Shown here: positions 1 to 64,000 of the stretch, in pieces
How the letters are laid out: each line of letters starts with the position of its first letter
Position numbering within the stretch: the first letter of the stretch is position 1
IMG/VR virus record: IMGVR_UViG_3300001528_000360
Coordinates: 64,001-128,000 of that record
Direction: 5' to 3' (one strand)
Source of the DNA: a virus
Lineage: Duplodnaviria; Caudoviricetes
Length of the DNA stretch: 64,000 nucleotides
Notes under the pieces: model-generated
What the model saw: only the letters and a program-made list of their open reading frames with translations
Database searches by the model: none
Told to the model about the DNA's origin: nothing
Made by a program: the position numbers and the translations under genes

Positions 1-801
1 TCTAACCTTTTTCTCAGCATATTTATCAGCTAATTCAACTTTACTTTCATAATCATCACAAACATCTTTAATGATATCCATATACTCATTAAAATATTTA
101 TAATAACTTTTTTCAGCATAAGGAGCAAGAACAGAATCAATACGACTCAGGGTAAACCCGCCATATTGACATGCTGCAGCACTCATCGTAATATCACTAA
201 TAACATCAAATGCAACATCTAATGTTTTAGGTTCCGTATACCATACGTTACCCATTTCAAAACCGCCTTTAATAACATTAGCTATGTCAAAAAGACAACA
301 ATTGATCGCGTCGAGACGTGCAGATCTATCGTGAATATAAATATATCCATCCTTCATAGCAGAAAGTTCTTCAGTATTTAAGAAGAATTTTTTGTATAAA
401 GCACTATTTAATTCATTATAAATAAGACTTCTCTGTGTAGGTACAAGAGCAGAATCCGTGTTAGCATTATCTCTATCACCAATATATCTGATAGATTGAG
501 ATTTTTTATAGACTTTGTCCAACATATGAACAAAGTCCTGTTTATAATTCCTATAATCACGATAACTCTTCGCAATTTTAGGATTAAGTGAATCCAAAGC
601 AGATTCAACCAAATTATGCATTTCAGCAATTGTTACATACTCTTTATTAGGAAGATTATCAATAACGTGTGTACATACAAAATCATAATCTTTATTGGTT
701 AAAGTAATCATTACACGTTCAGCAGATTTTGTAATAGCATTTTTAATCTTTTCTACATTAAAATCTTGCTCAGTTCCATCTTTCTTTAAAACTTTAATCA
801 T
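1..801 (-). CDS. nrdD: Anaerobic (class III) ribonucleotide reductase, N-terminal part; runs off the window
   Basis: Not in the ORF track. ATG at 801 after a GGAGG RBS; translates MIKVLKKDGTEQDFNVEKIKNAITKSA (ATP cone) ... YIHDRSARLDAINCCLFD ... EPKTLDVA ... QYGGFT. Confidence 0.93.
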   Translation of the reverse strand, partial: MIKVLKKDGTEQDFNVEKIKNAITKSAERVMITLTNKDYDFVCTHVIDNLPNKEYVTIAEMHNLVESALDSLNPKIAKSYRDYRNYKQDFVHMLDKVYKKSQSIRYIGDRDNANTDSALVPTQRSLIYNELNSALYKKFFLNTEELSAMKDGYIYIHDRSARLDAINCCLFDIANVIKGGFEMGNVWYTEPKTLDVAFDVISDITMSAAACQYGGFTLSRIDSVLAPYAEKSYYKYFNEYMDIIKDVCDDYESKVELADKYAEKKVR

Positions 802-835
802 TTTAAAATCCTCCAAATTCTAAAAAATTTTTTGG

Positions 836-848
836 TTAAGATATTGTT
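836..848 (-). promoter_or_regulatory. Late-type promoter motif AACA-N6-TAA
   Basis: AACAATATCTTAA upstream of nrdD; the same motif recurs before several other genes. Confidence 0.55.
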
Positions 849-876
849 TTTTAGGTTCTTAAAGATAACAAAAATA

Positions 877-909
877 TGTCAGATGTAAGGAAAAACCTTA
901 CATCTGACA
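877..909 (-). terminator. Intrinsic terminator hairpin after the portal gene
   Basis: 14-bp stem TGTCAGATGTAAGG/CCTTACATCTGACA flanked by A/T tracts. Confidence 0.75.
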
Positions 910-922
910 AAAAAAATATAAA

Positions 923-3792
923 TTAATAGCTTTCTGAATTTTCATCATTACTCTTAGTCTTTTCTTCAGCTTTTTCTTGAATAAGTTCAATTTTAGCATC
1001 TTTAACAGCTTCTTCAGCCTTAGCCCAATCAAGCATAGGTAAGTACTGTTTAGCCAATGTTTTAAAGACTTTATCTTTGATCTTATTAGAATCTTGTGTC
1101 TGATCAGCATTTTCACCAGTAATGATTTTAATCATATAACTAACAACCTGATCTGTATTATTAAGAACATCGCCCATATTCATAGTGTTAAGAGTCTTAG
1201 GCGGATTAAATGTAAATACAAATTTTTCTATAACCTCTTCAGGAATAGAAATATTAGAATGTTTTAAAATTAATTTATATAGATCAGTTATAGAGGGATT
1301 AAGATCCATCTGATATGAAATGACACGTCCAACAAACTTACTATTAGCCATAGTAAGAGTTTTAGCAAAGTCAACTTCATTAATATAATTCATAATAACC
1401 GATGGGACCAAATATCTTCATATAGGGTCGTTACTCCTATACCGTCCTAAAGAATAGGACTGCTCTAGCTTTCACTAGAAGTTGAGACTATATCTTCATC
1501 CTTAATAATAAGGAGCCTTCCATTTCCACTCACTTGAGTGTACTCTACTCACTTAATGAATCTCTATTGTATAAAGATCATTGTTTTCGATAGTCGTTGA
1601 ACCTTTCTTATATAAAGACATATAAGGCTTGGATGCTGATTGTCTACAAAAAATGTAGAGTTCCCAGCATTTAAGAAGGGTTTTAAATACACATTACTGT
1701 GTATTCTGGCATATTTTTACCAGTTCCAGAAATCATGTTATTACGAAGCATTTCCATGAGGTCAGTATTAAGAGGAATATCCTGTCCTTGCAGAATATCA
1801 AATTCAATACCACGCTCGCCACTACGTCCAACCAAAAATGTTCATATGAGTTCGTTAATCTCACACCGTTCAATAAAGAACTGCTCTATATTTCTATAGA
1901 GACCAGACTATATCTTCATCCTTTATTAAGGAGCTCTCCATTTCCATCCACTTGGATGTACTAATAGTCGTTGAACCTTACTCATTAAGAGTCTTGGCTG
2001 CTGATTATCTATTAAAGACTTTCCAGCAATTAAGAGAGTGCTTTTGTATATATCACTATATACAATCCCCATTGGACAGTTTAGGGATAAATATTTCCTT
2101 ATAAGCACCAATCTTTGAAATGATTGAGTTATAGTTTAAAAGGTCCATAAAGTTGATTTGCCTACCTTTCACGGAACGCGCAACTTCTTGAACCTTGTTT
2201 GTAATGTTAGCGTCCATACCAGAATTCTTTACATAGTAAATTCTCTGGTCATTTGATCTACTAACAATAGATACAAGTTTGAAAATAAGTAATGCTAAAT
2301 AAAGTTTAGCATAGAATAATGCCTTAGAAAGAACAGACTGACCATTACCCTCTGCATCTTCATTGACTTTAAATTCAATGATATAATCTGCAGGAATAAA
2401 CTGGAACTTAATCTGCTTTTCATAAAGATTATTATACAATAAAGCATTGAAAATTAAATCTTTAAATTTAGCATTATCATCAAGGAATTTCTTATCAAAA
2501 GATTTAATAATTTTATCAGTAACTTTTCCAAGGAACATAGTTTCTACATCCTCAGTATTTTGATACTGTTGACCAGAAGTCATATTAGTTACTTTGATCG
2601 TTGTAGAGAACGGGGACTTATTCACTTGGAAATCTGTGTCATGAATATAATAATAACCGATAGTAGTATCAAGAATCTTAACAGGAATAATTTTCTTAGG
2701 CTCAATATATTTGATATAGCAATCAGTTATATCATCAAACTTATTCTTACCCTTAGATTTTCCTTCCTTAATATCTAATGTACCATCCGTAGAAGGACCA
2801 TATTTCTTAATGGTTTCATCTCTCTTCTTACGGAAAGCATCATTATCAATTAATTCGTCAAGATTAACTCCTTCAATTAAAGGAATAGATACTACATCAT
2901 TAATAACTGAAATATTAGAAGTATACTCCTTAGTAATTTCAGCTAATTTACTAGGATTAATATCTTTTTCAATAGTTTTACCTTCTTTAGTGGAAGATTC
3001 TAAAGAAATTTTCATATTCTTATCATTAAACTCTTTATTTAATTCTTTAACAAAATCTTCATCAATACTTTCACTAATAGGACTTGTAGTAAATCTATTT
3101 TTAATTTTTCTGTCATATTGCTCTTGGAATAATTTGGAATACGGACAGCAATATACATAATATGTACCATAACGAAGTACATTCGGAATGATCATATTTT
3201 TAATTTTAATTAAGAGTTTTAATCTATTTTCAATTTCCCTAACAGTAGCAATATAATTTTCAGTATCTTGATCATTAGACATATTTTCAAAATTAAGTGT
3301 TCTTGATACTGTAGTGGAAATATCATCAGATGTTACGATAGCATCTCTTGTAGTCATGATTGCTTCTTCAAGTTCAAATAACTGAGAAGAAATCATTTCT
3401 AAGTCTTCATATAATAAACTCTTATTCTGATATCTTTGCTGGAAAAATTCAAATAAACCAGCAGTATCATTTTCAAAGATATCATTTAATGTTTTAGCAT
3501 TAGTAGTATCTTTATTATCGAAGTCATTGAATAACTTAACAAGAAATGTTGACATATCATCTGAAGTAATACTCTTTGTATTAGTTAATTCAGCATTGAT
3601 AATTTTATCAACATTTTGATTTAATCTCTGAAGTTCTACACTATGTTGATCACTAATACCAGTAATTGTAGTAGAAAGCTTTGTAATAGATTGATTAAAA
3701 GCATCATTCAATTCTATTAAATCTTTCTTAGTTTTTTCAATATTATTAGCTTTCTCTTTACTTGTTGCCATATATGTATCACAACCTTTCAT
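923..3792 (-). CDS. Portal protein (T4 gp20-like), 3 exons, ~769 aa spliced
   Basis: Exons 3792-2083, 1832-1719, 1408-923 join in frame: RIYYVKNSG...EIFIP|VGRSGERGIEFDILQGQD...MISGTG|VPSVIM, matching the gp20-type portal core pattern. Confidence 0.75.
1409..1718 (-). ncRNA. Group I intron (portal intron 2), ORF-less, 310 nt
   Basis: P/Q/R/S cores (AATGCTGGGAA, AATCAGCA, GTTCAACGACTA, AAGATATAGTC); P1 CUGGU/GCCAG with U.G; ends in G. Confidence 0.93.
1833..2082 (-). ncRNA. Group I intron (portal intron 1), ORF-less, 250 nt
   Basis: Core motifs; P1 AUCCCU/GGGGAU; 7-bp P10 GUCCAAU/GUUGGAC; ends in G. Confidence 0.95.
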
Positions 3793-3817
3793 AGTTGGAC
3801 TTTATACATTTTAAGTC

Positions 3818-3830
3818 TTATTAAAATGTT
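3818..3830 (-). promoter_or_regulatory. Late-type promoter motif AACA-N6-TAA
   Basis: AACATTTTAATAA upstream of the portal gene. Confidence 0.6.
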
Positions 3831-3856
3831 TCGTAGCTTATTTTAAACAAAAAAAT

Positions 3857-3885
3857 AGAGACTATAGGTTTTCCCTATAGTCTCT
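3857..3885 (-). terminator. Intrinsic terminator
   Basis: 12-bp stem AGAGACTATAGG/CCTATAGTCTCT plus T tract on the minus strand. Confidence 0.75.
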
Positions 3886-3894
3886 CTTTATTAT

Positions 3895-4560
3895 TTACAT
3901 ATATAAGCAAGTATACTTATGATAACTAATACAAGAACCTCGTTCAATCTTAACACCAAGATGGAAAAGCTTCTTGTCATCAGGATTATCAAAGAAGAAT
4001 AAGTACATTACATGGGACTTCTTTAATCCAGGAGCAATCTCCTTAGTAATCCTAGTTCTATACTTATCTTCAGCAATATTAATAAACTCATTGCCAACAA
4101 GCTTTTCAACAGAGTCCTTTGTCAGCATCATAGAATTTTCCATATAGGAACCATTCATATCAGAATTAATAAATGCCTTAGCATTATTCAATTCTTCAAT
4201 AGTATTAATTCCGGAATGGAATTCACCAATGAGAATATCTTCTTCAAGATTTTCTCCACTAAGATATACTTTATGATCTTCATCTACTTTAATATACTGA
4301 AGATTCTTCTTATTCTTACTTACTGCAGTAAAAATATTCTGAGGAATCAACTTCAATAATGTCTCAGCATTATTATCAATAACAGGGAAATCAAAATACC
4401 AAATAAACTCAGTAATTCCAAAATGCTTTCCCTTATTAAGCTTACTATCACCAAAGATATAACCATCCTTAGTAAGATAATACTCATTATAAATATTTTT
4501 CAGTTCTTGGTTTAAATCATGTAGTTTATTAATTTCTCCCTTTTTAAGTTCGTACTTCAT
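3895..4560 (-). CDS. Hypothetical protein
   Basis: 221-aa ORF with AGGAG RBS directly downstream of the DNA polymerase N-subunit gene. Confidence 0.8.
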   Translation of the reverse strand: MKYELKKGEINKLHDLNQELKNIYNEYYLTKDGYIFGDSKLNKGKHFGITEFIWYFDFPVIDNNAETLLKLIPQNIFTAVSKNKKNLQYIKVDEDHKVYLSGENLEEDILIGEFHSGINTIEELNNAKAFINSDMNGSYMENSMMLTKDSVEKLVGNEFINIAEDKYRTRITKEIAPGLKKSHVMYLFFFDNPDDKKLFHLGVKIERGSCISYHKYTCLYM

Positions 4561-4572
4561 AACATTTTCTCC

Positions 4573-7135
4573 TTAATCCTTATTTATATTAATATTGACC
4601 TGGTCAATAAAATATTTAATAAAATTAGAAATAGAATGTCTTCTACGAGGTTTAATTTTAAATCTCTCCTTCATCAACTCATTTACTTCATTAACATCAG
4701 GAAGATTAAACCATTTAGTACCCATAGATAAAATATCTCCGGTAAGATAATTATCTAAGAAATCTTTTCCTGAATCATAACCAATATTAAATTCTTTATC
4801 TTCTTCTTCAGCATCTTCATCATAGACAATATCTACAATTTCATCACTAACAAAGAAATGATCATATCTATCTTCAGTAAATTCTGGAATAATTATTTTA
4901 GAAATCATTGTATGTCGTTCAATATTAAATGCAATAATAATATGTGGGTACATCGCACTAAAATCCATATCAATAACATTACTAAATGCATACATTGAAC
5001 GTTTTCCAAATAATTTAATTCCAGTATGTGAATTCAAAAGTGGGTTACCAACTCATTGATGTTCAGATAGATCCGTTACTTCTATCCCGTCTATTAAGAC
5101 TGCTTTATATCTCTATAAAGATCAGACTATATCTTCATCTTTATTTAAGATGCTCTCCATTTCTACTCACTTGAGTATACAAATTAGTCGTTGAACCTTA
5201 CTCTTTCGAGTCTTGGCTGCTGATTATCTCAAAGAGACTTTCCAGCAATTAAGAGAGTTTTTAATATCATATTACTATAATATGCACCTGTTATTTAAGC
5301 GCTCCAGTAAACCCTTCACTTTTAGTAGTACTAAAGATATTTACATTATTACCTAAAATATTTCCTTGCAAAAAGTATTCATAATAAGCACGTGATTTTA
5401 ACATCATTTAATGTTCATATAAGATCGTTAATCTCATACCGTTCATTTAAGAACTGCTCTATATTAACTATAGAGATCAGACTATATCATCATCTTATTT
5501 AAGATGCTCTCTATTTCCATTCACTTGAATGTACTAATAGTCGTTGAACCTTCCTTATTATAAGGCTTGGCTGCTGATTATCTTATAAGAGACTTTCCAG
5601 CAATTAAGAGAGTTTTTAATATCATATATCACTATATGTATGGTCAGTTATTTTAACCGTCTGTTTGAACACTTTATCTACATCACAAATATTTGCAGAT
5701 GATCTAAGATAAAGATTATCAATATCATGTGCTTTTCTTTCTATGCCCATTTGAAGAAGAACGTCTTTTATATTATATTTCACAAACTTACGATAATTAA
5801 CATATGGTAAAGTTTTGATATTTGCTTCATCTGAGTAATCGAGTTTCTTGTCACCCAGCTCAGCTTCACCAATGGCATTTAAGCTATTAGATCGTAATTC
5901 ACTTTGACCTTTACGAGTTGCTGCATAAAGGATCATTTGGTCTATATATTTAGTATATGAAGATACTTTAAAGAAACTTCCTTTATTTGCAATTTGGAAA
6001 TTTCTTTCATCTTCATGTAATTTACACATTTTATATTTGAAATCTTTATGACAAATAATTTCAAAAGGATCTAAATCCAAAACATTCATTCTGTTAAGAA
6101 TATATGGAAGGTCGACATTATGTTCATATAAGATCGTTACTCTTATATCGTTCATTTAAGAACTGCTCTATATCACTATAAAGATCAGACTATATCTTCA
6201 ACTTATTTAAGTTGCTCTCCATTTCCATTCACTTGAATGTACAATTAGTCGTTGAACCTTACTCTTTAAGAGTCTTGGCTGCTGATTATCTTATAAAGAC
6301 TTTCCAGCAATTAAGAGAGTTTTATGTGAGCTCATTTTAACCCACAGCCATTCCATATCAAGCAATAATCACGTTTGAGAGTATTAATTAATTTAAACAT
6401 ATCTGTTATAAGTTTTCTTTCATCATCATACATATAAATATAATATGAAAGAACACCATATGACTCATCAAATGCTTCATGCAACTCATTTGTAAAATTA
6501 TCAATATCATTTACAAACTCATTAATCAAAGGATTATCAGGATTATTTAATAAGAAAGTGTATACTGAGTTTGTAATATCATCTACAATTGTTACTGCAT
6601 TAATTGGACAAGAGCCATCTCGTACAAATCCTACAGCATCAATTGTATCAACCTCTATATCTAGATATGTCTTTGTAAGAGGTTTTAATTTTTCATTTTC
6701 ATATTCTAACATCCATTGAGTTCTATAAAATACATCAATAGGAATATCAGAACCAAAGACATATGGATAAGAATGAATCTTGTTAATATCAGAATATCTT
6801 CCACTTTCGATTAATCGCTTTAATTCATTTACATACTCAGGACCAGCCTGTTCTGCAATATACCAAGGAAGTTTCTTATATTCACAAGTATGTTTATCAC
6901 ACTTATCAATTTCCATGAAATTTTTATTATATTTAAAATTTCGATACTCATCTTTCACAAAATAAATATCAATAGTAGGATTTTCAATACTCTTAACATG
7001 TTTCTCCTCACTATCAATATCTTTGTATATAACATCTAAACAATCAATTCTATCATTTTCTTTTCTAGGGGGATGATAAAGAATATCAAGTAACATGATA
7101 TTTTCTTTATCAATATTTTCTTTCAAAAATTTCAT
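4573..7135 (-). CDS. Family B DNA polymerase, N-terminal subunit (3'-5' exonuclease plus motif A), 4 exons, ~614 aa spliced
   Basis: Exons 7135-6340, 6115-5655, 5404-5298, 5053-4573; ExoI YLDIEVD, ExoII WNGCG|FDLPYI restored by splicing, ExoIII YNIKDV, FTGAL|VGNP, motif A DMDFSAMYP. Confidence 0.92.
5054..5297 (-). ncRNA. Group I intron (polN intron 3), ORF-less, 244 nt
   Basis: Core motifs; P1 GCGCU/GGUGC; ends in G; restores GAL-VGNP. Confidence 0.93.
5405..5654 (-). ncRNA. Group I intron (polN intron 2), ORF-less, 250 nt
   Basis: Core motifs; P1 GGUU/GACC; ends in G (an in-frame alternative G lies at 5402). Confidence 0.92.
6116..6339 (-). ncRNA. Group I intron (polN intron 1), ORF-less, 224 nt
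   Basis: Core motifs; P1 UGUGGGU/GCUCACA; ends in G; interrupts the ExoII motif. Confidence 0.95.
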
Positions 7136-7180
7136 TGCAAATTCCTCCTCTTTAAGAATTGTTAATCTGCATATACAACT

Positions 7181-7190
7181 ATAATATATA
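7181..7190 (-). promoter_or_regulatory. Early-type promoter motif TATATATTAT
   Basis: One of 14 exact copies found upstream of genes in the sense orientation. Confidence 0.65.
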
Positions 7191-7209
7191 TTTCAAAATG
7201 ATGTTAAAA

Positions 7210-7246
7210 AATATCACTAGATGGAATTTAACCATCTAGTGATATT
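7210..7246 (-). terminator. Intrinsic terminator
   Basis: 15-bp stem AATATCACTAGATGG/CCATCTAGTGATATT plus T tract. Confidence 0.75.
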
Positions 7247-7253
7247 TATTTAA

Positions 7254-7724
7254 TTACTTATCGGACTTATTGAACTCATCCTTGGAACGCTCAGCAGCCT
7301 TCTTAATAAGAGTAGCACTGGACTTATTAGCAGAAGCAGAAACAGCTTTCTTAGCACGACGAGCGGCCTCAGCACCATACTTCTTATAAAGATAATCCTC
7401 AAGATAACGCTCCATCTTCCAAACAGTCAGAAGCTTCTTAAACTTAGGATCATTCTTCTCCTTGGCAATGGTGAAAGTAGCCATCTTGGTAGCACGAGAA
7501 AGCTTAGCCTTCTTATCGAGACGAACAATCGTCTTCTCCATAAGAATATTATTGCTAACAGCATCGTCAACCTCAGTCTTATTCTCAAGGAACATAGACT
7601 TTTCCTCGGGAGTGAACTCATCATTGATAAAGGCTTCCATGATGTACTGAGTAGCCTCAGTGCTGATCACGTCCTCGGTAACATTCTCAATATCGCCCTT
7701 TTTGTTAAATAACATATGGGACAC
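7254..7724 (-). CDS. Hypothetical protein, probably abundant late/virion protein
   Basis: 156 aa; strongly biased codon usage (AAG/GAG/CGT); preceded by AACA-N6-TAA at 7746-7758. Confidence 0.7.
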   Translation of the reverse strand: MSHMLFNKKGDIENVTEDVISTEATQYIMEAFINDEFTPEEKSMFLENKTEVDDAVSNNILMEKTIVRLDKKAKLSRATKMATFTIAKEKNDPKFKKLLTVWKMERYLEDYLYKKYGAEAARRAKKAVSASANKSSATLIKKAAERSKDEFNKSDK

Positions 7725-7864
7725 ATCCTTTCTTATAAAAGTATTTTATAGAATTGTTTTATTTATAAATAAAATTGTATTAGAGAATGATTTATCGTAT
7801 TGAAAAGATATCTTTGATTTAACATATACAGTAAAAACTAATTATACTCAAAAATCTTTTGAAG

Positions 7865-7874
7865 TATATATTAT
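7865..7874 (+). promoter_or_regulatory. Early-type promoter motif TATATATTAT
   Basis: Exact motif upstream of the DNA polymerase C-subunit gene. Confidence 0.65.
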
Positions 7875-7889
7875 ATTATTGTATAGAAA

Positions 7890-10088
7890 ATGAAAGACGG
7901 TGATTATATGATTAATTCAGATAGTTACATCTTTTTAAAAAGATGGAAGAAAGAAAATCGTAAAATTCTTCAAAGGTTATATCCTGAAATTTCTAAGAAA
8001 GATATTAATTCTTTCTTAGATGATATTATTAATGAAAGAATCAAGAATCCAAAGGTGATTCTTGATAATAATTATATTGGAAAACAGATTAATACGAATC
8101 TGTTAGATACAACAAATTGGATTCATAATACAGATCCAATATGTGCTGGTCATGGTGTTTTATTTAAGAACCAGCATCAGGTTATAAATCCATTGGCTAT
8201 AATGATTCAAAAATTCTTAACTTCTCGTAAGAAGTTTAAAGGACAGCTTAAATTTATTAAAGATAAGACATCATATGAATATCAAACATTCGATAGAAAA
8301 CAGTTATCAGAAAAGATTTGTGCTAACTCAATATATGGTACGTTTGGTAATGTGGTTTCGTTTCTGTTTAATATGTATACAGCTCCCTCTGTAACTGGTT
8401 CTGGTCAGTCATTAATCAGTACAACAGAACAGGCATTTGAATCATTCTTAGCAAATAACTCTTTATTTAATAATATTAATGAGTGTTTTACATTTATGAA
8501 TAATGTATTGAATGAAGAGTATACCGTTGATTCTACATTCTTAAAAGATGTAGAAATTGAGAAAGTATTTACTAGATTAGTAAATACTTTTTATAATTAT
8601 CAAGATTCTTATACTGATATTTTAACATCATTCTTAGAAACTCTTAGTCAAGATGAACTTAATAAGATTTATTATAAGAATAATATTTATGAGTTCTCTA
8701 TGCATCAAGAGATTCTAAGTTTATTAACTAATATTGTTAGAAATACAGAGGAATTTAAAGATCCGAATAAAGTTCCTGAATCTAGTAAAGAGTATCTAGA
8801 GGAACTTTGGAAATATTATAGTCAGTTTGTATTATATAATCATTCTCCGATTAATCGTATTCAGAGATTAAAGAACGATAGACGTAAAGTAGTTCTTACA
8901 ATTGATACAGACTCAAACTTCTTAAATCTCAATCCTTGGGTTGAGTTTATGTTTAATAATATTATTAATAATGATTATACTTGTGAAGGACGAGACGAAG
9001 ATTCTCTTAAATTTATTGCAGTTAATACTATGGCATTTTGTATTACTAATATGATGAAAGAAGTTCTTTGGAGATATACAAAAGATGCAAATATTCCAGA
9101 GGATTATAGATCTTTCATTAATATTAAGAATGAGTTCCTTATGTCAAGAGTTGTATTAGCTAGTAAAAAGAAAAGATATTTCAGCTCCATTCGTTTAAGA
9201 GAGGGAGATGAAATCTGGCCGGAGAAATTAGATATCAAGGGTTTGAATATAGGCTCATGGTTCCTTAATTGCTGGAAAATCTATATAGATAATCAGCAGC
9301 CAAGACTCTTATATAAGAGTAAGGTTCAACGACTAGTCACAATGACGTACATTCAAGTGAATGGAAATGGGAAACCATCAATTATATATTGATGAAGATA
9401 TAGTCTCATCTCTATGGAGACATAGAGCAGTTCTTAAAAAAGAACGGCGAGAAAGTAACGAATTCTCGTGAAGAATTTGCATGATTTCATGAAATCTACG
9501 GCCACAAAAGAAACTCAAGACAAGTATAAGGATATTATTAAGAAAAGAATTATTAATACAAAAGATATTGATGTAGTAAAAATCTTAAATGATATTGAAG
9601 ATTTTGAAAATGAGATATTACAATCACTTCATAATGGTGAAAAAAAATATTTAATTCCTAACTCTGTAAAAGAGTTAGAAGCATATAGTGAACCGTTAAG
9701 AATGCAAGGTGTACGTGCAGTTATTGCATGGAATTATATATATCCTGATATGGAGATTCAACTTCCTACTAAAGTTGATTTGGTAAAAGTTAATTTAACA
9801 GAAGAAAAGAATTTAATGAAATTGAAAAATGATTATCCTGATGTATATAAAATAGTTAATGAAAAGATTTTAAATAATCCAGATAAGAGAATTTCTGATA
9901 AAGGTTTAGCAATTATTGCAATTCCTAGAAATATTGATAAGATTCCTGAATGGATTATACCATTTATTGATTATGATACAATTGCATATAACGTATTAAA
10001 TAAATTTTATCCTGTATTAGAATCTTTAGGCTTAGATACTATTAAGACCTCTAAGAAAGAGTATTTCAGTAACATTTTAAGTATTTAA
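7890..10088 (+). CDS. Family B DNA polymerase, C-terminal subunit (motifs B and C, thumb), 2 exons, ~653 aa spliced
   Basis: Exons 7890-9242 and 9480-10088; motif B KICANSIYG, motif C TIDTDS, KKRY, junction LDIKG|HDFMKS. Confidence 0.92.
9243..9479 (+). ncRNA. Group I intron (polC), ORF-less, 237 nt
   Basis: AATTGCTGGAAA, AATCAGCAGCC, GTTCAACGACTA, AAGATATAGTC; P1 GGGU/GCUC; ends in G. Confidence 0.95.
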
Positions 10089-10092
10089 AAAT

Positions 10093-10545
10093 ATGGAGGA
10101 GAAAATTATGGCAATTATTCAGGTAAATTTGGAAGTTAATGATGAGCAGTTTAAGCAGTTAGTTGTTGGAAATATTAATGATCTTCCTAAAGATAAGATG
10201 GAAGAACTCTTATTGAAAGCTGTTGAAGCCGCTTTACTGTATGATAGACAAACATCATACAGTAATGGTAATATTCTTGTCAAAAAAGAAGATCCAAATA
10301 ATCCATATTATTCAAATCTTGTTCCTACTGAACTTATGAAACAGGTAATGAAAAATATTGACACTGAAAAATATTTTGGTCCCATTGCTGAAGAAATTGC
10401 TACTTATATGAGAGATAACTATAAAGATATTATTCAAAATTATATGATTGAATCTATTACTAATTTATTATTTACTGATAATAATAAATACGATATTCAA
10501 AGAGCAATCCAAAATGCTATTAGTAATATGAATAGATATAAATGA
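10093..10545 (+). CDS. Hypothetical protein
   Basis: 150-aa ORF with GGAGGAG RBS (start probably at the second ATG). Confidence 0.75.
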   Translation: MEEKIMAIIQVNLEVNDEQFKQLVVGNINDLPKDKMEELLLKAVEAALLYDRQTSYSNGNILVKKEDPNNPYYSNLVPTELMKQVMKNIDTEKYFGPIAEEIATYMRDNYKDIIQNYMIESITNLLFTDNNKYDIQRAIQNAISNMNRYK

Positions 10546-10554
10546 GGTGAATTT

Positions 10555-10752
10555 ATGGCTCAATGGTGTGATAAATGTATCAATTGTAATAAACATGGTG
10601 CATTAGTTAATTACGGTATCGTATTTGCATGTGATGAACCTGAATGTAATTATGAGCCTATTCCTACTAGCTATACAACAACTTCTACATCAACAAATTG
10701 TGATGGAGCAGCAGTTCTTACAACAGCAAGTACATTACCAAATGTTAAATAA
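10555..10752 (+). CDS. Small Cys-rich hypothetical protein
   Basis: CxxC/CxC motifs, RBS GAGGTG. Confidence 0.6.
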   Translation: MAQWCDKCINCNKHGALVNYGIVFACDEPECNYEPIPTSYTTTSTSTNCDGAAVLTTASTLPNVK

Positions 10753-10769
10753 TTATAGGAGAAATTTAA

Positions 10770-11390
10770 ATGAGTAAGACATTTAAAATTGATAAAGATC
10801 CTTGTGATCTTGGTTATAATATTTATGAAAAAAGTAGTATTACTTTAAATCCTGGTGTTACCATTCTTGTTGGCTGTAATGGTAGTGGAAAAACCACATT
10901 GATTAAAATGATCAAGGAGCAATTAAGAAAAGATAATATTGAATATGTTTCATTTGATAATCTTACAGAGGGTGGATCTAATGCAAAAAGTGAAAGAGTA
11001 TTTCATGGAGATTTACAGACTCTTGCATCATTAGTATGCTCATCTGAAGGTGAAGCTATCATTACTAATATTGGAACATGTGCAAGAAAGATTGGAAATT
11101 TTGTAAGAAATCACAGAGATCTTAATGAGTATTGGTTCTTCTTTGATGCCATTGATTCTGGTACAAGTATTGATAATATCATTGATATCAAGAAATATCT
11201 ATTTGATACTATTTTAGAAGATACTAAAGGTAAAGATACATATATTATTGTATCTGCTAATAGTTATGAGATGGCATCTGGAGAACTTTGTTTGGATGTT
11301 ATTTCTTGCAGTAATAAAACTTTTAGATCTTATAATGAGTATAAGGACTTTATTTTAGAAACTAAAGAAAAGAAGAATAATAGAGGTTAG
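10770..11390 (+). CDS. ABC-type/AAA P-loop ATPase
   Basis: Walker A GCNGSGKT, signature-like SSEGE, Walker B-like FFFDAIDSG. Confidence 0.8.
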   Translation: MSKTFKIDKDPCDLGYNIYEKSSITLNPGVTILVGCNGSGKTTLIKMIKEQLRKDNIEYVSFDNLTEGGSNAKSERVFHGDLQTLASLVCSSEGEAIITNIGTCARKIGNFVRNHRDLNEYWFFFDAIDSGTSIDNIIDIKKYLFDTILEDTKGKDTYIIVSANSYEMASGELCLDVISCSNKTFRSYNEYKDFILETKEKKNNRG

Positions 11391-11394
11391 TACT

Positions 11395-11883
11395 ATGGAA
11401 ATTGAAAGAAAATGGTTAATCCAAAAACTTCCTAATAAAGATCATTTTGCTAAAGAAGAGAGATACCAAGGGTATCTCTCTTTAATTCCAGAAGTTCGTA
11501 TTAGTAGAACTATTAGTATGAATATTTTTATTGATAAACTCACTGTAAAAGGAGAAGGAACTCTTAGTCGTGAAGAAATTGAAACGTATATACCTAATAA
11601 ATTCTTTGATGAAATAAGTGAATTTATTGAAAGAACTAATAATACAAAATTAATTCATAAAGACAGATACTTATACACGCATGGTCCATATACCATTGAA
11701 TGCAATATTGTAGGTAAAGGAACTAATTATGAATTTATGTATGCAGAAGTAGAATTTAAGTCTGAAGATGATGCAGAAAATTTTGTATTTCCTTTCCCTG
11801 AATGTGATCCTGTTGATATTACAGGATATTCAAATTATAAAATGAGGAACTATTGGAAAAAGTATCATTTAAAAGAAGATTGA
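11395..11883 (+). CDS. CYTH-domain protein
   Basis: N-terminal EIERKW, QGYL..EVR, REEIE, AEVEF motifs. Confidence 0.85.
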   Translation: MEIERKWLIQKLPNKDHFAKEERYQGYLSLIPEVRISRTISMNIFIDKLTVKGEGTLSREEIETYIPNKFFDEISEFIERTNNTKLIHKDRYLYTHGPYTIECNIVGKGTNYEFMYAEVEFKSEDDAENFVFPFPECDPVDITGYSNYKMRNYWKKYHLKED

Positions 11884-11905
11884 AAGTGAAAGGTAATTGA
11901 CTAAT

Positions 11906-12121
11906 ATGCTCGATTGGCTTTGGATCTGGATAGGCAATTGGCCTATGTGGTTAAAACTATTAAGCACATTAATAATTTTAACAGTGTCTATGGGTAATGT
12001 ATTTCAGCATATATCTGAAAAGAATTTTTATGATGCTGCATTTTAAGTAATTATAGCTATTATTTTTATGGCAATATTTTTAACAAAATTTTTATTCCCT
12101 ATTTTAGGTATATATTATTAA
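11906..12121 (+). pseudogene. Small membrane protein interrupted by an in-frame TAA
   Basis: MLDWLWIWIGNWPMWLKLL...DAAF*VIIAIIFMAIFLTKFLFPILGIYY*; the hydrophobic frame continues past the stop at 12044-12046. Confidence 0.45.
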
Positions 12122-12142
12122 GATATAGAGGAGGATACTAAT

Positions 12143-12382
12143 ATGTCAACTAGAATTACTAAAACCACTATTGAAGAATATAATGATAATGGTAAACTCG
12201 TAAAAAGAACCATTAGTGAAGTAACAGAAGAAATTAATGATAATTTAGGATTGAACCCTGTTGATCCTATTGTTACATATAAGAGTGATTTAGGCTCTAC
12301 AGGAAACGGGTATACTATTGATCCTAGTAGTGAGTGTACTGGTATTTTAAATAATCCTTTTGGAACTACAGAGATTAATTAA
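12143..12382 (+). CDS. Hypothetical protein
   Basis: 79 aa, GAGGAGG RBS, early motif at 12109-12118. Confidence 0.7.
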   Translation: MSTRITKTTIEEYNDNGKLVKRTISEVTEEINDNLGLNPVDPIVTYKSDLGSTGNGYTIDPSSECTGILNNPFGTTEIN

Positions 12383-12394
12383 AATAGGTGATTT

Positions 12395-12874
12395 TTGATG
12401 GCAGATAAATATATTGTATATACAGATGGAGGATGCGATTCTAATCCTGGAGGAAGAGGTGGATATGCTGCAATAATTTTAAAAGATACAATTCCAATGT
12501 TTGTAACAGGGTATGAAAATAATACTACTAATCAACGTATGGAATTGAAAGCAGCAATCATCGGATTAAAGTTCATTGGTCGTCCATCTGAAATCAAGTT
12601 ATTTTCAGATTCCGCTTATGTATGTAATTGTTTTCAAAGTAAGTGGTATGAAGCTTGGGAAAAAAATGGTTGGAAGAATGCAAAGAAGGAACCTGTAGCA
12701 AACAAAGAATTGTGGGAAATTCTAATTAAGTTAGTAAAGTTTCATGAGTCTGTTGAATTTATTAAAGTAAAGGGTCATGCAAATGATCTTTTAAATAATA
12801 AATGCGATGAGAATGCTACAGATATTGTTAGATTTAAGCGAGAGCTAGATAAGATTATCAGTGAACAAGAATAA
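12395..12874 (+). CDS. rnhA: Ribonuclease HI
   Basis: YTDGGCDSNPG, TTNQRMEL, SDSAY, WKNAKKEPVANKELW, VKGHA...N..CD. Confidence 0.95.
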   Translation: MMADKYIVYTDGGCDSNPGGRGGYAAIILKDTIPMFVTGYENNTTNQRMELKAAIIGLKFIGRPSEIKLFSDSAYVCNCFQSKWYEAWEKNGWKNAKKEPVANKELWEILIKLVKFHESVEFIKVKGHANDLLNNKCDENATDIVRFKRELDKIISEQE

Positions 12875-12888
12875 TTAAGGGAGATAGT

Positions 12889-13395
12889 ATGAATACATAT
12901 AATGTTAAATGTACTGAAGCATATGACGGAAAGAAATTTTATGGTAATAATTCTGAAAGTGTATGTGAAAAATATGAAAATATCCGAAGAGATATTTTGA
13001 AAAAGAATATTTTAGGAAAAGCAATTATTATATTTACTCGTGATAGAGAAAGTGATTTTTATGTATATTATTTAAATCATGATGAAGAAACTATTAAATC
13101 ATTAAATGAATGGGCAAAACTAAATAACTATAAGACTACTGATAATGGCTGGAAAGATGATAAATTTATAACATTTGATGATACAAAAGAAAAAGAATGG
13201 ATCCATATTGCTTCAATTGATAATGGCTGGAGATATTGTTTTGGGTTAAGTCCTGAAGCTGTTATTGAAAATGCTACTAAATTTCTTAATAAAATTAATA
13301 ATATAAAAATTGATAAATTAGATAATATAAGAAGTAATAATGATGGATTAAAGTTCTCTGATAAACCTTATGAATTCTTTTATAATGAAAATTAG
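12889..13395 (+). CDS. Hypothetical protein
   Basis: 168-aa ORF with RBS. Confidence 0.7.
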   Translation: MNTYNVKCTEAYDGKKFYGNNSESVCEKYENIRRDILKKNILGKAIIIFTRDRESDFYVYYLNHDEETIKSLNEWAKLNNYKTTDNGWKDDKFITFDDTKEKEWIHIASIDNGWRYCFGLSPEAVIENATKFLNKINNIKIDKLDNIRSNNDGLKFSDKPYEFFYNEN

Positions 13396-13404
13396 GAGGA
13401 AAAT

Positions 13405-13899
13405 ATGTTTAAAGTTATTTGTATTGATAGGACTTCAGAGTTTTATAATAAAGTATTTGAAGTTTATGACGTTGTCCCTATTGATTACACTCACAATCCT
13501 TATTTTTTAATTTATCAAAGAGAGTGGTGTTTTAAGAATGCTAAATACTTTAAGCCATATAAAGAGCCTGTAGGTAAGGTAGCTTCAACTGTCATTGATC
13601 AAGATGAACAAATGACAGATCAAGAGCTCACTAAAGCATCTAAAAAATATTACCCGATAACAGGAAATGATAACAACTCTGCTATTTATAAAATGAATGA
13701 TAATCTTCCAACACTTGAAGTTTATCGTGCTTCACATGTTAATACATTTAATGTATCTACTGAGTCAGGTCCTTTGTTTAAATGCCCTAAATGCGGTGCA
13801 GGAATGTATAAAGATTTAACTAAGGTTCTAGCATCATATCCTCCAAAATATGAATATAGCTGTAAAAATTGTAATCATATTGAGTATCTTGAGTTTTAA
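13405..13899 (+). CDS. Hypothetical protein with C-terminal zinc ribbon
   Basis: CPKCG...YSCKNC. Confidence 0.7.
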   Translation: MFKVICIDRTSEFYNKVFEVYDVVPIDYTHNPYFLIYQREWCFKNAKYFKPYKEPVGKVASTVIDQDEQMTDQELTKASKKYYPITGNDNNSAIYKMNDNLPTLEVYRASHVNTFNVSTESGPLFKCPKCGAGMYKDLTKVLASYPPKYEYSCKNCNHIEYLEF

Positions 13900-13910
13900 G
13901 AGGATTTGTT

Positions 13911-14387
13911 ATGAAAAATGAAAATTTAACTGTTAAAGAAATTAATGAAAAAATTACTGAACTTAAAACAATATTATACTCTGCTAAACAACGAGAAATT
14001 AAAGAGCTAAAAGAAAAAGCAAAGAAAAATATTGGTCGTTGTTTTATTACAAATGGAAACTATGCAAAAATCATTGATATTCCTAAAGAAGAATATACAA
14101 GACTAGATATTAATTTCAATCAGTATCAATATCCAGCACTAATTATTGGACATGATCCTAGAAAGAAAAGCTATGATTATGTAAAATTTGAAACTGTCCA
14201 AGATATCTTTCCATTTAGAGATGTTATACCTTTTTATTATGGTACTTTCTTTTATGATGAAAATAATAAAAATCATCCTTTATACAAATACACAGAAATC
14301 ACACCTGAAGAATTTAACAATGAATTTGATAGAGTTTTAAAGGAATTTGAACTTAGTATTATTAATATTAATAGAAAGGATATGTAA
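13911..14387 (+). CDS. Hypothetical protein
   Basis: 158-aa ORF with RBS. Confidence 0.7.
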   Translation: MKNENLTVKEINEKITELKTILYSAKQREIKELKEKAKKNIGRCFITNGNYAKIIDIPKEEYTRLDINFNQYQYPALIIGHDPRKKSYDYVKFETVQDIFPFRDVIPFYYGTFFYDENNKNHPLYKYTEITPEEFNNEFDRVLKEFELSIININRKDM

Positions 14388-14389
14388 GA

Positions 14390-14659
14390 ATGATTAATAA
14401 GTATAGGAAGAAGCCCGTAACTATTGAGGCTGTAAAATTTACAAGAAATAATTTTGATGAAATTCTAGAATTTACTCAAGGTAAAGCTAAACAATTTACA
14501 ATTGAGCGTAGAATTGATGGTAAATGTTTCTGTGTTATTCCTACTTTAGAAGGAGATCATGTTGCTACTGAAGGTGATTTTATTATCAAAGGTGTAAATG
14601 GTGAATTTTATCCTTGTAAACCTGATATCTTTGATAAAACTTATGAACTTGAGGTATAA
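14390..14659 (+). CDS. Conserved small phage protein (KYRKKPV.IEA...GEFYPCKPDIF family)
   Basis: Recognisable widespread phage/prophage motif set. Confidence 0.8.
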   Translation: MINKYRKKPVTIEAVKFTRNNFDEILEFTQGKAKQFTIERRIDGKCFCVIPTLEGDHVATEGDFIIKGVNGEFYPCKPDIFDKTYELEV

Positions 14660-14664
14660 GTATT

Positions 14665-14961
14665 ATGATTAAAACATATGCAAAGAGACCTCCAACTATT
14701 CAGGCTATTCAATATACTGGAGATAATATTGATGAAATTAATGAATTTCTTGAGATCAATAGTAAATGTGAATACATTAGTAAAGTAATTAATGGTAGAA
14801 AAGTTAATTATGCTGTATTTAAAAATATTTACGGATGTTGTATTGATGGAAATGTTGATATTGGAGACTATGTTATTAAAAATAATTCTGGTATAATTTA
14901 CTCTTGTAAACCTGATGTTTTTGAAAAAACATATTACGAAATTGAAACTAGTAATAAATAA
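14665..14961 (+). CDS. Tandem paralogue of the preceding protein
   Basis: YAKRPPTIQAIQY...GDYVIK...YSCKPDVFEKTY. Confidence 0.78.
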   Translation: MIKTYAKRPPTIQAIQYTGDNIDEINEFLEINSKCEYISKVINGRKVNYAVFKNIYGCCIDGNVDIGDYVIKNNSGIIYSCKPDVFEKTYYEIETSNK

Positions 14962-15016
14962 TTTTGGTTTAAACTTTATATTAAATACTTTTTTAAAATT
15001 AGGAGGAGCATAAGCT

Positions 15017-15826
15017 ATGGCTAATTTATTTGGAACGAAACAGAATAACGATAATAATGGAGATAATCGCAAGAGTGTAAATACTAGAATTTATCAGTTT
15101 AAGAATAAGGATGGATTTGAGCCGTCTGCACTTCAGGTTACTGGTTGGGATGAAATGCTTTCTTTAAGAATTAATCCTGCTCTTGAACCTAGTAAGCAGA
15201 CTAAGGATCAGGTCTTCGATTACGAGAGATTTGTTGCGACATCTTTGAATATGGAAAAAGCAATGCTTCTTCTGTACAAGATTAACAATGATATTATCCC
15301 TGCAATTGAAAAGAATGAAGAGAAGAATGTCGGTATTAGTGTTGGTGGCGATAGTCTGGTAACTGTTGGTACTGGTAAGAAAATTACTGGTTCCATTAGA
15401 CCTTATATTGCCATCCATAAGGGACTGAATCCTGAAACTAAGAAAGCCGAACAGTCTATTTATTATGAATTTAAGAGTTCTATGACTATTGATGACTATG
15501 ATGAGAAGACTGGTGAGTATACAGTTCATGAAGGTTATGACGCTGAGTTTAAGCTTTTCATTGAACTTCTTAAGTCTTTCATCTTTACATCTAATTTTGC
15601 CGGTCATAGTGTAAGATATAATTCACGTTTTGTGAATGATAAGATTATTAATACAACTACTGCTATTGCTAATAAGGTTGGTGCTAATACCGGCTTTAGT
15701 GGCGGCGGTTTTAGAAATAATGTATTTGGGTCCCAGAATTCTAGCAGTAATAAGACGAGTTCTTATAACTCTGATTCTGCTAAGATTGAAGAGATTGGTG
15801 ACCTTAACGATCTCATGAATGAGTAA
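15017..15826 (+). CDS. Probable single-stranded DNA-binding protein
   Basis: 269 aa, biased codon usage, Gly/Ser/Asn-rich linker and acidic C-terminal tail; function inferred only. Confidence 0.45.
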   Translation: MANLFGTKQNNDNNGDNRKSVNTRIYQFKNKDGFEPSALQVTGWDEMLSLRINPALEPSKQTKDQVFDYERFVATSLNMEKAMLLLYKINNDIIPAIEKNEEKNVGISVGGDSLVTVGTGKKITGSIRPYIAIHKGLNPETKKAEQSIYYEFKSSMTIDDYDEKTGEYTVHEGYDAEFKLFIELLKSFIFTSNFAGHSVRYNSRFVNDKIINTTTAIANKVGANTGFSGGGFRNNVFGSQNSSSNKTSSYNSDSAKIEEIGDLNDLMNE

Positions 15827-15830
15827 TATT

Positions 15831-15865
15831 TATAGTGGTAATAGATAACTTCTATTACCACTATA
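15831..15865 (+). terminator. Intrinsic terminator
   Basis: 15-bp stem TATAGTGGTAATAGA/TCTATTACCACTATA plus T tract. Confidence 0.8.
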
Positions 15866-15904
15866 TTTTTTTGTATAAGTTTTTTATAAAGGAAGTGAAT
15901 TCAT

Positions 15905-16621
15905 ATGCCTATGAATCAATTCGCCTCTCAAAAAGAGGTATTATTTATTACATATGAAGATGTTATTAAAACTACTAAATTATATATATTAAAGAAATTA
16001 TTAGAAGAGGAATATAAATCTTGTTATAAAGATTTTATTGATTATTCTAAAATTGAAGGAAAAAATGATAATGACCTTATGGGAGTTATCACAGCTTCTA
16101 CAGATATAAACATTTTGAAATACTTATCTATATCAGAATTTGATTATGATGTAACTTATACAGATTTATTATTAACATATCCTGAGTGTATAGAAAAATC
16201 TAAGCTATTAACATTCGGAGAATCAATTCATGTGTTAATGAAACAGAGCTTTTTAAATCATATTTATATTTATAGTAAGTTTTATGATGAAAATATTGAG
16301 AAAGATATTATGAATAATTATGGTACAACAATGATTTCTTATGTTACAGGAGATTTTAAAGAAGCAGTTTCTTCTGTTCCTAGTGAAAATAGAATTACCT
16401 CATTTATTTTAAATGATATTAATTATGTACAGATTTTACTCGATTTAGATAAAGTAGCTTATACTAATTTGCTAATTGCAAATTATGGATATAATTATAA
16501 GTTGAATAAAGATGGAATTCCTATCTTAAAACTTGATAAGATAGATGATTTAGGAAAAGACCGAATTTTTAAATTAGGAATGTTTACTCCTGATAATTCA
16601 GCAACATATAATACGAAATAA
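15905..16621 (+). CDS. Hypothetical protein (possibly degenerate HAD-like fold)
   Basis: 238-aa ORF with RBS. Confidence 0.65.
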   Translation: MPMNQFASQKEVLFITYEDVIKTTKLYILKKLLEEEYKSCYKDFIDYSKIEGKNDNDLMGVITASTDINILKYLSISEFDYDVTYTDLLLTYPECIEKSKLLTFGESIHVLMKQSFLNHIYIYSKFYDENIEKDIMNNYGTTMISYVTGDFKEAVSSVPSENRITSFILNDINYVQILLDLDKVAYTNLLIANYGYNYKLNKDGIPILKLDKIDDLGKDRIFKLGMFTPDNSATYNTK

Positions 16622-16644
16622 TTCACTTTTTAACATTGTATTAA

Positions 16645-18348
16645 GTGATGTCCCTATATAAAATTGAGAGGAGAAATATAAAAATGTCTAATATTTCTTG
16701 GAATGTAATTTCTGAAACTGAATTTAAAACAAAGATCAATTCTGTATTTGATCAGGTTAGTAAAGCCTTGACTAAGACTCTAGGACCTTATGGTTCTACT
16801 ACTATTATTGAAAAGTATGGTGAATGTCATATTACAAAAGATGGATGGCAGGTATTGAAGAATATTAGATTTGAAGATACTGTCAGTAATAACATTCTGA
16901 TGCTTCTTCTTAGAATCAGTGCTCAGGTTGTTATTAAAGTTGGTGATGGTTCTACCACTTCTATTGTTGCTGCTGATTCTATTCTTAAGGAATTAAAGGC
17001 ACATGAAAGTATCATTAATAAGATGAGACCTAAGGAGTTCATGGCAACTCTTCAGAATTGTGTAAATTATCTTGTTGATGAGATTTACAATAATGCTAAG
17101 AAGGTTAATCGTGATACCTTTGAAGATATTTATAAGCTTGCTTATATTTCTACAAATGGTGACGATCAAATTTCTAAGATTATTCAGGATATCTATATTA
17201 AGACAAACAATCCTTCTATTGAGTATATTAAGTCTAAGACGGATCAGACTACATATGAGGTTCTTGATGGATATCGTGGTAATATTACATATATTGATAA
17301 TATTTTCACTACGAATGACGATGGTACCTGTGTCATTAATAATCCGTATGTGATTATGTTTGATCATAAGATTGATATTGAGCATTCTCTTAAGCTTATT
17401 TCTGAGGTTGCTACTAAGGCTGCTGAAGATAATAGACGAGTAGTTGTTGTTGCTCCGAATTATGATAAGTTCTTACTTGATTACATCCGTAAGAATATTG
17501 TTATTGAGTATAAGAGCAGAGGTACTTCTACTATTGTTTATACTCGTGCATCTCTTGTGAATAATGTTTCTCATGAGCTGTATAACGACTTTGCTATTAT
17601 GAGCGGTGCTCAGGTTATTAGTGAACAGTTCATTGATGAACTTGATGAACATCCTGAAACTGTCTTTGATTATGTCGGTGAAGTTGAGAATATGGTTATC
17701 TCTGAAAAGACTACTTTCATCAAAGGTTTCTATAAGCGTAATGATAACCTTTATAAGAAAGCTCTTGAGGATGCAACTGCTAAGTATAATAAGCTTCTTG
17801 ATGAGAATCAGAAGAAGGGTATTGTTGATATTAAGTTGAATGAAGTTAAGCAGAGAGTTACTAAGCTTCAGGGTATGATGGGTATTATTAGTGTTGGTGG
17901 TAATTCTGAGTTAGAGAAAACTGCTAATTACGATCTTGTCGAAGATGCTGTTAAGGCTTGTGAGTCTGCTTATACTCATGGATATAATATTGGTGGATCT
18001 CTTACCATTCCTTATATTATCAATGTATTGAGAAAGAAGGAAGGTGATATTGATCCTAATACAGATGAAATGTTCTCTATTATTTATAGAGCATTTATTA
18101 ATGTATTTAAGACAATTCTTAAGAATAAGTATCCCGATGGTGACGATACATTCTTCAATGACATTATTACCAGATGTATTGAAAGTGATGAACCTATTTG
18201 TTATGATCTGATTACAGATTCTTATTCTAAGGATATCATTAATTCGTGTGAAACAGATATTGAGATTTTGAAGGCTACTGCCTCTATTATCTCTCTTTTG
18301 ACCTCTAGTAATCAGTATATTTCCATTATGACTGAGAACGGTAAGTAA
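16645..18348 (+). CDS. groEL: Phage chaperonin (GroEL/Cpn60-like); start probably 16684
   Basis: TLGPYG, ITKDG, VGDGSTTS, VGG..E.E....VEDAV.A motifs; late motif at 16632-16644. Confidence 0.92.
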   Translation: MMSLYKIERRNIKMSNISWNVISETEFKTKINSVFDQVSKALTKTLGPYGSTTIIEKYGECHITKDGWQVLKNIRFEDTVSNNILMLLLRISAQVVIKVGDGSTTSIVAADSILKELKAHESIINKMRPKEFMATLQNCVNYLVDEIYNNAKKVNRDTFEDIYKLAYISTNGDDQISKIIQDIYIKTNNPSIEYIKSKTDQTTYEVLDGYRGNITYIDNIFTTNDDGTCVINNPYVIMFDHKIDIEHSLKLISEVATKAAEDNRRVVVVAPNYDKFLLDYIRKNIVIEYKSRGTSTIVYTRASLVNNVSHELYNDFAIMSGAQVISEQFIDELDEHPETVFDYVGEVENMVISEKTTFIKGFYKRNDNLYKKALEDATAKYNKLLDENQKKGIVDIKLNEVKQRVTKLQGMMGIISVGGNSELEKTANYDLVEDAVKACESAYTHGYNIGGSLTIPYIINVLRKKEGDIDPNTDEMFSIIYRAFINVFKTILKNKYPDGDDTFFNDIITRCIESDEPICYDLITDSYSKDIINSCETDIEILKATASIISLLTSSNQYISIMTENGK

Positions 18349-18358
18349 GTAATAGAAA

Positions 18359-18390
18359 AATACACAGGAGTTGAAAAACTCCTGTGTATT
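18359..18390 (+). terminator. Terminator-like hairpin
   Basis: 14-bp stem AATACACAGGAGTT/AACTCCTGTGTATT with GAAA loop. Confidence 0.65.
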
Positions 18391-18420
18391 AACTATACCT
18401 TATAAAGAAAGGAGGACACT

Positions 18421-19206
18421 ATGTTTATTCCACAAACATTATCAGAGTATATTGATAACCCTATGGGTAAAGGTTCTACTGCAATTGCAAATAGAAATCT
18501 TATTAAATCTGATTTAGATAGCAGATATAATAAGCTTCTGGAAAAGCATAAAGATTTTAAACATACTATGTATTATGATGTAAATACATTTTATGCTCAT
18601 ATTTTAATTCCTAGTGAATCTGAAAGAAATAACACATATGATGTAGTTATTCAATTTGTACCTTTAGAAAAAGAAGTAATTCAAGATGTTAATCTTAATA
18701 GATATTGCATTAAGGTATTTAGTAATTGTCCTAGTTTTACTTATACTTATGCATATGTCTATAATGACTATGATATGATGATTGATTTTTTAAGAAATAA
18801 ATATCGTAATCAGGTTTTACAAGATAATCCTATTGTCAAGAATCCTGGTGAAATTATTAACTTTGAGAAATCAATTTATTTTGCAGCTAAGTATATTCAA
18901 TCAAATAAAACTTTGATGAATAAATTTACGTTAGCATCTATTGCTAAACGTATGAATAAAGTAGAATTTGCAAAAACGATTAGAAATACAGATACTATTG
19001 AATTAGAAATTAAAAAAGAAAATAATCGTTTGAAGAATGAAAAAGAAGAGAATTTAAAAAAGCTTAGAGCAAAACTTGAAAAACCTAACAATGGAAGACC
19101 TGTTCATAAAATAGCAGGAACTAAAAAAGAAAAAGAAAATAAGAATCACTATATTACTCCTCATCCAAAGATTAAGGGGAAACCTAAGATTAAAAGAACA
19201 AAATAA
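18421..19206 (+). CDS. Hypothetical protein with basic C-terminal tail
   Basis: 261 aa, AGGAGG RBS. Confidence 0.75.
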   Translation: MFIPQTLSEYIDNPMGKGSTAIANRNLIKSDLDSRYNKLLEKHKDFKHTMYYDVNTFYAHILIPSESERNNTYDVVIQFVPLEKEVIQDVNLNRYCIKVFSNCPSFTYTYAYVYNDYDMMIDFLRNKYRNQVLQDNPIVKNPGEIINFEKSIYFAAKYIQSNKTLMNKFTLASIAKRMNKVEFAKTIRNTDTIELEIKKENNRLKNEKEENLKKLRAKLEKPNNGRPVHKIAGTKKEKENKNHYITPHPKIKGKPKIKRTK

Positions 19207-19242
19207 TTTTTAGGTATATATTATATATATGATAAACAAAAA

Positions 19243-22200
19243 ATGAGGAGGGACGTGTTTGTGAGCAACAACAAAGAATTCATCCGTATAGATGAATGGA
19301 GCCCGACAAAACGTGATAACATAATCCTATATGATGGAAAACTTATTGTTATTCCTTTTGATAAGATATTCAATCGCCAGAATAATGAGGCTTTGAATAA
19401 TTTTATTATTAAGAAGGAATCTTATGTAAAAAAGTTAGATCACATCACACACTACATCAATTATTTTATTAAATATTATGATGATGATAACGAGTTACTG
19501 TTATCATATTTAAAGTTAAAATTCTTAATTGACAATAAGTCAAATAATATTCCTATTAGTACTTTCATTAAATTAGTATATAATATTCTTCTTACTGATT
19601 CTATGATTGAAAAAATTAATAAGTTAGTAGAAGATAATTATTATATTGATTTATCTCCTGAAGATACTAATAAGAAGTATAATGAAACACTTGAGTTTAC
19701 AGAAGAACATGCAAAAGTTTTAATGTCAATTTCAATGGCTATGAAACTTATGGTTCCTGTAATGTTTCATTATCTTAATTCTTATGGTCTTATCAAAGAA
19801 AGATCATATATATTCAGATTCTATGAAGGTCTTTTTGATACATTCGGAAATAATATTGATATCTATAATAAGTTATGGGTATCTATCTATGCAAAAGTAA
19901 ATGTCAACTATGTGAGAAATAGCGTTATCTGGGAACAACGCGAGATTAACTAAAAATAGTCTCGATCATATAGCAATATATGATTAGAAACCTCTTTAAT
20001 TGCTGGGAAATCTAAACAAGTAATGTTGTAGACAATCAGCAGCCAAGACTTATTTATATAAGTAAGGTTCAACGACTATCGAAAGCATATCTATAAAAGA
20101 AATTTTATAGAGAAGAAGTGAGTAGAGTACACATATTTATTATATGTGGAAATGGGAGGCTCTTTATATATGGTTATAGTGTATAAAGATGAAGATATAG
20201 TCTATTCCTTATAGAAATATAAGGTATCAAAGATTTGGTGTTAACGCTTTAACTCATATGACTGAATTACTTAAAGATAAAATTATTTCTGAAACTATTT
20301 TCAAATATGAATTCAATAAGAACATTGTGTCGTTAACTAATTAAGCGACATATGTATAGTAATATACATTAGCAACTCTCTTAATTGCTGGGAAATCTAA
20401 ACAAGTAATGTTGTAGATAATCAGCAGCCAAATAATTATACAAATCAAATTTACAAAAAATAAAAAAAAATAATATTGAATGGAGGTGAAAACATGAGTA
20501 AAGAAATATGGACAAAAATATATTATAATAATGAAAAGTTACACTATAGTGTTAGCGATTGTGGACAAATCAGAAATGATAAGACAGGTAATATTTTAGC
20601 ACAATCATCAGATGATAATAATTATAAATTTATAACATTAGAATTAAATGATGGAACTCGTAAAATGTTTAGAGTTCATAGATTAGTTGCTAGTATGTTT
20701 ATGCCTGTTCGTTGTTCTGATGAAATAGAAGTTAATCATAAAGATGGCAATACTTCAAATAATAATATTGAAAATTTAGAATGGTGTACTCATGCTGAAA
20801 ATATGAAACATGCTAATGCTAATAACTTAATTAAGCGTAATACAGGTGACGATCATCCAGGATGTAAATATTCTGATAAATTTATTGATGATGTAGTATC
20901 ATTAATGAGACAAGGTTTAAATAATAGGGAAATTTGTGATAGATTAAATATTAAATCAAATCATAAATTAATAGCATTATTTACTAGTATTAGAAAAGGT
21001 AGAGGAAGATTAAAATCTACTAAAAACTTTGATGATATTCCTTCACATTCATCTAAGAAAAAATGGGATGAAAAATTTGTTAAAGATATATGCAAATTAT
21101 TATCAAAAGGATATTCTACATTAGAAGTTGCAAGTAGATTAGATTTAACTGGTAAATCATCTACTGAAGTTAAAGCATTAATTAGAGACATCAAAAAAGG
21201 TAAACGATTTAAAAGTATTGGAATTACATATGATTTGTATAATTAAAGGTTCAACGACTATCGAAAGGATACTATAAGAGAAATACTTATAGGAGTAACC
21301 GAGTAGAGTACACTTCAAGTGAAGTGGAAATGGAGAGCATCTTATATATGGTAACAGTATATAAGATGAAGATATAGTCTAATCTCTATAGTAATATAGA
21401 GCAGTTCTATTTTTAGAACGATATAAGAGTAACGATCTTATATAAATACTAATGTTAATTATGTTGTTATTGATAAGCAGTTAAGATTCTTTTTGGTTGA
21501 GCCATACAAGCTCAATAGAATCGAGTTATCTGCACATCGAGATGCAAGCGGATTGTCTGGGTAAAGTTTAGCTCAGTATAAACTCTCTTAAATGCTGGAA
21601 AGTCTTTTATAAGATGATCAGCAGCCAAGACTTATTTATATAAGTAAGGTTCAACGACTAGGTGAAAACCGTACATCCAAGTGGATGGAAATGGAGAGCA
21701 TCTTAAATAAGATGAAGATATAGTCTGGTCTCTATAGAAATATAGAGCAGTTCTTAAATGAACGGTATAGAAAGTAACGAGTCTATACGAACATAACATA
21801 GACAAATTAGAAATGAACGCTGCAAAAATCGATGAAAGCACAGTAATTTTATCTAACATCAATATTAAAAAGACACTTAAAAGAATCAAGAATAAAATGC
21901 ATATAGATATTTCTAAAGAGGAAATTGAATATTATAAGCATAATTTGAATATTACTAAATTCCAATCTCAATTAGTATTCTATTATTATGCAAAGTATTT
22001 TAATGGATATAGAGACCTGAATTTGTTAAATAGAACTCAATATCTGAAATTGTTAATCATGTTAAAGAAGAGATTACAGTTTCAATCTTATGTATATCTT
22101 CCGCAGATTATATCCTCTAATGTTGAAAGTAAGCTGAATAGTAGAACGATAAGAAATGATAAGTTCTTAACTAAGATTCAAAGTTCGGCTATTTATCAAC

Positions 22201-22394
22201 ATATTATTCAGGATAAATATTCTGCATTGAATGATATTGGAAAAGAAGATTTAATAATTAATATGCTGTCTACATTGTTGAATACATCATTCACATTTGT
22301 AGATTATGATAATAAAGAAGCATTAGGAAAAACAATAGAAGTAAATCAGGATGTTATTTCTGATGAATTTTTGAATTTCTTAAATCAGTTATAA
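19243..22394 (+). CDS. Probable sigma-like promoter-specificity subunit of the non-virion RNA polymerase, 4 exons, ~502 aa spliced
   Basis: Exons 19243-19946, 20233-20333, 21455-21562, 21799-22394 join in frame (WEQREI|FGVN...KNIVS|FNYVV...SGLSG|LDKLEMN); early motif at 19215; identity inferred from size, context and recalled resemblance to AR9 gp226-type proteins. Confidence 0.55.
19947..20232 (+). ncRNA. Group I intron, ORF-less, 286 nt
   Basis: Core motifs; P1 CGAGAU/GUCUCG; ends in G. Confidence 0.93.
20334..21454 (+). mobile_element. Group I intron with HNH endonuclease in the P6 loop, 1121 nt
   Basis: P1 UGUCGU/GCGACA; 7-bp P10; ORF lies between Q and R; ends in G. Confidence 0.94.
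20476..21246 (+). CDS. Intron-encoded HNH homing endonuclease (start probably 20494)
   Basis: VHRLVA...VNHKDGNTSNNNIENLEWCTHAENMKH plus C-terminal HTH-like repeats. Confidence 0.93.
   Translation: MNGGENMSKEIWTKIYYNNEKLHYSVSDCGQIRNDKTGNILAQSSDDNNYKFITLELNDGTRKMFRVHRLVASMFMPVRCSDEIEVNHKDGNTSNNNIENLEWCTHAENMKHANANNLIKRNTGDDHPGCKYSDKFIDDVVSLMRQGLNNREICDRLNIKSNHKLIALFTSIRKGRGRLKSTKNFDDIPSHSSKKKWDEKFVKDICKLLSKGYSTLEVASRLDLTGKSSTEVKALIRDIKKGKRFKSIGITYDLYN
21563..21798 (+). ncRNA. Group I intron, ORF-less, 236 nt, apparent terminal A
   Basis: Core motifs; P1 CUGGGU/GCUCAG; P10 GUUUA/UAGAC places the 3' splice site after A21798 (alternative G at 21801). Confidence 0.9.
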
Positions 22395-22424
22395 AAAATA
22401 TTTTTGCGCAAAAATATTTTACAG

Positions 22425-22453
22425 TCTCTATAGGGTGAACAACCCTATAGAGA
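22425..22453 (+). terminator. Intrinsic terminator
   Basis: Stem TCTCTATAGGG/CCCTATAGAGA plus T tract. Confidence 0.7.
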
Positions 22454-22483
22454 TTATTTTTTGTCATAAAGGAGATAATATAT

Positions 22484-32203: not shown

Positions 32204-32905
32204 TTAATTTTCCTTATAAAAATCTTTATTAATATTATAATTAGTTGAATATGCTTTGACATTGACTCCATTTACCTGTATGGTATTTATAGCATCAGTT
32301 ATGCAATTAACACTATCTAGGAGTGTAGCATTAAATATATAGTGTTTTCGCTCATCTTTTCCTTCAGTATCCCATTCGTGAATTACTCTATTATTATTAT
32401 CATACTCTTTCCATTCTTCATATCCATTAGATCTTTTAGTATGAATTAAATTTCCTTTATTATCATACTCTTTCCATTCTTCTAAACCATTTTTATCCTT
32501 ATGATAAATAATTTGATTTTGTTCATTATAATCTATAAATTCTTCTGAAATATCTTTATTTGAATTAATTGATTTTGAATATGTCATTTTTCCAGATGCA
32601 TTATATTCATACCAATTTTCATTACCTTCATTATCTAAACTATGGATTATATTCTTATTTTTATCAGTTTCATACCATGATTCAGTACCATTTGCTGAAA
32701 CTTTATGATACTCTGTATCATTATTTCTTGATTCTGTGATACTAGTTATATCATGATATATAAAAGAAAATATTGCATCATTAAAAGATAATTTTACTGA
32801 TGGATCATCTTTACTCCACCAATTAACATTTTTAAATAATGCAAATGGGTATAAAAATTGAATTCTATCATAATCCCTGATATCATTGGATTCAAATAAA
32901 TTCAT
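32204..32905 (-). CDS. YD-like repeat protein
   Basis: Repeated G.EEWKEYD..GN.IH units of about 22 aa. Confidence 0.7.
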   Translation of the reverse strand: MNLFESNDIRDYDRIQFLYPFALFKNVNWWSKDDPSVKLSFNDAIFSFIYHDITSITESRNNDTEYHKVSANGTESWYETDKNKNIIHSLDNEGNENWYEYNASGKMTYSKSINSNKDISEEFIDYNEQNQIIYHKDKNGLEEWKEYDNKGNLIHTKRSNGYEEWKEYDNNNRVIHEWDTEGKDERKHYIFNATLLDSVNCITDAINTIQVNGVNVKAYSTNYNINKDFYKEN

Positions 32906-32977
32906 AATGAATTCTCCTTATAAAAAATTATAATAATACATGGTATAGAATTTCTCTATACCATGTATTAAATTTAT

Positions 32978-35807
32978 TTAAAGTTTCTCTTTATAAAATG
33001 GATCTAAGAAGGATTTACCACTCTTCTTAAATGTTAACGGTGAAGTTAACTGTCTTCCTAAGAATTGAGAGGACAAACCAATCAAAACAGATTCATGTTT
33101 TTCTAATGCAGAACTAATTGTTAACATTTGTGTGTCAGCAATTGCATCATAACGCTTAAAATCGGGTCTCTCCAAAACATCATCAATAGAACGAATCAGA
33201 GGAGCAAGCATTACTTCAGCATGAACACTCTGTACATTAATTTTAGATTCAATTAACAAATCAAGAAATACTTGTGCAAGTTCATGAATATTAGTAATTC
33301 CGAGTTCTGCGCGTTTTTCTTTGGTATCGAGTAAACCCATTATCTGATACAGGGGTCTTGTTAATTCTGCATTTTCAATTTGTAATAAGAATAATTTTCC
33401 ATCATCAGGAATATCATTAAATTTAATTTCTGTAAAATTCTCTTTCTGTTTCTTATTCTTTTTAATTAATTCTTTCAATTCAGGACTGATATACATTTCT
33501 TTTCCAGTTTTCTCAGTAATTTCGAAAATTTCACCAGTCTTATTATTCTTAACACTAAAGAGAGTTAAGAATTCATTTAAATCACCTTCGTCAAGAGCAC
33601 TAAGTGTAACAATATTATCGTTGATAATTAGCAATGAGTAATCTTCAATATCATAGTCTCCTTCAATGTTAATACTAATCTCATTAGCATTAAGATTAAA
33701 GAACTTATAGAAATTTTCATCAAATTCAATAGTTTCTGAATTTGTTGTTAGCAAATGTTTAGAAGATAGAACTGACTGTGATAAAGGATTTGTTATTACC
33801 GCACCAGCGTATGAACCAATCCCAACGCCACCACAATTAGTATGAAATAGTATTGGACCATAGCAATCTTTACAAATACCTTTATGAGATGCACATGTTA
33901 TTGGAGATTTAACAAGAATCTTTTTACCAATAACGAATCTATCATTTTCTGTTAAAACACTATAATTTCTCTGATTAGGAAGACGATACATTCTTCCAAT
34001 TAATCTCTTGAAGTGTTCTTCAGTTTTAATCTCAAATTCAATAGGATGTACTGATCTGCAACTTTTTTCATCATCTCTTAACTTCATATTGGATACGAGC
34101 AACATACACTTACGCGCGAAGTAGCCCGATTTCTGAAAATGTTAACATAAGAACGCTACTTCCTATGCAAACTACTATTGTAGTTTCTTTATGTTTCCAT
34201 AAAGCACAGACTATATCTTCAACCTATATTAAGGTTGCCTCTCATTTCCATTGTCAATCACTTACAATGTACGGTTTGTCACCTAGTCGTTGAACCTTAC
34301 TTATTATAAATAAGTCTTGGCTGCTGATTGTCTACAGCATTACTTGTTTAGAGTTTCCAGCAATTAAAGAGGTTATTTTTCGAACACATTGCTGTGAACG
34401 TGAGCTTTACCAAACCCATTACGTTTTTATTAAAGATAAGAGATTTTCTTCCCGTTTATGTTCATATAGAGTCGTTACTTCTATACCGTCATATTTAATG
34501 ACTGCTCTAATTTACATTAGAGACCAGACTATATCTTCATCTTAATATAAAGATGTCTTCCATTTCCATCCACTTGGATGTACGTGCTAAGCACTAGTCG
34601 TTGAACCTTACTCTATATATAAGAGTCTTGGCTGCTGATTATCTTAATAAAGATTTTCCAGCATTTAAAAAGAATTCACTATAATATCACTATTATAGTG
34701 GGCTTAAAGTTAACCAATGGCGTCAATATAATATCCAGTTACAGTTGACAATCCACCAACTACAAGATTTGAATTAATAGGAATAGGAATAGTTGCACCT
34801 TCAAGAGAAGGTTTCATTCCCATATTAATACTGAACTCCGAAAGCTGTTTCGTTACTACTTTATATTTCTATAAAGACTAGACTATATCATCACCCTTAT
34901 ATTCTGTTACCAAATATAAGGAGCCTACCATTTCCACATTTAAGTGTACTCTACTTGGTTATTCCTATAAGTATTTCTCTTATAGTATCCTTTCGATAGT
35001 CGTTGAACCTTACTTATTATAAATAAGTCTTGGCTGCTGATTGTCTTTGGCTTTACCCATTAAGAGTTCCCAGCAATTAAGTAGGTTTTTCCAATGTATT
35101 ACTACATCTCGGGACAAAATTTTTATTCTATCCTTAATTCCAGTTCCGGATCTCAGCATAGGCTGAAGAACGTTTTCTTCTTGAGATAAGATTTGAATTT
35201 CTTCTCTCATTAATTTATGAAGTTGATCTTCAATTTCACTAGGTTGCATAGCAGGATCAAAATGAGTTCTAATGATTTCATTAAATCTTGGATTCTTATT
35301 AGCAACATCCATAAAGGATTCAATTGACATAGAATTACCAAGAATAATATTAAACTCAGTAGAGATCTTACTAAGATTGAAAATCAAATCATGAATGATC
35401 TTATTTAATTTCTTATTAGAAATTTTATTTCTATAAGGAATAATAATTTTATTATCAATATAATTCTTAATATACTTAGATGAAATAGTATAGCAATCTA
35501 CAAGGAATGTTTTATCAAGATGATCTACAGAGTCAAGAACGATAAGAGGTTCCCAGAAAATTAAGTTCGTTAAGAAATGTCTTAATTGTAATGAAAGAAT
35601 CTCTGTATCAGATTCATGGAATTTGAAATGAACCATACATTCACGAAGTTCTTTATGCTCAAATCCTGCTCTGAGATAATCAAAAATTGATTCAATAAAA
35701 ATTTTGTATTCCTTTGGATCTTCCATCTTTTTCTCAATAATGTACATATTATCGTACAAGAAACTTATAATGTCTTGTACTTCCTTAGGGAGTTGCTCAT
35801 TTGGCAT
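32978..35807 (-). CDS. Multisubunit RNA polymerase beta' subunit, C-terminal part, 4 exons, ~669 aa spliced
   Basis: Exons 35807-35130, 34850-34713, 34452-34414, 34132-32978; bridge helix DAIG|GRKSLIFNKNVMG|KSGYFARK, SPITC...ICKDCYG, trigger-loop region NPLSQSVLSSKH; early motif at 35840. Confidence 0.92.
34133..34413 (-). ncRNA. Group I intron (beta' intron 3), ORF-less, 281 nt
   Basis: Core motifs; P1 UGGGU/GCUCA; ends in G. Confidence 0.93.
34453..34712 (-). ncRNA. Group I intron (beta' intron 2), ORF-less, 260 nt
   Basis: Core motifs; P1 GGU/GCC; ends in G. Confidence 0.92.
34851..35129 (-). ncRNA. Group I intron (beta' intron 1), ORF-less, 279 nt
   Basis: Core motifs; P1 GGAU/GUCC; ends in G. 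Confidence 0.93.
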
Positions 35808-35914
35808 GTTTACATCCTCCTTTAATTATTTCTATATCTATAATATATATCTAAAAACATTTTTGAATAAAATATAAGATAGATAATGATATTACTCATT
35901 ATCTATCTTATATA

Positions 35915-36005
35915 TGGCGGACGCTCAGGGATTCAAACCCTGGATACCTTATCAGGGTATTACAGTTTTCAAGACTGTCGCCTTCGATCACTCGGCCAAA
36001 CGTCC
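35915..36005 (-). tRNA. tRNA-Ser(TGA)
   Basis: Acceptor GGACGTT/AGCGTCC, discriminator G, encoded CCA, anticodon stem ACAGT/ACTGT with loop CTTGAAA, long variable arm; T loop reads TTTGAAT. Confidence 0.92.
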
Positions 36006-36102
36006 ATTATTTATATGTATACAGCTTAATAAAAAGTTATTTTTATCTATTATTATCAAATTAACATTTAAGTAATAATATTGATATAAGGAGGAGATTT
36101 CT

Positions 36103-37239
36103 ATGAATAATGATGATGTCTATACAATTGAAATCTATACGGATGATAATCCTAGACCTTCTTTATTAGATGAAATGCGAGCATTGGGCAGTGCTCCTAA
36201 GAAATCTAAGAAAAAAGAAGATGATTATGATCCTGTAGTATTATCTGATGTTATTTCTAAAGAAAAAAAAGAAAAGAAGAAGAAAAAGAAATCTAAGTTG
36301 TTATTTAGTGACTTAGACTTTGAAACTTCTGAAGATGAAGATGATCCTTCTGGTAAATCTAAGCAAGAAATTGATGAAGATACCTTATTAGATATTGAAT
36401 CAATTATGAATGAGCGTGATGATGAGGATATTGAAGATGAACTTACTGGAAAAGGTAAGAAAGGATATAAAGATTTAAAGAAGAATAAGAATAATTATAA
36501 AAAGGAATTTGCTGAAGAATTAACTCTTCTTTACTCATTACTTGATGAAACTACGAAATTTGGAAGAACTATGGAAAAAGATTTAAATGCTTTGAAAGGT
36601 TCTAAAGTTCGTGGTGTTTCTAAATACACAAATGATTTAGCTCAGTTAGTATTAACAGCTAAACAGAATAAATTAAATATTCTTAAAGAAATCAATGCTA
36701 CTAAGAAGACCATCGCTGATTTGACAATGAAGGCTGATGCTAAGAGTAAGGAAACTGAAGGAAAGAATAATCCTGAGTATCTTGCTTCTGCATACTTTAA
36801 GAATGTCTTGACTCATGGTCGTGGTAATTTCATTGATAATATGACGAATAATAATGATGTTTCTAATTATCAAGATGATGATTATGATTCTATGATTGAT
36901 AGATTAGAAAAAGATAATAAGCCTGATAGTGATGAAGATGTCTATAATAGAATTCTTATGGATAGATTAGAGCATTCAGGAAATCCATATAGAAGTGATG
37001 CTGGAACTAAGTACATAGAGTATGAAAACCGTGGTGTTAAACTCTATGTTAAGAAATGTATTGATACAGGTGATTGGGAATTTGTTGCTATTGATAAAAA
37101 CAAACAACAGATTGATGATTATCCTGTCCCTACTAAGAGAGAAGCAGGTCGTATGAGATTTAGTGATGATGGTGAATACGCTACTGATAGTAAGGGGCGT
37201 ATTTATAATGTGATTGAATATTTCTTGCCTGAAAATTAA
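36103..37239 (+). CDS. Hypothetical late protein (charged, coiled-coil)
   Basis: 378 aa, AGGAGG RBS, late motif at 36063-36075, terminator hairpin near 37252-37284. Confidence 0.75.
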   Translation: MNNDDVYTIEIYTDDNPRPSLLDEMRALGSAPKKSKKKEDDYDPVVLSDVISKEKKEKKKKKKSKLLFSDLDFETSEDEDDPSGKSKQEIDEDTLLDIESIMNERDDEDIEDELTGKGKKGYKDLKKNKNNYKKEFAEELTLLYSLLDETTKFGRTMEKDLNALKGSKVRGVSKYTNDLAQLVLTAKQNKLNILKEINATKKTIADLTMKADAKSKETEGKNNPEYLASAYFKNVLTHGRGNFIDNMTNNNDVSNYQDDDYDSMIDRLEKDNKPDSDEDVYNRILMDRLEHSGNPYRSDAGTKYIEYENRGVKLYVKKCIDTGDWEFVAIDKNKQQIDDYPVPTKREAGRMRFSDDGEYATDSKGRIYNVIEYFLPEN

Positions 37240-37287
37240 AAAAAAATAGTTAATGAGAGCAGAGGTTATTCCTCTGCTCTCATTTTT

Positions 37288-37677
37288 TTAAATGATTTGA
37301 AAACATTCATAAAGAAATCCTTCTTTATCAAATCCAAGTCGTTTATATGGACGTTTGACAATAATTCTATTGCCAATAAATGCAATTTCATAACCTACTT
37401 CAAGAAGAAATCCTTCATAATTGAAACTATCGTCTCTTAAATCAATCCTGATAAATTTTTTATTATCTGCTGTATGTACAGGTTTAACCTGTACGTTATC
37501 ATAAAATCTCATGGTATCAAATTTACCAAATCGACTATCGCGGATCATACTATGAATTCTCTTTTTCATACCACCACGAAACTGATGCCAGCAGGCGATG
37601 TTTTCATGTTCAAAGAACTTTGTTAGCTTTGCTACGATATGGTTAAAATTCTTCTCGGTAATAACAACAGATTTCAT
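37288..37677 (-). CDS. Hypothetical protein
   Basis: 129 aa with AGGAG RBS. Confidence 0.7.
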   Translation of the reverse strand: MKSVVITEKNFNHIVAKLTKFFEHENIACWHQFRGGMKKRIHSMIRDSRFGKFDTMRFYDNVQVKPVHTADNKKFIRIDLRDDSFNYEGFLLEVGYEIAFIGNRIIVKRPYKRLGFDKEGFLYECFQII

Positions 37678-37695
37678 TTTTTTTATAAATCTCCT

Positions 37696-38034
37696 TTACA
37701 TAAGTTCAATGATATTCATTGTATGAGGAATAAGTTCCATTTTCATTCCATTGTCATCAGGAATTCTAATGAATTTACCATAACAATCAGAATTAAATGG
37801 ATCTCGTCCTCTATACCAAAGTCCGAAATGGAGTCCATAACATTCATTATATGGACTCCAAAGAACAATTCCAACATAAGAAGAATTTTTCAACTTGATA
37901 CAATCACCAGTTTTAATTTCTTCTCCATTACAATTGAGTAATTTTGTTGGAACTCCGATTCGCTCTCTTTTATCATGCTTCATTCTAGAAGCATGATAAT
38001 ACCTGTTTTCTTTATGACAATTATTTCGAATCAT
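37696..38034 (-). CDS. Hypothetical protein (YopX C-terminal-like motif)
   Basis: NCNGEEIKTGDCIK resembles the D.NG.EI..GD motif. Confidence 0.6.
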   Translation of the reverse strand: MIRNNCHKENRYYHASRMKHDKRERIGVPTKLLNCNGEEIKTGDCIKLKNSSYVGIVLWSPYNECYGLHFGLWYRGRDPFNSDCYGKFIRIPDDNGMKMELIPHTMNIIELM

Positions 38035-38052
38035 TATGAAAACTCCTTTACA

Positions 38053-38400
38053 TTACTTAATCTCAATATCGAAGTAATTCTGAAAATTGTCATAGCCAGA
38101 ATTAATGAAATCATTATAGACTTCATCAAAATTGAGATTATACTTTTCAGCACAAAGTTCAATAGTCAGAGGACCATTGAACAGGTATTTATCATTTTCA
38201 ATATATACGGATTTATAACGCTCAATGGCATCTGCATTACCTTCATTAAGTTCCATGCGAAGACTATTCATTGCAATGGTGCTGTACTGTTCAGGATACT
38301 TGCTGATAGATCTAACCATGAAAATAGTCATAACGATAATTGTGAGGAGCATGATAATAGAAGTAACGTTATTTCTTCTCTTAGTGATAGTACGTTTCAT
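38053..38400 (-). CDS. Membrane-anchored hypothetical protein
   Basis: N-terminal hydrophobic helix; early motif at 38469-38478. Confidence 0.7.
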   Translation of the reverse strand: MKRTITKRRNNVTSIIMLLTIIVMTIFMVRSISKYPEQYSTIAMNSLRMELNEGNADAIERYKSVYIENDKYLFNGPLTIELCAEKYNLNFDEVYNDFINSGYDNFQNYFDIEIK

Positions 38401-38564
38401 TGTTGTATTCCTTTCTGGTTTAGCAAGTTTTCCTTCTTGATAACATTATTTTTATATTTATTACATTAATAATATATATTTATATTATTCAAAAATACGA
38501 TTTTTATAAAAAAAATAATATATTAGAAAATGGAGTACAGAAATTATCTGTACTCCATTTATTA

Positions 38565-39155
38565 TTAACCAATTTCTAAACCGTGAAGATAATCATCATC
38601 AATATTTAAATCATTCAATAAATCATCAGTATTATCATCATTAATATCATGTAAAGTTAAAGAAGCAATTCTTTCAATAGCTTGTTCAGAATTATGACCA
38701 TCCCATTTAGGAGCTCTAGGAAGTTCTTTTACTTTAAACATATTCCAAAAAGGATCAATATCATAATGATAAGTTGCTTGTCCCATAGGAGTTTCAATTC
38801 CACAAATAAACATCCCTGTATACATCGGTTGATAAGGATCATCATGGAATAAACTCTTCCAAGCGAGTTCAGGATGTTCATTACAAATAGTCATAAAGAG
38901 AATTGCTCTATGATAATATAATTCACTGAATGAGTGATATCCATCAGAAATTTCACCAGTTCTAGTATTAATAGTATCCCGATAATATTTTAACTTACTA
39001 ATTACTCTATCAATATCTCCGATTGCTGTATTTTTAGAACGTTTAAAGAATATAGTTTTAATATTTTCAATATTCTTTATAATACCCTCTAATCTAATAA
39101 TTTCAGACCCAAGATCGAATTTTATCACATTCATGTTATTTTTTATCCTCCTCAT
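38565..39155 (-). CDS. Phage protein with SDGYHSF...WDGH motif
   Basis: ISDGYHSFSELYYHR...GQATYH...APKWDGH, a common phage family. Confidence 0.75.
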   Translation of the reverse strand: MRRIKNNMNVIKFDLGSEIIRLEGIIKNIENIKTIFFKRSKNTAIGDIDRVISKLKYYRDTINTRTGEISDGYHSFSELYYHRAILFMTICNEHPELAWKSLFHDDPYQPMYTGMFICGIETPMGQATYHYDIDPFWNMFKVKELPRAPKWDGHNSEQAIERIASLTLHDINDDNTDDLLNDLNIDDDYLHGLEIG

Positions 39156-39489
39156 CTAAAACTTTTACAATATAAATATCTCCATCCATACGAAGTAATT
39201 CATAATGTTTATTAAATTCTGTCATTGATACAGATTCATCAATTAATAGTTTTTGTTCTGTATAATAACTATTTTTATATTCGTTATACATCAAAAATGT
39301 ACATATTGAAAACACTATCAATCCTGCTAAGAAACCAACTGATGTATCTGAAAAACATCTATTAAATAATAATTCTAATATCACTATAATTAAACATATT
39401 ATACTAGTGACCACCATGAATATTATTCCAATTATTAATCCACTATCATATGCTAAAGATGTGCTTAATACTTTAATACCTTCCATCAT
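39136..39489 (-). CDS. Two-TM membrane protein, paralogue 3
   Basis: MEGIKVLS...SVSMTEFNKHYELL. Confidence 0.75.
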   Translation of the reverse strand: MMEGIKVLSTSLAYDSGLIIGIIFMVVTSIICLIIVILELLFNRCFSDTSVGFLAGLIVFSICTFLMYNEYKNSYYTEQKLLIDESVSMTEFNKHYELLRMDGDIYIVKVLDEEDKK

Positions 39490-39496
39490 AATTCTC

Positions 39497-39835
39497 CTAA
39501 TCTAAAACTTTTACAGTATAAATAGATCCTTCAATATTAAGTACTTCATAATGCTTATTAAAATCATTTATAGATACAGGATCAGCAATAATCACTTTCT
39601 GTTCTATATACTCAGAATTAACATAAGTTTTCCAACCAAAAATTTCAATTAATATACAAATAATAAGGAGTAATGATAATGTTATATAATCACTTAAAGA
39701 TAATGGTTCTTTTTTAATTAAACACCAAATGAGGCATATGATCAAAAATGCACCACATAATCCTATAATTACCATTACACATAATAATTTATCATCATTT
39801 GATATAGTTTCACTTAATACAGTAATTCCTTCCAT
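39497..39835 (-). CDS. Two-TM membrane protein, paralogue 2
   Basis: MEGITVLSET...PVSINDFNKHYEVL. Confidence 0.75.
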   Translation of the reverse strand: MEGITVLSETISNDDKLLCVMVIIGLCGAFLIICLIWCLIKKEPLSLSDYITLSLLLIICILIEIFGWKTYVNSEYIEQKVIIADPVSINDFNKHYEVLNIEGSIYTVKVLD

Positions 39836-39840
39836 TTATA

Positions 39841-40191
39841 TTAATCCCCCATGTCTAAAACTTCTACAAAATAGATTTTATCATTTTTTCTAAGAAGTTT
39901 ATAGTGATCCATAAATTCATTTATAGATACAGAATCATCAACTAATAACTGTTGATTTATATGTTTACTTCCAATATATTTTTTATATATAAGAGCTTCA
40001 CAACCAATAAAAATACCGATAAGTAATATAAGAATTATAGAATGTAATAGTCTTTTAATTCCAATATTAATATTTATAACGTATATAAGATCAATTGCAA
40101 GACCAAGTATAATCATTCCACATATTATTGATAATAAAATATAATTTGTATCATATAATATAGTTTCACTTAATACAGTAATACCTTCCAT
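39841..40191 (-). CDS. Two-TM membrane protein, paralogue 1
   Basis: MEGITVLSET...SVSINEFMDHYKLL. Confidence 0.75.
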   Translation of the reverse strand: MEGITVLSETILYDTNYILLSIICGMIILGLAIDLIYVININIGIKRLLHSIILILLIGIFIGCEALIYKKYIGSKHINQQLLVDDSVSINEFMDHYKLLRKNDKIYFVEVLDMGD

Positions 40192-40230
40192 TTCAATATC
40201 CTTTCTTAATAAAAATATAAGTTGGCTACA

Positions 40231-40752
40231 TTAAGTAGCCAACTTATTTAATTCAATGATTTTATCTAAACTTACTGGTTTATAGTCCCATCTTTCTACA
40301 CTTACACAAGCAGTTTGTTTCGTAATTGTACGATACATTTCACTACTGTGTACATGTCCGTATAGATAAAAATATGGGGTTGCTTCATTAAAATATGCCG
40401 GTGGTTTATGAGATAATACAAAGAAGTCATTAAAGATAATAGGATATTTATATACTTCAGCAAATCCTACGTCATACCACCATTTAAGACTTCTTGCAGT
40501 ATCATGATTACCTTCAATTAAAATTTTTCTCCCTTTAAGCTTTGAGAGTATTTCCGCAGTCTGTTCTTTGTTACGAAATGTAACATCTCCTAAATGAAAT
40601 ACAGTATCACTAGAAGTTACCACAGAATTCCAATTTTTAATAAGTTCTTTATCCATGATATCCACATCTGCAAATGGTCTTTTCTCATAGTTGAGAATTT
40701 GTTCATGACCAAAATGTGTATCAGCAATTACGAAAATTTTTCCACTAGCCAT
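40231..40752 (-). CDS. Calcineurin-like metallophosphoesterase
   Basis: DTHFGH, HLGD, GNHD, SHKP, GHVH motifs. Confidence 0.92.
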   Translation of the reverse strand: MASGKIFVIADTHFGHEQILNYEKRPFADVDIMDKELIKNWNSVVTSSDTVFHLGDVTFRNKEQTAEILSKLKGRKILIEGNHDTARSLKWWYDVGFAEVYKYPIIFNDFFVLSHKPPAYFNEATPYFYLYGHVHSSEMYRTITKQTACVSVERWDYKPVSLDKIIELNKLAT

Positions 40753-40769
40753 TCATAATCATTCCTTCT

Positions 40770-41678
40770 TTACATATAGTTATAAGAAATTGTATCTGTT
40801 CCTAATTCACGTTTTACCATATTAAATACAGTGTCTGCATATGAACCAGATTCCCCATTATAGGATAACAATGCTCGTCTAAGATCACCATTATTATAAT
40901 CTCTCAGATATTTGATATAAGCAACAGTCATCTCAATATTCAATTCAGGATTTCTCGCATCTACACTATGGTTATAGGTATCTGTATGTCCAAGTAATTT
41001 ATTGTATACAAATTTTCCTGTACTTCCAAGAAACTGTCCTAAACCAGTTGCACTTGATCTTGAATTTTTTGCATTACTATTATATCGAGATTCATGATAA
41101 AATAATTTAGCAATAATATGTGGATTAATATTTGCTTCTTTAGCAAGTTCATCCATAGTCACTAAATTATCTAAGGTTAATTTACTTTCTTCTGGAGTAG
41201 CAGTAATGACATACATATACTTATTTGCAATATTATATAATGTCTCTCCAGAGTAACCAATTAGTTCTTGATAATTAGTATACTCTTCATAAAGATCATT
41301 ATACATAGTAGATGTTTCATTTACTGTATTCTGTAAAGTAGTATTAAAATCATTTACCTCTTTAATACCAGATTCCAATTCTTCAATTCTATTCAAATGC
41401 TCAGTTTGAGTTGCTAAGAGTTCTTTATTCTCAGCTCTTAAATTACTAATAATACTACTAGTAATAATAGAGGTTAATACAATTCCAAGAACCATACTAA
41501 CTGCACAACATGTGAGAAATAATTTGTGGGCTAATACAAATTCTTGTAATCGTGCTTTTAGAGTTTTCTTTTTACTAAGTCTCTTTCCTCTGTAACTAGC
41601 AATAGTAGCCCTTCTACGGATGCTATCAGTGATTACTCTGTCTGATGCTACATTAACAGATATAACCTTACTATACAT
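40770..41678 (-). CDS. Membrane-anchored lytic transglycosylase (SLT domain)
   Basis: TM helix, coiled coil, then HESRYN...SSATGLGQF...NIEM...ALLSYN. Confidence 0.88.
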   Translation of the reverse strand: MYSKVISVNVASDRVITDSIRRRATIASYRGKRLSKKKTLKARLQEFVLAHKLFLTCCAVSMVLGIVLTSIITSSIISNLRAENKELLATQTEHLNRIEELESGIKEVNDFNTTLQNTVNETSTMYNDLYEEYTNYQELIGYSGETLYNIANKYMYVITATPEESKLTLDNLVTMDELAKEANINPHIIAKLFYHESRYNSNAKNSRSSATGLGQFLGSTGKFVYNKLLGHTDTYNHSVDARNPELNIEMTVAYIKYLRDYNNGDLRRALLSYNGESGSYADTVFNMVKRELGTDTISYNYM

Positions 41679-41681
41679 TTG

Positions 41682-41873
41682 TCACATCACCTTTTCAATA
41701 ATTTTTTCAAATAAGAATAATACTAGTAATAATACACTAGCAATTCCTATAAACACTGCGATATAATGTTGATATGAAGTATTTATTTTTGGATACTTAT
41801 ATAAGATTTTTGAAAATATCAACAATGATGCTAACAACCATAAACTAGTTAGTAGCAATCCATCAGATGTCAT
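41682..41873 (-). CDS. Small two-TM membrane protein
   Basis: 63 aa, AGGAGG RBS. Confidence 0.65.
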   Translation of the reverse strand: MTSDGLLLTSLWLLASLLIFSKILYKYPKINTSYQHYIAVFIGIASVLLLVLFLFEKIIEKVM

Positions 41874-41892
41874 AAAACATATCCTCCTTATG

Positions 41893-42561
41893 TTATTTCA
41901 TAAATGTTGCTACAGGAATACAACTGAAATCTTCATCATAAAACCAGTCTTCTAATTCTGTATCACGAACTTTTTCTTTATTTAAAATAGTTGAAAAATA
42001 ACAACAACGTATATCATTGTTAAAATCAATTATTTTATGAATATCATTTACACTTTCCTCATTATATACAGAAATATCTAAAATACCATATTGACCACTA
42101 TTATTTTTTGTCAATTCTTTTTCAAGATAATTTGTCTTAGTAGTCTCTCCTCTATGATAAAGTTTATAGTCTCCATAAAGAATACCATAATCATAGCAAT
42201 TATAAAAACCTAATATACCTTCAAATTCTTTAATATCTTCCGGACACTTTAAGAAAAATACTTCAGAATAAATTTGATCTAATGATGGTGATAAAAAGAT
42301 ATATCTATGATAAGCATGTTTAGCTAATATATCTTTTGAATCAATGATAGATGATCTACCGAGTATAGCTAATCCATCAGCTGACAAATTATAAATAGAT
42401 AATTTTACAAAACTTTTATTTAATTTCAGATATTTATTTCCTATTTTTGATAATGCTTCTTTAATATCAAAAGATATAATTTTATCTTCAGGGCGACCAA
42501 AATCTTCAATAACAACATAATTATTTGGTAGATACAATTTATCTAAATATTTAGTTTTCAT
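41893..42561 (-). CDS. Hypothetical protein
   Basis: 222 aa; early motif at 42621-42630. Confidence 0.7.
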   Translation of the reverse strand: MKTKYLDKLYLPNNYVVIEDFGRPEDKIISFDIKEALSKIGNKYLKLNKSFVKLSIYNLSADGLAILGRSSIIDSKDILAKHAYHRYIFLSPSLDQIYSEVFFLKCPEDIKEFEGILGFYNCYDYGILYGDYKLYHRGETTKTNYLEKELTKNNSGQYGILDISVYNEESVNDIHKIIDFNNDIRCCYFSTILNKEKVRDTELEDWFYDEDFSCIPVATFMK

Positions 42562-42660
42562 ATATCAAACATCCTTATTTTATTAATATTATAAGCATAT
42601 GGATTTACTTCCATATGCTTATAATATATATTTAATTTTTAAGTTAAAACTATTTATTAT

Positions 42661-52171: not shown

Positions 52172-54268
52172 TTAGGACTTATACTTAAAATATTTATATG
52201 CCTCTTTGATAGGCATAACCTTCTTGCCATCTTTCTTGGCTTTATCAATCTTACCAGAAGAACTGTTTTCATCATCACAAATAACAATGTCAACTTTCTT
52301 CCCATAAGAATCACAAACTTCAATATTCTTTTCTTCGAGATAATCTTCAAATTTCTTATCTCTTACTTTTGTAAATACAACATGCATGATATACTCTTTC
52401 GTATCATGCTTAATGAGTAATTCCTTTTTCAAGAATTCAATTAATTCAATATTCATCAAAATACCAACAATAATTTTATTTGCTGACTTTTCCTGAATAC
52501 CTGGAATTTTTGTTAATTCACTAACTTCATGATTCATAGCTATTCTTACTATGTCATCTATATAATATATACTTAAAATCTTTTTAAAAATTTTCGGTCC
52601 AATGTCTGGAATACCAATAGAACCTAATAGATTATAATCGTAAACTGTTCTTCTACTATCAATTCCTTTTAAGATATTTTCAACTGATTTCGTTCCAAAA
52701 CCTTCAATCTTAGCAATATCACGTTTGTTATGCTTTATTTTATATAAGTCTTGAATTGATTTCAAATATCCTAATTCGAATAAAGTACTTACAATTCCAA
52801 TACTAATACCTCTAATATCCATCTTATCAAGATAGTTAACAATCTTTCCAATAACTCTCGATGGACAATTATTGTTGACACATCTAAGAATTGGATCATT
52901 AATTAACTTTTCTCCACAATATGGACAATGTGTAATCGTTGGAATAATCTCATTATTACTTCTTTTACAAGTATCATCTATATAAAGATATGGAATAATG
53001 TCATATTTAATTAATACTTCATCACCTTTACTAAGATGAAGACTTTCAAATCTATCAATAGAACCTAAAGATACATTAGAAATTGTATTTCCTTCCATCT
53101 TTACAGGTTCGATTTTAGCAACAGGAGTTAAAGCACCTAATAGACCAATAGAGAATGTAACATCAATTAATTTCGTTTTTACAGACTCAGGAGTAAACTT
53201 ATATGCAACTTCATATTTATTAATTGCATCATCTCGTCCTAATGCTTTCTGTAAATTCTTATCTTTAAATTGAATAACAACACCATCAATTGGAATGTCC
53301 ATTACATCTTTCATATATGCTTTAATAGTATTAATACCATTAATCATATGATTCTCATTATTTATCAATGTGTAAATAACAGGATATACCTTTGATGCAT
53401 CTGGATGTACAATAACTTCTTTTGTTTCATAATTTTGCATTCTCAAAGGAACTACAGTAATATATTTCAAATAATCAAATTCTACATCTTGAGAATTGAT
53501 AATTGAACTTGCTGCAGATCGACAAGACTTGAATGATCCATATTTCTTACATAACTTATTAAAGTTCTTATATGTAACAATAATTTCACATTTTACTCCA
53601 AATTCAACATTACCCCATTCAGGATAAGGTTCAAATTTTAAAAGCTTAAATAATTTTGTAATTGGAACAGCTTCATTATTTTTAACATTACCTCTGGTTA
53701 ATGCTTTAATAACTCTTCCATCTGGTGCACATTCAAAAATTGCAGATACACCATCAAACTTAGGATATAATGCAACTTCCATTTCTGCATCTATAAGACT
53801 TCTTCCAAGTCTATTTTCAGAAGTCTTAATAAAGTCTTCAACACTTTTTCTTTTATCTTTTCCTTTTTCTTTATTTGTGAGAAAATGTACTTTATCAAGA
53901 GTTCCTCGTAAATCAGGATACTTATGAAAATCTTTTTCTCTTAAAGAATCTGCATCTCCACCAACAATATCTCCATTAGAAATCTCATTATAGATCTCAT
54001 ATAATGTGTCATATGTCTCATCATTAATTGGAGGAAGTACACCGGAATTATTATAAATATTCTGAAGAATACGAATGATCAATTCAATAATCATTACATC
54101 TTCAGGACTATACTCTTTATCATAATTAATATAATAATTTACTAAATTATTAATTTTGATTCCTTCTAAAACTTTAATCAATTCTTCAAAGTTTTCTGAT
54201 ACTTTACTTTCTTCATAAACTCTGTGTAATGACTGAATTAAATTGTTTTTATCAATCATAGTTGCCAC
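52172..54268 (-). CDS. ligA: NAD-dependent DNA ligase
   Basis: PKFDG, ALTRG, IDGVVI, VAYKF, TPVA..EPV, Zn finger CPYCG, HhH repeats, BRCT; early motif at 54303-54312. Confidence 0.95.
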   Translation of the reverse strand: MATMIDKNNLIQSLHRVYEESKVSENFEELIKVLEGIKINNLVNYYINYDKEYSPEDVMIIELIIRILQNIYNNSGVLPPINDETYDTLYEIYNEISNGDIVGGDADSLREKDFHKYPDLRGTLDKVHFLTNKEKGKDKRKSVEDFIKTSENRLGRSLIDAEMEVALYPKFDGVSAIFECAPDGRVIKALTRGNVKNNEAVPITKLFKLLKFEPYPEWGNVEFGVKCEIIVTYKNFNKLCKKYGSFKSCRSAASSIINSQDVEFDYLKYITVVPLRMQNYETKEVIVHPDASKVYPVIYTLINNENHMINGINTIKAYMKDVMDIPIDGVVIQFKDKNLQKALGRDDAINKYEVAYKFTPESVKTKLIDVTFSIGLLGALTPVAKIEPVKMEGNTISNVSLGSIDRFESLHLSKGDEVLIKYDIIPYLYIDDTCKRSNNEIIPTITHCPYCGEKLINDPILRCVNNNCPSRVIGKIVNYLDKMDIRGISIGIVSTLFELGYLKSIQDLYKIKHNKRDIAKIEGFGTKSVENILKGIDSRRTVYDYNLLGSIGIPDIGPKIFKKILSIYYIDDIVRIAMNHEVSELTKIPGIQEKSANKIIVGILMNIELIEFLKKELLIKHDTKEYIMHVVFTKVRDKKFEDYLEEKNIEVCDSYGKKVDIVICDDENSSSGKIDKAKKDGKKVMPIKEAYKYFKYKS

Positions 54269-54383
54269 ATCCTTACGTAGTATTTATTGCTCTATTACTA
54301 TAATAATATATATTTCATTTTATTTTTGATTTTTACTACAAAAAAATACGGGCGGATAAAACCACCCGTATTTTTCTTTTAAG

Positions 54384-55106
54384 TTACGCAGACTTCTCTT
54401 CCTTATACCGATCTCGGATCTCCTTCTCGATTTCTGCATCTTCCTTTTCAAGATCCTTACAATACTTCTCTGCCTTGGCAATGGCACGATCAATACTGCT
54501 GGTCCAATTATTGATAACATCGAGAATAGGATTTCCAGTAGAAGAGAGTTTCTCATCCTTATGTTTATCCTTCTTCTTATTCTTTGTGATATCACTCAGA
54601 ATAATCGGATCATTCTTCTCTTCCATCTCATCGTCTACCTCAGTATTAGAGGCCTCGTTATGAGACTTATTGTCTTCTTCATCCTTGATCTCGAAGGATT
54701 CATCTCCGAGGATGATAACATCCACGGGCTTATCAGTTTCCACTACCTTCTGCTGAGAAATCATAAATACAGCAGCTTCCTCAACCGGATCAAGCTCTTC
54801 AGCTTCGGTTACCTGTGTATTCTGATTTTCGATAGTGGGCTTCTTGTTATTACGTTCACGATTCCTACGACTGTTCTTCATGATGCTGTTACCTCCATCA
54901 ATAATAAATCTAATTTCGTCATAAGATTTGTTTTCACTTGCTAATTGGATAATTTCTTCTGCGTTTTCTTTTTCATACCAGTTCATGTATGTTAACAAGC
55001 TCTGGTACTCTCTACTCTCTAACAGATCATCTCTGTCATACTTTCTGAGTAAAGTATTGAGACGTTTGATTGTCTCCTCTTTGATGAATGCTTTCTGTTT
55101 TCCCAA
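54384..55106 (-). CDS. Hypothetical charged protein
   Basis: 240-aa ORF, TTG start with RBS. Confidence 0.65.
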   Translation of the reverse strand: MGKQKAFIKEETIKRLNTLLRKYDRDDLLESREYQSLLTYMNWYEKENAEEIIQLASENKSYDEIRFIIDGGNSIMKNSRRNRERNNKKPTIENQNTQVTEAEELDPVEEAAVFMISQQKVVETDKPVDVIILGDESFEIKDEEDNKSHNEASNTEVDDEMEEKNDPIILSDITKNKKKDKHKDEKLSSTGNPILDVINNWTSSIDRAIAKAEKYCKDLEKEDAEIEKEIRDRYKEEKSA

Positions 55107-55124
55107 TTGATCACTTCCTTCTTT

Positions 55125-55454
55125 TTATTGATTAAATATATATGAACGGATGCACTCATTTTTATCTAAAAATGTATCCGGATCTTCTACTCTTTCCAAT
55201 TGTATTAATAAACTGATAATCTTTTCCCGTTTATCTTCCATATCCATATAGAATATTTGTGATATACGTTCTTTTATCATACTAGCAGTTTTATCTCTTG
55301 CTAATACAACATTAGATTCTCTTCTTACTTGTATAACTGGAACTTTGACACTCATAGATTGTACACCTTGCACAGTTTGCACACTAGTTGTTTTCATCAA
55401 AGAGTCATAGCAAACTGATAGTACTAAAGCTATTAATAACATTAATATTTCCAT
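55125..55454 (-). CDS. Hypothetical protein with N-terminal hydrophobic segment
   Basis: 109 aa; early motif at 55502-55511. Confidence 0.65.
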   Translation of the reverse strand: MEILMLLIALVLSVCYDSLMKTTSVQTVQGVQSMSVKVPVIQVRRESNVVLARDKTASMIKERISQIFYMDMEDKREKIISLLIQLERVEDPDTFLDKNECIRSYIFNQ

Positions 55455-55584
55455 ATACTAATCAGTCTCCCTTATATTTATATTTTCTTCTATATACTAT
55501 AATAATATATATCTCAAATTCTTATTAAAACGATTTATTTAAAATAGTCCACATAGGGTATTTCTCCCTATGTGGACATATTAT

Positions 55585-58500
55585 TTACAACTTAATATCA
55601 ATTACATAATTATCTCTTCTCATCTTCGCATCTTCAAATTCAGTATCAACTAATTTCAAAAATTCTTCATCTGTTCCAACGAAACAAACATCATCACGAT
55701 ATTTCTTAAGAATTTTATCTTTTAGTTTAATGTCTTCATACTCTTTACGAGTAGAGATAATATACATAGTATCAGACTCAAAAGATTCAAGATTATCTGA
55801 ATAAATAGGAATATCATAATAGTCATCTAGGTATTCGATCTTCAATCCCATTGCCTTTAGATAAGCTTGAAGTATCTCTACATTTCTATTAGTGAAATTA
55901 CCACTCTTCTTAAAATCTTTTAAAGTCTTTACAGTTGTTGCTAGTTGCTTTCCAATGTCTCTACGTCCAATAACACTTGAACGATAAAACATATGAAGTT
56001 TAGCAACTTCCTCAGGATCTACACCGATAAGACTGTTTATATTTTCTTGCAAAATCTTCACATAAGTTCGTTAATCTTATGCAGTTCTCTTATGAACTTC
56101 TCTATATCTCTATAGAAGTTGAGACTATATCTTCATCCTTATAATAAATAAGGAGCTCTCCATTTCCACTCACTTGAGTGTACTCCTACAATAGGATAGT
56201 CGTTGAACCTATATCTAAATATTTATTATTTTAATCTTCCGTTATACAGGTTATAGATATAGTATTGGAAACGTTTTGGGGTTAAATTCAATTCAGGATA
56301 TTTATTACACATAATTCTACTCACCTCAGCTTTAGTATTTCCAGCATCTACTAATTCTTTAATCTCATTAACAAATTTATCTGAAAATTTTACATTACAA
56401 CCATTTTCTCCAACTTTAGTCTTAAGTTTATTATCAAATAATCCTGTTCTAAAAGCATGTTTCATATTTTCATCATGAGTTACCCACTCAAGATTATATA
56501 TAGAATTATTTGATTTATCACCATCAATATGATTAACGAATTGCTTATTATCTAGATTAGGAATGAATTCATATGCAACCAATCTATGTATAAATACAAA
56601 TGTTGAATGCTTCTTCTTACCTGAGGATAATGATACTGCATAGTATCCTTTTTTAGTCTTTTTTGGTTTAAGATATTTATTTGTCTTAGTATTATAAACG
56701 TTCCCATTACTATCTATAGTATACATATCTGGTTTAACACCAGGATATGATATATATTTTTCTATACCAGGAATTTGTACTAACATATTTCATAATTAAA
56801 TATTTAGATATTTTAGCTGCGGATTGTCTCTATCCATAACCTTATTACTATACCTAAGGAATTACCCTTCGCCATTTATATATTTCTATATAAATTTAGT
56901 AGTTATAGCTTAACAAGATGTCCCCGCAATTAAAAGAGTGCTAATTAATATATTACTATATTAATGCAACCAATTATAATATAATCGCCAATTCTTATAG
57001 GGGTGCTAGAATACAGATCCTGATGAATTTTATTCTTAAATGATTTTTCAGGAACACCTTTCTTATTAAGGGATCCTGTAGACCTTGCTGAGAAACCTTT
57101 CTTAGAAGATTGCTTAAGCTTAATCATATAGAGATCGCCAACAATCAAAGGTTTCATGATCTTAATCTTTCTACCCCATCTGTTAACATAAACATCTACA
57201 GGTTTGATAAAATCATAATCTTTATAGATATTTCTGATTCTATCAAACATAGGTTCTTTTTCTTCCCAGAATGGAGGCATATGAATATAAATTCCTCTTT
57301 CATCAACATCGTTAAAGAAATCTTTCTTTCCTTTAGAAGATAGATTCTTATAGTAAGTCTTTAATACTTTTTCTTCTTTTTCATTAAGACGTTTAATGAT
57401 ATCAAAGAATAAAGTTTCTTTTTCTTTTAAAGTTTTAAATTCCCTAAGTTTTTCTACAACTCTATTACAGATAAAGTTGATACTTAACTCATATAACTGT
57501 AAACTGTTCAAGCGATTTATGACACCTAACGCGTTAAGCATGACTTCAACACGTTCACCATTTTCTAAATAAGGCATTTGATCATCAGGTAAAATCTTAC
57601 TGACGACACCTTTGTTACCCTGTCGGCCTGTACATTTATCTTCATATAAGATCGTTACTCTTATACCGTTCTCTTATGAACTGCTCTAATTTACATTAGA
57701 GATGAGACTATATCTTTATCCTATTAGGATATTTCTCATTTCCACTCACTTAAGTGTACGTGCTAAACACTAGTCGTTGAACCTTACTCTTAAAAATTAT
57801 AATTACAAGAAATAGTTTTCCAACTTCTTCTATGTCTAATATGATCTATCAGTTTATACAGCTGTGGATTTGAACTTTTATTATGAAATCCAAAAGTTTT
57901 CATAATTTGCATATTTGAATAACCTTCTTGTAAAAATTCACAAATTCTTATAACTTCATTTTTTGAAAATACATTCAAATAATGATCTTCTCCACATTTT
58001 ATATTTCCTTCAAAAACTCCATAAATACTATTCATTTTACTACTTACCCATTCTAAATTTCCAGCAAAATTATTTTTAGTATTGGAGTCTAAATGATTAG
58101 GAATGTATCCTTCTTTATATCCTTTACAAAATTCCCAAGCTACTAATCTATGAATAGATCTATTCGTTTGATCTTTGCTACTATATTCTGGATCATTCGC
58201 TAATGCAATTCTAAGATATTCTTTGTGTTCAAAAGGTTTTTTAATATTACCAGTTTTAATATTACGAATTTTTCCATAATTACTAATTTCATATACACCT
58301 TTTTTAACTCCAGGATATGTCAGAGGTTTATATACTTCTTTTGTATAAATTAATACTACCATATTATAATATCCTTTCATTTTTAAGAGTCTTGGCTGCT
58401 GATTATCTTATAAAAGATTTTCCAGCAATTAGAGAAAATTCATTTATATATTACTATATAAATGGACTATAATTAATCTTCTGGCCTATAGTTAATGGTG

Positions 58501-60605
58501 AATCTCTTTCAATTAAAAATTCAATAACCATGTTATTGAATACTGAGGTTTCTTCTTTCCACTTCACATCTGGGTTAAGGATATCCTTAGCCTTTTTATA
58601 ATAGAAAGCAATATCGGAAGAATATTTACTTCCACTTGTAATGATCTCTTTACATGTATCTAAAACTTTTTCATAAAAGTTTGTTTGCATAATTAAATAC
58701 TTACGAATCTGATGATTGAAAGCATTGTCAGGAACTTCATCCAATGTTTTATTACAATAGATGATAATATCTTTAACAACACCATCAATATAATACAGAT
58801 TATCATTCATAAAATTAATTTTACGAAGATTAGATTTCTTTAAATCATATAAAACCTGATTATTAAAGATTCGTCTTTTAGCACAAAGTATTTTATCTTT
58901 AGTGTTTTCACCAATATCGGGAAATGCTTTATAATAATCTGCATTACCATAAATATTGCAGAGTATGTCGTTGTCGTTCAAACTAACTTTTACCGTCTCA
59001 ATCTCTTTACTAACAAGACGTTTTGCAAAAGACTCTGAACAAACTATTGCATCCTCTATAGTGTGATTCTCTATCATATAGAGAACTTTTACATTTGTTC
59101 CCATTCTATAATTCATATCTTCATCATATGATGTAGACTTATATAGAACTTCACCTTTTTCGATATGGTCTCCAACTTCTTTTTCATCCATTGCTGTATT
59201 GTCATAACCATATCCAAATTTTTCAGTTAAATCTTCATTAATCATCTTAGTAATAACATCATATCTATCATTCTTTTTATCATAAGTAAATAAAAGATAA
59301 AGATGATTATTCAGATTACCATTTTCAAATCTAGGAATTTTTGCATATACTTCTAGATCTGTCTTAGCTTGATAATAACCGGTAGATAATTTACCAACAC
59401 TATTTTCATAGTTAGTAAATACCTTTGGAACATCAGGATTCACTAGATTAACAAACTGACGCAGGTGACTTGTAAACCAATATCTTCATATAAGATCGTT
59501 ACTCTTATACCGTCTATTTAAAGACTGCTCTATATTACTATAGAGATGAGACTATATCTTCATCCTTAGATGAAGTTTTTCATCTAAGGAGTCTCCAATT
59601 TCCACTCACTTGAATGTACTAATAGTCGTTGAACCTTTACATTTTATCTTTAATTCTATATATAGCTTTTCTTGTAATATTACTATATTCTAAATTAAGT
59701 ATATTACAAATTTTTCTAGGTTTAATATCAGGATTATTAATAAATAATATTTTAATTTTTTCAGAAGTATCATTATCAAATGAAAATATTTTAGGTTTAT
59801 AATTATCTGGATTAATATTATATTTTGATGAAATATTAGATCTTGTTCCATAAAATAAAATATCTCTTATAGCATGATATGAAATACCTGTTACTTCCAT
59901 GATTTCAGAAATAGATACATTATCTTCTAACATACTACATACATTTTCTATAAGTTCATCTGAGTATATTGTAAAATTGCATTTATCTCCATATTTTGGA
60001 TTACAACAGTTTCTATCCCATGCATCATTTACATTTTCTCTATCTGTAGCCCACTCTAAATTAGTAACCTTATTATTATTCTTATTTCCATCAATATGAT
60101 TAACTGTGCGTTTATTTTCAGGATTTGGAATAAATGTTTCTGCAACTAATCTATGTGCCATCTTATAATATTTTTTACCATTATGAACTAAATTTACACC
60201 ATTGTAACCAGTATATTTATTAATGGGTATTTTTATTTCATTATTGGTATTCATATTAAAAAGACGACCATCAGATGAAATTATATACATAGTTTTTTCA
60301 CCATTAATATAAACCCATTTAAAATCAACTTCTTCTGTTTTTATAAATATTATCATATTCTCCCTCCTTTTTATTTTATATATAGATAAAATGTACTTGG
60401 CTGCTGATTATCTCAATGAGATTTTCCAGCAATTAAGGAGATTTGTCTATTATATTACTATAATAGGTCACATTTATTTTATGACATTACGACTGGAACT
60501 AATGTATCCAGGATTAGTCAAGAGCGTCATACCGAATATATCATCGGTAAAATGAAATTCTTTTTCTTTCTGTTCTAGTGCTTCTTTTAAGTTTAAGGTT
60601 GACAT
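55585..60605 (-). CDS. Multisubunit RNA polymerase beta subunit, C-terminal part, 4 exons, ~746 aa spliced
   Basis: Exons 60605-60481, 59477-58476, 57632-56984, 56049-55585; SSRNVM|FTSHLRQ, IEDAI, GQKI|TGRQGNKGVVS..DQMPY, KLKQ..SARSTG, IRIGD|QEN. Confidence 0.94.
56050..56983 (-). mobile_element. Group I intron (betaC intron 3) with HNH endonuclease, 934 nt
   Basis: P1 GCGAU/GUUGC; P/Q variant TGCGG/CCGCA; ends in G. Confidence 0.93.
56226..56786 (-). CDS. Intron-encoded HNH homing endonuclease
   Basis: IHRLVAYEF...VNHIDGDKSNNSIYNLEWVTHDENMKH. Confidence 0.93.
   Translation of the reverse strand: MLVQIPGIEKYISYPGVKPDMYTIDSNGNVYNTKTNKYLKPKKTKKGYYAVSLSSGKKKHSTFVFIHRLVAYEFIPNLDNKQFVNHIDGDKSNNSIYNLEWVTHDENMKHAFRTGLFDNKLKTKVGENGCNVKFSDKFVNEIKELVDAGNTKAEVSRIMCNKYPELNLTPKRFQYYIYNLYNGRLK
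57633..58475 (-). mobile_element. Group I intron (betaC intron 2) with HNH endonuclease, 843 nt
   Basis: P1 GAU/GUC; core motifs; ends in G; interrupts the GQKITGRQGNKG motif. Confidence 0.93.
57790..58380 (-). CDS. Intron-encoded HNH homing endonuclease
   Basis: YEISNYGKIRN...IHRLVAWEF...PNHLDSNTKNNFAGNLEWVS..N. Confidence 0.9.
   Translation of the reverse strand: MKGYYNMVVLIYTKEVYKPLTYPGVKKGVYEISNYGKIRNIKTGNIKKPFEHKEYLRIALANDPEYSSKDQTNRSIHRLVAWEFCKGYKEGYIPNHLDSNTKNNFAGNLEWVSSKMNSIYGVFEGNIKCGEDHYLNVFSKNEVIRICEFLQEGYSNMQIMKTFGFHNKSSNPQLYKLIDHIRHRRSWKTISCNYNF
59478..60480 (-). mobile_element. Group I intron (betaC intron 1) with HNH endonuclease, 1003 nt
   Basis: P1 GUCAU/GUGAC; P10 AAAU/GUUU; ends in G. 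Confidence 0.93.
59637..60356 (-). CDS. Intron-encoded HNH homing endonuclease
   Basis: AHRLVAETFIPNP...VNHIDGNKNNNKVTNLEWATDREN. Confidence 0.93.
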   Translation of the reverse strand: MIIFIKTEEVDFKWVYINGEKTMYIISSDGRLFNMNTNNEIKIPINKYTGYNGVNLVHNGKKYYKMAHRLVAETFIPNPENKRTVNHIDGNKNNNKVTNLEWATDRENVNDAWDRNCCNPKYGDKCNFTIYSDELIENVCSMLEDNVSISEIMEVTGISYHAIRDILFYGTRSNISSKYNINPDNYKPKIFSFDNDTSEKIKILFINNPDIKPRKICNILNLEYSNITRKAIYRIKDKM

Positions 60606-60683
60606 AGATCTACCTTCCTTTTATTTAATTTAATAAATTAGAGAGTGTAGATTTTATTCTACACTCTCTAAATCCATTTCGGT

Positions 60684-60956
60684 TTAGTTAGATACTACAG
60701 TATAATCTTTGGGTTTAGAATTAGCAATATACCAATTATCTAATTCAATAAGATTCTCTTTAGGAACCTCATCAGCAATGATATCAGTAATTCTATGAAA
60801 TCTTTCAATCCCAGGAAGATTATTCTTAATAAAAGTTTTTAATTCTTCTTTATTGTCATAAGGAATCTTTTCATTTCTTTTCCAGAAAATCAAAGCATCG
60901 TCACGTGGCATCTTAATACAAATCTGATAATAATATTCATTCGTATTGATAGCCAA
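60684..60956 (-). CDS. Hypothetical protein
   Basis: 90 aa; early motif at 60998-61007; hairpin at 60637-60672. Confidence 0.6.
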   Translation of the reverse strand: MAINTNEYYYQICIKMPRDDALIFWKRNEKIPYDNKEELKTFIKNNLPGIERFHRITDIIADEVPKENLIELDNWYIANSKPKDYTVVSN

Positions 60957-61020
60957 AGCATTTCAACTCCTTCTATATTTTCTTTGCCACTATGGGTATA
61001 ATATATACTTTAAATATATT

Positions 61021-63469
61021 TTAACATTCAGGTTCAGGTTCAATGGGATCCTCATTAGGCTTAACATAAGAAAGCATATCTTCTAAATACGGAGTAACAG
61101 AATCCATTAAAGTCTTCTTAAGTTCATCACTTTCATTGAAGCATTCCCTGAATTTTCTACTATCAAATTTAATATCTTTATTAGTCTTAAAATATCTATA
61201 GGGATTACGACCATCAATCATATTATTATCAGAAGCAAACTGATAAAGAGTTAAAATAGGATCAAATCCAGTTAATTGATTATAAATTAAATTACATGAT
61301 TGTCCAGACTTATTAGAACGAGATTTAATTAATTCAGCTCGAACCATAAATCCATCAAATCCATCATCTTCTTTTTTAAACTTAGTAGAAGATACAAATT
61401 TAATTAATGTATTAGCATAATATAAAGGAGCGGTACCACCTGGATGTAGGTACATTTATATATGTTTCCATATAAAACAGACTATATCTTCATTTTATAT
61501 TCTATTACCAAATATAAAATGCTCTCCACTTCCACTCTCTATACAGAGTGTACTCTACTTGCTTCTTCTCATAGATATTTCTTCTATGATATGCTTTCGA
61601 TAGTCGTTGAACTTTCTAGTAATTATAATTATTACAAATAAATTTCCATCTTTCTTTTTTATATATTTTTCTTAGAGAATTAATATTTGAAGCTGTTACG
61701 GGTAATGATAAATATTCTAGACAATGAATACAGTGTTGTCTTAAACTTTCATTATCATCTTTAGAATTATTCTGAAAATATTTACATATATTATGAATAT
61801 CATCAAATGAAAATACTTTAGATATTTTTTCAGTTTTAAAATCTAAATTATATTTAGATGATATTTCTTTCCATGCTCTACCTTGTTTAATAGATTCTAC
61901 AATTCCTACAGTTGTTCCAACAAGTTTAGCAATATCCTTTTGCATATACATTCTGGATTCTAGATATTTGCATATTTGTTCAGCTTGTTGTGTAGTGATA
62001 GTTGCACAACAATGTGATTCGCTATGTGCAGGATGTAATAAACCAGAATCTCTAGCATGAATAGAATTACCTTTAATATCAGTCCATTCTAAATTATATA
62101 AAAATGAATTTAATTTATTACCATCTAAATGATTTACTACTTTTCCTTTATAATCATCTAATGGATTAAAAACCATCATTAGTATTCTATGTAATGTAAC
62201 ATCTCGTTGTCTAGTTGTTTTACATGCACATGTAAATACATAATAACCGGTATGTTTATTAACTTTCATTTTTAAGATCTTTTTACTAATAAGACTGTAC
62301 ACTCTAGAATAATTAGATATATAATACCCGTCTTTTATATCTGGAATTTCATTCTCTGTAATTGGTAGAAATATTTCAAGTGGAAATTTTTCTAAAGAAT
62401 CTAATTCTTTATTTTGAGATACATTAAATTTTTTAATATATGACTCAATATCTTTAATCATAATAATAATTCTCCTTGTATTTATAACATAATGCATTTA
62501 TTATTATGTTATAAATACATTTTATAATTACTAGCTTAGTTGCGGATTGTCCAATCTTTTAATTTATTACTATACCTTAGATAGTTAGTCTAAGCCACCA
62601 TAATATTACTATTATAGTTTAGTATTAAAAGCTCTAAGGAGTTTCCCGCAGTTCAGAGAGTTTTTTATAGAGTCCCCTCCAGGATTTTATTTAAGGGACT
62701 CATCTTGCTTAAGGTACATAAGTTGTGATTGTGTCTTAGCAAAAGCACTTACTTCAATCTTTACATTGATATGATTAATAGCAAAGATTGTAATATTGTA
62801 TGTTTTAATAATAGGCATAAGACGACTATAAAATTGCTTTAATTGTTTAGCAGCTCTCATAGCATCTGTCTGTCCCTTCATTTCCTCTTCTCCTTCAGTT
62901 TCTCTAGAAGCTAAAGTAGGAATAGAGTCAACGATAACAATAGTAGGGACATATGCTCTGATAGGATTATTAAATTCATCAACATTACCAGTATCATACA
63001 TAAAAGACTTCTTATCAGATTCTTTCATATTAGCAATGCTGATAATACTATCAAAGATATCTTCAATATAATTCTTCTCTTGTCTTAATACAAATTTATT
63101 ATTAAGCTCTTCTTGAGTAGCTCCAGTAATATTTTTAATTCGTGTATAATTCAATGCTTGCTCTAAATCATAACAGAGAACAAAAGCATCATCACTAAAA
63201 TTCTTTACCATATTATATGCACTTTGGAGAACCCAGGTTGTCTTAGCAACACCGGACTTTCCAATAACAGTTACAAATGTACCACCAGTAATACCAATGG
63301 CAGGGTACTCACCAATTAGTTTTTCATTAATATCCATTACCTTAACTTTATATCCATTAAGGTAATCAAATGTGGAGAATCCTGTAGGATAGTTAACTGA
63401 AACCTGAGAAGAATTAAATAATCCTTTCTTATCCTTCTCACGTAATCTATCGAGTAAACGATTTGCCAT
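61021..63469 (-). CDS. recA: RecA/UvsX-like recombinase, 2 exons, ~399 aa spliced
   Basis: Exons 63469-62694 and 61444-61021; Walker A GKSGVAKTT, YDLE, IVDSI, AINH, junction DESL|PGGTAPLYYA, IKSR. Confidence 0.9.
61445..62693 (-). mobile_element. Group I intron (recA) with HNH endonuclease, 1249 nt, apparent terminal A
   Basis: 8-bp P1 GAGUCCCU/GGGGACUC; 6-bp P10 CCUGGA/UCCAGG; last intron nucleotide is A. Confidence 0.93.
61616..62497 (-). CDS. Intron-encoded HNH homing endonuclease (start probably 62461)
   Basis: YYISNYSRV...LHRILM...VNHLDGNKLNSFLYNLEWTD..N..H plus C-terminal HTH. Confidence 0.9.
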   Translation of the reverse strand: MHYVINTRRIIIMIKDIESYIKKFNVSQNKELDSLEKFPLEIFLPITENEIPDIKDGYYISNYSRVYSLISKKILKMKVNKHTGYYVFTCACKTTRQRDVTLHRILMMVFNPLDDYKGKVVNHLDGNKLNSFLYNLEWTDIKGNSIHARDSGLLHPAHSESHCCATITTQQAEQICKYLESRMYMQKDIAKLVGTTVGIVESIKQGRAWKEISSKYNLDFKTEKISKVFSFDDIHNICKYFQNNSKDDNESLRQHCIHCLEYLSLPVTASNINSLRKIYKKERWKFICNNYNY

Positions 63470-63488
63470 ACTCTTTCTCCTTTTTTCA

Positions 63489-63932
63489 TTAATAATATTT
63501 ATGTTTTGGTTTCGAAAAATGTATTGTAAATTTTCGTTGTCTTTTTAATAATTCTCTTGTATATGAGAATCCTTCTTCCGTTAATTTATCTATAAATGCA
63601 GCAACGATCTGATTAAAGAATGCCAGATCATTATCATCAATTTCTAATTCATATATAATTGAAGTCCCTCCACGTAAAGCTTCTTCTTCAGCTTTTAATA
63701 TCATCTTTTTAAATTCTAAATCTCTTATATATAAAATTCTTTCAAATGTATCTACACTTTTATAAATTTTATATAATCTTTCAGCTTCCGGTAATTTCTT
63801 TTTTCTAAATACTTCAAACATGTATATTCCTCCAATTATATAGTTTAATATTTTGTTACTATAAGAATTAAATCTCATTTTTTGAAAAAGAATATCAGAC
63901 ATGTGCGAATAAACGCACATGTCTGATACCAT
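63489..63932 (-). CDS. Hypothetical protein (start probably 63821, MFEVF)
   Basis: GGAGG RBS precedes the internal ATG. Confidence 0.65.
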   Translation of the reverse strand: MVSDMCVYSHMSDILFQKMRFNSYSNKILNYIIGGIYMFEVFRKKKLPEAERLYKIYKSVDTFERILYIRDLEFKKMILKAEEEALRGGTSIIYELEIDDNDLAFFNQIVAAFIDKLTEEGFSYTRELLKRQRKFTIHFSKPKHKYY

Positions 63933-64000
63933 GTATATATAAACAGCACAAACTGTACTGTTGACTATATATTACTTACGGAGAGTCTTTCCGTCTTCTA

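Follow-up and report, generated by a model that had tools for sequence, protein, structure and literature searches.

The locus raises the question of whether the 18 interruptions of eight essential genes within 64 kb of one phage genome are functional introns and how so many of them came together. The window, which is the whole 64-kb stretch analysed here, comprises bases 64001–128000 of a 152-kb IMG/VR phage record. The record is 62% complete, and its source is an uncultured AR9-like giant (jumbo) phage, a relative of Bacillus phage AR9. The interrupted genes encode the portal protein (2 introns), the exonuclease and catalytic parts of DNA polymerase (3 and 1), four of the phage's five non-virion RNA polymerase (nvRNAP) subunits (gp226-like, 3; beta' C-part, 3; beta N-part, 2; beta C-part, 3), and UvsX (1). 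With the splice junctions set in this analysis, the introns total 9,111 nt (14.2% of the window), and their outermost limits are 1409 and 62693. The preliminary description had reported the same number, distribution, and limits and a load of approximately 9.1 kb or 14%, and its gene identities were right by comparison with the AR9 homologues. We also agree that automated annotation would fragment these eight genes.

Table 1. Intron-containing genes and predicted group I introns (I01–I18) in the window.
Feature	Position	Strand	Gene product or host gene	Structure	RF00028 (bits)	Details
Gene	923..3792	-	portal	3 exons		spliced ORF 769 aa without stops; homologue of AR9 g128 portal vertex protein
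Gene	4573..7135	-	DNA polymerase, exonuclease + partial catalytic part	4 exons		AR9 g132; phrog_3011; spliced product 614 aa, 0 gaps vs G001
Gene	7890..10088	+	DNA polymerase, catalytic part	2 exons		Pfam divDNApol + DNA_pol_B; AR9 g152
Gene	19243..22394	+	nvRNAP fifth (promoter-specificity, gp226-like) subunit	4 exons		AR9 g226; phrog_25005
Gene	32978..35807	-	nvRNAP beta' C-part	4 exons		AR9 g154; phrog_3015
Gene	48845..51640	-	nvRNAP beta N-part	3 exons		AR9 g105; phrog_2943
Gene	55585..60605	-	nvRNAP beta C-part	4 exons		AR9 g089; phrog_3295
Gene	61021..63469	-	UvsX-like recombinase	2 exons		AR9 g086; phrog_97
I01	1833..2082	-	portal	ORF-less, 250 nt	98.9	P1 ATCCCT/GGGGAT; P10 8 bp; junction gapless vs G001
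I02	1409..1718	-	portal	ORF-less, 310 nt, long P7.1 region	77.3	
I03	6116..6339	-	DNA polymerase, exonuclease part	ORF-less, 224 nt, no P2	92	P1 7 bp; junction gapless
I04	5405..5654	-	DNA polymerase, exonuclease part	ORF-less, 250 nt	86.5	
I05	5054..5297	-	DNA polymerase, exonuclease part	ORF-less, 244 nt	94.6	directly upstream of polymerase motif A; P1 GCGCT/GGTGC; junction set from G001 alignment
I06	9243..9479	+	DNA polymerase, catalytic part	ORF-less, 237 nt, no P2	84.3	junction between LDIKG and HDFMKS, gapless
I07	19947..20232	+	gp226-like	ORF-less, 286 nt, long P7.1, no 3' tail	75.6	
I08	20334..21454	+	gp226-like	1,121 nt	39.1 (3' half)	HNH_3+NUMOD4 endonuclease ORF 20476-21246 in P6 loop (Pfam HNH_3 1.5e-12); P1 8 bp; P10 7 bp
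I09	21563..21798	+	gp226-like	ORF-less, 236 nt	98.9	
I10	34851..35129	-	nvRNAP beta' C-part	ORF-less, 279 nt	89.4	
I11	34453..34712	-	nvRNAP beta' C-part	ORF-less, 260 nt	101.6	
I12	34133..34413	-	nvRNAP beta' C-part	ORF-less, 281 nt	94.4	
I13	49811..50293	-	nvRNAP beta N-part	483 nt, 269-nt P6 insert without ORF		junction between YRG and LDPSYLG
I14	49145..49765	-	nvRNAP beta N-part	621 nt		124-aa ORF in P6, 49278-49652
I15	59478..60480	-	nvRNAP beta C-part	1,003 nt	35.1 (3' half)	HNH ORF 59637-60356 (Pfam HNH_3 9e-10)
I16	57633..58475	-	nvRNAP beta C-part	843 nt	35.3	HNH ORF 57790-58380 (Pfam NUMOD4 + HNH_3); splits motif between QKI and TGRQGNKG
I17	56050..56983	-	nvRNAP beta C-part	934 nt, enlarged P5	38.1	HNH ORF 56226-56786 (Pfam HNH_3 1.8e-12)
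I18	61445..62693	-	uvsX	1,249 nt, enlarged P5, no 3' tail	40.8	HNH ORF 61616-62497 (Pfam NUMOD4 6e-5, above cut-off; HNH_3 1.3e-3, below cut-off); P1 8 bp; P10 6 bp

At each of the 18 places, four core motifs followed one another as A-B-C-D on a single strand, the first two being diverged in I17 and I18, and a 12-nt P7 element was identical in every intron. The motif GTTCAACGACTA had exactly 18 exact occurrences in the window; when up to 2 mismatches were allowed, 20 matches were found where 3.7 were expected, and none of 100 shuffles reached 20. For the motif AAGATATAGTC, allowing up to 1 mismatch gave 21 matches where 4.5 were expected. The covariance model RF00028 matched 16 of the 18 introns, 11 of them (including I06) above the gathering score and five (I08, I15, I16, I17, and I18) below it but with E ≤ 3e-5. 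I13 and I14, both of which carry P6 inserts, gave no RF00028 match and were found only by the motifs and a family HMM. Additional hairpins between P7 and P3' were visible in the Rfam alignment, and compensatory changes occurred in the P3 long-range helix, P9, and P9.2, with 20 of 43 predicted pairs altered on both sides yet still paired.

All 18 introns have a P1 helix in which a U.G pair marks the 5' splice site, the guide G lying at intron positions 9 to 17, and six introns had a P10 of 5 to 8 bp. The spliced products of the eight genes contained no stops, and in seven of them comparison with the closest relative, G001, gave no gaps over 387 to 667 residues. The exons were all in frame and 72–86% identical to intact homologues. 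In the relative G004, which has no introns, each of the eight genes is one continuous ORF, as are seven of them in G001. The 39-nt mini-exon between I11 and I12, GRKSLIFNKNVMG, is 100% identical to G001, and a 45-nt exon separates I13 from I14; exons of these lengths (13 and 15 codons) cannot act as separate proteins. By our reading, I03 lies within an Exo II-like motif. The preliminary description had claimed 18 introns with IA-like additional stems after P7, each with its own P1 matched to the flanking exon and with its removal restoring the frame, and had called for a covariance-model search; the motifs, RF00028, and the spliced frames bear out all of these claims. The sequence evidence indicates that the 18 elements are genuine group I introns, predicted to be self-splicing. 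Since they would be excised from the pre-mRNA, the portal protein, the two-part DNA polymerase, four of the five nvRNAP subunits, and UvsX would all need spliced mRNA.

The last intron base at the homology-supported junction was A, not the canonical G, in I09 and I18. The I09 junction is also backed by P10, and a G stands 3 nt downstream; the orthologous intron at the same site in G003 ends in G. The I18 junction is also backed by P1 and P10. Because these introns end in A, it is doubtful that the exons of the gp226-like and uvsX genes are joined accurately. The preliminary description is silent on the irregular 3' splice site of the two introns.

HNH_3/NUMOD4 domains were identified with Pfam in ORFs of five introns (I08, I15, I16, I17, and I18), and one further HNH-bearing intron lies outside the window. 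We take these endonucleases to be of the I-HmuI type. The five ORFs are only 29–42% identical to one another, and paralogues occur inside introns of G001 and G003. The five endonuclease-bearing introns are not mentioned in the preliminary description. No endonuclease is recognisable in the other 13 introns, of which 11 are compact and contain no ORF, one (I13) has an ORF-free insert, and one (I14) has an unrelated ORF with no Pfam or PHROG match and no known family. Compared with the HNH genes, the I13 insert and the I14 ORF showed no residual similarity.

The family HMM gave 27 copies in the whole 152-kb record, 16 in AR9, 15 in G003, 10 in G001, and none in G004. Related phages share the family, with 0 to 16 copies each, two complete relatives having no introns at all, and the density here is the highest so far among the relatives examined. 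Pairwise identity among copies had a median of 62%, the best pair being 89% identical with an exact run of 69 nt. I11 is 89% identical to X7, a copy in another gene with the same guide, and I04 is 86% identical to X1, which has a different guide. These introns form a single modular family of IA-like type whose guide sequences have been retuned, and the earlier wording of one scaffold with retargeted guides describes them fairly.

We propose that IA-like self-splicing introns of one circulating family expanded in this phage with changed guides, and we consider this explanation as a whole likely to be correct. The introns belong to the IA-like class that is common among Firmicutes phages, with a P3–P9 core, additional hairpins in the stretch from P7 to P3', and in most cases a P9.1/P9.2 tail. 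In each of them an internal guide pairs with the terminal bases of the upstream exon, leaving U.G at the cleavage site, and removal in silico rebuilds eight intact core genes. They are members of one modular family, which circulates among AR9-related jumbo phages. For the five copies with divergent HNH/NUMOD4 (I-HmuI-like) genes in the P6 loop, the probable route of movement is homing at the DNA level, during co-infection, into alleles that lack the intron. The 13 copies without a recognisable endonuclease may reflect endonuclease loss and ectopic spread within the lineage with changed guides. These mechanisms of mobility are putative.

The expansion claimed earlier as lineage-specific holds in part. 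In a comparison of 3' halves, 23 of the 27 copies of the record had their nearest copy in the same genome. In the tree of the cores, which the preliminary description had called for together with a survey of relatives, the intron clades interleave with those of G001 and G003. Of the 18 sites, about 14 lack an intron in all relatives examined, G001 (about 72–86% protein identity) among them, and at least 3 or 4 also hold one in G001 or G003. These common clades and sites indicate that part of the load was inherited or exchanged and not gained in the lineage. The modest identity (median as given above) and the short alignment of the tree (about 100 to 230 nt) constrain the timing and mechanism of the spread only weakly.

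All copies could instead have arrived by endonuclease homing from co-infecting relatives at the same site, the ORF-less ones by later loss and with no intragenomic retargeting. This is possible but somewhat unlikely. The HNH genes that persist in five introns and in one outside the window fit such an origin, as does the plasticity of intron positions among known clade members (Korn et al.), and the I13 insert and the I14 ORF, located at the same place in P6, could be remnants or replacements. On the other hand, neither retains similarity to HNH genes, a search of nine related contigs revealed no donor that has introns at these sites, and near-identical scaffolds occupy unrelated genes of one genome (I11/X7 and I04/X1).

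It is less probable still that most of the 18 introns are old, having been present in the common ancestor and precisely lost in relatives, with no expansion in the lineage. The site of I09 holds an orthologue with the same P1 in G003, the sites of I04 and I17 are occupied in G003 and G001, respectively, and intron subtypes are common to several genomes. Against this stand the roughly 14 empty sites, the intron-less state of all eight genes in AR9, and the two complete relatives without introns; moreover, ancient inheritance at fixed sites would not be expected to leave the nearest copies within the same genome, unless the copies are homogenised by gene conversion. The two introns without terminal G would fit a further reading, in which the elements are decayed, non-splicing insertions in pseudogenes or in genes expressed as fragments. 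This is highly improbable, since the P7 element is invariant in all 18, the helices stay paired through compensatory changes, the exons are in frame and well conserved, those of only 13 and 15 codons could not work by themselves, and the portal, DNA polymerase, and RNA polymerase genes are essential.

Expansion of one family with changed guides can be compared with several known systems. The introns of SPO1/SP82 (I-HmuI and I-HmuII) and of Twort-/K-like Staphylococcus phages likewise have an IA-like core with an endonuclease ORF in a peripheral loop, are inserted in DNA polymerase and other conserved genes, and match I11 at about 70–74% identity (BLAST). Those phages carry one to few introns per genome, about five in Twort, in contrast to the 27 of this record.

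Core genes broken up by numerous short ORF-less group I introns are also known from crAss-like Zeta phages (up to 14 introns per 145–192 kb genome; PMC7886860) and from Jug phages (mean 18.5 per 360–402 kb genome; PMC12880540); in the latter, metatranscriptome reads confirmed that 37 of the 76 introns predicted are spliced (PMC12880540). These are unrelated lineages with Bacteroidota hosts, and their density from published counts is about 5 to 10 per 100 kb, compared with approximately 18 for this record and 28 for this window. The intron endonuclease gp210 of PhiPA3, which belongs to another, nucleus-forming phiKZ-like family, also resides in a jumbo-phage RNAP gene and interferes with a competing phage (PMC11620839). 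Three such endonucleases lie in the beta C-part gene here, and by analogy a similar interference is only a possibility.

The closest system is that of Bacillus phage AR9/PBS1 (Takahashivirus; Lavysh et al. 2016, GenBank KU878088), a uracil-DNA-type jumbo phage of the same group with two multisubunit RNAPs and proteins 25–37% identical to those of this phage. Its introns are of the same family, I11 being 78% identical over 89% of its length to AR9 and PBS1 introns (BLAST), and some likewise carry HNH or other endonucleases. They differ in location: none of the eight genes interrupted in the window is split in AR9, in which introns interrupt terL, virion RNAP, protease, and virion protein genes. 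Several introns per essential gene occur in AR9 too; its GenBank record divides terL into 5 pieces and virion RNAP beta-N into 6, and it splits four other genes into 2 or 3. The AR9 introns mostly form their own clades, and its 16 family-HMM hits in 251 kb compare with 27 in 152 kb here, a density about 2.5 to 3 times that of AR9. Korn et al., who inferred introns from protein alignment only, reported that intron disruption of RNAP, polymerase, terL, protease, and gyrB genes is typical of the clade and plastic, with exon numbers and boundaries that differ between close relatives. In the present analysis, RF00028 had no match in the related Staphylococcus phage S6. The earlier premise that phages carry none or few group I introns is out of date in view of AR9 and of Korn et al. 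Intron-riddled polymerase, terminase, and RNAP genes are already documented for AR9 and MarsHill-like phages, and the intron load described here is an unusually dense case of a phenomenon known in AR9-like phages, not a new kind of element.

We searched the window for the four core elements of the 18 introns (I01–I18) proposed in the preliminary description. The element GTTCAACGACTA occurred exactly 18 times; with two or fewer mismatches, it gave 20 matches against 3.7 expected, a number that was reached in none of 100 shuffled sequences. In the same type of mismatch search, AAGATATAGTC was likewise enriched in the window relative to expectation. The four elements were found in identical order on one strand at all 18 sites, with the first two diverged in I17 and I18, and the Rfam alignment placed them within the group I core at P4, P4′ (including the first part of P6), J6/7-P7, and J8/7-P7′. 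The count of 18 introns with this core set was thus borne out. In regards to the covariance model RF00028, 11 of the 18 introns exceeded the gathering score of 50 bits (range 75.6–101.6 bits), and five more scored below it at 35–41 bits (E ≤ 3e-5), with the match split by their P6 inserts. I13 and I14, which both carry P6 inserts, were missed by RF00028 and were detected only by the exact motifs and by a family HMM (local nhmmer) that was built from the 3′ halves of the 18 copies.

The compact introns (11 of 18) were 224–310 nt long, and seven introns contained 269–927 nt between the P4′/P6 element and P7, i.e., in the P6 loop. RNAalifold analysis of the 11 compact copies gave 43 predicted pairs, of which 20 were altered on both sides yet remained paired; the helices with such compensatory changes include the long-range P3, P9, and P9.2. 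An insert of 30–37 nt was located exactly between P7 and P3′ in the Rfam alignment, and RNAalifold gave a conserved hairpin with compensatory changes at this insert (columns 199–219). The extra stems after P7, previously described as IA-like, were thus recovered. Judged from the predicted fold, the introns are IA-like by virtue of P7.1/P7.2 hairpins between P7 and P3′, an assignment made at the level of IA as a whole. The family is built from variable modules: some introns have P2 and others lack it, P5 ranges from short through extended to very large, P7.1 comes in a short and a long form, and 15 of the 18 introns have a P9.1/P9.2 tail. An in-frame stop codon within the first 12 codons of the intron was common but not universal (14 of 18).

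The splice junctions were fixed by aligning the intron-less proteins of the nearest relative, G001, to the window. The 18 introns total 9,111 nt, corresponding to 14.2% of the window, with outer limits at 1409 and 62693, which agrees with the initial estimate of approximately 9.1 kb or 14% and with its limits. The eight spliced ORFs contained no internal stops. Seven of the spliced products aligned without gaps to G001 over 387–667 residues (75–86% identity), and the portal product aligned with gaps at 72% identity. Moreover, the intron-less relative G004 encodes each of the eight split genes as one uninterrupted ORF, and G001 does so for seven of them. The shortest internal exons were 39 and 45 nt. 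A P1 helix of 3–8 bp ending in a U·G pair at the 5′ splice site was found for every intron of the window (guide G at positions 9–17 of the intron) and also for all nine copies elsewhere in the record. A P10 of 5–8 bp adjoined P1 in six introns. The claims that each intron has its own P1 and that intron removal restores the reading frame therefore hold. The gene labels assigned earlier were also correct according to the AR9 homologues and to the Pfam and PHROG matches, which were consistent with these identities. From a reading of the peptides, we take several insertion points to lie in conserved motifs: an Exo II-like motif, a position just before polymerase motif A, the β-subunit GxKxxxRxGNKG motif, and a RecA-type GG motif. 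Judged from junctions and folds, these elements are very likely self-splicing introns on which the expression of the eight core genes depends. Gene callers would shatter these genes into approximately 26 fragments, and the junction table permits their correct annotation.

Features of the window and of the whole record (gene identities from local tblastn and GenBank annotation of AR9; nvRNAP, non-virion RNA polymerase)
Feature	Introns	Position (strand)	AR9 homologue or remark
Portal gene	I01–I02		g128
DNA polymerase, exonuclease part	I03–I05		g132
DNA polymerase, catalytic part	I06		g152
nvRNAP promoter-specificity subunit	I07–I09		gp226
nvRNAP β′ C-part	I10–I12		g154
nvRNAP β N-part	I13–I14		g105
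nvRNAP β C-part	I15–I17		g089
UvsX	I18		g086
Last base of I09	I09	window 21798	A
Last base of I18	I18	window 61445	A
124-aa ORF in P6 loop	I14	window 49278–49652 (−)	
Tandem array		window 27264–27485	intergenic; 36-bp period, ~6 units, 71–80% matches
tRNA-Ser (anticodon TGA)		window 35915–36005 (−)	single gene, immediately upstream of β′ C-part gene
SbcC-like ATPase gene		window 42661–45300 (−)	uninterrupted, between intron-rich genes
NAD-dependent DNA ligase gene		window 52172–54268 (−)	uninterrupted, between intron-rich genes
Copies outside the window (nine, in five further genes)		record 23639–23883, 43983–45606, 137077–137344, 145298–148055, 151011–151278	

The last intron base was G in 16 of the 18 introns of the window and in 25 of the 27 copies of the record. 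I09 and I18 end in A at the junction supported by homology, P1, and P10, and the remaining 25 introns are compatible with U...G junctions. The junctions ending in A gave gapless protein alignments and fit P1 helices of 6 and 8 bp and P10 helices of 5 and 6 bp for I09 and I18, respectively. In-frame G alternatives are present 3 nt downstream in I09, where Leu-Asp would become Tyr, and 6 nt downstream in I18, where Pro-Gly of the conserved PGG would be deleted. Neither intron shows a change in its P7 element. In the relative G003, the I09 site holds an intron that shares the P1 of I09 and ends in a canonical G, so the A in I09 looks like a derived substitution. I09 and I18 may splice with low accuracy, with low efficiency, or with a terminal base other than G. 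Nothing relevant on natural introns without a terminal G was found in a literature search.

The P6 inserts of I08, I15, I16, I17, and I18 encode predicted HNH_3/NUMOD4 endonucleases (Pfam), a feature absent from the preliminary description. The HNH_3 match of I18 scored 18.7 bits, which is below the cut-off of 24.8 bits, and NUMOD4 was under its cut-off in I15 and I17. All five HNH ORFs are located in the P6 loop, flanked by the AATCAGCAG and GTTCAACGACTA elements. The predicted domain content of these ORFs matches the HNH and NUMOD architecture of an I-HmuI-type homing endonuclease. The five proteins share a mutual identity of just 29–42%. A sixth HNH gene is carried by an intron outside the window, and G001 and G003 contain paralogues of these endonucleases. 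In regards to I14, the 124-aa ORF in its P6 loop matched no Pfam or PHROG family and did not resemble the HNH genes carried by its sister introns; beyond its own genome, its sole match was a weak tblastn hit in G001 (34% identity, E 8e-6). The P6 insert of I13 is 269 nt long and lacks an ORF.

The record is 152,429 bp long and 62% complete (CheckV), and the G+C content of the window is 24–34%, i.e., AT-rich. When 20 kb of the window was compared with the GenBank phages by megablast, no match was obtained. A tblastn search with the 879-aa SbcC-like protein of the window detected the Bacillus phages AR9, PBS1, and BpSp, Listeria phage LPJP1, Staphylococcus jumbo phages, Yersinia phage phiR1-37, and Fusobacterium phages, all at approximately 40% identity. 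These matches indicate that the phage is an uncultured AR9-like jumbo phage. AR9-like jumbo phages encode two multisubunit RNA polymerases. Relatives were found by protein search using an RNA polymerase β exon as the query, and two complete genomes served as intron-less references: G001, the nearest relative (264 kb), and G004 (218 kb), which has terminal repeats and no RF00028 match.

The whole record contains 27 copies of the intron family in 13 genes (12,249 nt, 8% of the DNA). Among the copies outside the window, two genes have three introns each, including one HNH-bearing copy, and U...G junctions were compatible in all nine. The median pairwise identity of the copies was 62%. The best pair, I11 and the outside copy X7, are in different genes and share 89% identity, a 69-nt exact run, and the guide sequence; I04 and the outside copy X1 are 86% identical with differing guides. 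In a comparison of 3′ halves among five genomes, the nearest copy was in the same genome for 23 of the 27. In a tree of the 3′ halves, which is built on short sequences and carries little weight beyond the following pattern, the introns of the record interleaved with those of G001 and G003, and the AR9 introns mostly clustered apart.

Site occupancy was compared among the relatives. The I17 site is the only one also occupied in G001. In G003, introns also occupy the sites of I04 and I09, and there is probably another close to I12. None of the nine relatives examined has an intron in uvsX, and relatives carry introns at sites that are vacant in the record. In the β C-part genes of G002 and G003, an intron interrupts the same conserved GRQGNKG motif as I16 does, approximately 6 codons farther downstream. 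The corresponding HSP breaks are at residues 386/387 versus 381, and this offset suggests that neighbouring but distinct insertion points are used in different phages.

The proposal that retargeting expanded one scaffold within this lineage is partly supported. The excess of nearest neighbours within the genome (23 of 27) and the many sites unique to this phage favour it; on the other side, the family and several sites are common to relatives, and homing endonucleases are present. The 5′-exon tetramer, used as a signature of reverse splicing, was shared by 2 of the 10 closest pairs versus approximately 7% of all pairs, a hand count too weak to bear a claim. In an IMG/VR pattern scan, the core motif pair was widespread, with mostly at least one to three copies per stretch among the matches listed. 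A broader reading is that this is the most intron-dense virus known (27 copies in 152 kb, perhaps at least 40 in the full genome of approximately 245 kb) and that ORF-less introns reached this density by ectopic insertion within one genome with retuned guides, e.g., through reverse splicing, and not by classical homing; we consider this combination unlikely. If it were true, the A-ended introns would either splice despite a terminal nucleotide other than G or do so via in-frame cryptic sites, and use of the cryptic sites would yield variant gp226-like and UvsX proteins.

Group I introns in the record and in related jumbo phages (Rfam matches at E ≤ 0.001; family HMM run on five genomes)
Genome	Size (kb)	Rfam	Family HMM
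This record	152	23	27
AR9	251	18	16
BpSp	256	12	
G001	264	14	10
G003	247	14	15
G002	210	5	
phiR1-37	262	5	
LPJP1	224	3	
S6	267	0	
G004	218	0	0
G005	234	0	

The premise that phages carry no or few group I introns fails for the AR9-like clade. The GenBank record of AR9 annotates terL in 5 joined pieces, virion RNAP β-N in 6, and four more genes in 2 or 3, together with intron-encoded endonucleases. Korn et al. (MarsHill preprint) described RNAP subunit, DNA polymerase, terL, protease, and gyrB genes as commonly disrupted by introns in AR9 and MarsHill-like phages, with exon boundaries that differ between close relatives. Outside this clade, crAss-like Zeta phages have up to 14 introns per genome (PMC7886860), and Jug phages have a mean of 18.5 per genome of approximately 380 kb (PMC12880540). 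These precedents indicate that the kind of element, the gene preference, and the multi-intron genes were all already known. The standout feature of the record is its intron density, and it presents no new element type or mechanism. The density of the record is approximately 2.5–3 times that of AR9.

Sister genomes in which this intron family has 0, 10, and 15 copies are natural comparators. Their contrast can be used to ask how ORF-less introns reach new sites and how guides are retuned, and also whether endonucleases of introns in RNA polymerase genes serve as weapons between co-infecting jumbo phages. In regards to sequence, I11 is 78% identical to introns of AR9/PBS1 and approximately 70–74% identical to those of Twort-like, K-like, and other Firmicutes phages. 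Per 100 kb, the density is 28 introns in the window and approximately 18 across the whole record, compared with approximately 6–7 in AR9, at most approximately 10 in crAss-like Zeta phages, and approximately 5 in Jug phages. The record raises the known upper range of viral group I intron load to approximately 18 per 100 kb.

What the first reader, a model, noticed from the sequence alone, without database searches (positions are those of the whole stretch)
61445..62693. recA intron ends in A instead of the canonical omega-G
Seen: P1 (8 bp) fixes the 5' site after GAGTCCCT. A perfect 6-bp P10 (CCUGGA/UCCAGG) fixes the 3' exon start at TCCAGGT, giving ESL-PGG. The preceding intron base is A (...TACCTACA). 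Using the nearest upstream G (61453) breaks the frame. The P7 G-binding pair appears canonical. Established: omega-G is nearly invariant in group I introns; omega-A is known to me only from a few organellar introns. Inference: a strong P10 may compensate, or the intron splices slowly or needs a helper.
Basis: partly seen in the sequence, partly recalled or inferred. Interest (0 to 1): 0.72.

Follow-up and report, generated by a model that had tools for sequence, protein, structure and literature searches.

The report
Phage recA intron ending in A

Summary
On the minus strand, exon 1 (63469..62694) ends GAGUCCCU and pairs 8/8 with the guide GGGGACUC, with a U.G pair at the cut. Intronless homologs (78-79% identical over the joined protein) read ...KQDESLPGGxAPIYYA. 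The junction must therefore be CU|U CCA, and the last intron base is A61445. A 6-bp P10 (CCUGGA/UCCAGG) abuts P1.

Every G-ending alternative fails. G61453 and G61440 break the frame. G61439 deletes Pro-Gly of an invariant PGG.

Sequencing error is very unlikely. Introns at the same site in four other assemblies also end ...ACA|U, and a fifth is inferred from its protein. One of them carries a compensatory double change in P10. Two siblings end in G. The P7 strands that carry the guanosine pocket are identical in all.

A second intron in this phage (window 21563-21798) also ends in A by homolog evidence.

Published precedents exist: Coxiella 23S L1917 and hexacoral ND5-717. Earlier notes of this scan report A-ending introns in other giant phages.

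Verdict: a real new member of a known rare kind, of moderate interest.

The parts
62694..63469 (-). recA/UvsX-like recombinase exon 1 (258 codons plus 2 nt; Walker A GKSGVAKTT)
   Evidence: ORF list; Pfam KaiC/RecA weak hits; 177 homologs; phage UvsX-like recombinases at 32-35% identity
62694..62701 (-). P1 exon strand GAGUCCCU; U62694 is the 5' splice-site U of the U.G pair
   Evidence: invariant in all same-site introns
61445..62693 (-). Group I intron (IA2-like), 1249 nt
   Evidence: Junction fixed by homologs; Rfam RF00028 partial hit on the 3' half, 40.8 bits; ORF-less sibling L029 scores 91.5 bits
62678..62683 (-). P10 guide CCUGGA, directly 5' of the P1 guide
   Evidence: compensatory change to CCAGGA in L021
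62670..62677 (-). P1 internal guide GGGGACUC
62541..62660 (-). P3 5' strand (62660-62655), P4 (62650-62645 with 62546-62541) and an extended P5 arm
   Evidence: P4 and P5 pairs covary among siblings
61616..62461 (-). Intron ORF (281 aa) in the P6 loop, an HNH/NUMOD4-type homing endonuclease; its stop codon lies in the 3' strand of P6
   Evidence: NUMOD4 23.7 bits, HNH_3 18.8 bits; P6 strands 62534-62522 and 61628-61616
61600..61612 (-). J6/7 and P7 5' strand GUUCAACGACUAU (carries the G of the guanosine-binding G-C pair)
   Evidence: invariant in A-ending and G-ending siblings; close to the Rfam consensus
61535..61588 (-). P7.1 (61588-61570), P7.2 (61556-61545) and P3 3' strand (61540-61535)
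   Evidence: compensatory changes in P7.1 and P7.2
61479..61522 (-). P8 (61522-61491) and J8/7 with P7 3' strand AAGAUAUAGUCU (61490-61479)
61455..61477 (-). P9 hairpin with GAAA loop
61445..61454 (-). 3' tail UGUACCUACA; A61445 is the terminal (omega) nucleotide
61439..61444 (-). P10 exon strand UCCAGG (last base of the Leu codon, then the Pro codon and two bases of the first Gly codon)
61021..61444 (-). recA/UvsX-like exon 2 (PGGTAPLYYANTLIKF... to the stop codon)

Best explanation
This is a genuine group I (IA2-like) mobile intron with an HNH homing-endonuclease gene. It sits in the L2-loop region (DESL|PGG) of the UvsX/RecA-like recombinase gene of an AR9/PBS1-like giant phage, and its 3'-terminal nucleotide is A, not G. 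Shown here: the splice junction, the ribozyme core, P1, P10, and inheritance of the terminal A in several diverged relatives. Inferred: the first step is normal, because free guanosine should bind the unchanged G-C pocket in P7 and attack after U62694. In the second step the 3' splice site would be held in place mainly by the 6-bp P10, and possibly by a 2-bp P9.0 (AC before the A, with GU after P7). That would let exon 1 attack the phosphate after A61445 although A fits the guanosine pocket poorly. The intron would then splice well enough in vivo to make a 399-aa recombinase. The A may be merely tolerated. It may also be favoured because it suppresses 3'-splice-site hydrolysis, as proposed for the hexacoral ND5-717 intron.
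For: Junction: 15 intronless homologs read DESLPGGxAP, with P, G, G invariant, and the joined frame is open and colinear. P1 is 8 bp with U.G, and P10 is 6 bp abutting it. The chance of a perfect 6-mer at a position fixed independently by protein homology is about 1 in 4096.

Inheritance: same-site introns from other assemblies end ...ACACACA|UCC (L021, L022/L023, L029) or ...UUACUACA|UCC (L172). P0125 has His before PGG, which implies A.

Selection for this exact 3' site: L021 has exon CCU where the window has CCA, together with guide CCAGGA where the window has CCUGGA, so P10 is kept by a double change. PGG codons in intron-bearing alleles differ only synonymously (CCA, CCU, CCG).

Live ribozyme: there are many compensatory pairs in P4, P5, P6, P7.1, P7.2, P8 and P9, including among the A-ending alleles themselves. 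L029 scores 91.5 bits on RF00028. The HNH ORF is intact.

Pocket unchanged: the P7 strands are identical in the five aligned full introns, four A-ending and one G-ending.

Second case: the intron at window 21563-21798 also must end in A, because homologs read GLSG[LMI]DKLEM.

Precedent: ND5-717 ends in A and is spliced in vivo (PMC8146996; PMC6545197).
Against: No RNA evidence was obtained: the spliced junction was not observed and the base was not checked in reads. In engineered Tetrahymena ribozymes, changing the terminal G to A severely impairs exon ligation (from memory: Michel 1989; Been & Perrotta 1991), so efficient self-splicing is not guaranteed. Two close siblings (L026/L027 and L173) have G at this position, so the A could be a mildly harmful variant spread by homing. 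P9.0 is not consistent: it is absent in L172 and competes with the P9 stem in the window.
Confidence: 0.8

Rival explanations
1. The intron ends in A as described, but the second step needs a protein helper (host or phage encoded) and the naked RNA does not ligate exons.
For: A terminal A should bind the unchanged G-C pocket weakly (established ribozyme biochemistry, from memory). The obligatory ND5-717 intron is listed among host-factor-dependent introns (PMC3679873). This phage carries at least 23 introns and two of them end in A, which is compatible with a shared factor.
Against: No candidate maturase was identified. The intron ORF is an ordinary HNH/NUMOD4 endonuclease. The Coxiella paper's title calls both of its introns self-splicing, including the one that lacks the terminal G (title cited in PMC3428280).
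Confidence: 0.25
2. The intron is decaying and no longer splices. The recombinase gene is then dead, or works as two separate polypeptides.
For: The terminal G is missing. G-ending siblings exist. In the window, exon 2 happens to have an in-frame AUG 4 codons upstream.
Against: Both exons stay intact and conserved, and the terminal A recurs in alleles whose exon 1 is only about 77% identical (exon 2 62-70%). The ribozyme helices covary and P10 is kept by a double change. Other A-ending alleles have no start codon near the exon 2 border (L021, L022). The break lies inside the conserved core just before the invariant PGG.
Confidence: 0.08
3. Splicing uses a real G. The intron ends at G61439 (UCCAGG|U), which gives an in-frame protein lacking Pro-Gly (ESL-GTAP).
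For: This choice keeps the frame open and restores a terminal G.
Against: It removes two residues of a PGG that is invariant in 17 homologs. It turns the P10 partner into intron sequence. It does not explain why the CCN GGU codons change only synonymously, or why the guide covaries with CCA/CCU.
Confidence: 0.04
4. A61445 is an assembly or sequencing error, and the true base is G.
For: The record is a metagenome-assembled viral contig, and reads could not be consulted.
Against: Four other assemblies from different samples, with three different tail sequences, all have A at this position. A second intron in the same contig shows the same feature.
Confidence: 0.02

Closest known systems
Coxiella burnetii 23S rRNA group I intron lacking the terminal G (Raghavan, Miller, Hicks & Minnick 2007, J Bacteriol 189:6572; title seen as reference 20 of PMC3428280, paper not held)
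   Same: A bacterial-world group I intron that lacks the canonical terminal G, and that the paper's title describes as self-splicing.
   Different: It lies in rRNA, not in a phage protein-coding gene, and is in a different setting and probably a different subgroup. That the base is A, and that the intron is L1917, are from my memory. No natural G-ending sibling at the same site is known to me.
Hexacoral mitochondrial ND5-717 group I intron (PMC8146996; PMC6545197)
   Same: The terminal nucleotide is A where G is expected, yet RNA-seq and RT-PCR show perfectly ligated exons. [quoted passage not shown]
   Different: It is an organellar, obligatory, vertically inherited intron carrying whole genes in P8, and is thought to depend on host factors. 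The present intron is a mobile phage IA2-type intron with an HNH endonuclease.
Phage IA2 introns (T4 td, nrdB, sunY; Staphylococcus phage Twort; Bacillus phage SPO1) and the Bacillus anthracis recA intron (Ko et al. 2002, cited in PMC3984707)
   Same: Same core (GUUCAACGACUA ... GAAGAUAUAGUCU), P7.1/P7.2, an endonuclease ORF in a peripheral loop, an in-frame stop just after the 5' splice site, and insertion in a conserved DNA-metabolism gene.
   Different: As far as I know (memory) those introns end in G. Whether the B. anthracis recA intron occupies the same codon was not checked.
Engineered Tetrahymena ribozymes with G264-C311 changed to A-U and the terminal G changed to A (Michel et al. 1989; Been & Perrotta 1991; from memory)
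   Same: They address the same question, namely what sits in the guanosine pocket during exon ligation.
   Different: In those ribozymes the pocket was changed to match the A. Here the pocket pair stays G-C, so no specificity switch is indicated.

Membership tests
Group I intron (Rfam RF00028, IA2-like) | Conserved catalytic core P3-P8 with the J8/7-P7 motif | tested here: met
   The window's 3' half scores 40.8 bits; it is below the cut-off because the ORF splits the core. The ORF-less same-site sibling L029 scores 91.5 bits against a cut-off of 50. Core strands are located.
Group I intron (Rfam RF00028, IA2-like) | P1 helix between the exon 1 end and an internal guide, with a U.G pair at the 5' splice site | tested here: met
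   8 bp, GAGUCCCU with GGGGACUC, with U62694.G62677
Group I intron (Rfam RF00028, IA2-like) | Terminal guanosine (omega-G) at the 3' end | tested here: not met
   The last base is A61445 by homolog-defined junction. No G-ending alternative gives the conserved protein.
Group I intron (Rfam RF00028, IA2-like) | P10 pairing of the guide with the start of exon 2 | tested here: met
   6 bp, with a compensatory double change in L021
Group I intron (Rfam RF00028, IA2-like) | Guanosine-binding G-C pair in P7 | tested here: met
   ACGACUA with UAGUCU is identical to the G-ending sibling L026 and matches the Rfam consensus except at one position. Assignment of the pocket pair rests on homology to Tetrahymena G264-C311 (established knowledge).
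Group I intron (Rfam RF00028, IA2-like) | Self-splicing that yields ligated exons | not testable with these tools
HNH/NUMOD4 homing endonuclease | HNH and NUMOD4 motifs in an ORF inside a peripheral intron loop | tested here: inconclusive
   NUMOD4 scores 23.7 bits (cut-off 23.4). HNH_3 scores 18.8 bits (cut-off 24.8). The ORF lies in the P6 loop. Activity is untested.
RecA/UvsX-family recombinase | RecA-fold ATPase with Walker A and the L2-region GG motif; homology to phage UvsX | tested here: met
   Pfam KaiC and RecA hits are below cut-off. Homologs carry PF00154/PF06745. tblastn hits to AR9, PBS1 and Staphylococcus jumbo-phage 'UvsX-like recombinase' at 32-35% identity.

The most novel reading that the evidence does not exclude
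In AR9-like giant phages a terminal A is a recurrent, selected state of group I introns. Here it is seen in two unrelated introns of one genome and in 6 of 8 alleles at the recA site. It might steer processing, for example by blocking 3'-splice-site hydrolysis, or by making exon ligation depend on P10/P9.0 or on a phage or host factor. The natural A-ending and G-ending sibling pairs at one site would then make the 'universal' terminal-G requirement directly testable.
Probability: 0.25. Interest if true: 0.65.

Novelty: new member of a known kind. Interest (0 to 1): 0.5.

Why it matters
The terminal G is treated as a defining, catalytically essential nucleotide of group I introns, and annotation tools and textbook mechanisms assume it. 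This locus adds phage protein-coding genes to the few settings where a terminal A is found. Unusually, it also supplies natural controls: near-identical introns at the same codon end in G (L026, L173) or in A (the window, L172, L021, L022, L029), all with an unchanged guanosine pocket. That set is a ready-made experiment on how P10 and P9.0 can substitute for pocket binding in the second step. It could also test whether the A suppresses side reactions. In practice, it warns that splice-site callers requiring a terminal G will misannotate such genes.

Tried and rejected
- A pattern scan for the P1/guide motif in metagenome contigs was too unspecific. The same pattern in viral contigs gave 4 chance hits.
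- Viral-contig scans with the protein and with a profile found only intronless relatives, or introns at other positions.
- An automated splice-site survey of the other 16 full-length introns of the genome was too noisy to give their terminal bases. The statement that most of them end in G therefore rests on inspection of their tails and on unchecked first-stage notes.
- Rejected junctions: G61453, G61440 and G61439. The 1-nt slid register would give a terminal U and loses the U.G pair.
- A-to-I editing of the terminal A was considered and dropped. As far as I remember, the known bacterial editing motif is UACG with the first A edited, and that does not place the edited base at this position.
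- The Coxiella papers (PMC2045182, PMC2519523, PMC3187410) and the B. anthracis recA intron paper (PMC135159) are not held.
- The contigs of P0024 and P0006 end inside the intron, and the contig of P0043 had no DNA available.

Full report
WHAT IS THERE

The window is bases 64001-128000 of a 152-kb IMG/VR phage record. That record gives 23 matches to the Rfam group I intron model, 16 of them above the curated cut-off.

On the minus strand, an ORF of 260 codons (63469..62687) and an ORF of 144 codons (61455..61021) flank a 293-codon ORF. The first ORF has weak KaiC/RecA Pfam hits. The middle ORF has NUMOD4 and HNH_3 hits. By tblastn, the recombinase resembles the 'UvsX-like recombinase' of AR9, PBS1 and Staphylococcus jumbo phages at 32-35% identity. 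Related contigs carry a tubulin gene and an RNA-polymerase beta-subunit (Rpb2-domain) gene nearby.

THE JUNCTION

A search with exon 1 found 177 relatives. Many are uninterrupted proteins of about 388-400 aa that are 79-86% identical over exon 1. Aligned with both exons, they read ...MYLKQDESLPGGxAPIYYANTLIKF, and P, G, G are invariant.

At the nucleotide level, exon 1 ends GAG UCC CU and exon 2 begins U CCA GGU GGU. Joining 62694 to 61444 gives a single open frame of 399 codons. It is colinear with P0003, P0004 and P0005 and 78-79% identical to them. The intron is therefore 62693..61445 and ends ...GUACCUACA.

The alternatives that end in G all fail:
- G61453 gives a stop after 15 codons.
- G61440 breaks the frame.
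- G61439 stays in frame but deletes Pro-Gly of the invariant PGG.

Because both borders share a U, the junction could formally be slid by one base. That would make the last base U, and it would replace the U.G pair of P1 with U-A.

RNA STRUCTURE

- P1 is 8 bp (GAGUCCCU with GGGGACUC) and has the canonical U.G pair at the cut.
- The six bases just 5' of that guide (CCUGGA) are perfectly complementary to the first six bases of exon 2, which is P10.
- The remainder is a typical IA2-like core: P3, P4, an extended P5 arm, P6 holding the endonuclease ORF in its loop, GUUCAACGACUAU (J6/7-P7), P7.1, P7.2, P3', P8, GAAGAUAUAGUCU (J8/7-P7'), and a P9 hairpin with a GAAA loop.
- A 10-nt tail follows P9.
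- An ORF-less sibling at the same site (L029) scores 91.5 bits on RF00028.

RELATIVES AT THE SAME SITE

Many database homologs of exon 1 stop right after DESL and read into intron-like sequence. I fetched their DNA. Introns inserted at exactly CU|N CCN GGU GGU fall into two groups.

Ending in A:
- the window: ...UACCUACA|UCCAGG
- L172: ...UUACUACA|UCCGGG
- L021: ...ACACACA|UCCUGG
- L022/L023: ...ACACACA|UCCAGG
- L029: ...ACACACA|UCCAGG
- by inference, the source of P0125, which has His before PGG

Ending in G:
- L026/L027: ...UUCCUG|UCCAGG
- L173: ...UUACCG|ACCAGG

The sequences come from different samples, and their exons are 62-85% identical to the window's. A sequencing error at 61445 is therefore not a credible explanation.

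L021 is the most telling case. Its proline codon is CCU where the window has CCA, and its guide is CCAGGA where the window has CCUGGA. P10 is thus preserved by a double change, in register with a cut after the A.

Across the five complete introns there are many compensatory changes in P4, P5, P6, P7.1, P7.2, P8 and P9. Some of these separate A-ending alleles from one another. The ribozyme is therefore under selection in these lineages.

The P7 strands are identical in the A-ending and G-ending alleles of the five-intron alignment. There is no sign of a re-specified nucleoside pocket.

A SECOND CASE IN THE SAME PHAGE

An earlier first-stage note pointed to the intron at window 21563-21798. I checked it.
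- P1 is CUGGGU with GCUCAG, and the cut follows U21562.
- P10 is GUUUA with UAGAC.
- The tail reads ...GAACAUAACA|UAGAC.
- Uninterrupted homologs read GLSG[LMI]DKLEM. This matches a cut after A21798 (GLSG-L-D-KLEM).
- It does not match the in-frame G three bases further on, which would give GLSG-Y-KLEM, one residue short and lacking the conserved Asp.

Two introns of different sub-architecture in one phage therefore end in A.

MECHANISM (INFERRED)

With the G-C pocket intact, free guanosine should start splicing normally. For exon ligation, the terminal A must occupy or bypass the guanosine pocket. The 3' site is probably positioned by the 6-bp P10.

A 2-bp P9.0 may also contribute, formed by the AC preceding the A and a GU just after P7. 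That pairing is available in the window, L021, L022, L029 and the second intron. It is absent in L172, and in the window it competes with the P9 stem, so I treat it as weak.

The G-ending siblings L026/L027 share the same P10 (L173's guide is not on its contig). A strong P10 therefore looks like a permissive background and not a specific compensation.

COMPARISON WITH WHAT IS KNOWN

The terminal G is described as universally conserved, but exceptions are published.
- The sea-anemone and mushroom-coral mitochondrial ND5-717 intron ends in A, and RNA data show perfectly ligated exons. [quoted passage not shown]
- A Coxiella burnetii 23S rRNA intron 'lacks the canonical omega G' and is described as self-splicing. 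I have this only from the title cited in PMC3428280 and PMC11270868, because the paper itself is not held.

Notes from this scan (unchecked by me) also report A-ending introns in other giant-phage genes. One of them is said to have RNA evidence of exact splicing. I use those only as leads.

VERDICT

The intron is a real group I intron that fails one defining feature of the family, the terminal G, while meeting the others.

It is most likely splicing-competent (about 0.8), but no RNA evidence could be obtained here. It is a new member of a known rare kind. Its particular value is the natural set of A-ending and G-ending siblings at one insertion site.

Noticed in passing
window 21563-21798 (+): A second group I intron in the same phage also ends in A. 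P1 is CUGGGU with GCUCAG (cut after U21562), P10 is GUUUA with UAGAC, and the tail reads ...GAACAUAACA|UAGAC. About 20 uninterrupted homologs read GLSG[LMI]DKLEM, which fits only the cut after the A; the in-frame G 3 nt downstream would drop the conserved Asp.
   Followed up: yes
whole record G000 (window = 64001-128000): The intron load is very heavy: 23 RF00028 matches in 152 kb, 16 above the cut-off and several with HNH ORFs. Most have a longer 3' domain (P9.1/P9.2) and tails such as ...AUAUGAACAUAAACG|. Their terminal bases were not verified one by one.
   Followed up: partly
homologs of exon 1 (P0025, P0044, P0053, P0061, P0062, P0068, P0100 and others): The L2-loop region of this recombinase is an intron hot spot. 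Database homologs are interrupted at no fewer than five different positions within about 20 codons (after INP, DESL, DESxP, PGGE and PGGNAP). L016, L019 and L174 carry different introns a few codons away.
   Followed up: partly
L009/L010 (about 1501 and 5766) compared with window 62701-61436: Intronless alleles use different synonymous codons at the insertion site (GAUGAAAGCUUACCGGGAGGU) from intron-bearing alleles (GAUGAGUCCCU|UCCAGGUGGU). The latter are almost identical across otherwise diverged phages, as expected from co-conversion plus P1/P10 constraint, and perhaps from endonuclease-site immunity.
   Followed up: no
window 59470-60485 (-): The next gene downstream holds another group I intron with an HNH/NUMOD4 ORF (59637-60356). 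P1 is GUCAU with GUGAC. Its tail ...UAUAUGAAG|AUAUUGG offers two in-frame G endings 3 nt apart, and the exact 3' site was not resolved.
   Followed up: partly
window 61445-61454 compared with L173 and L172 tails: The A-ending tails of the window (UACCUACA|U) and L172 (UUACUACA|U) look like the G-ending tail of L173 (UUACCG|A) with UACA in place of the G. All A-ending alleles, and the second intron, share ACA|U at the border. The meaning of this is unknown.
   Followed up: no
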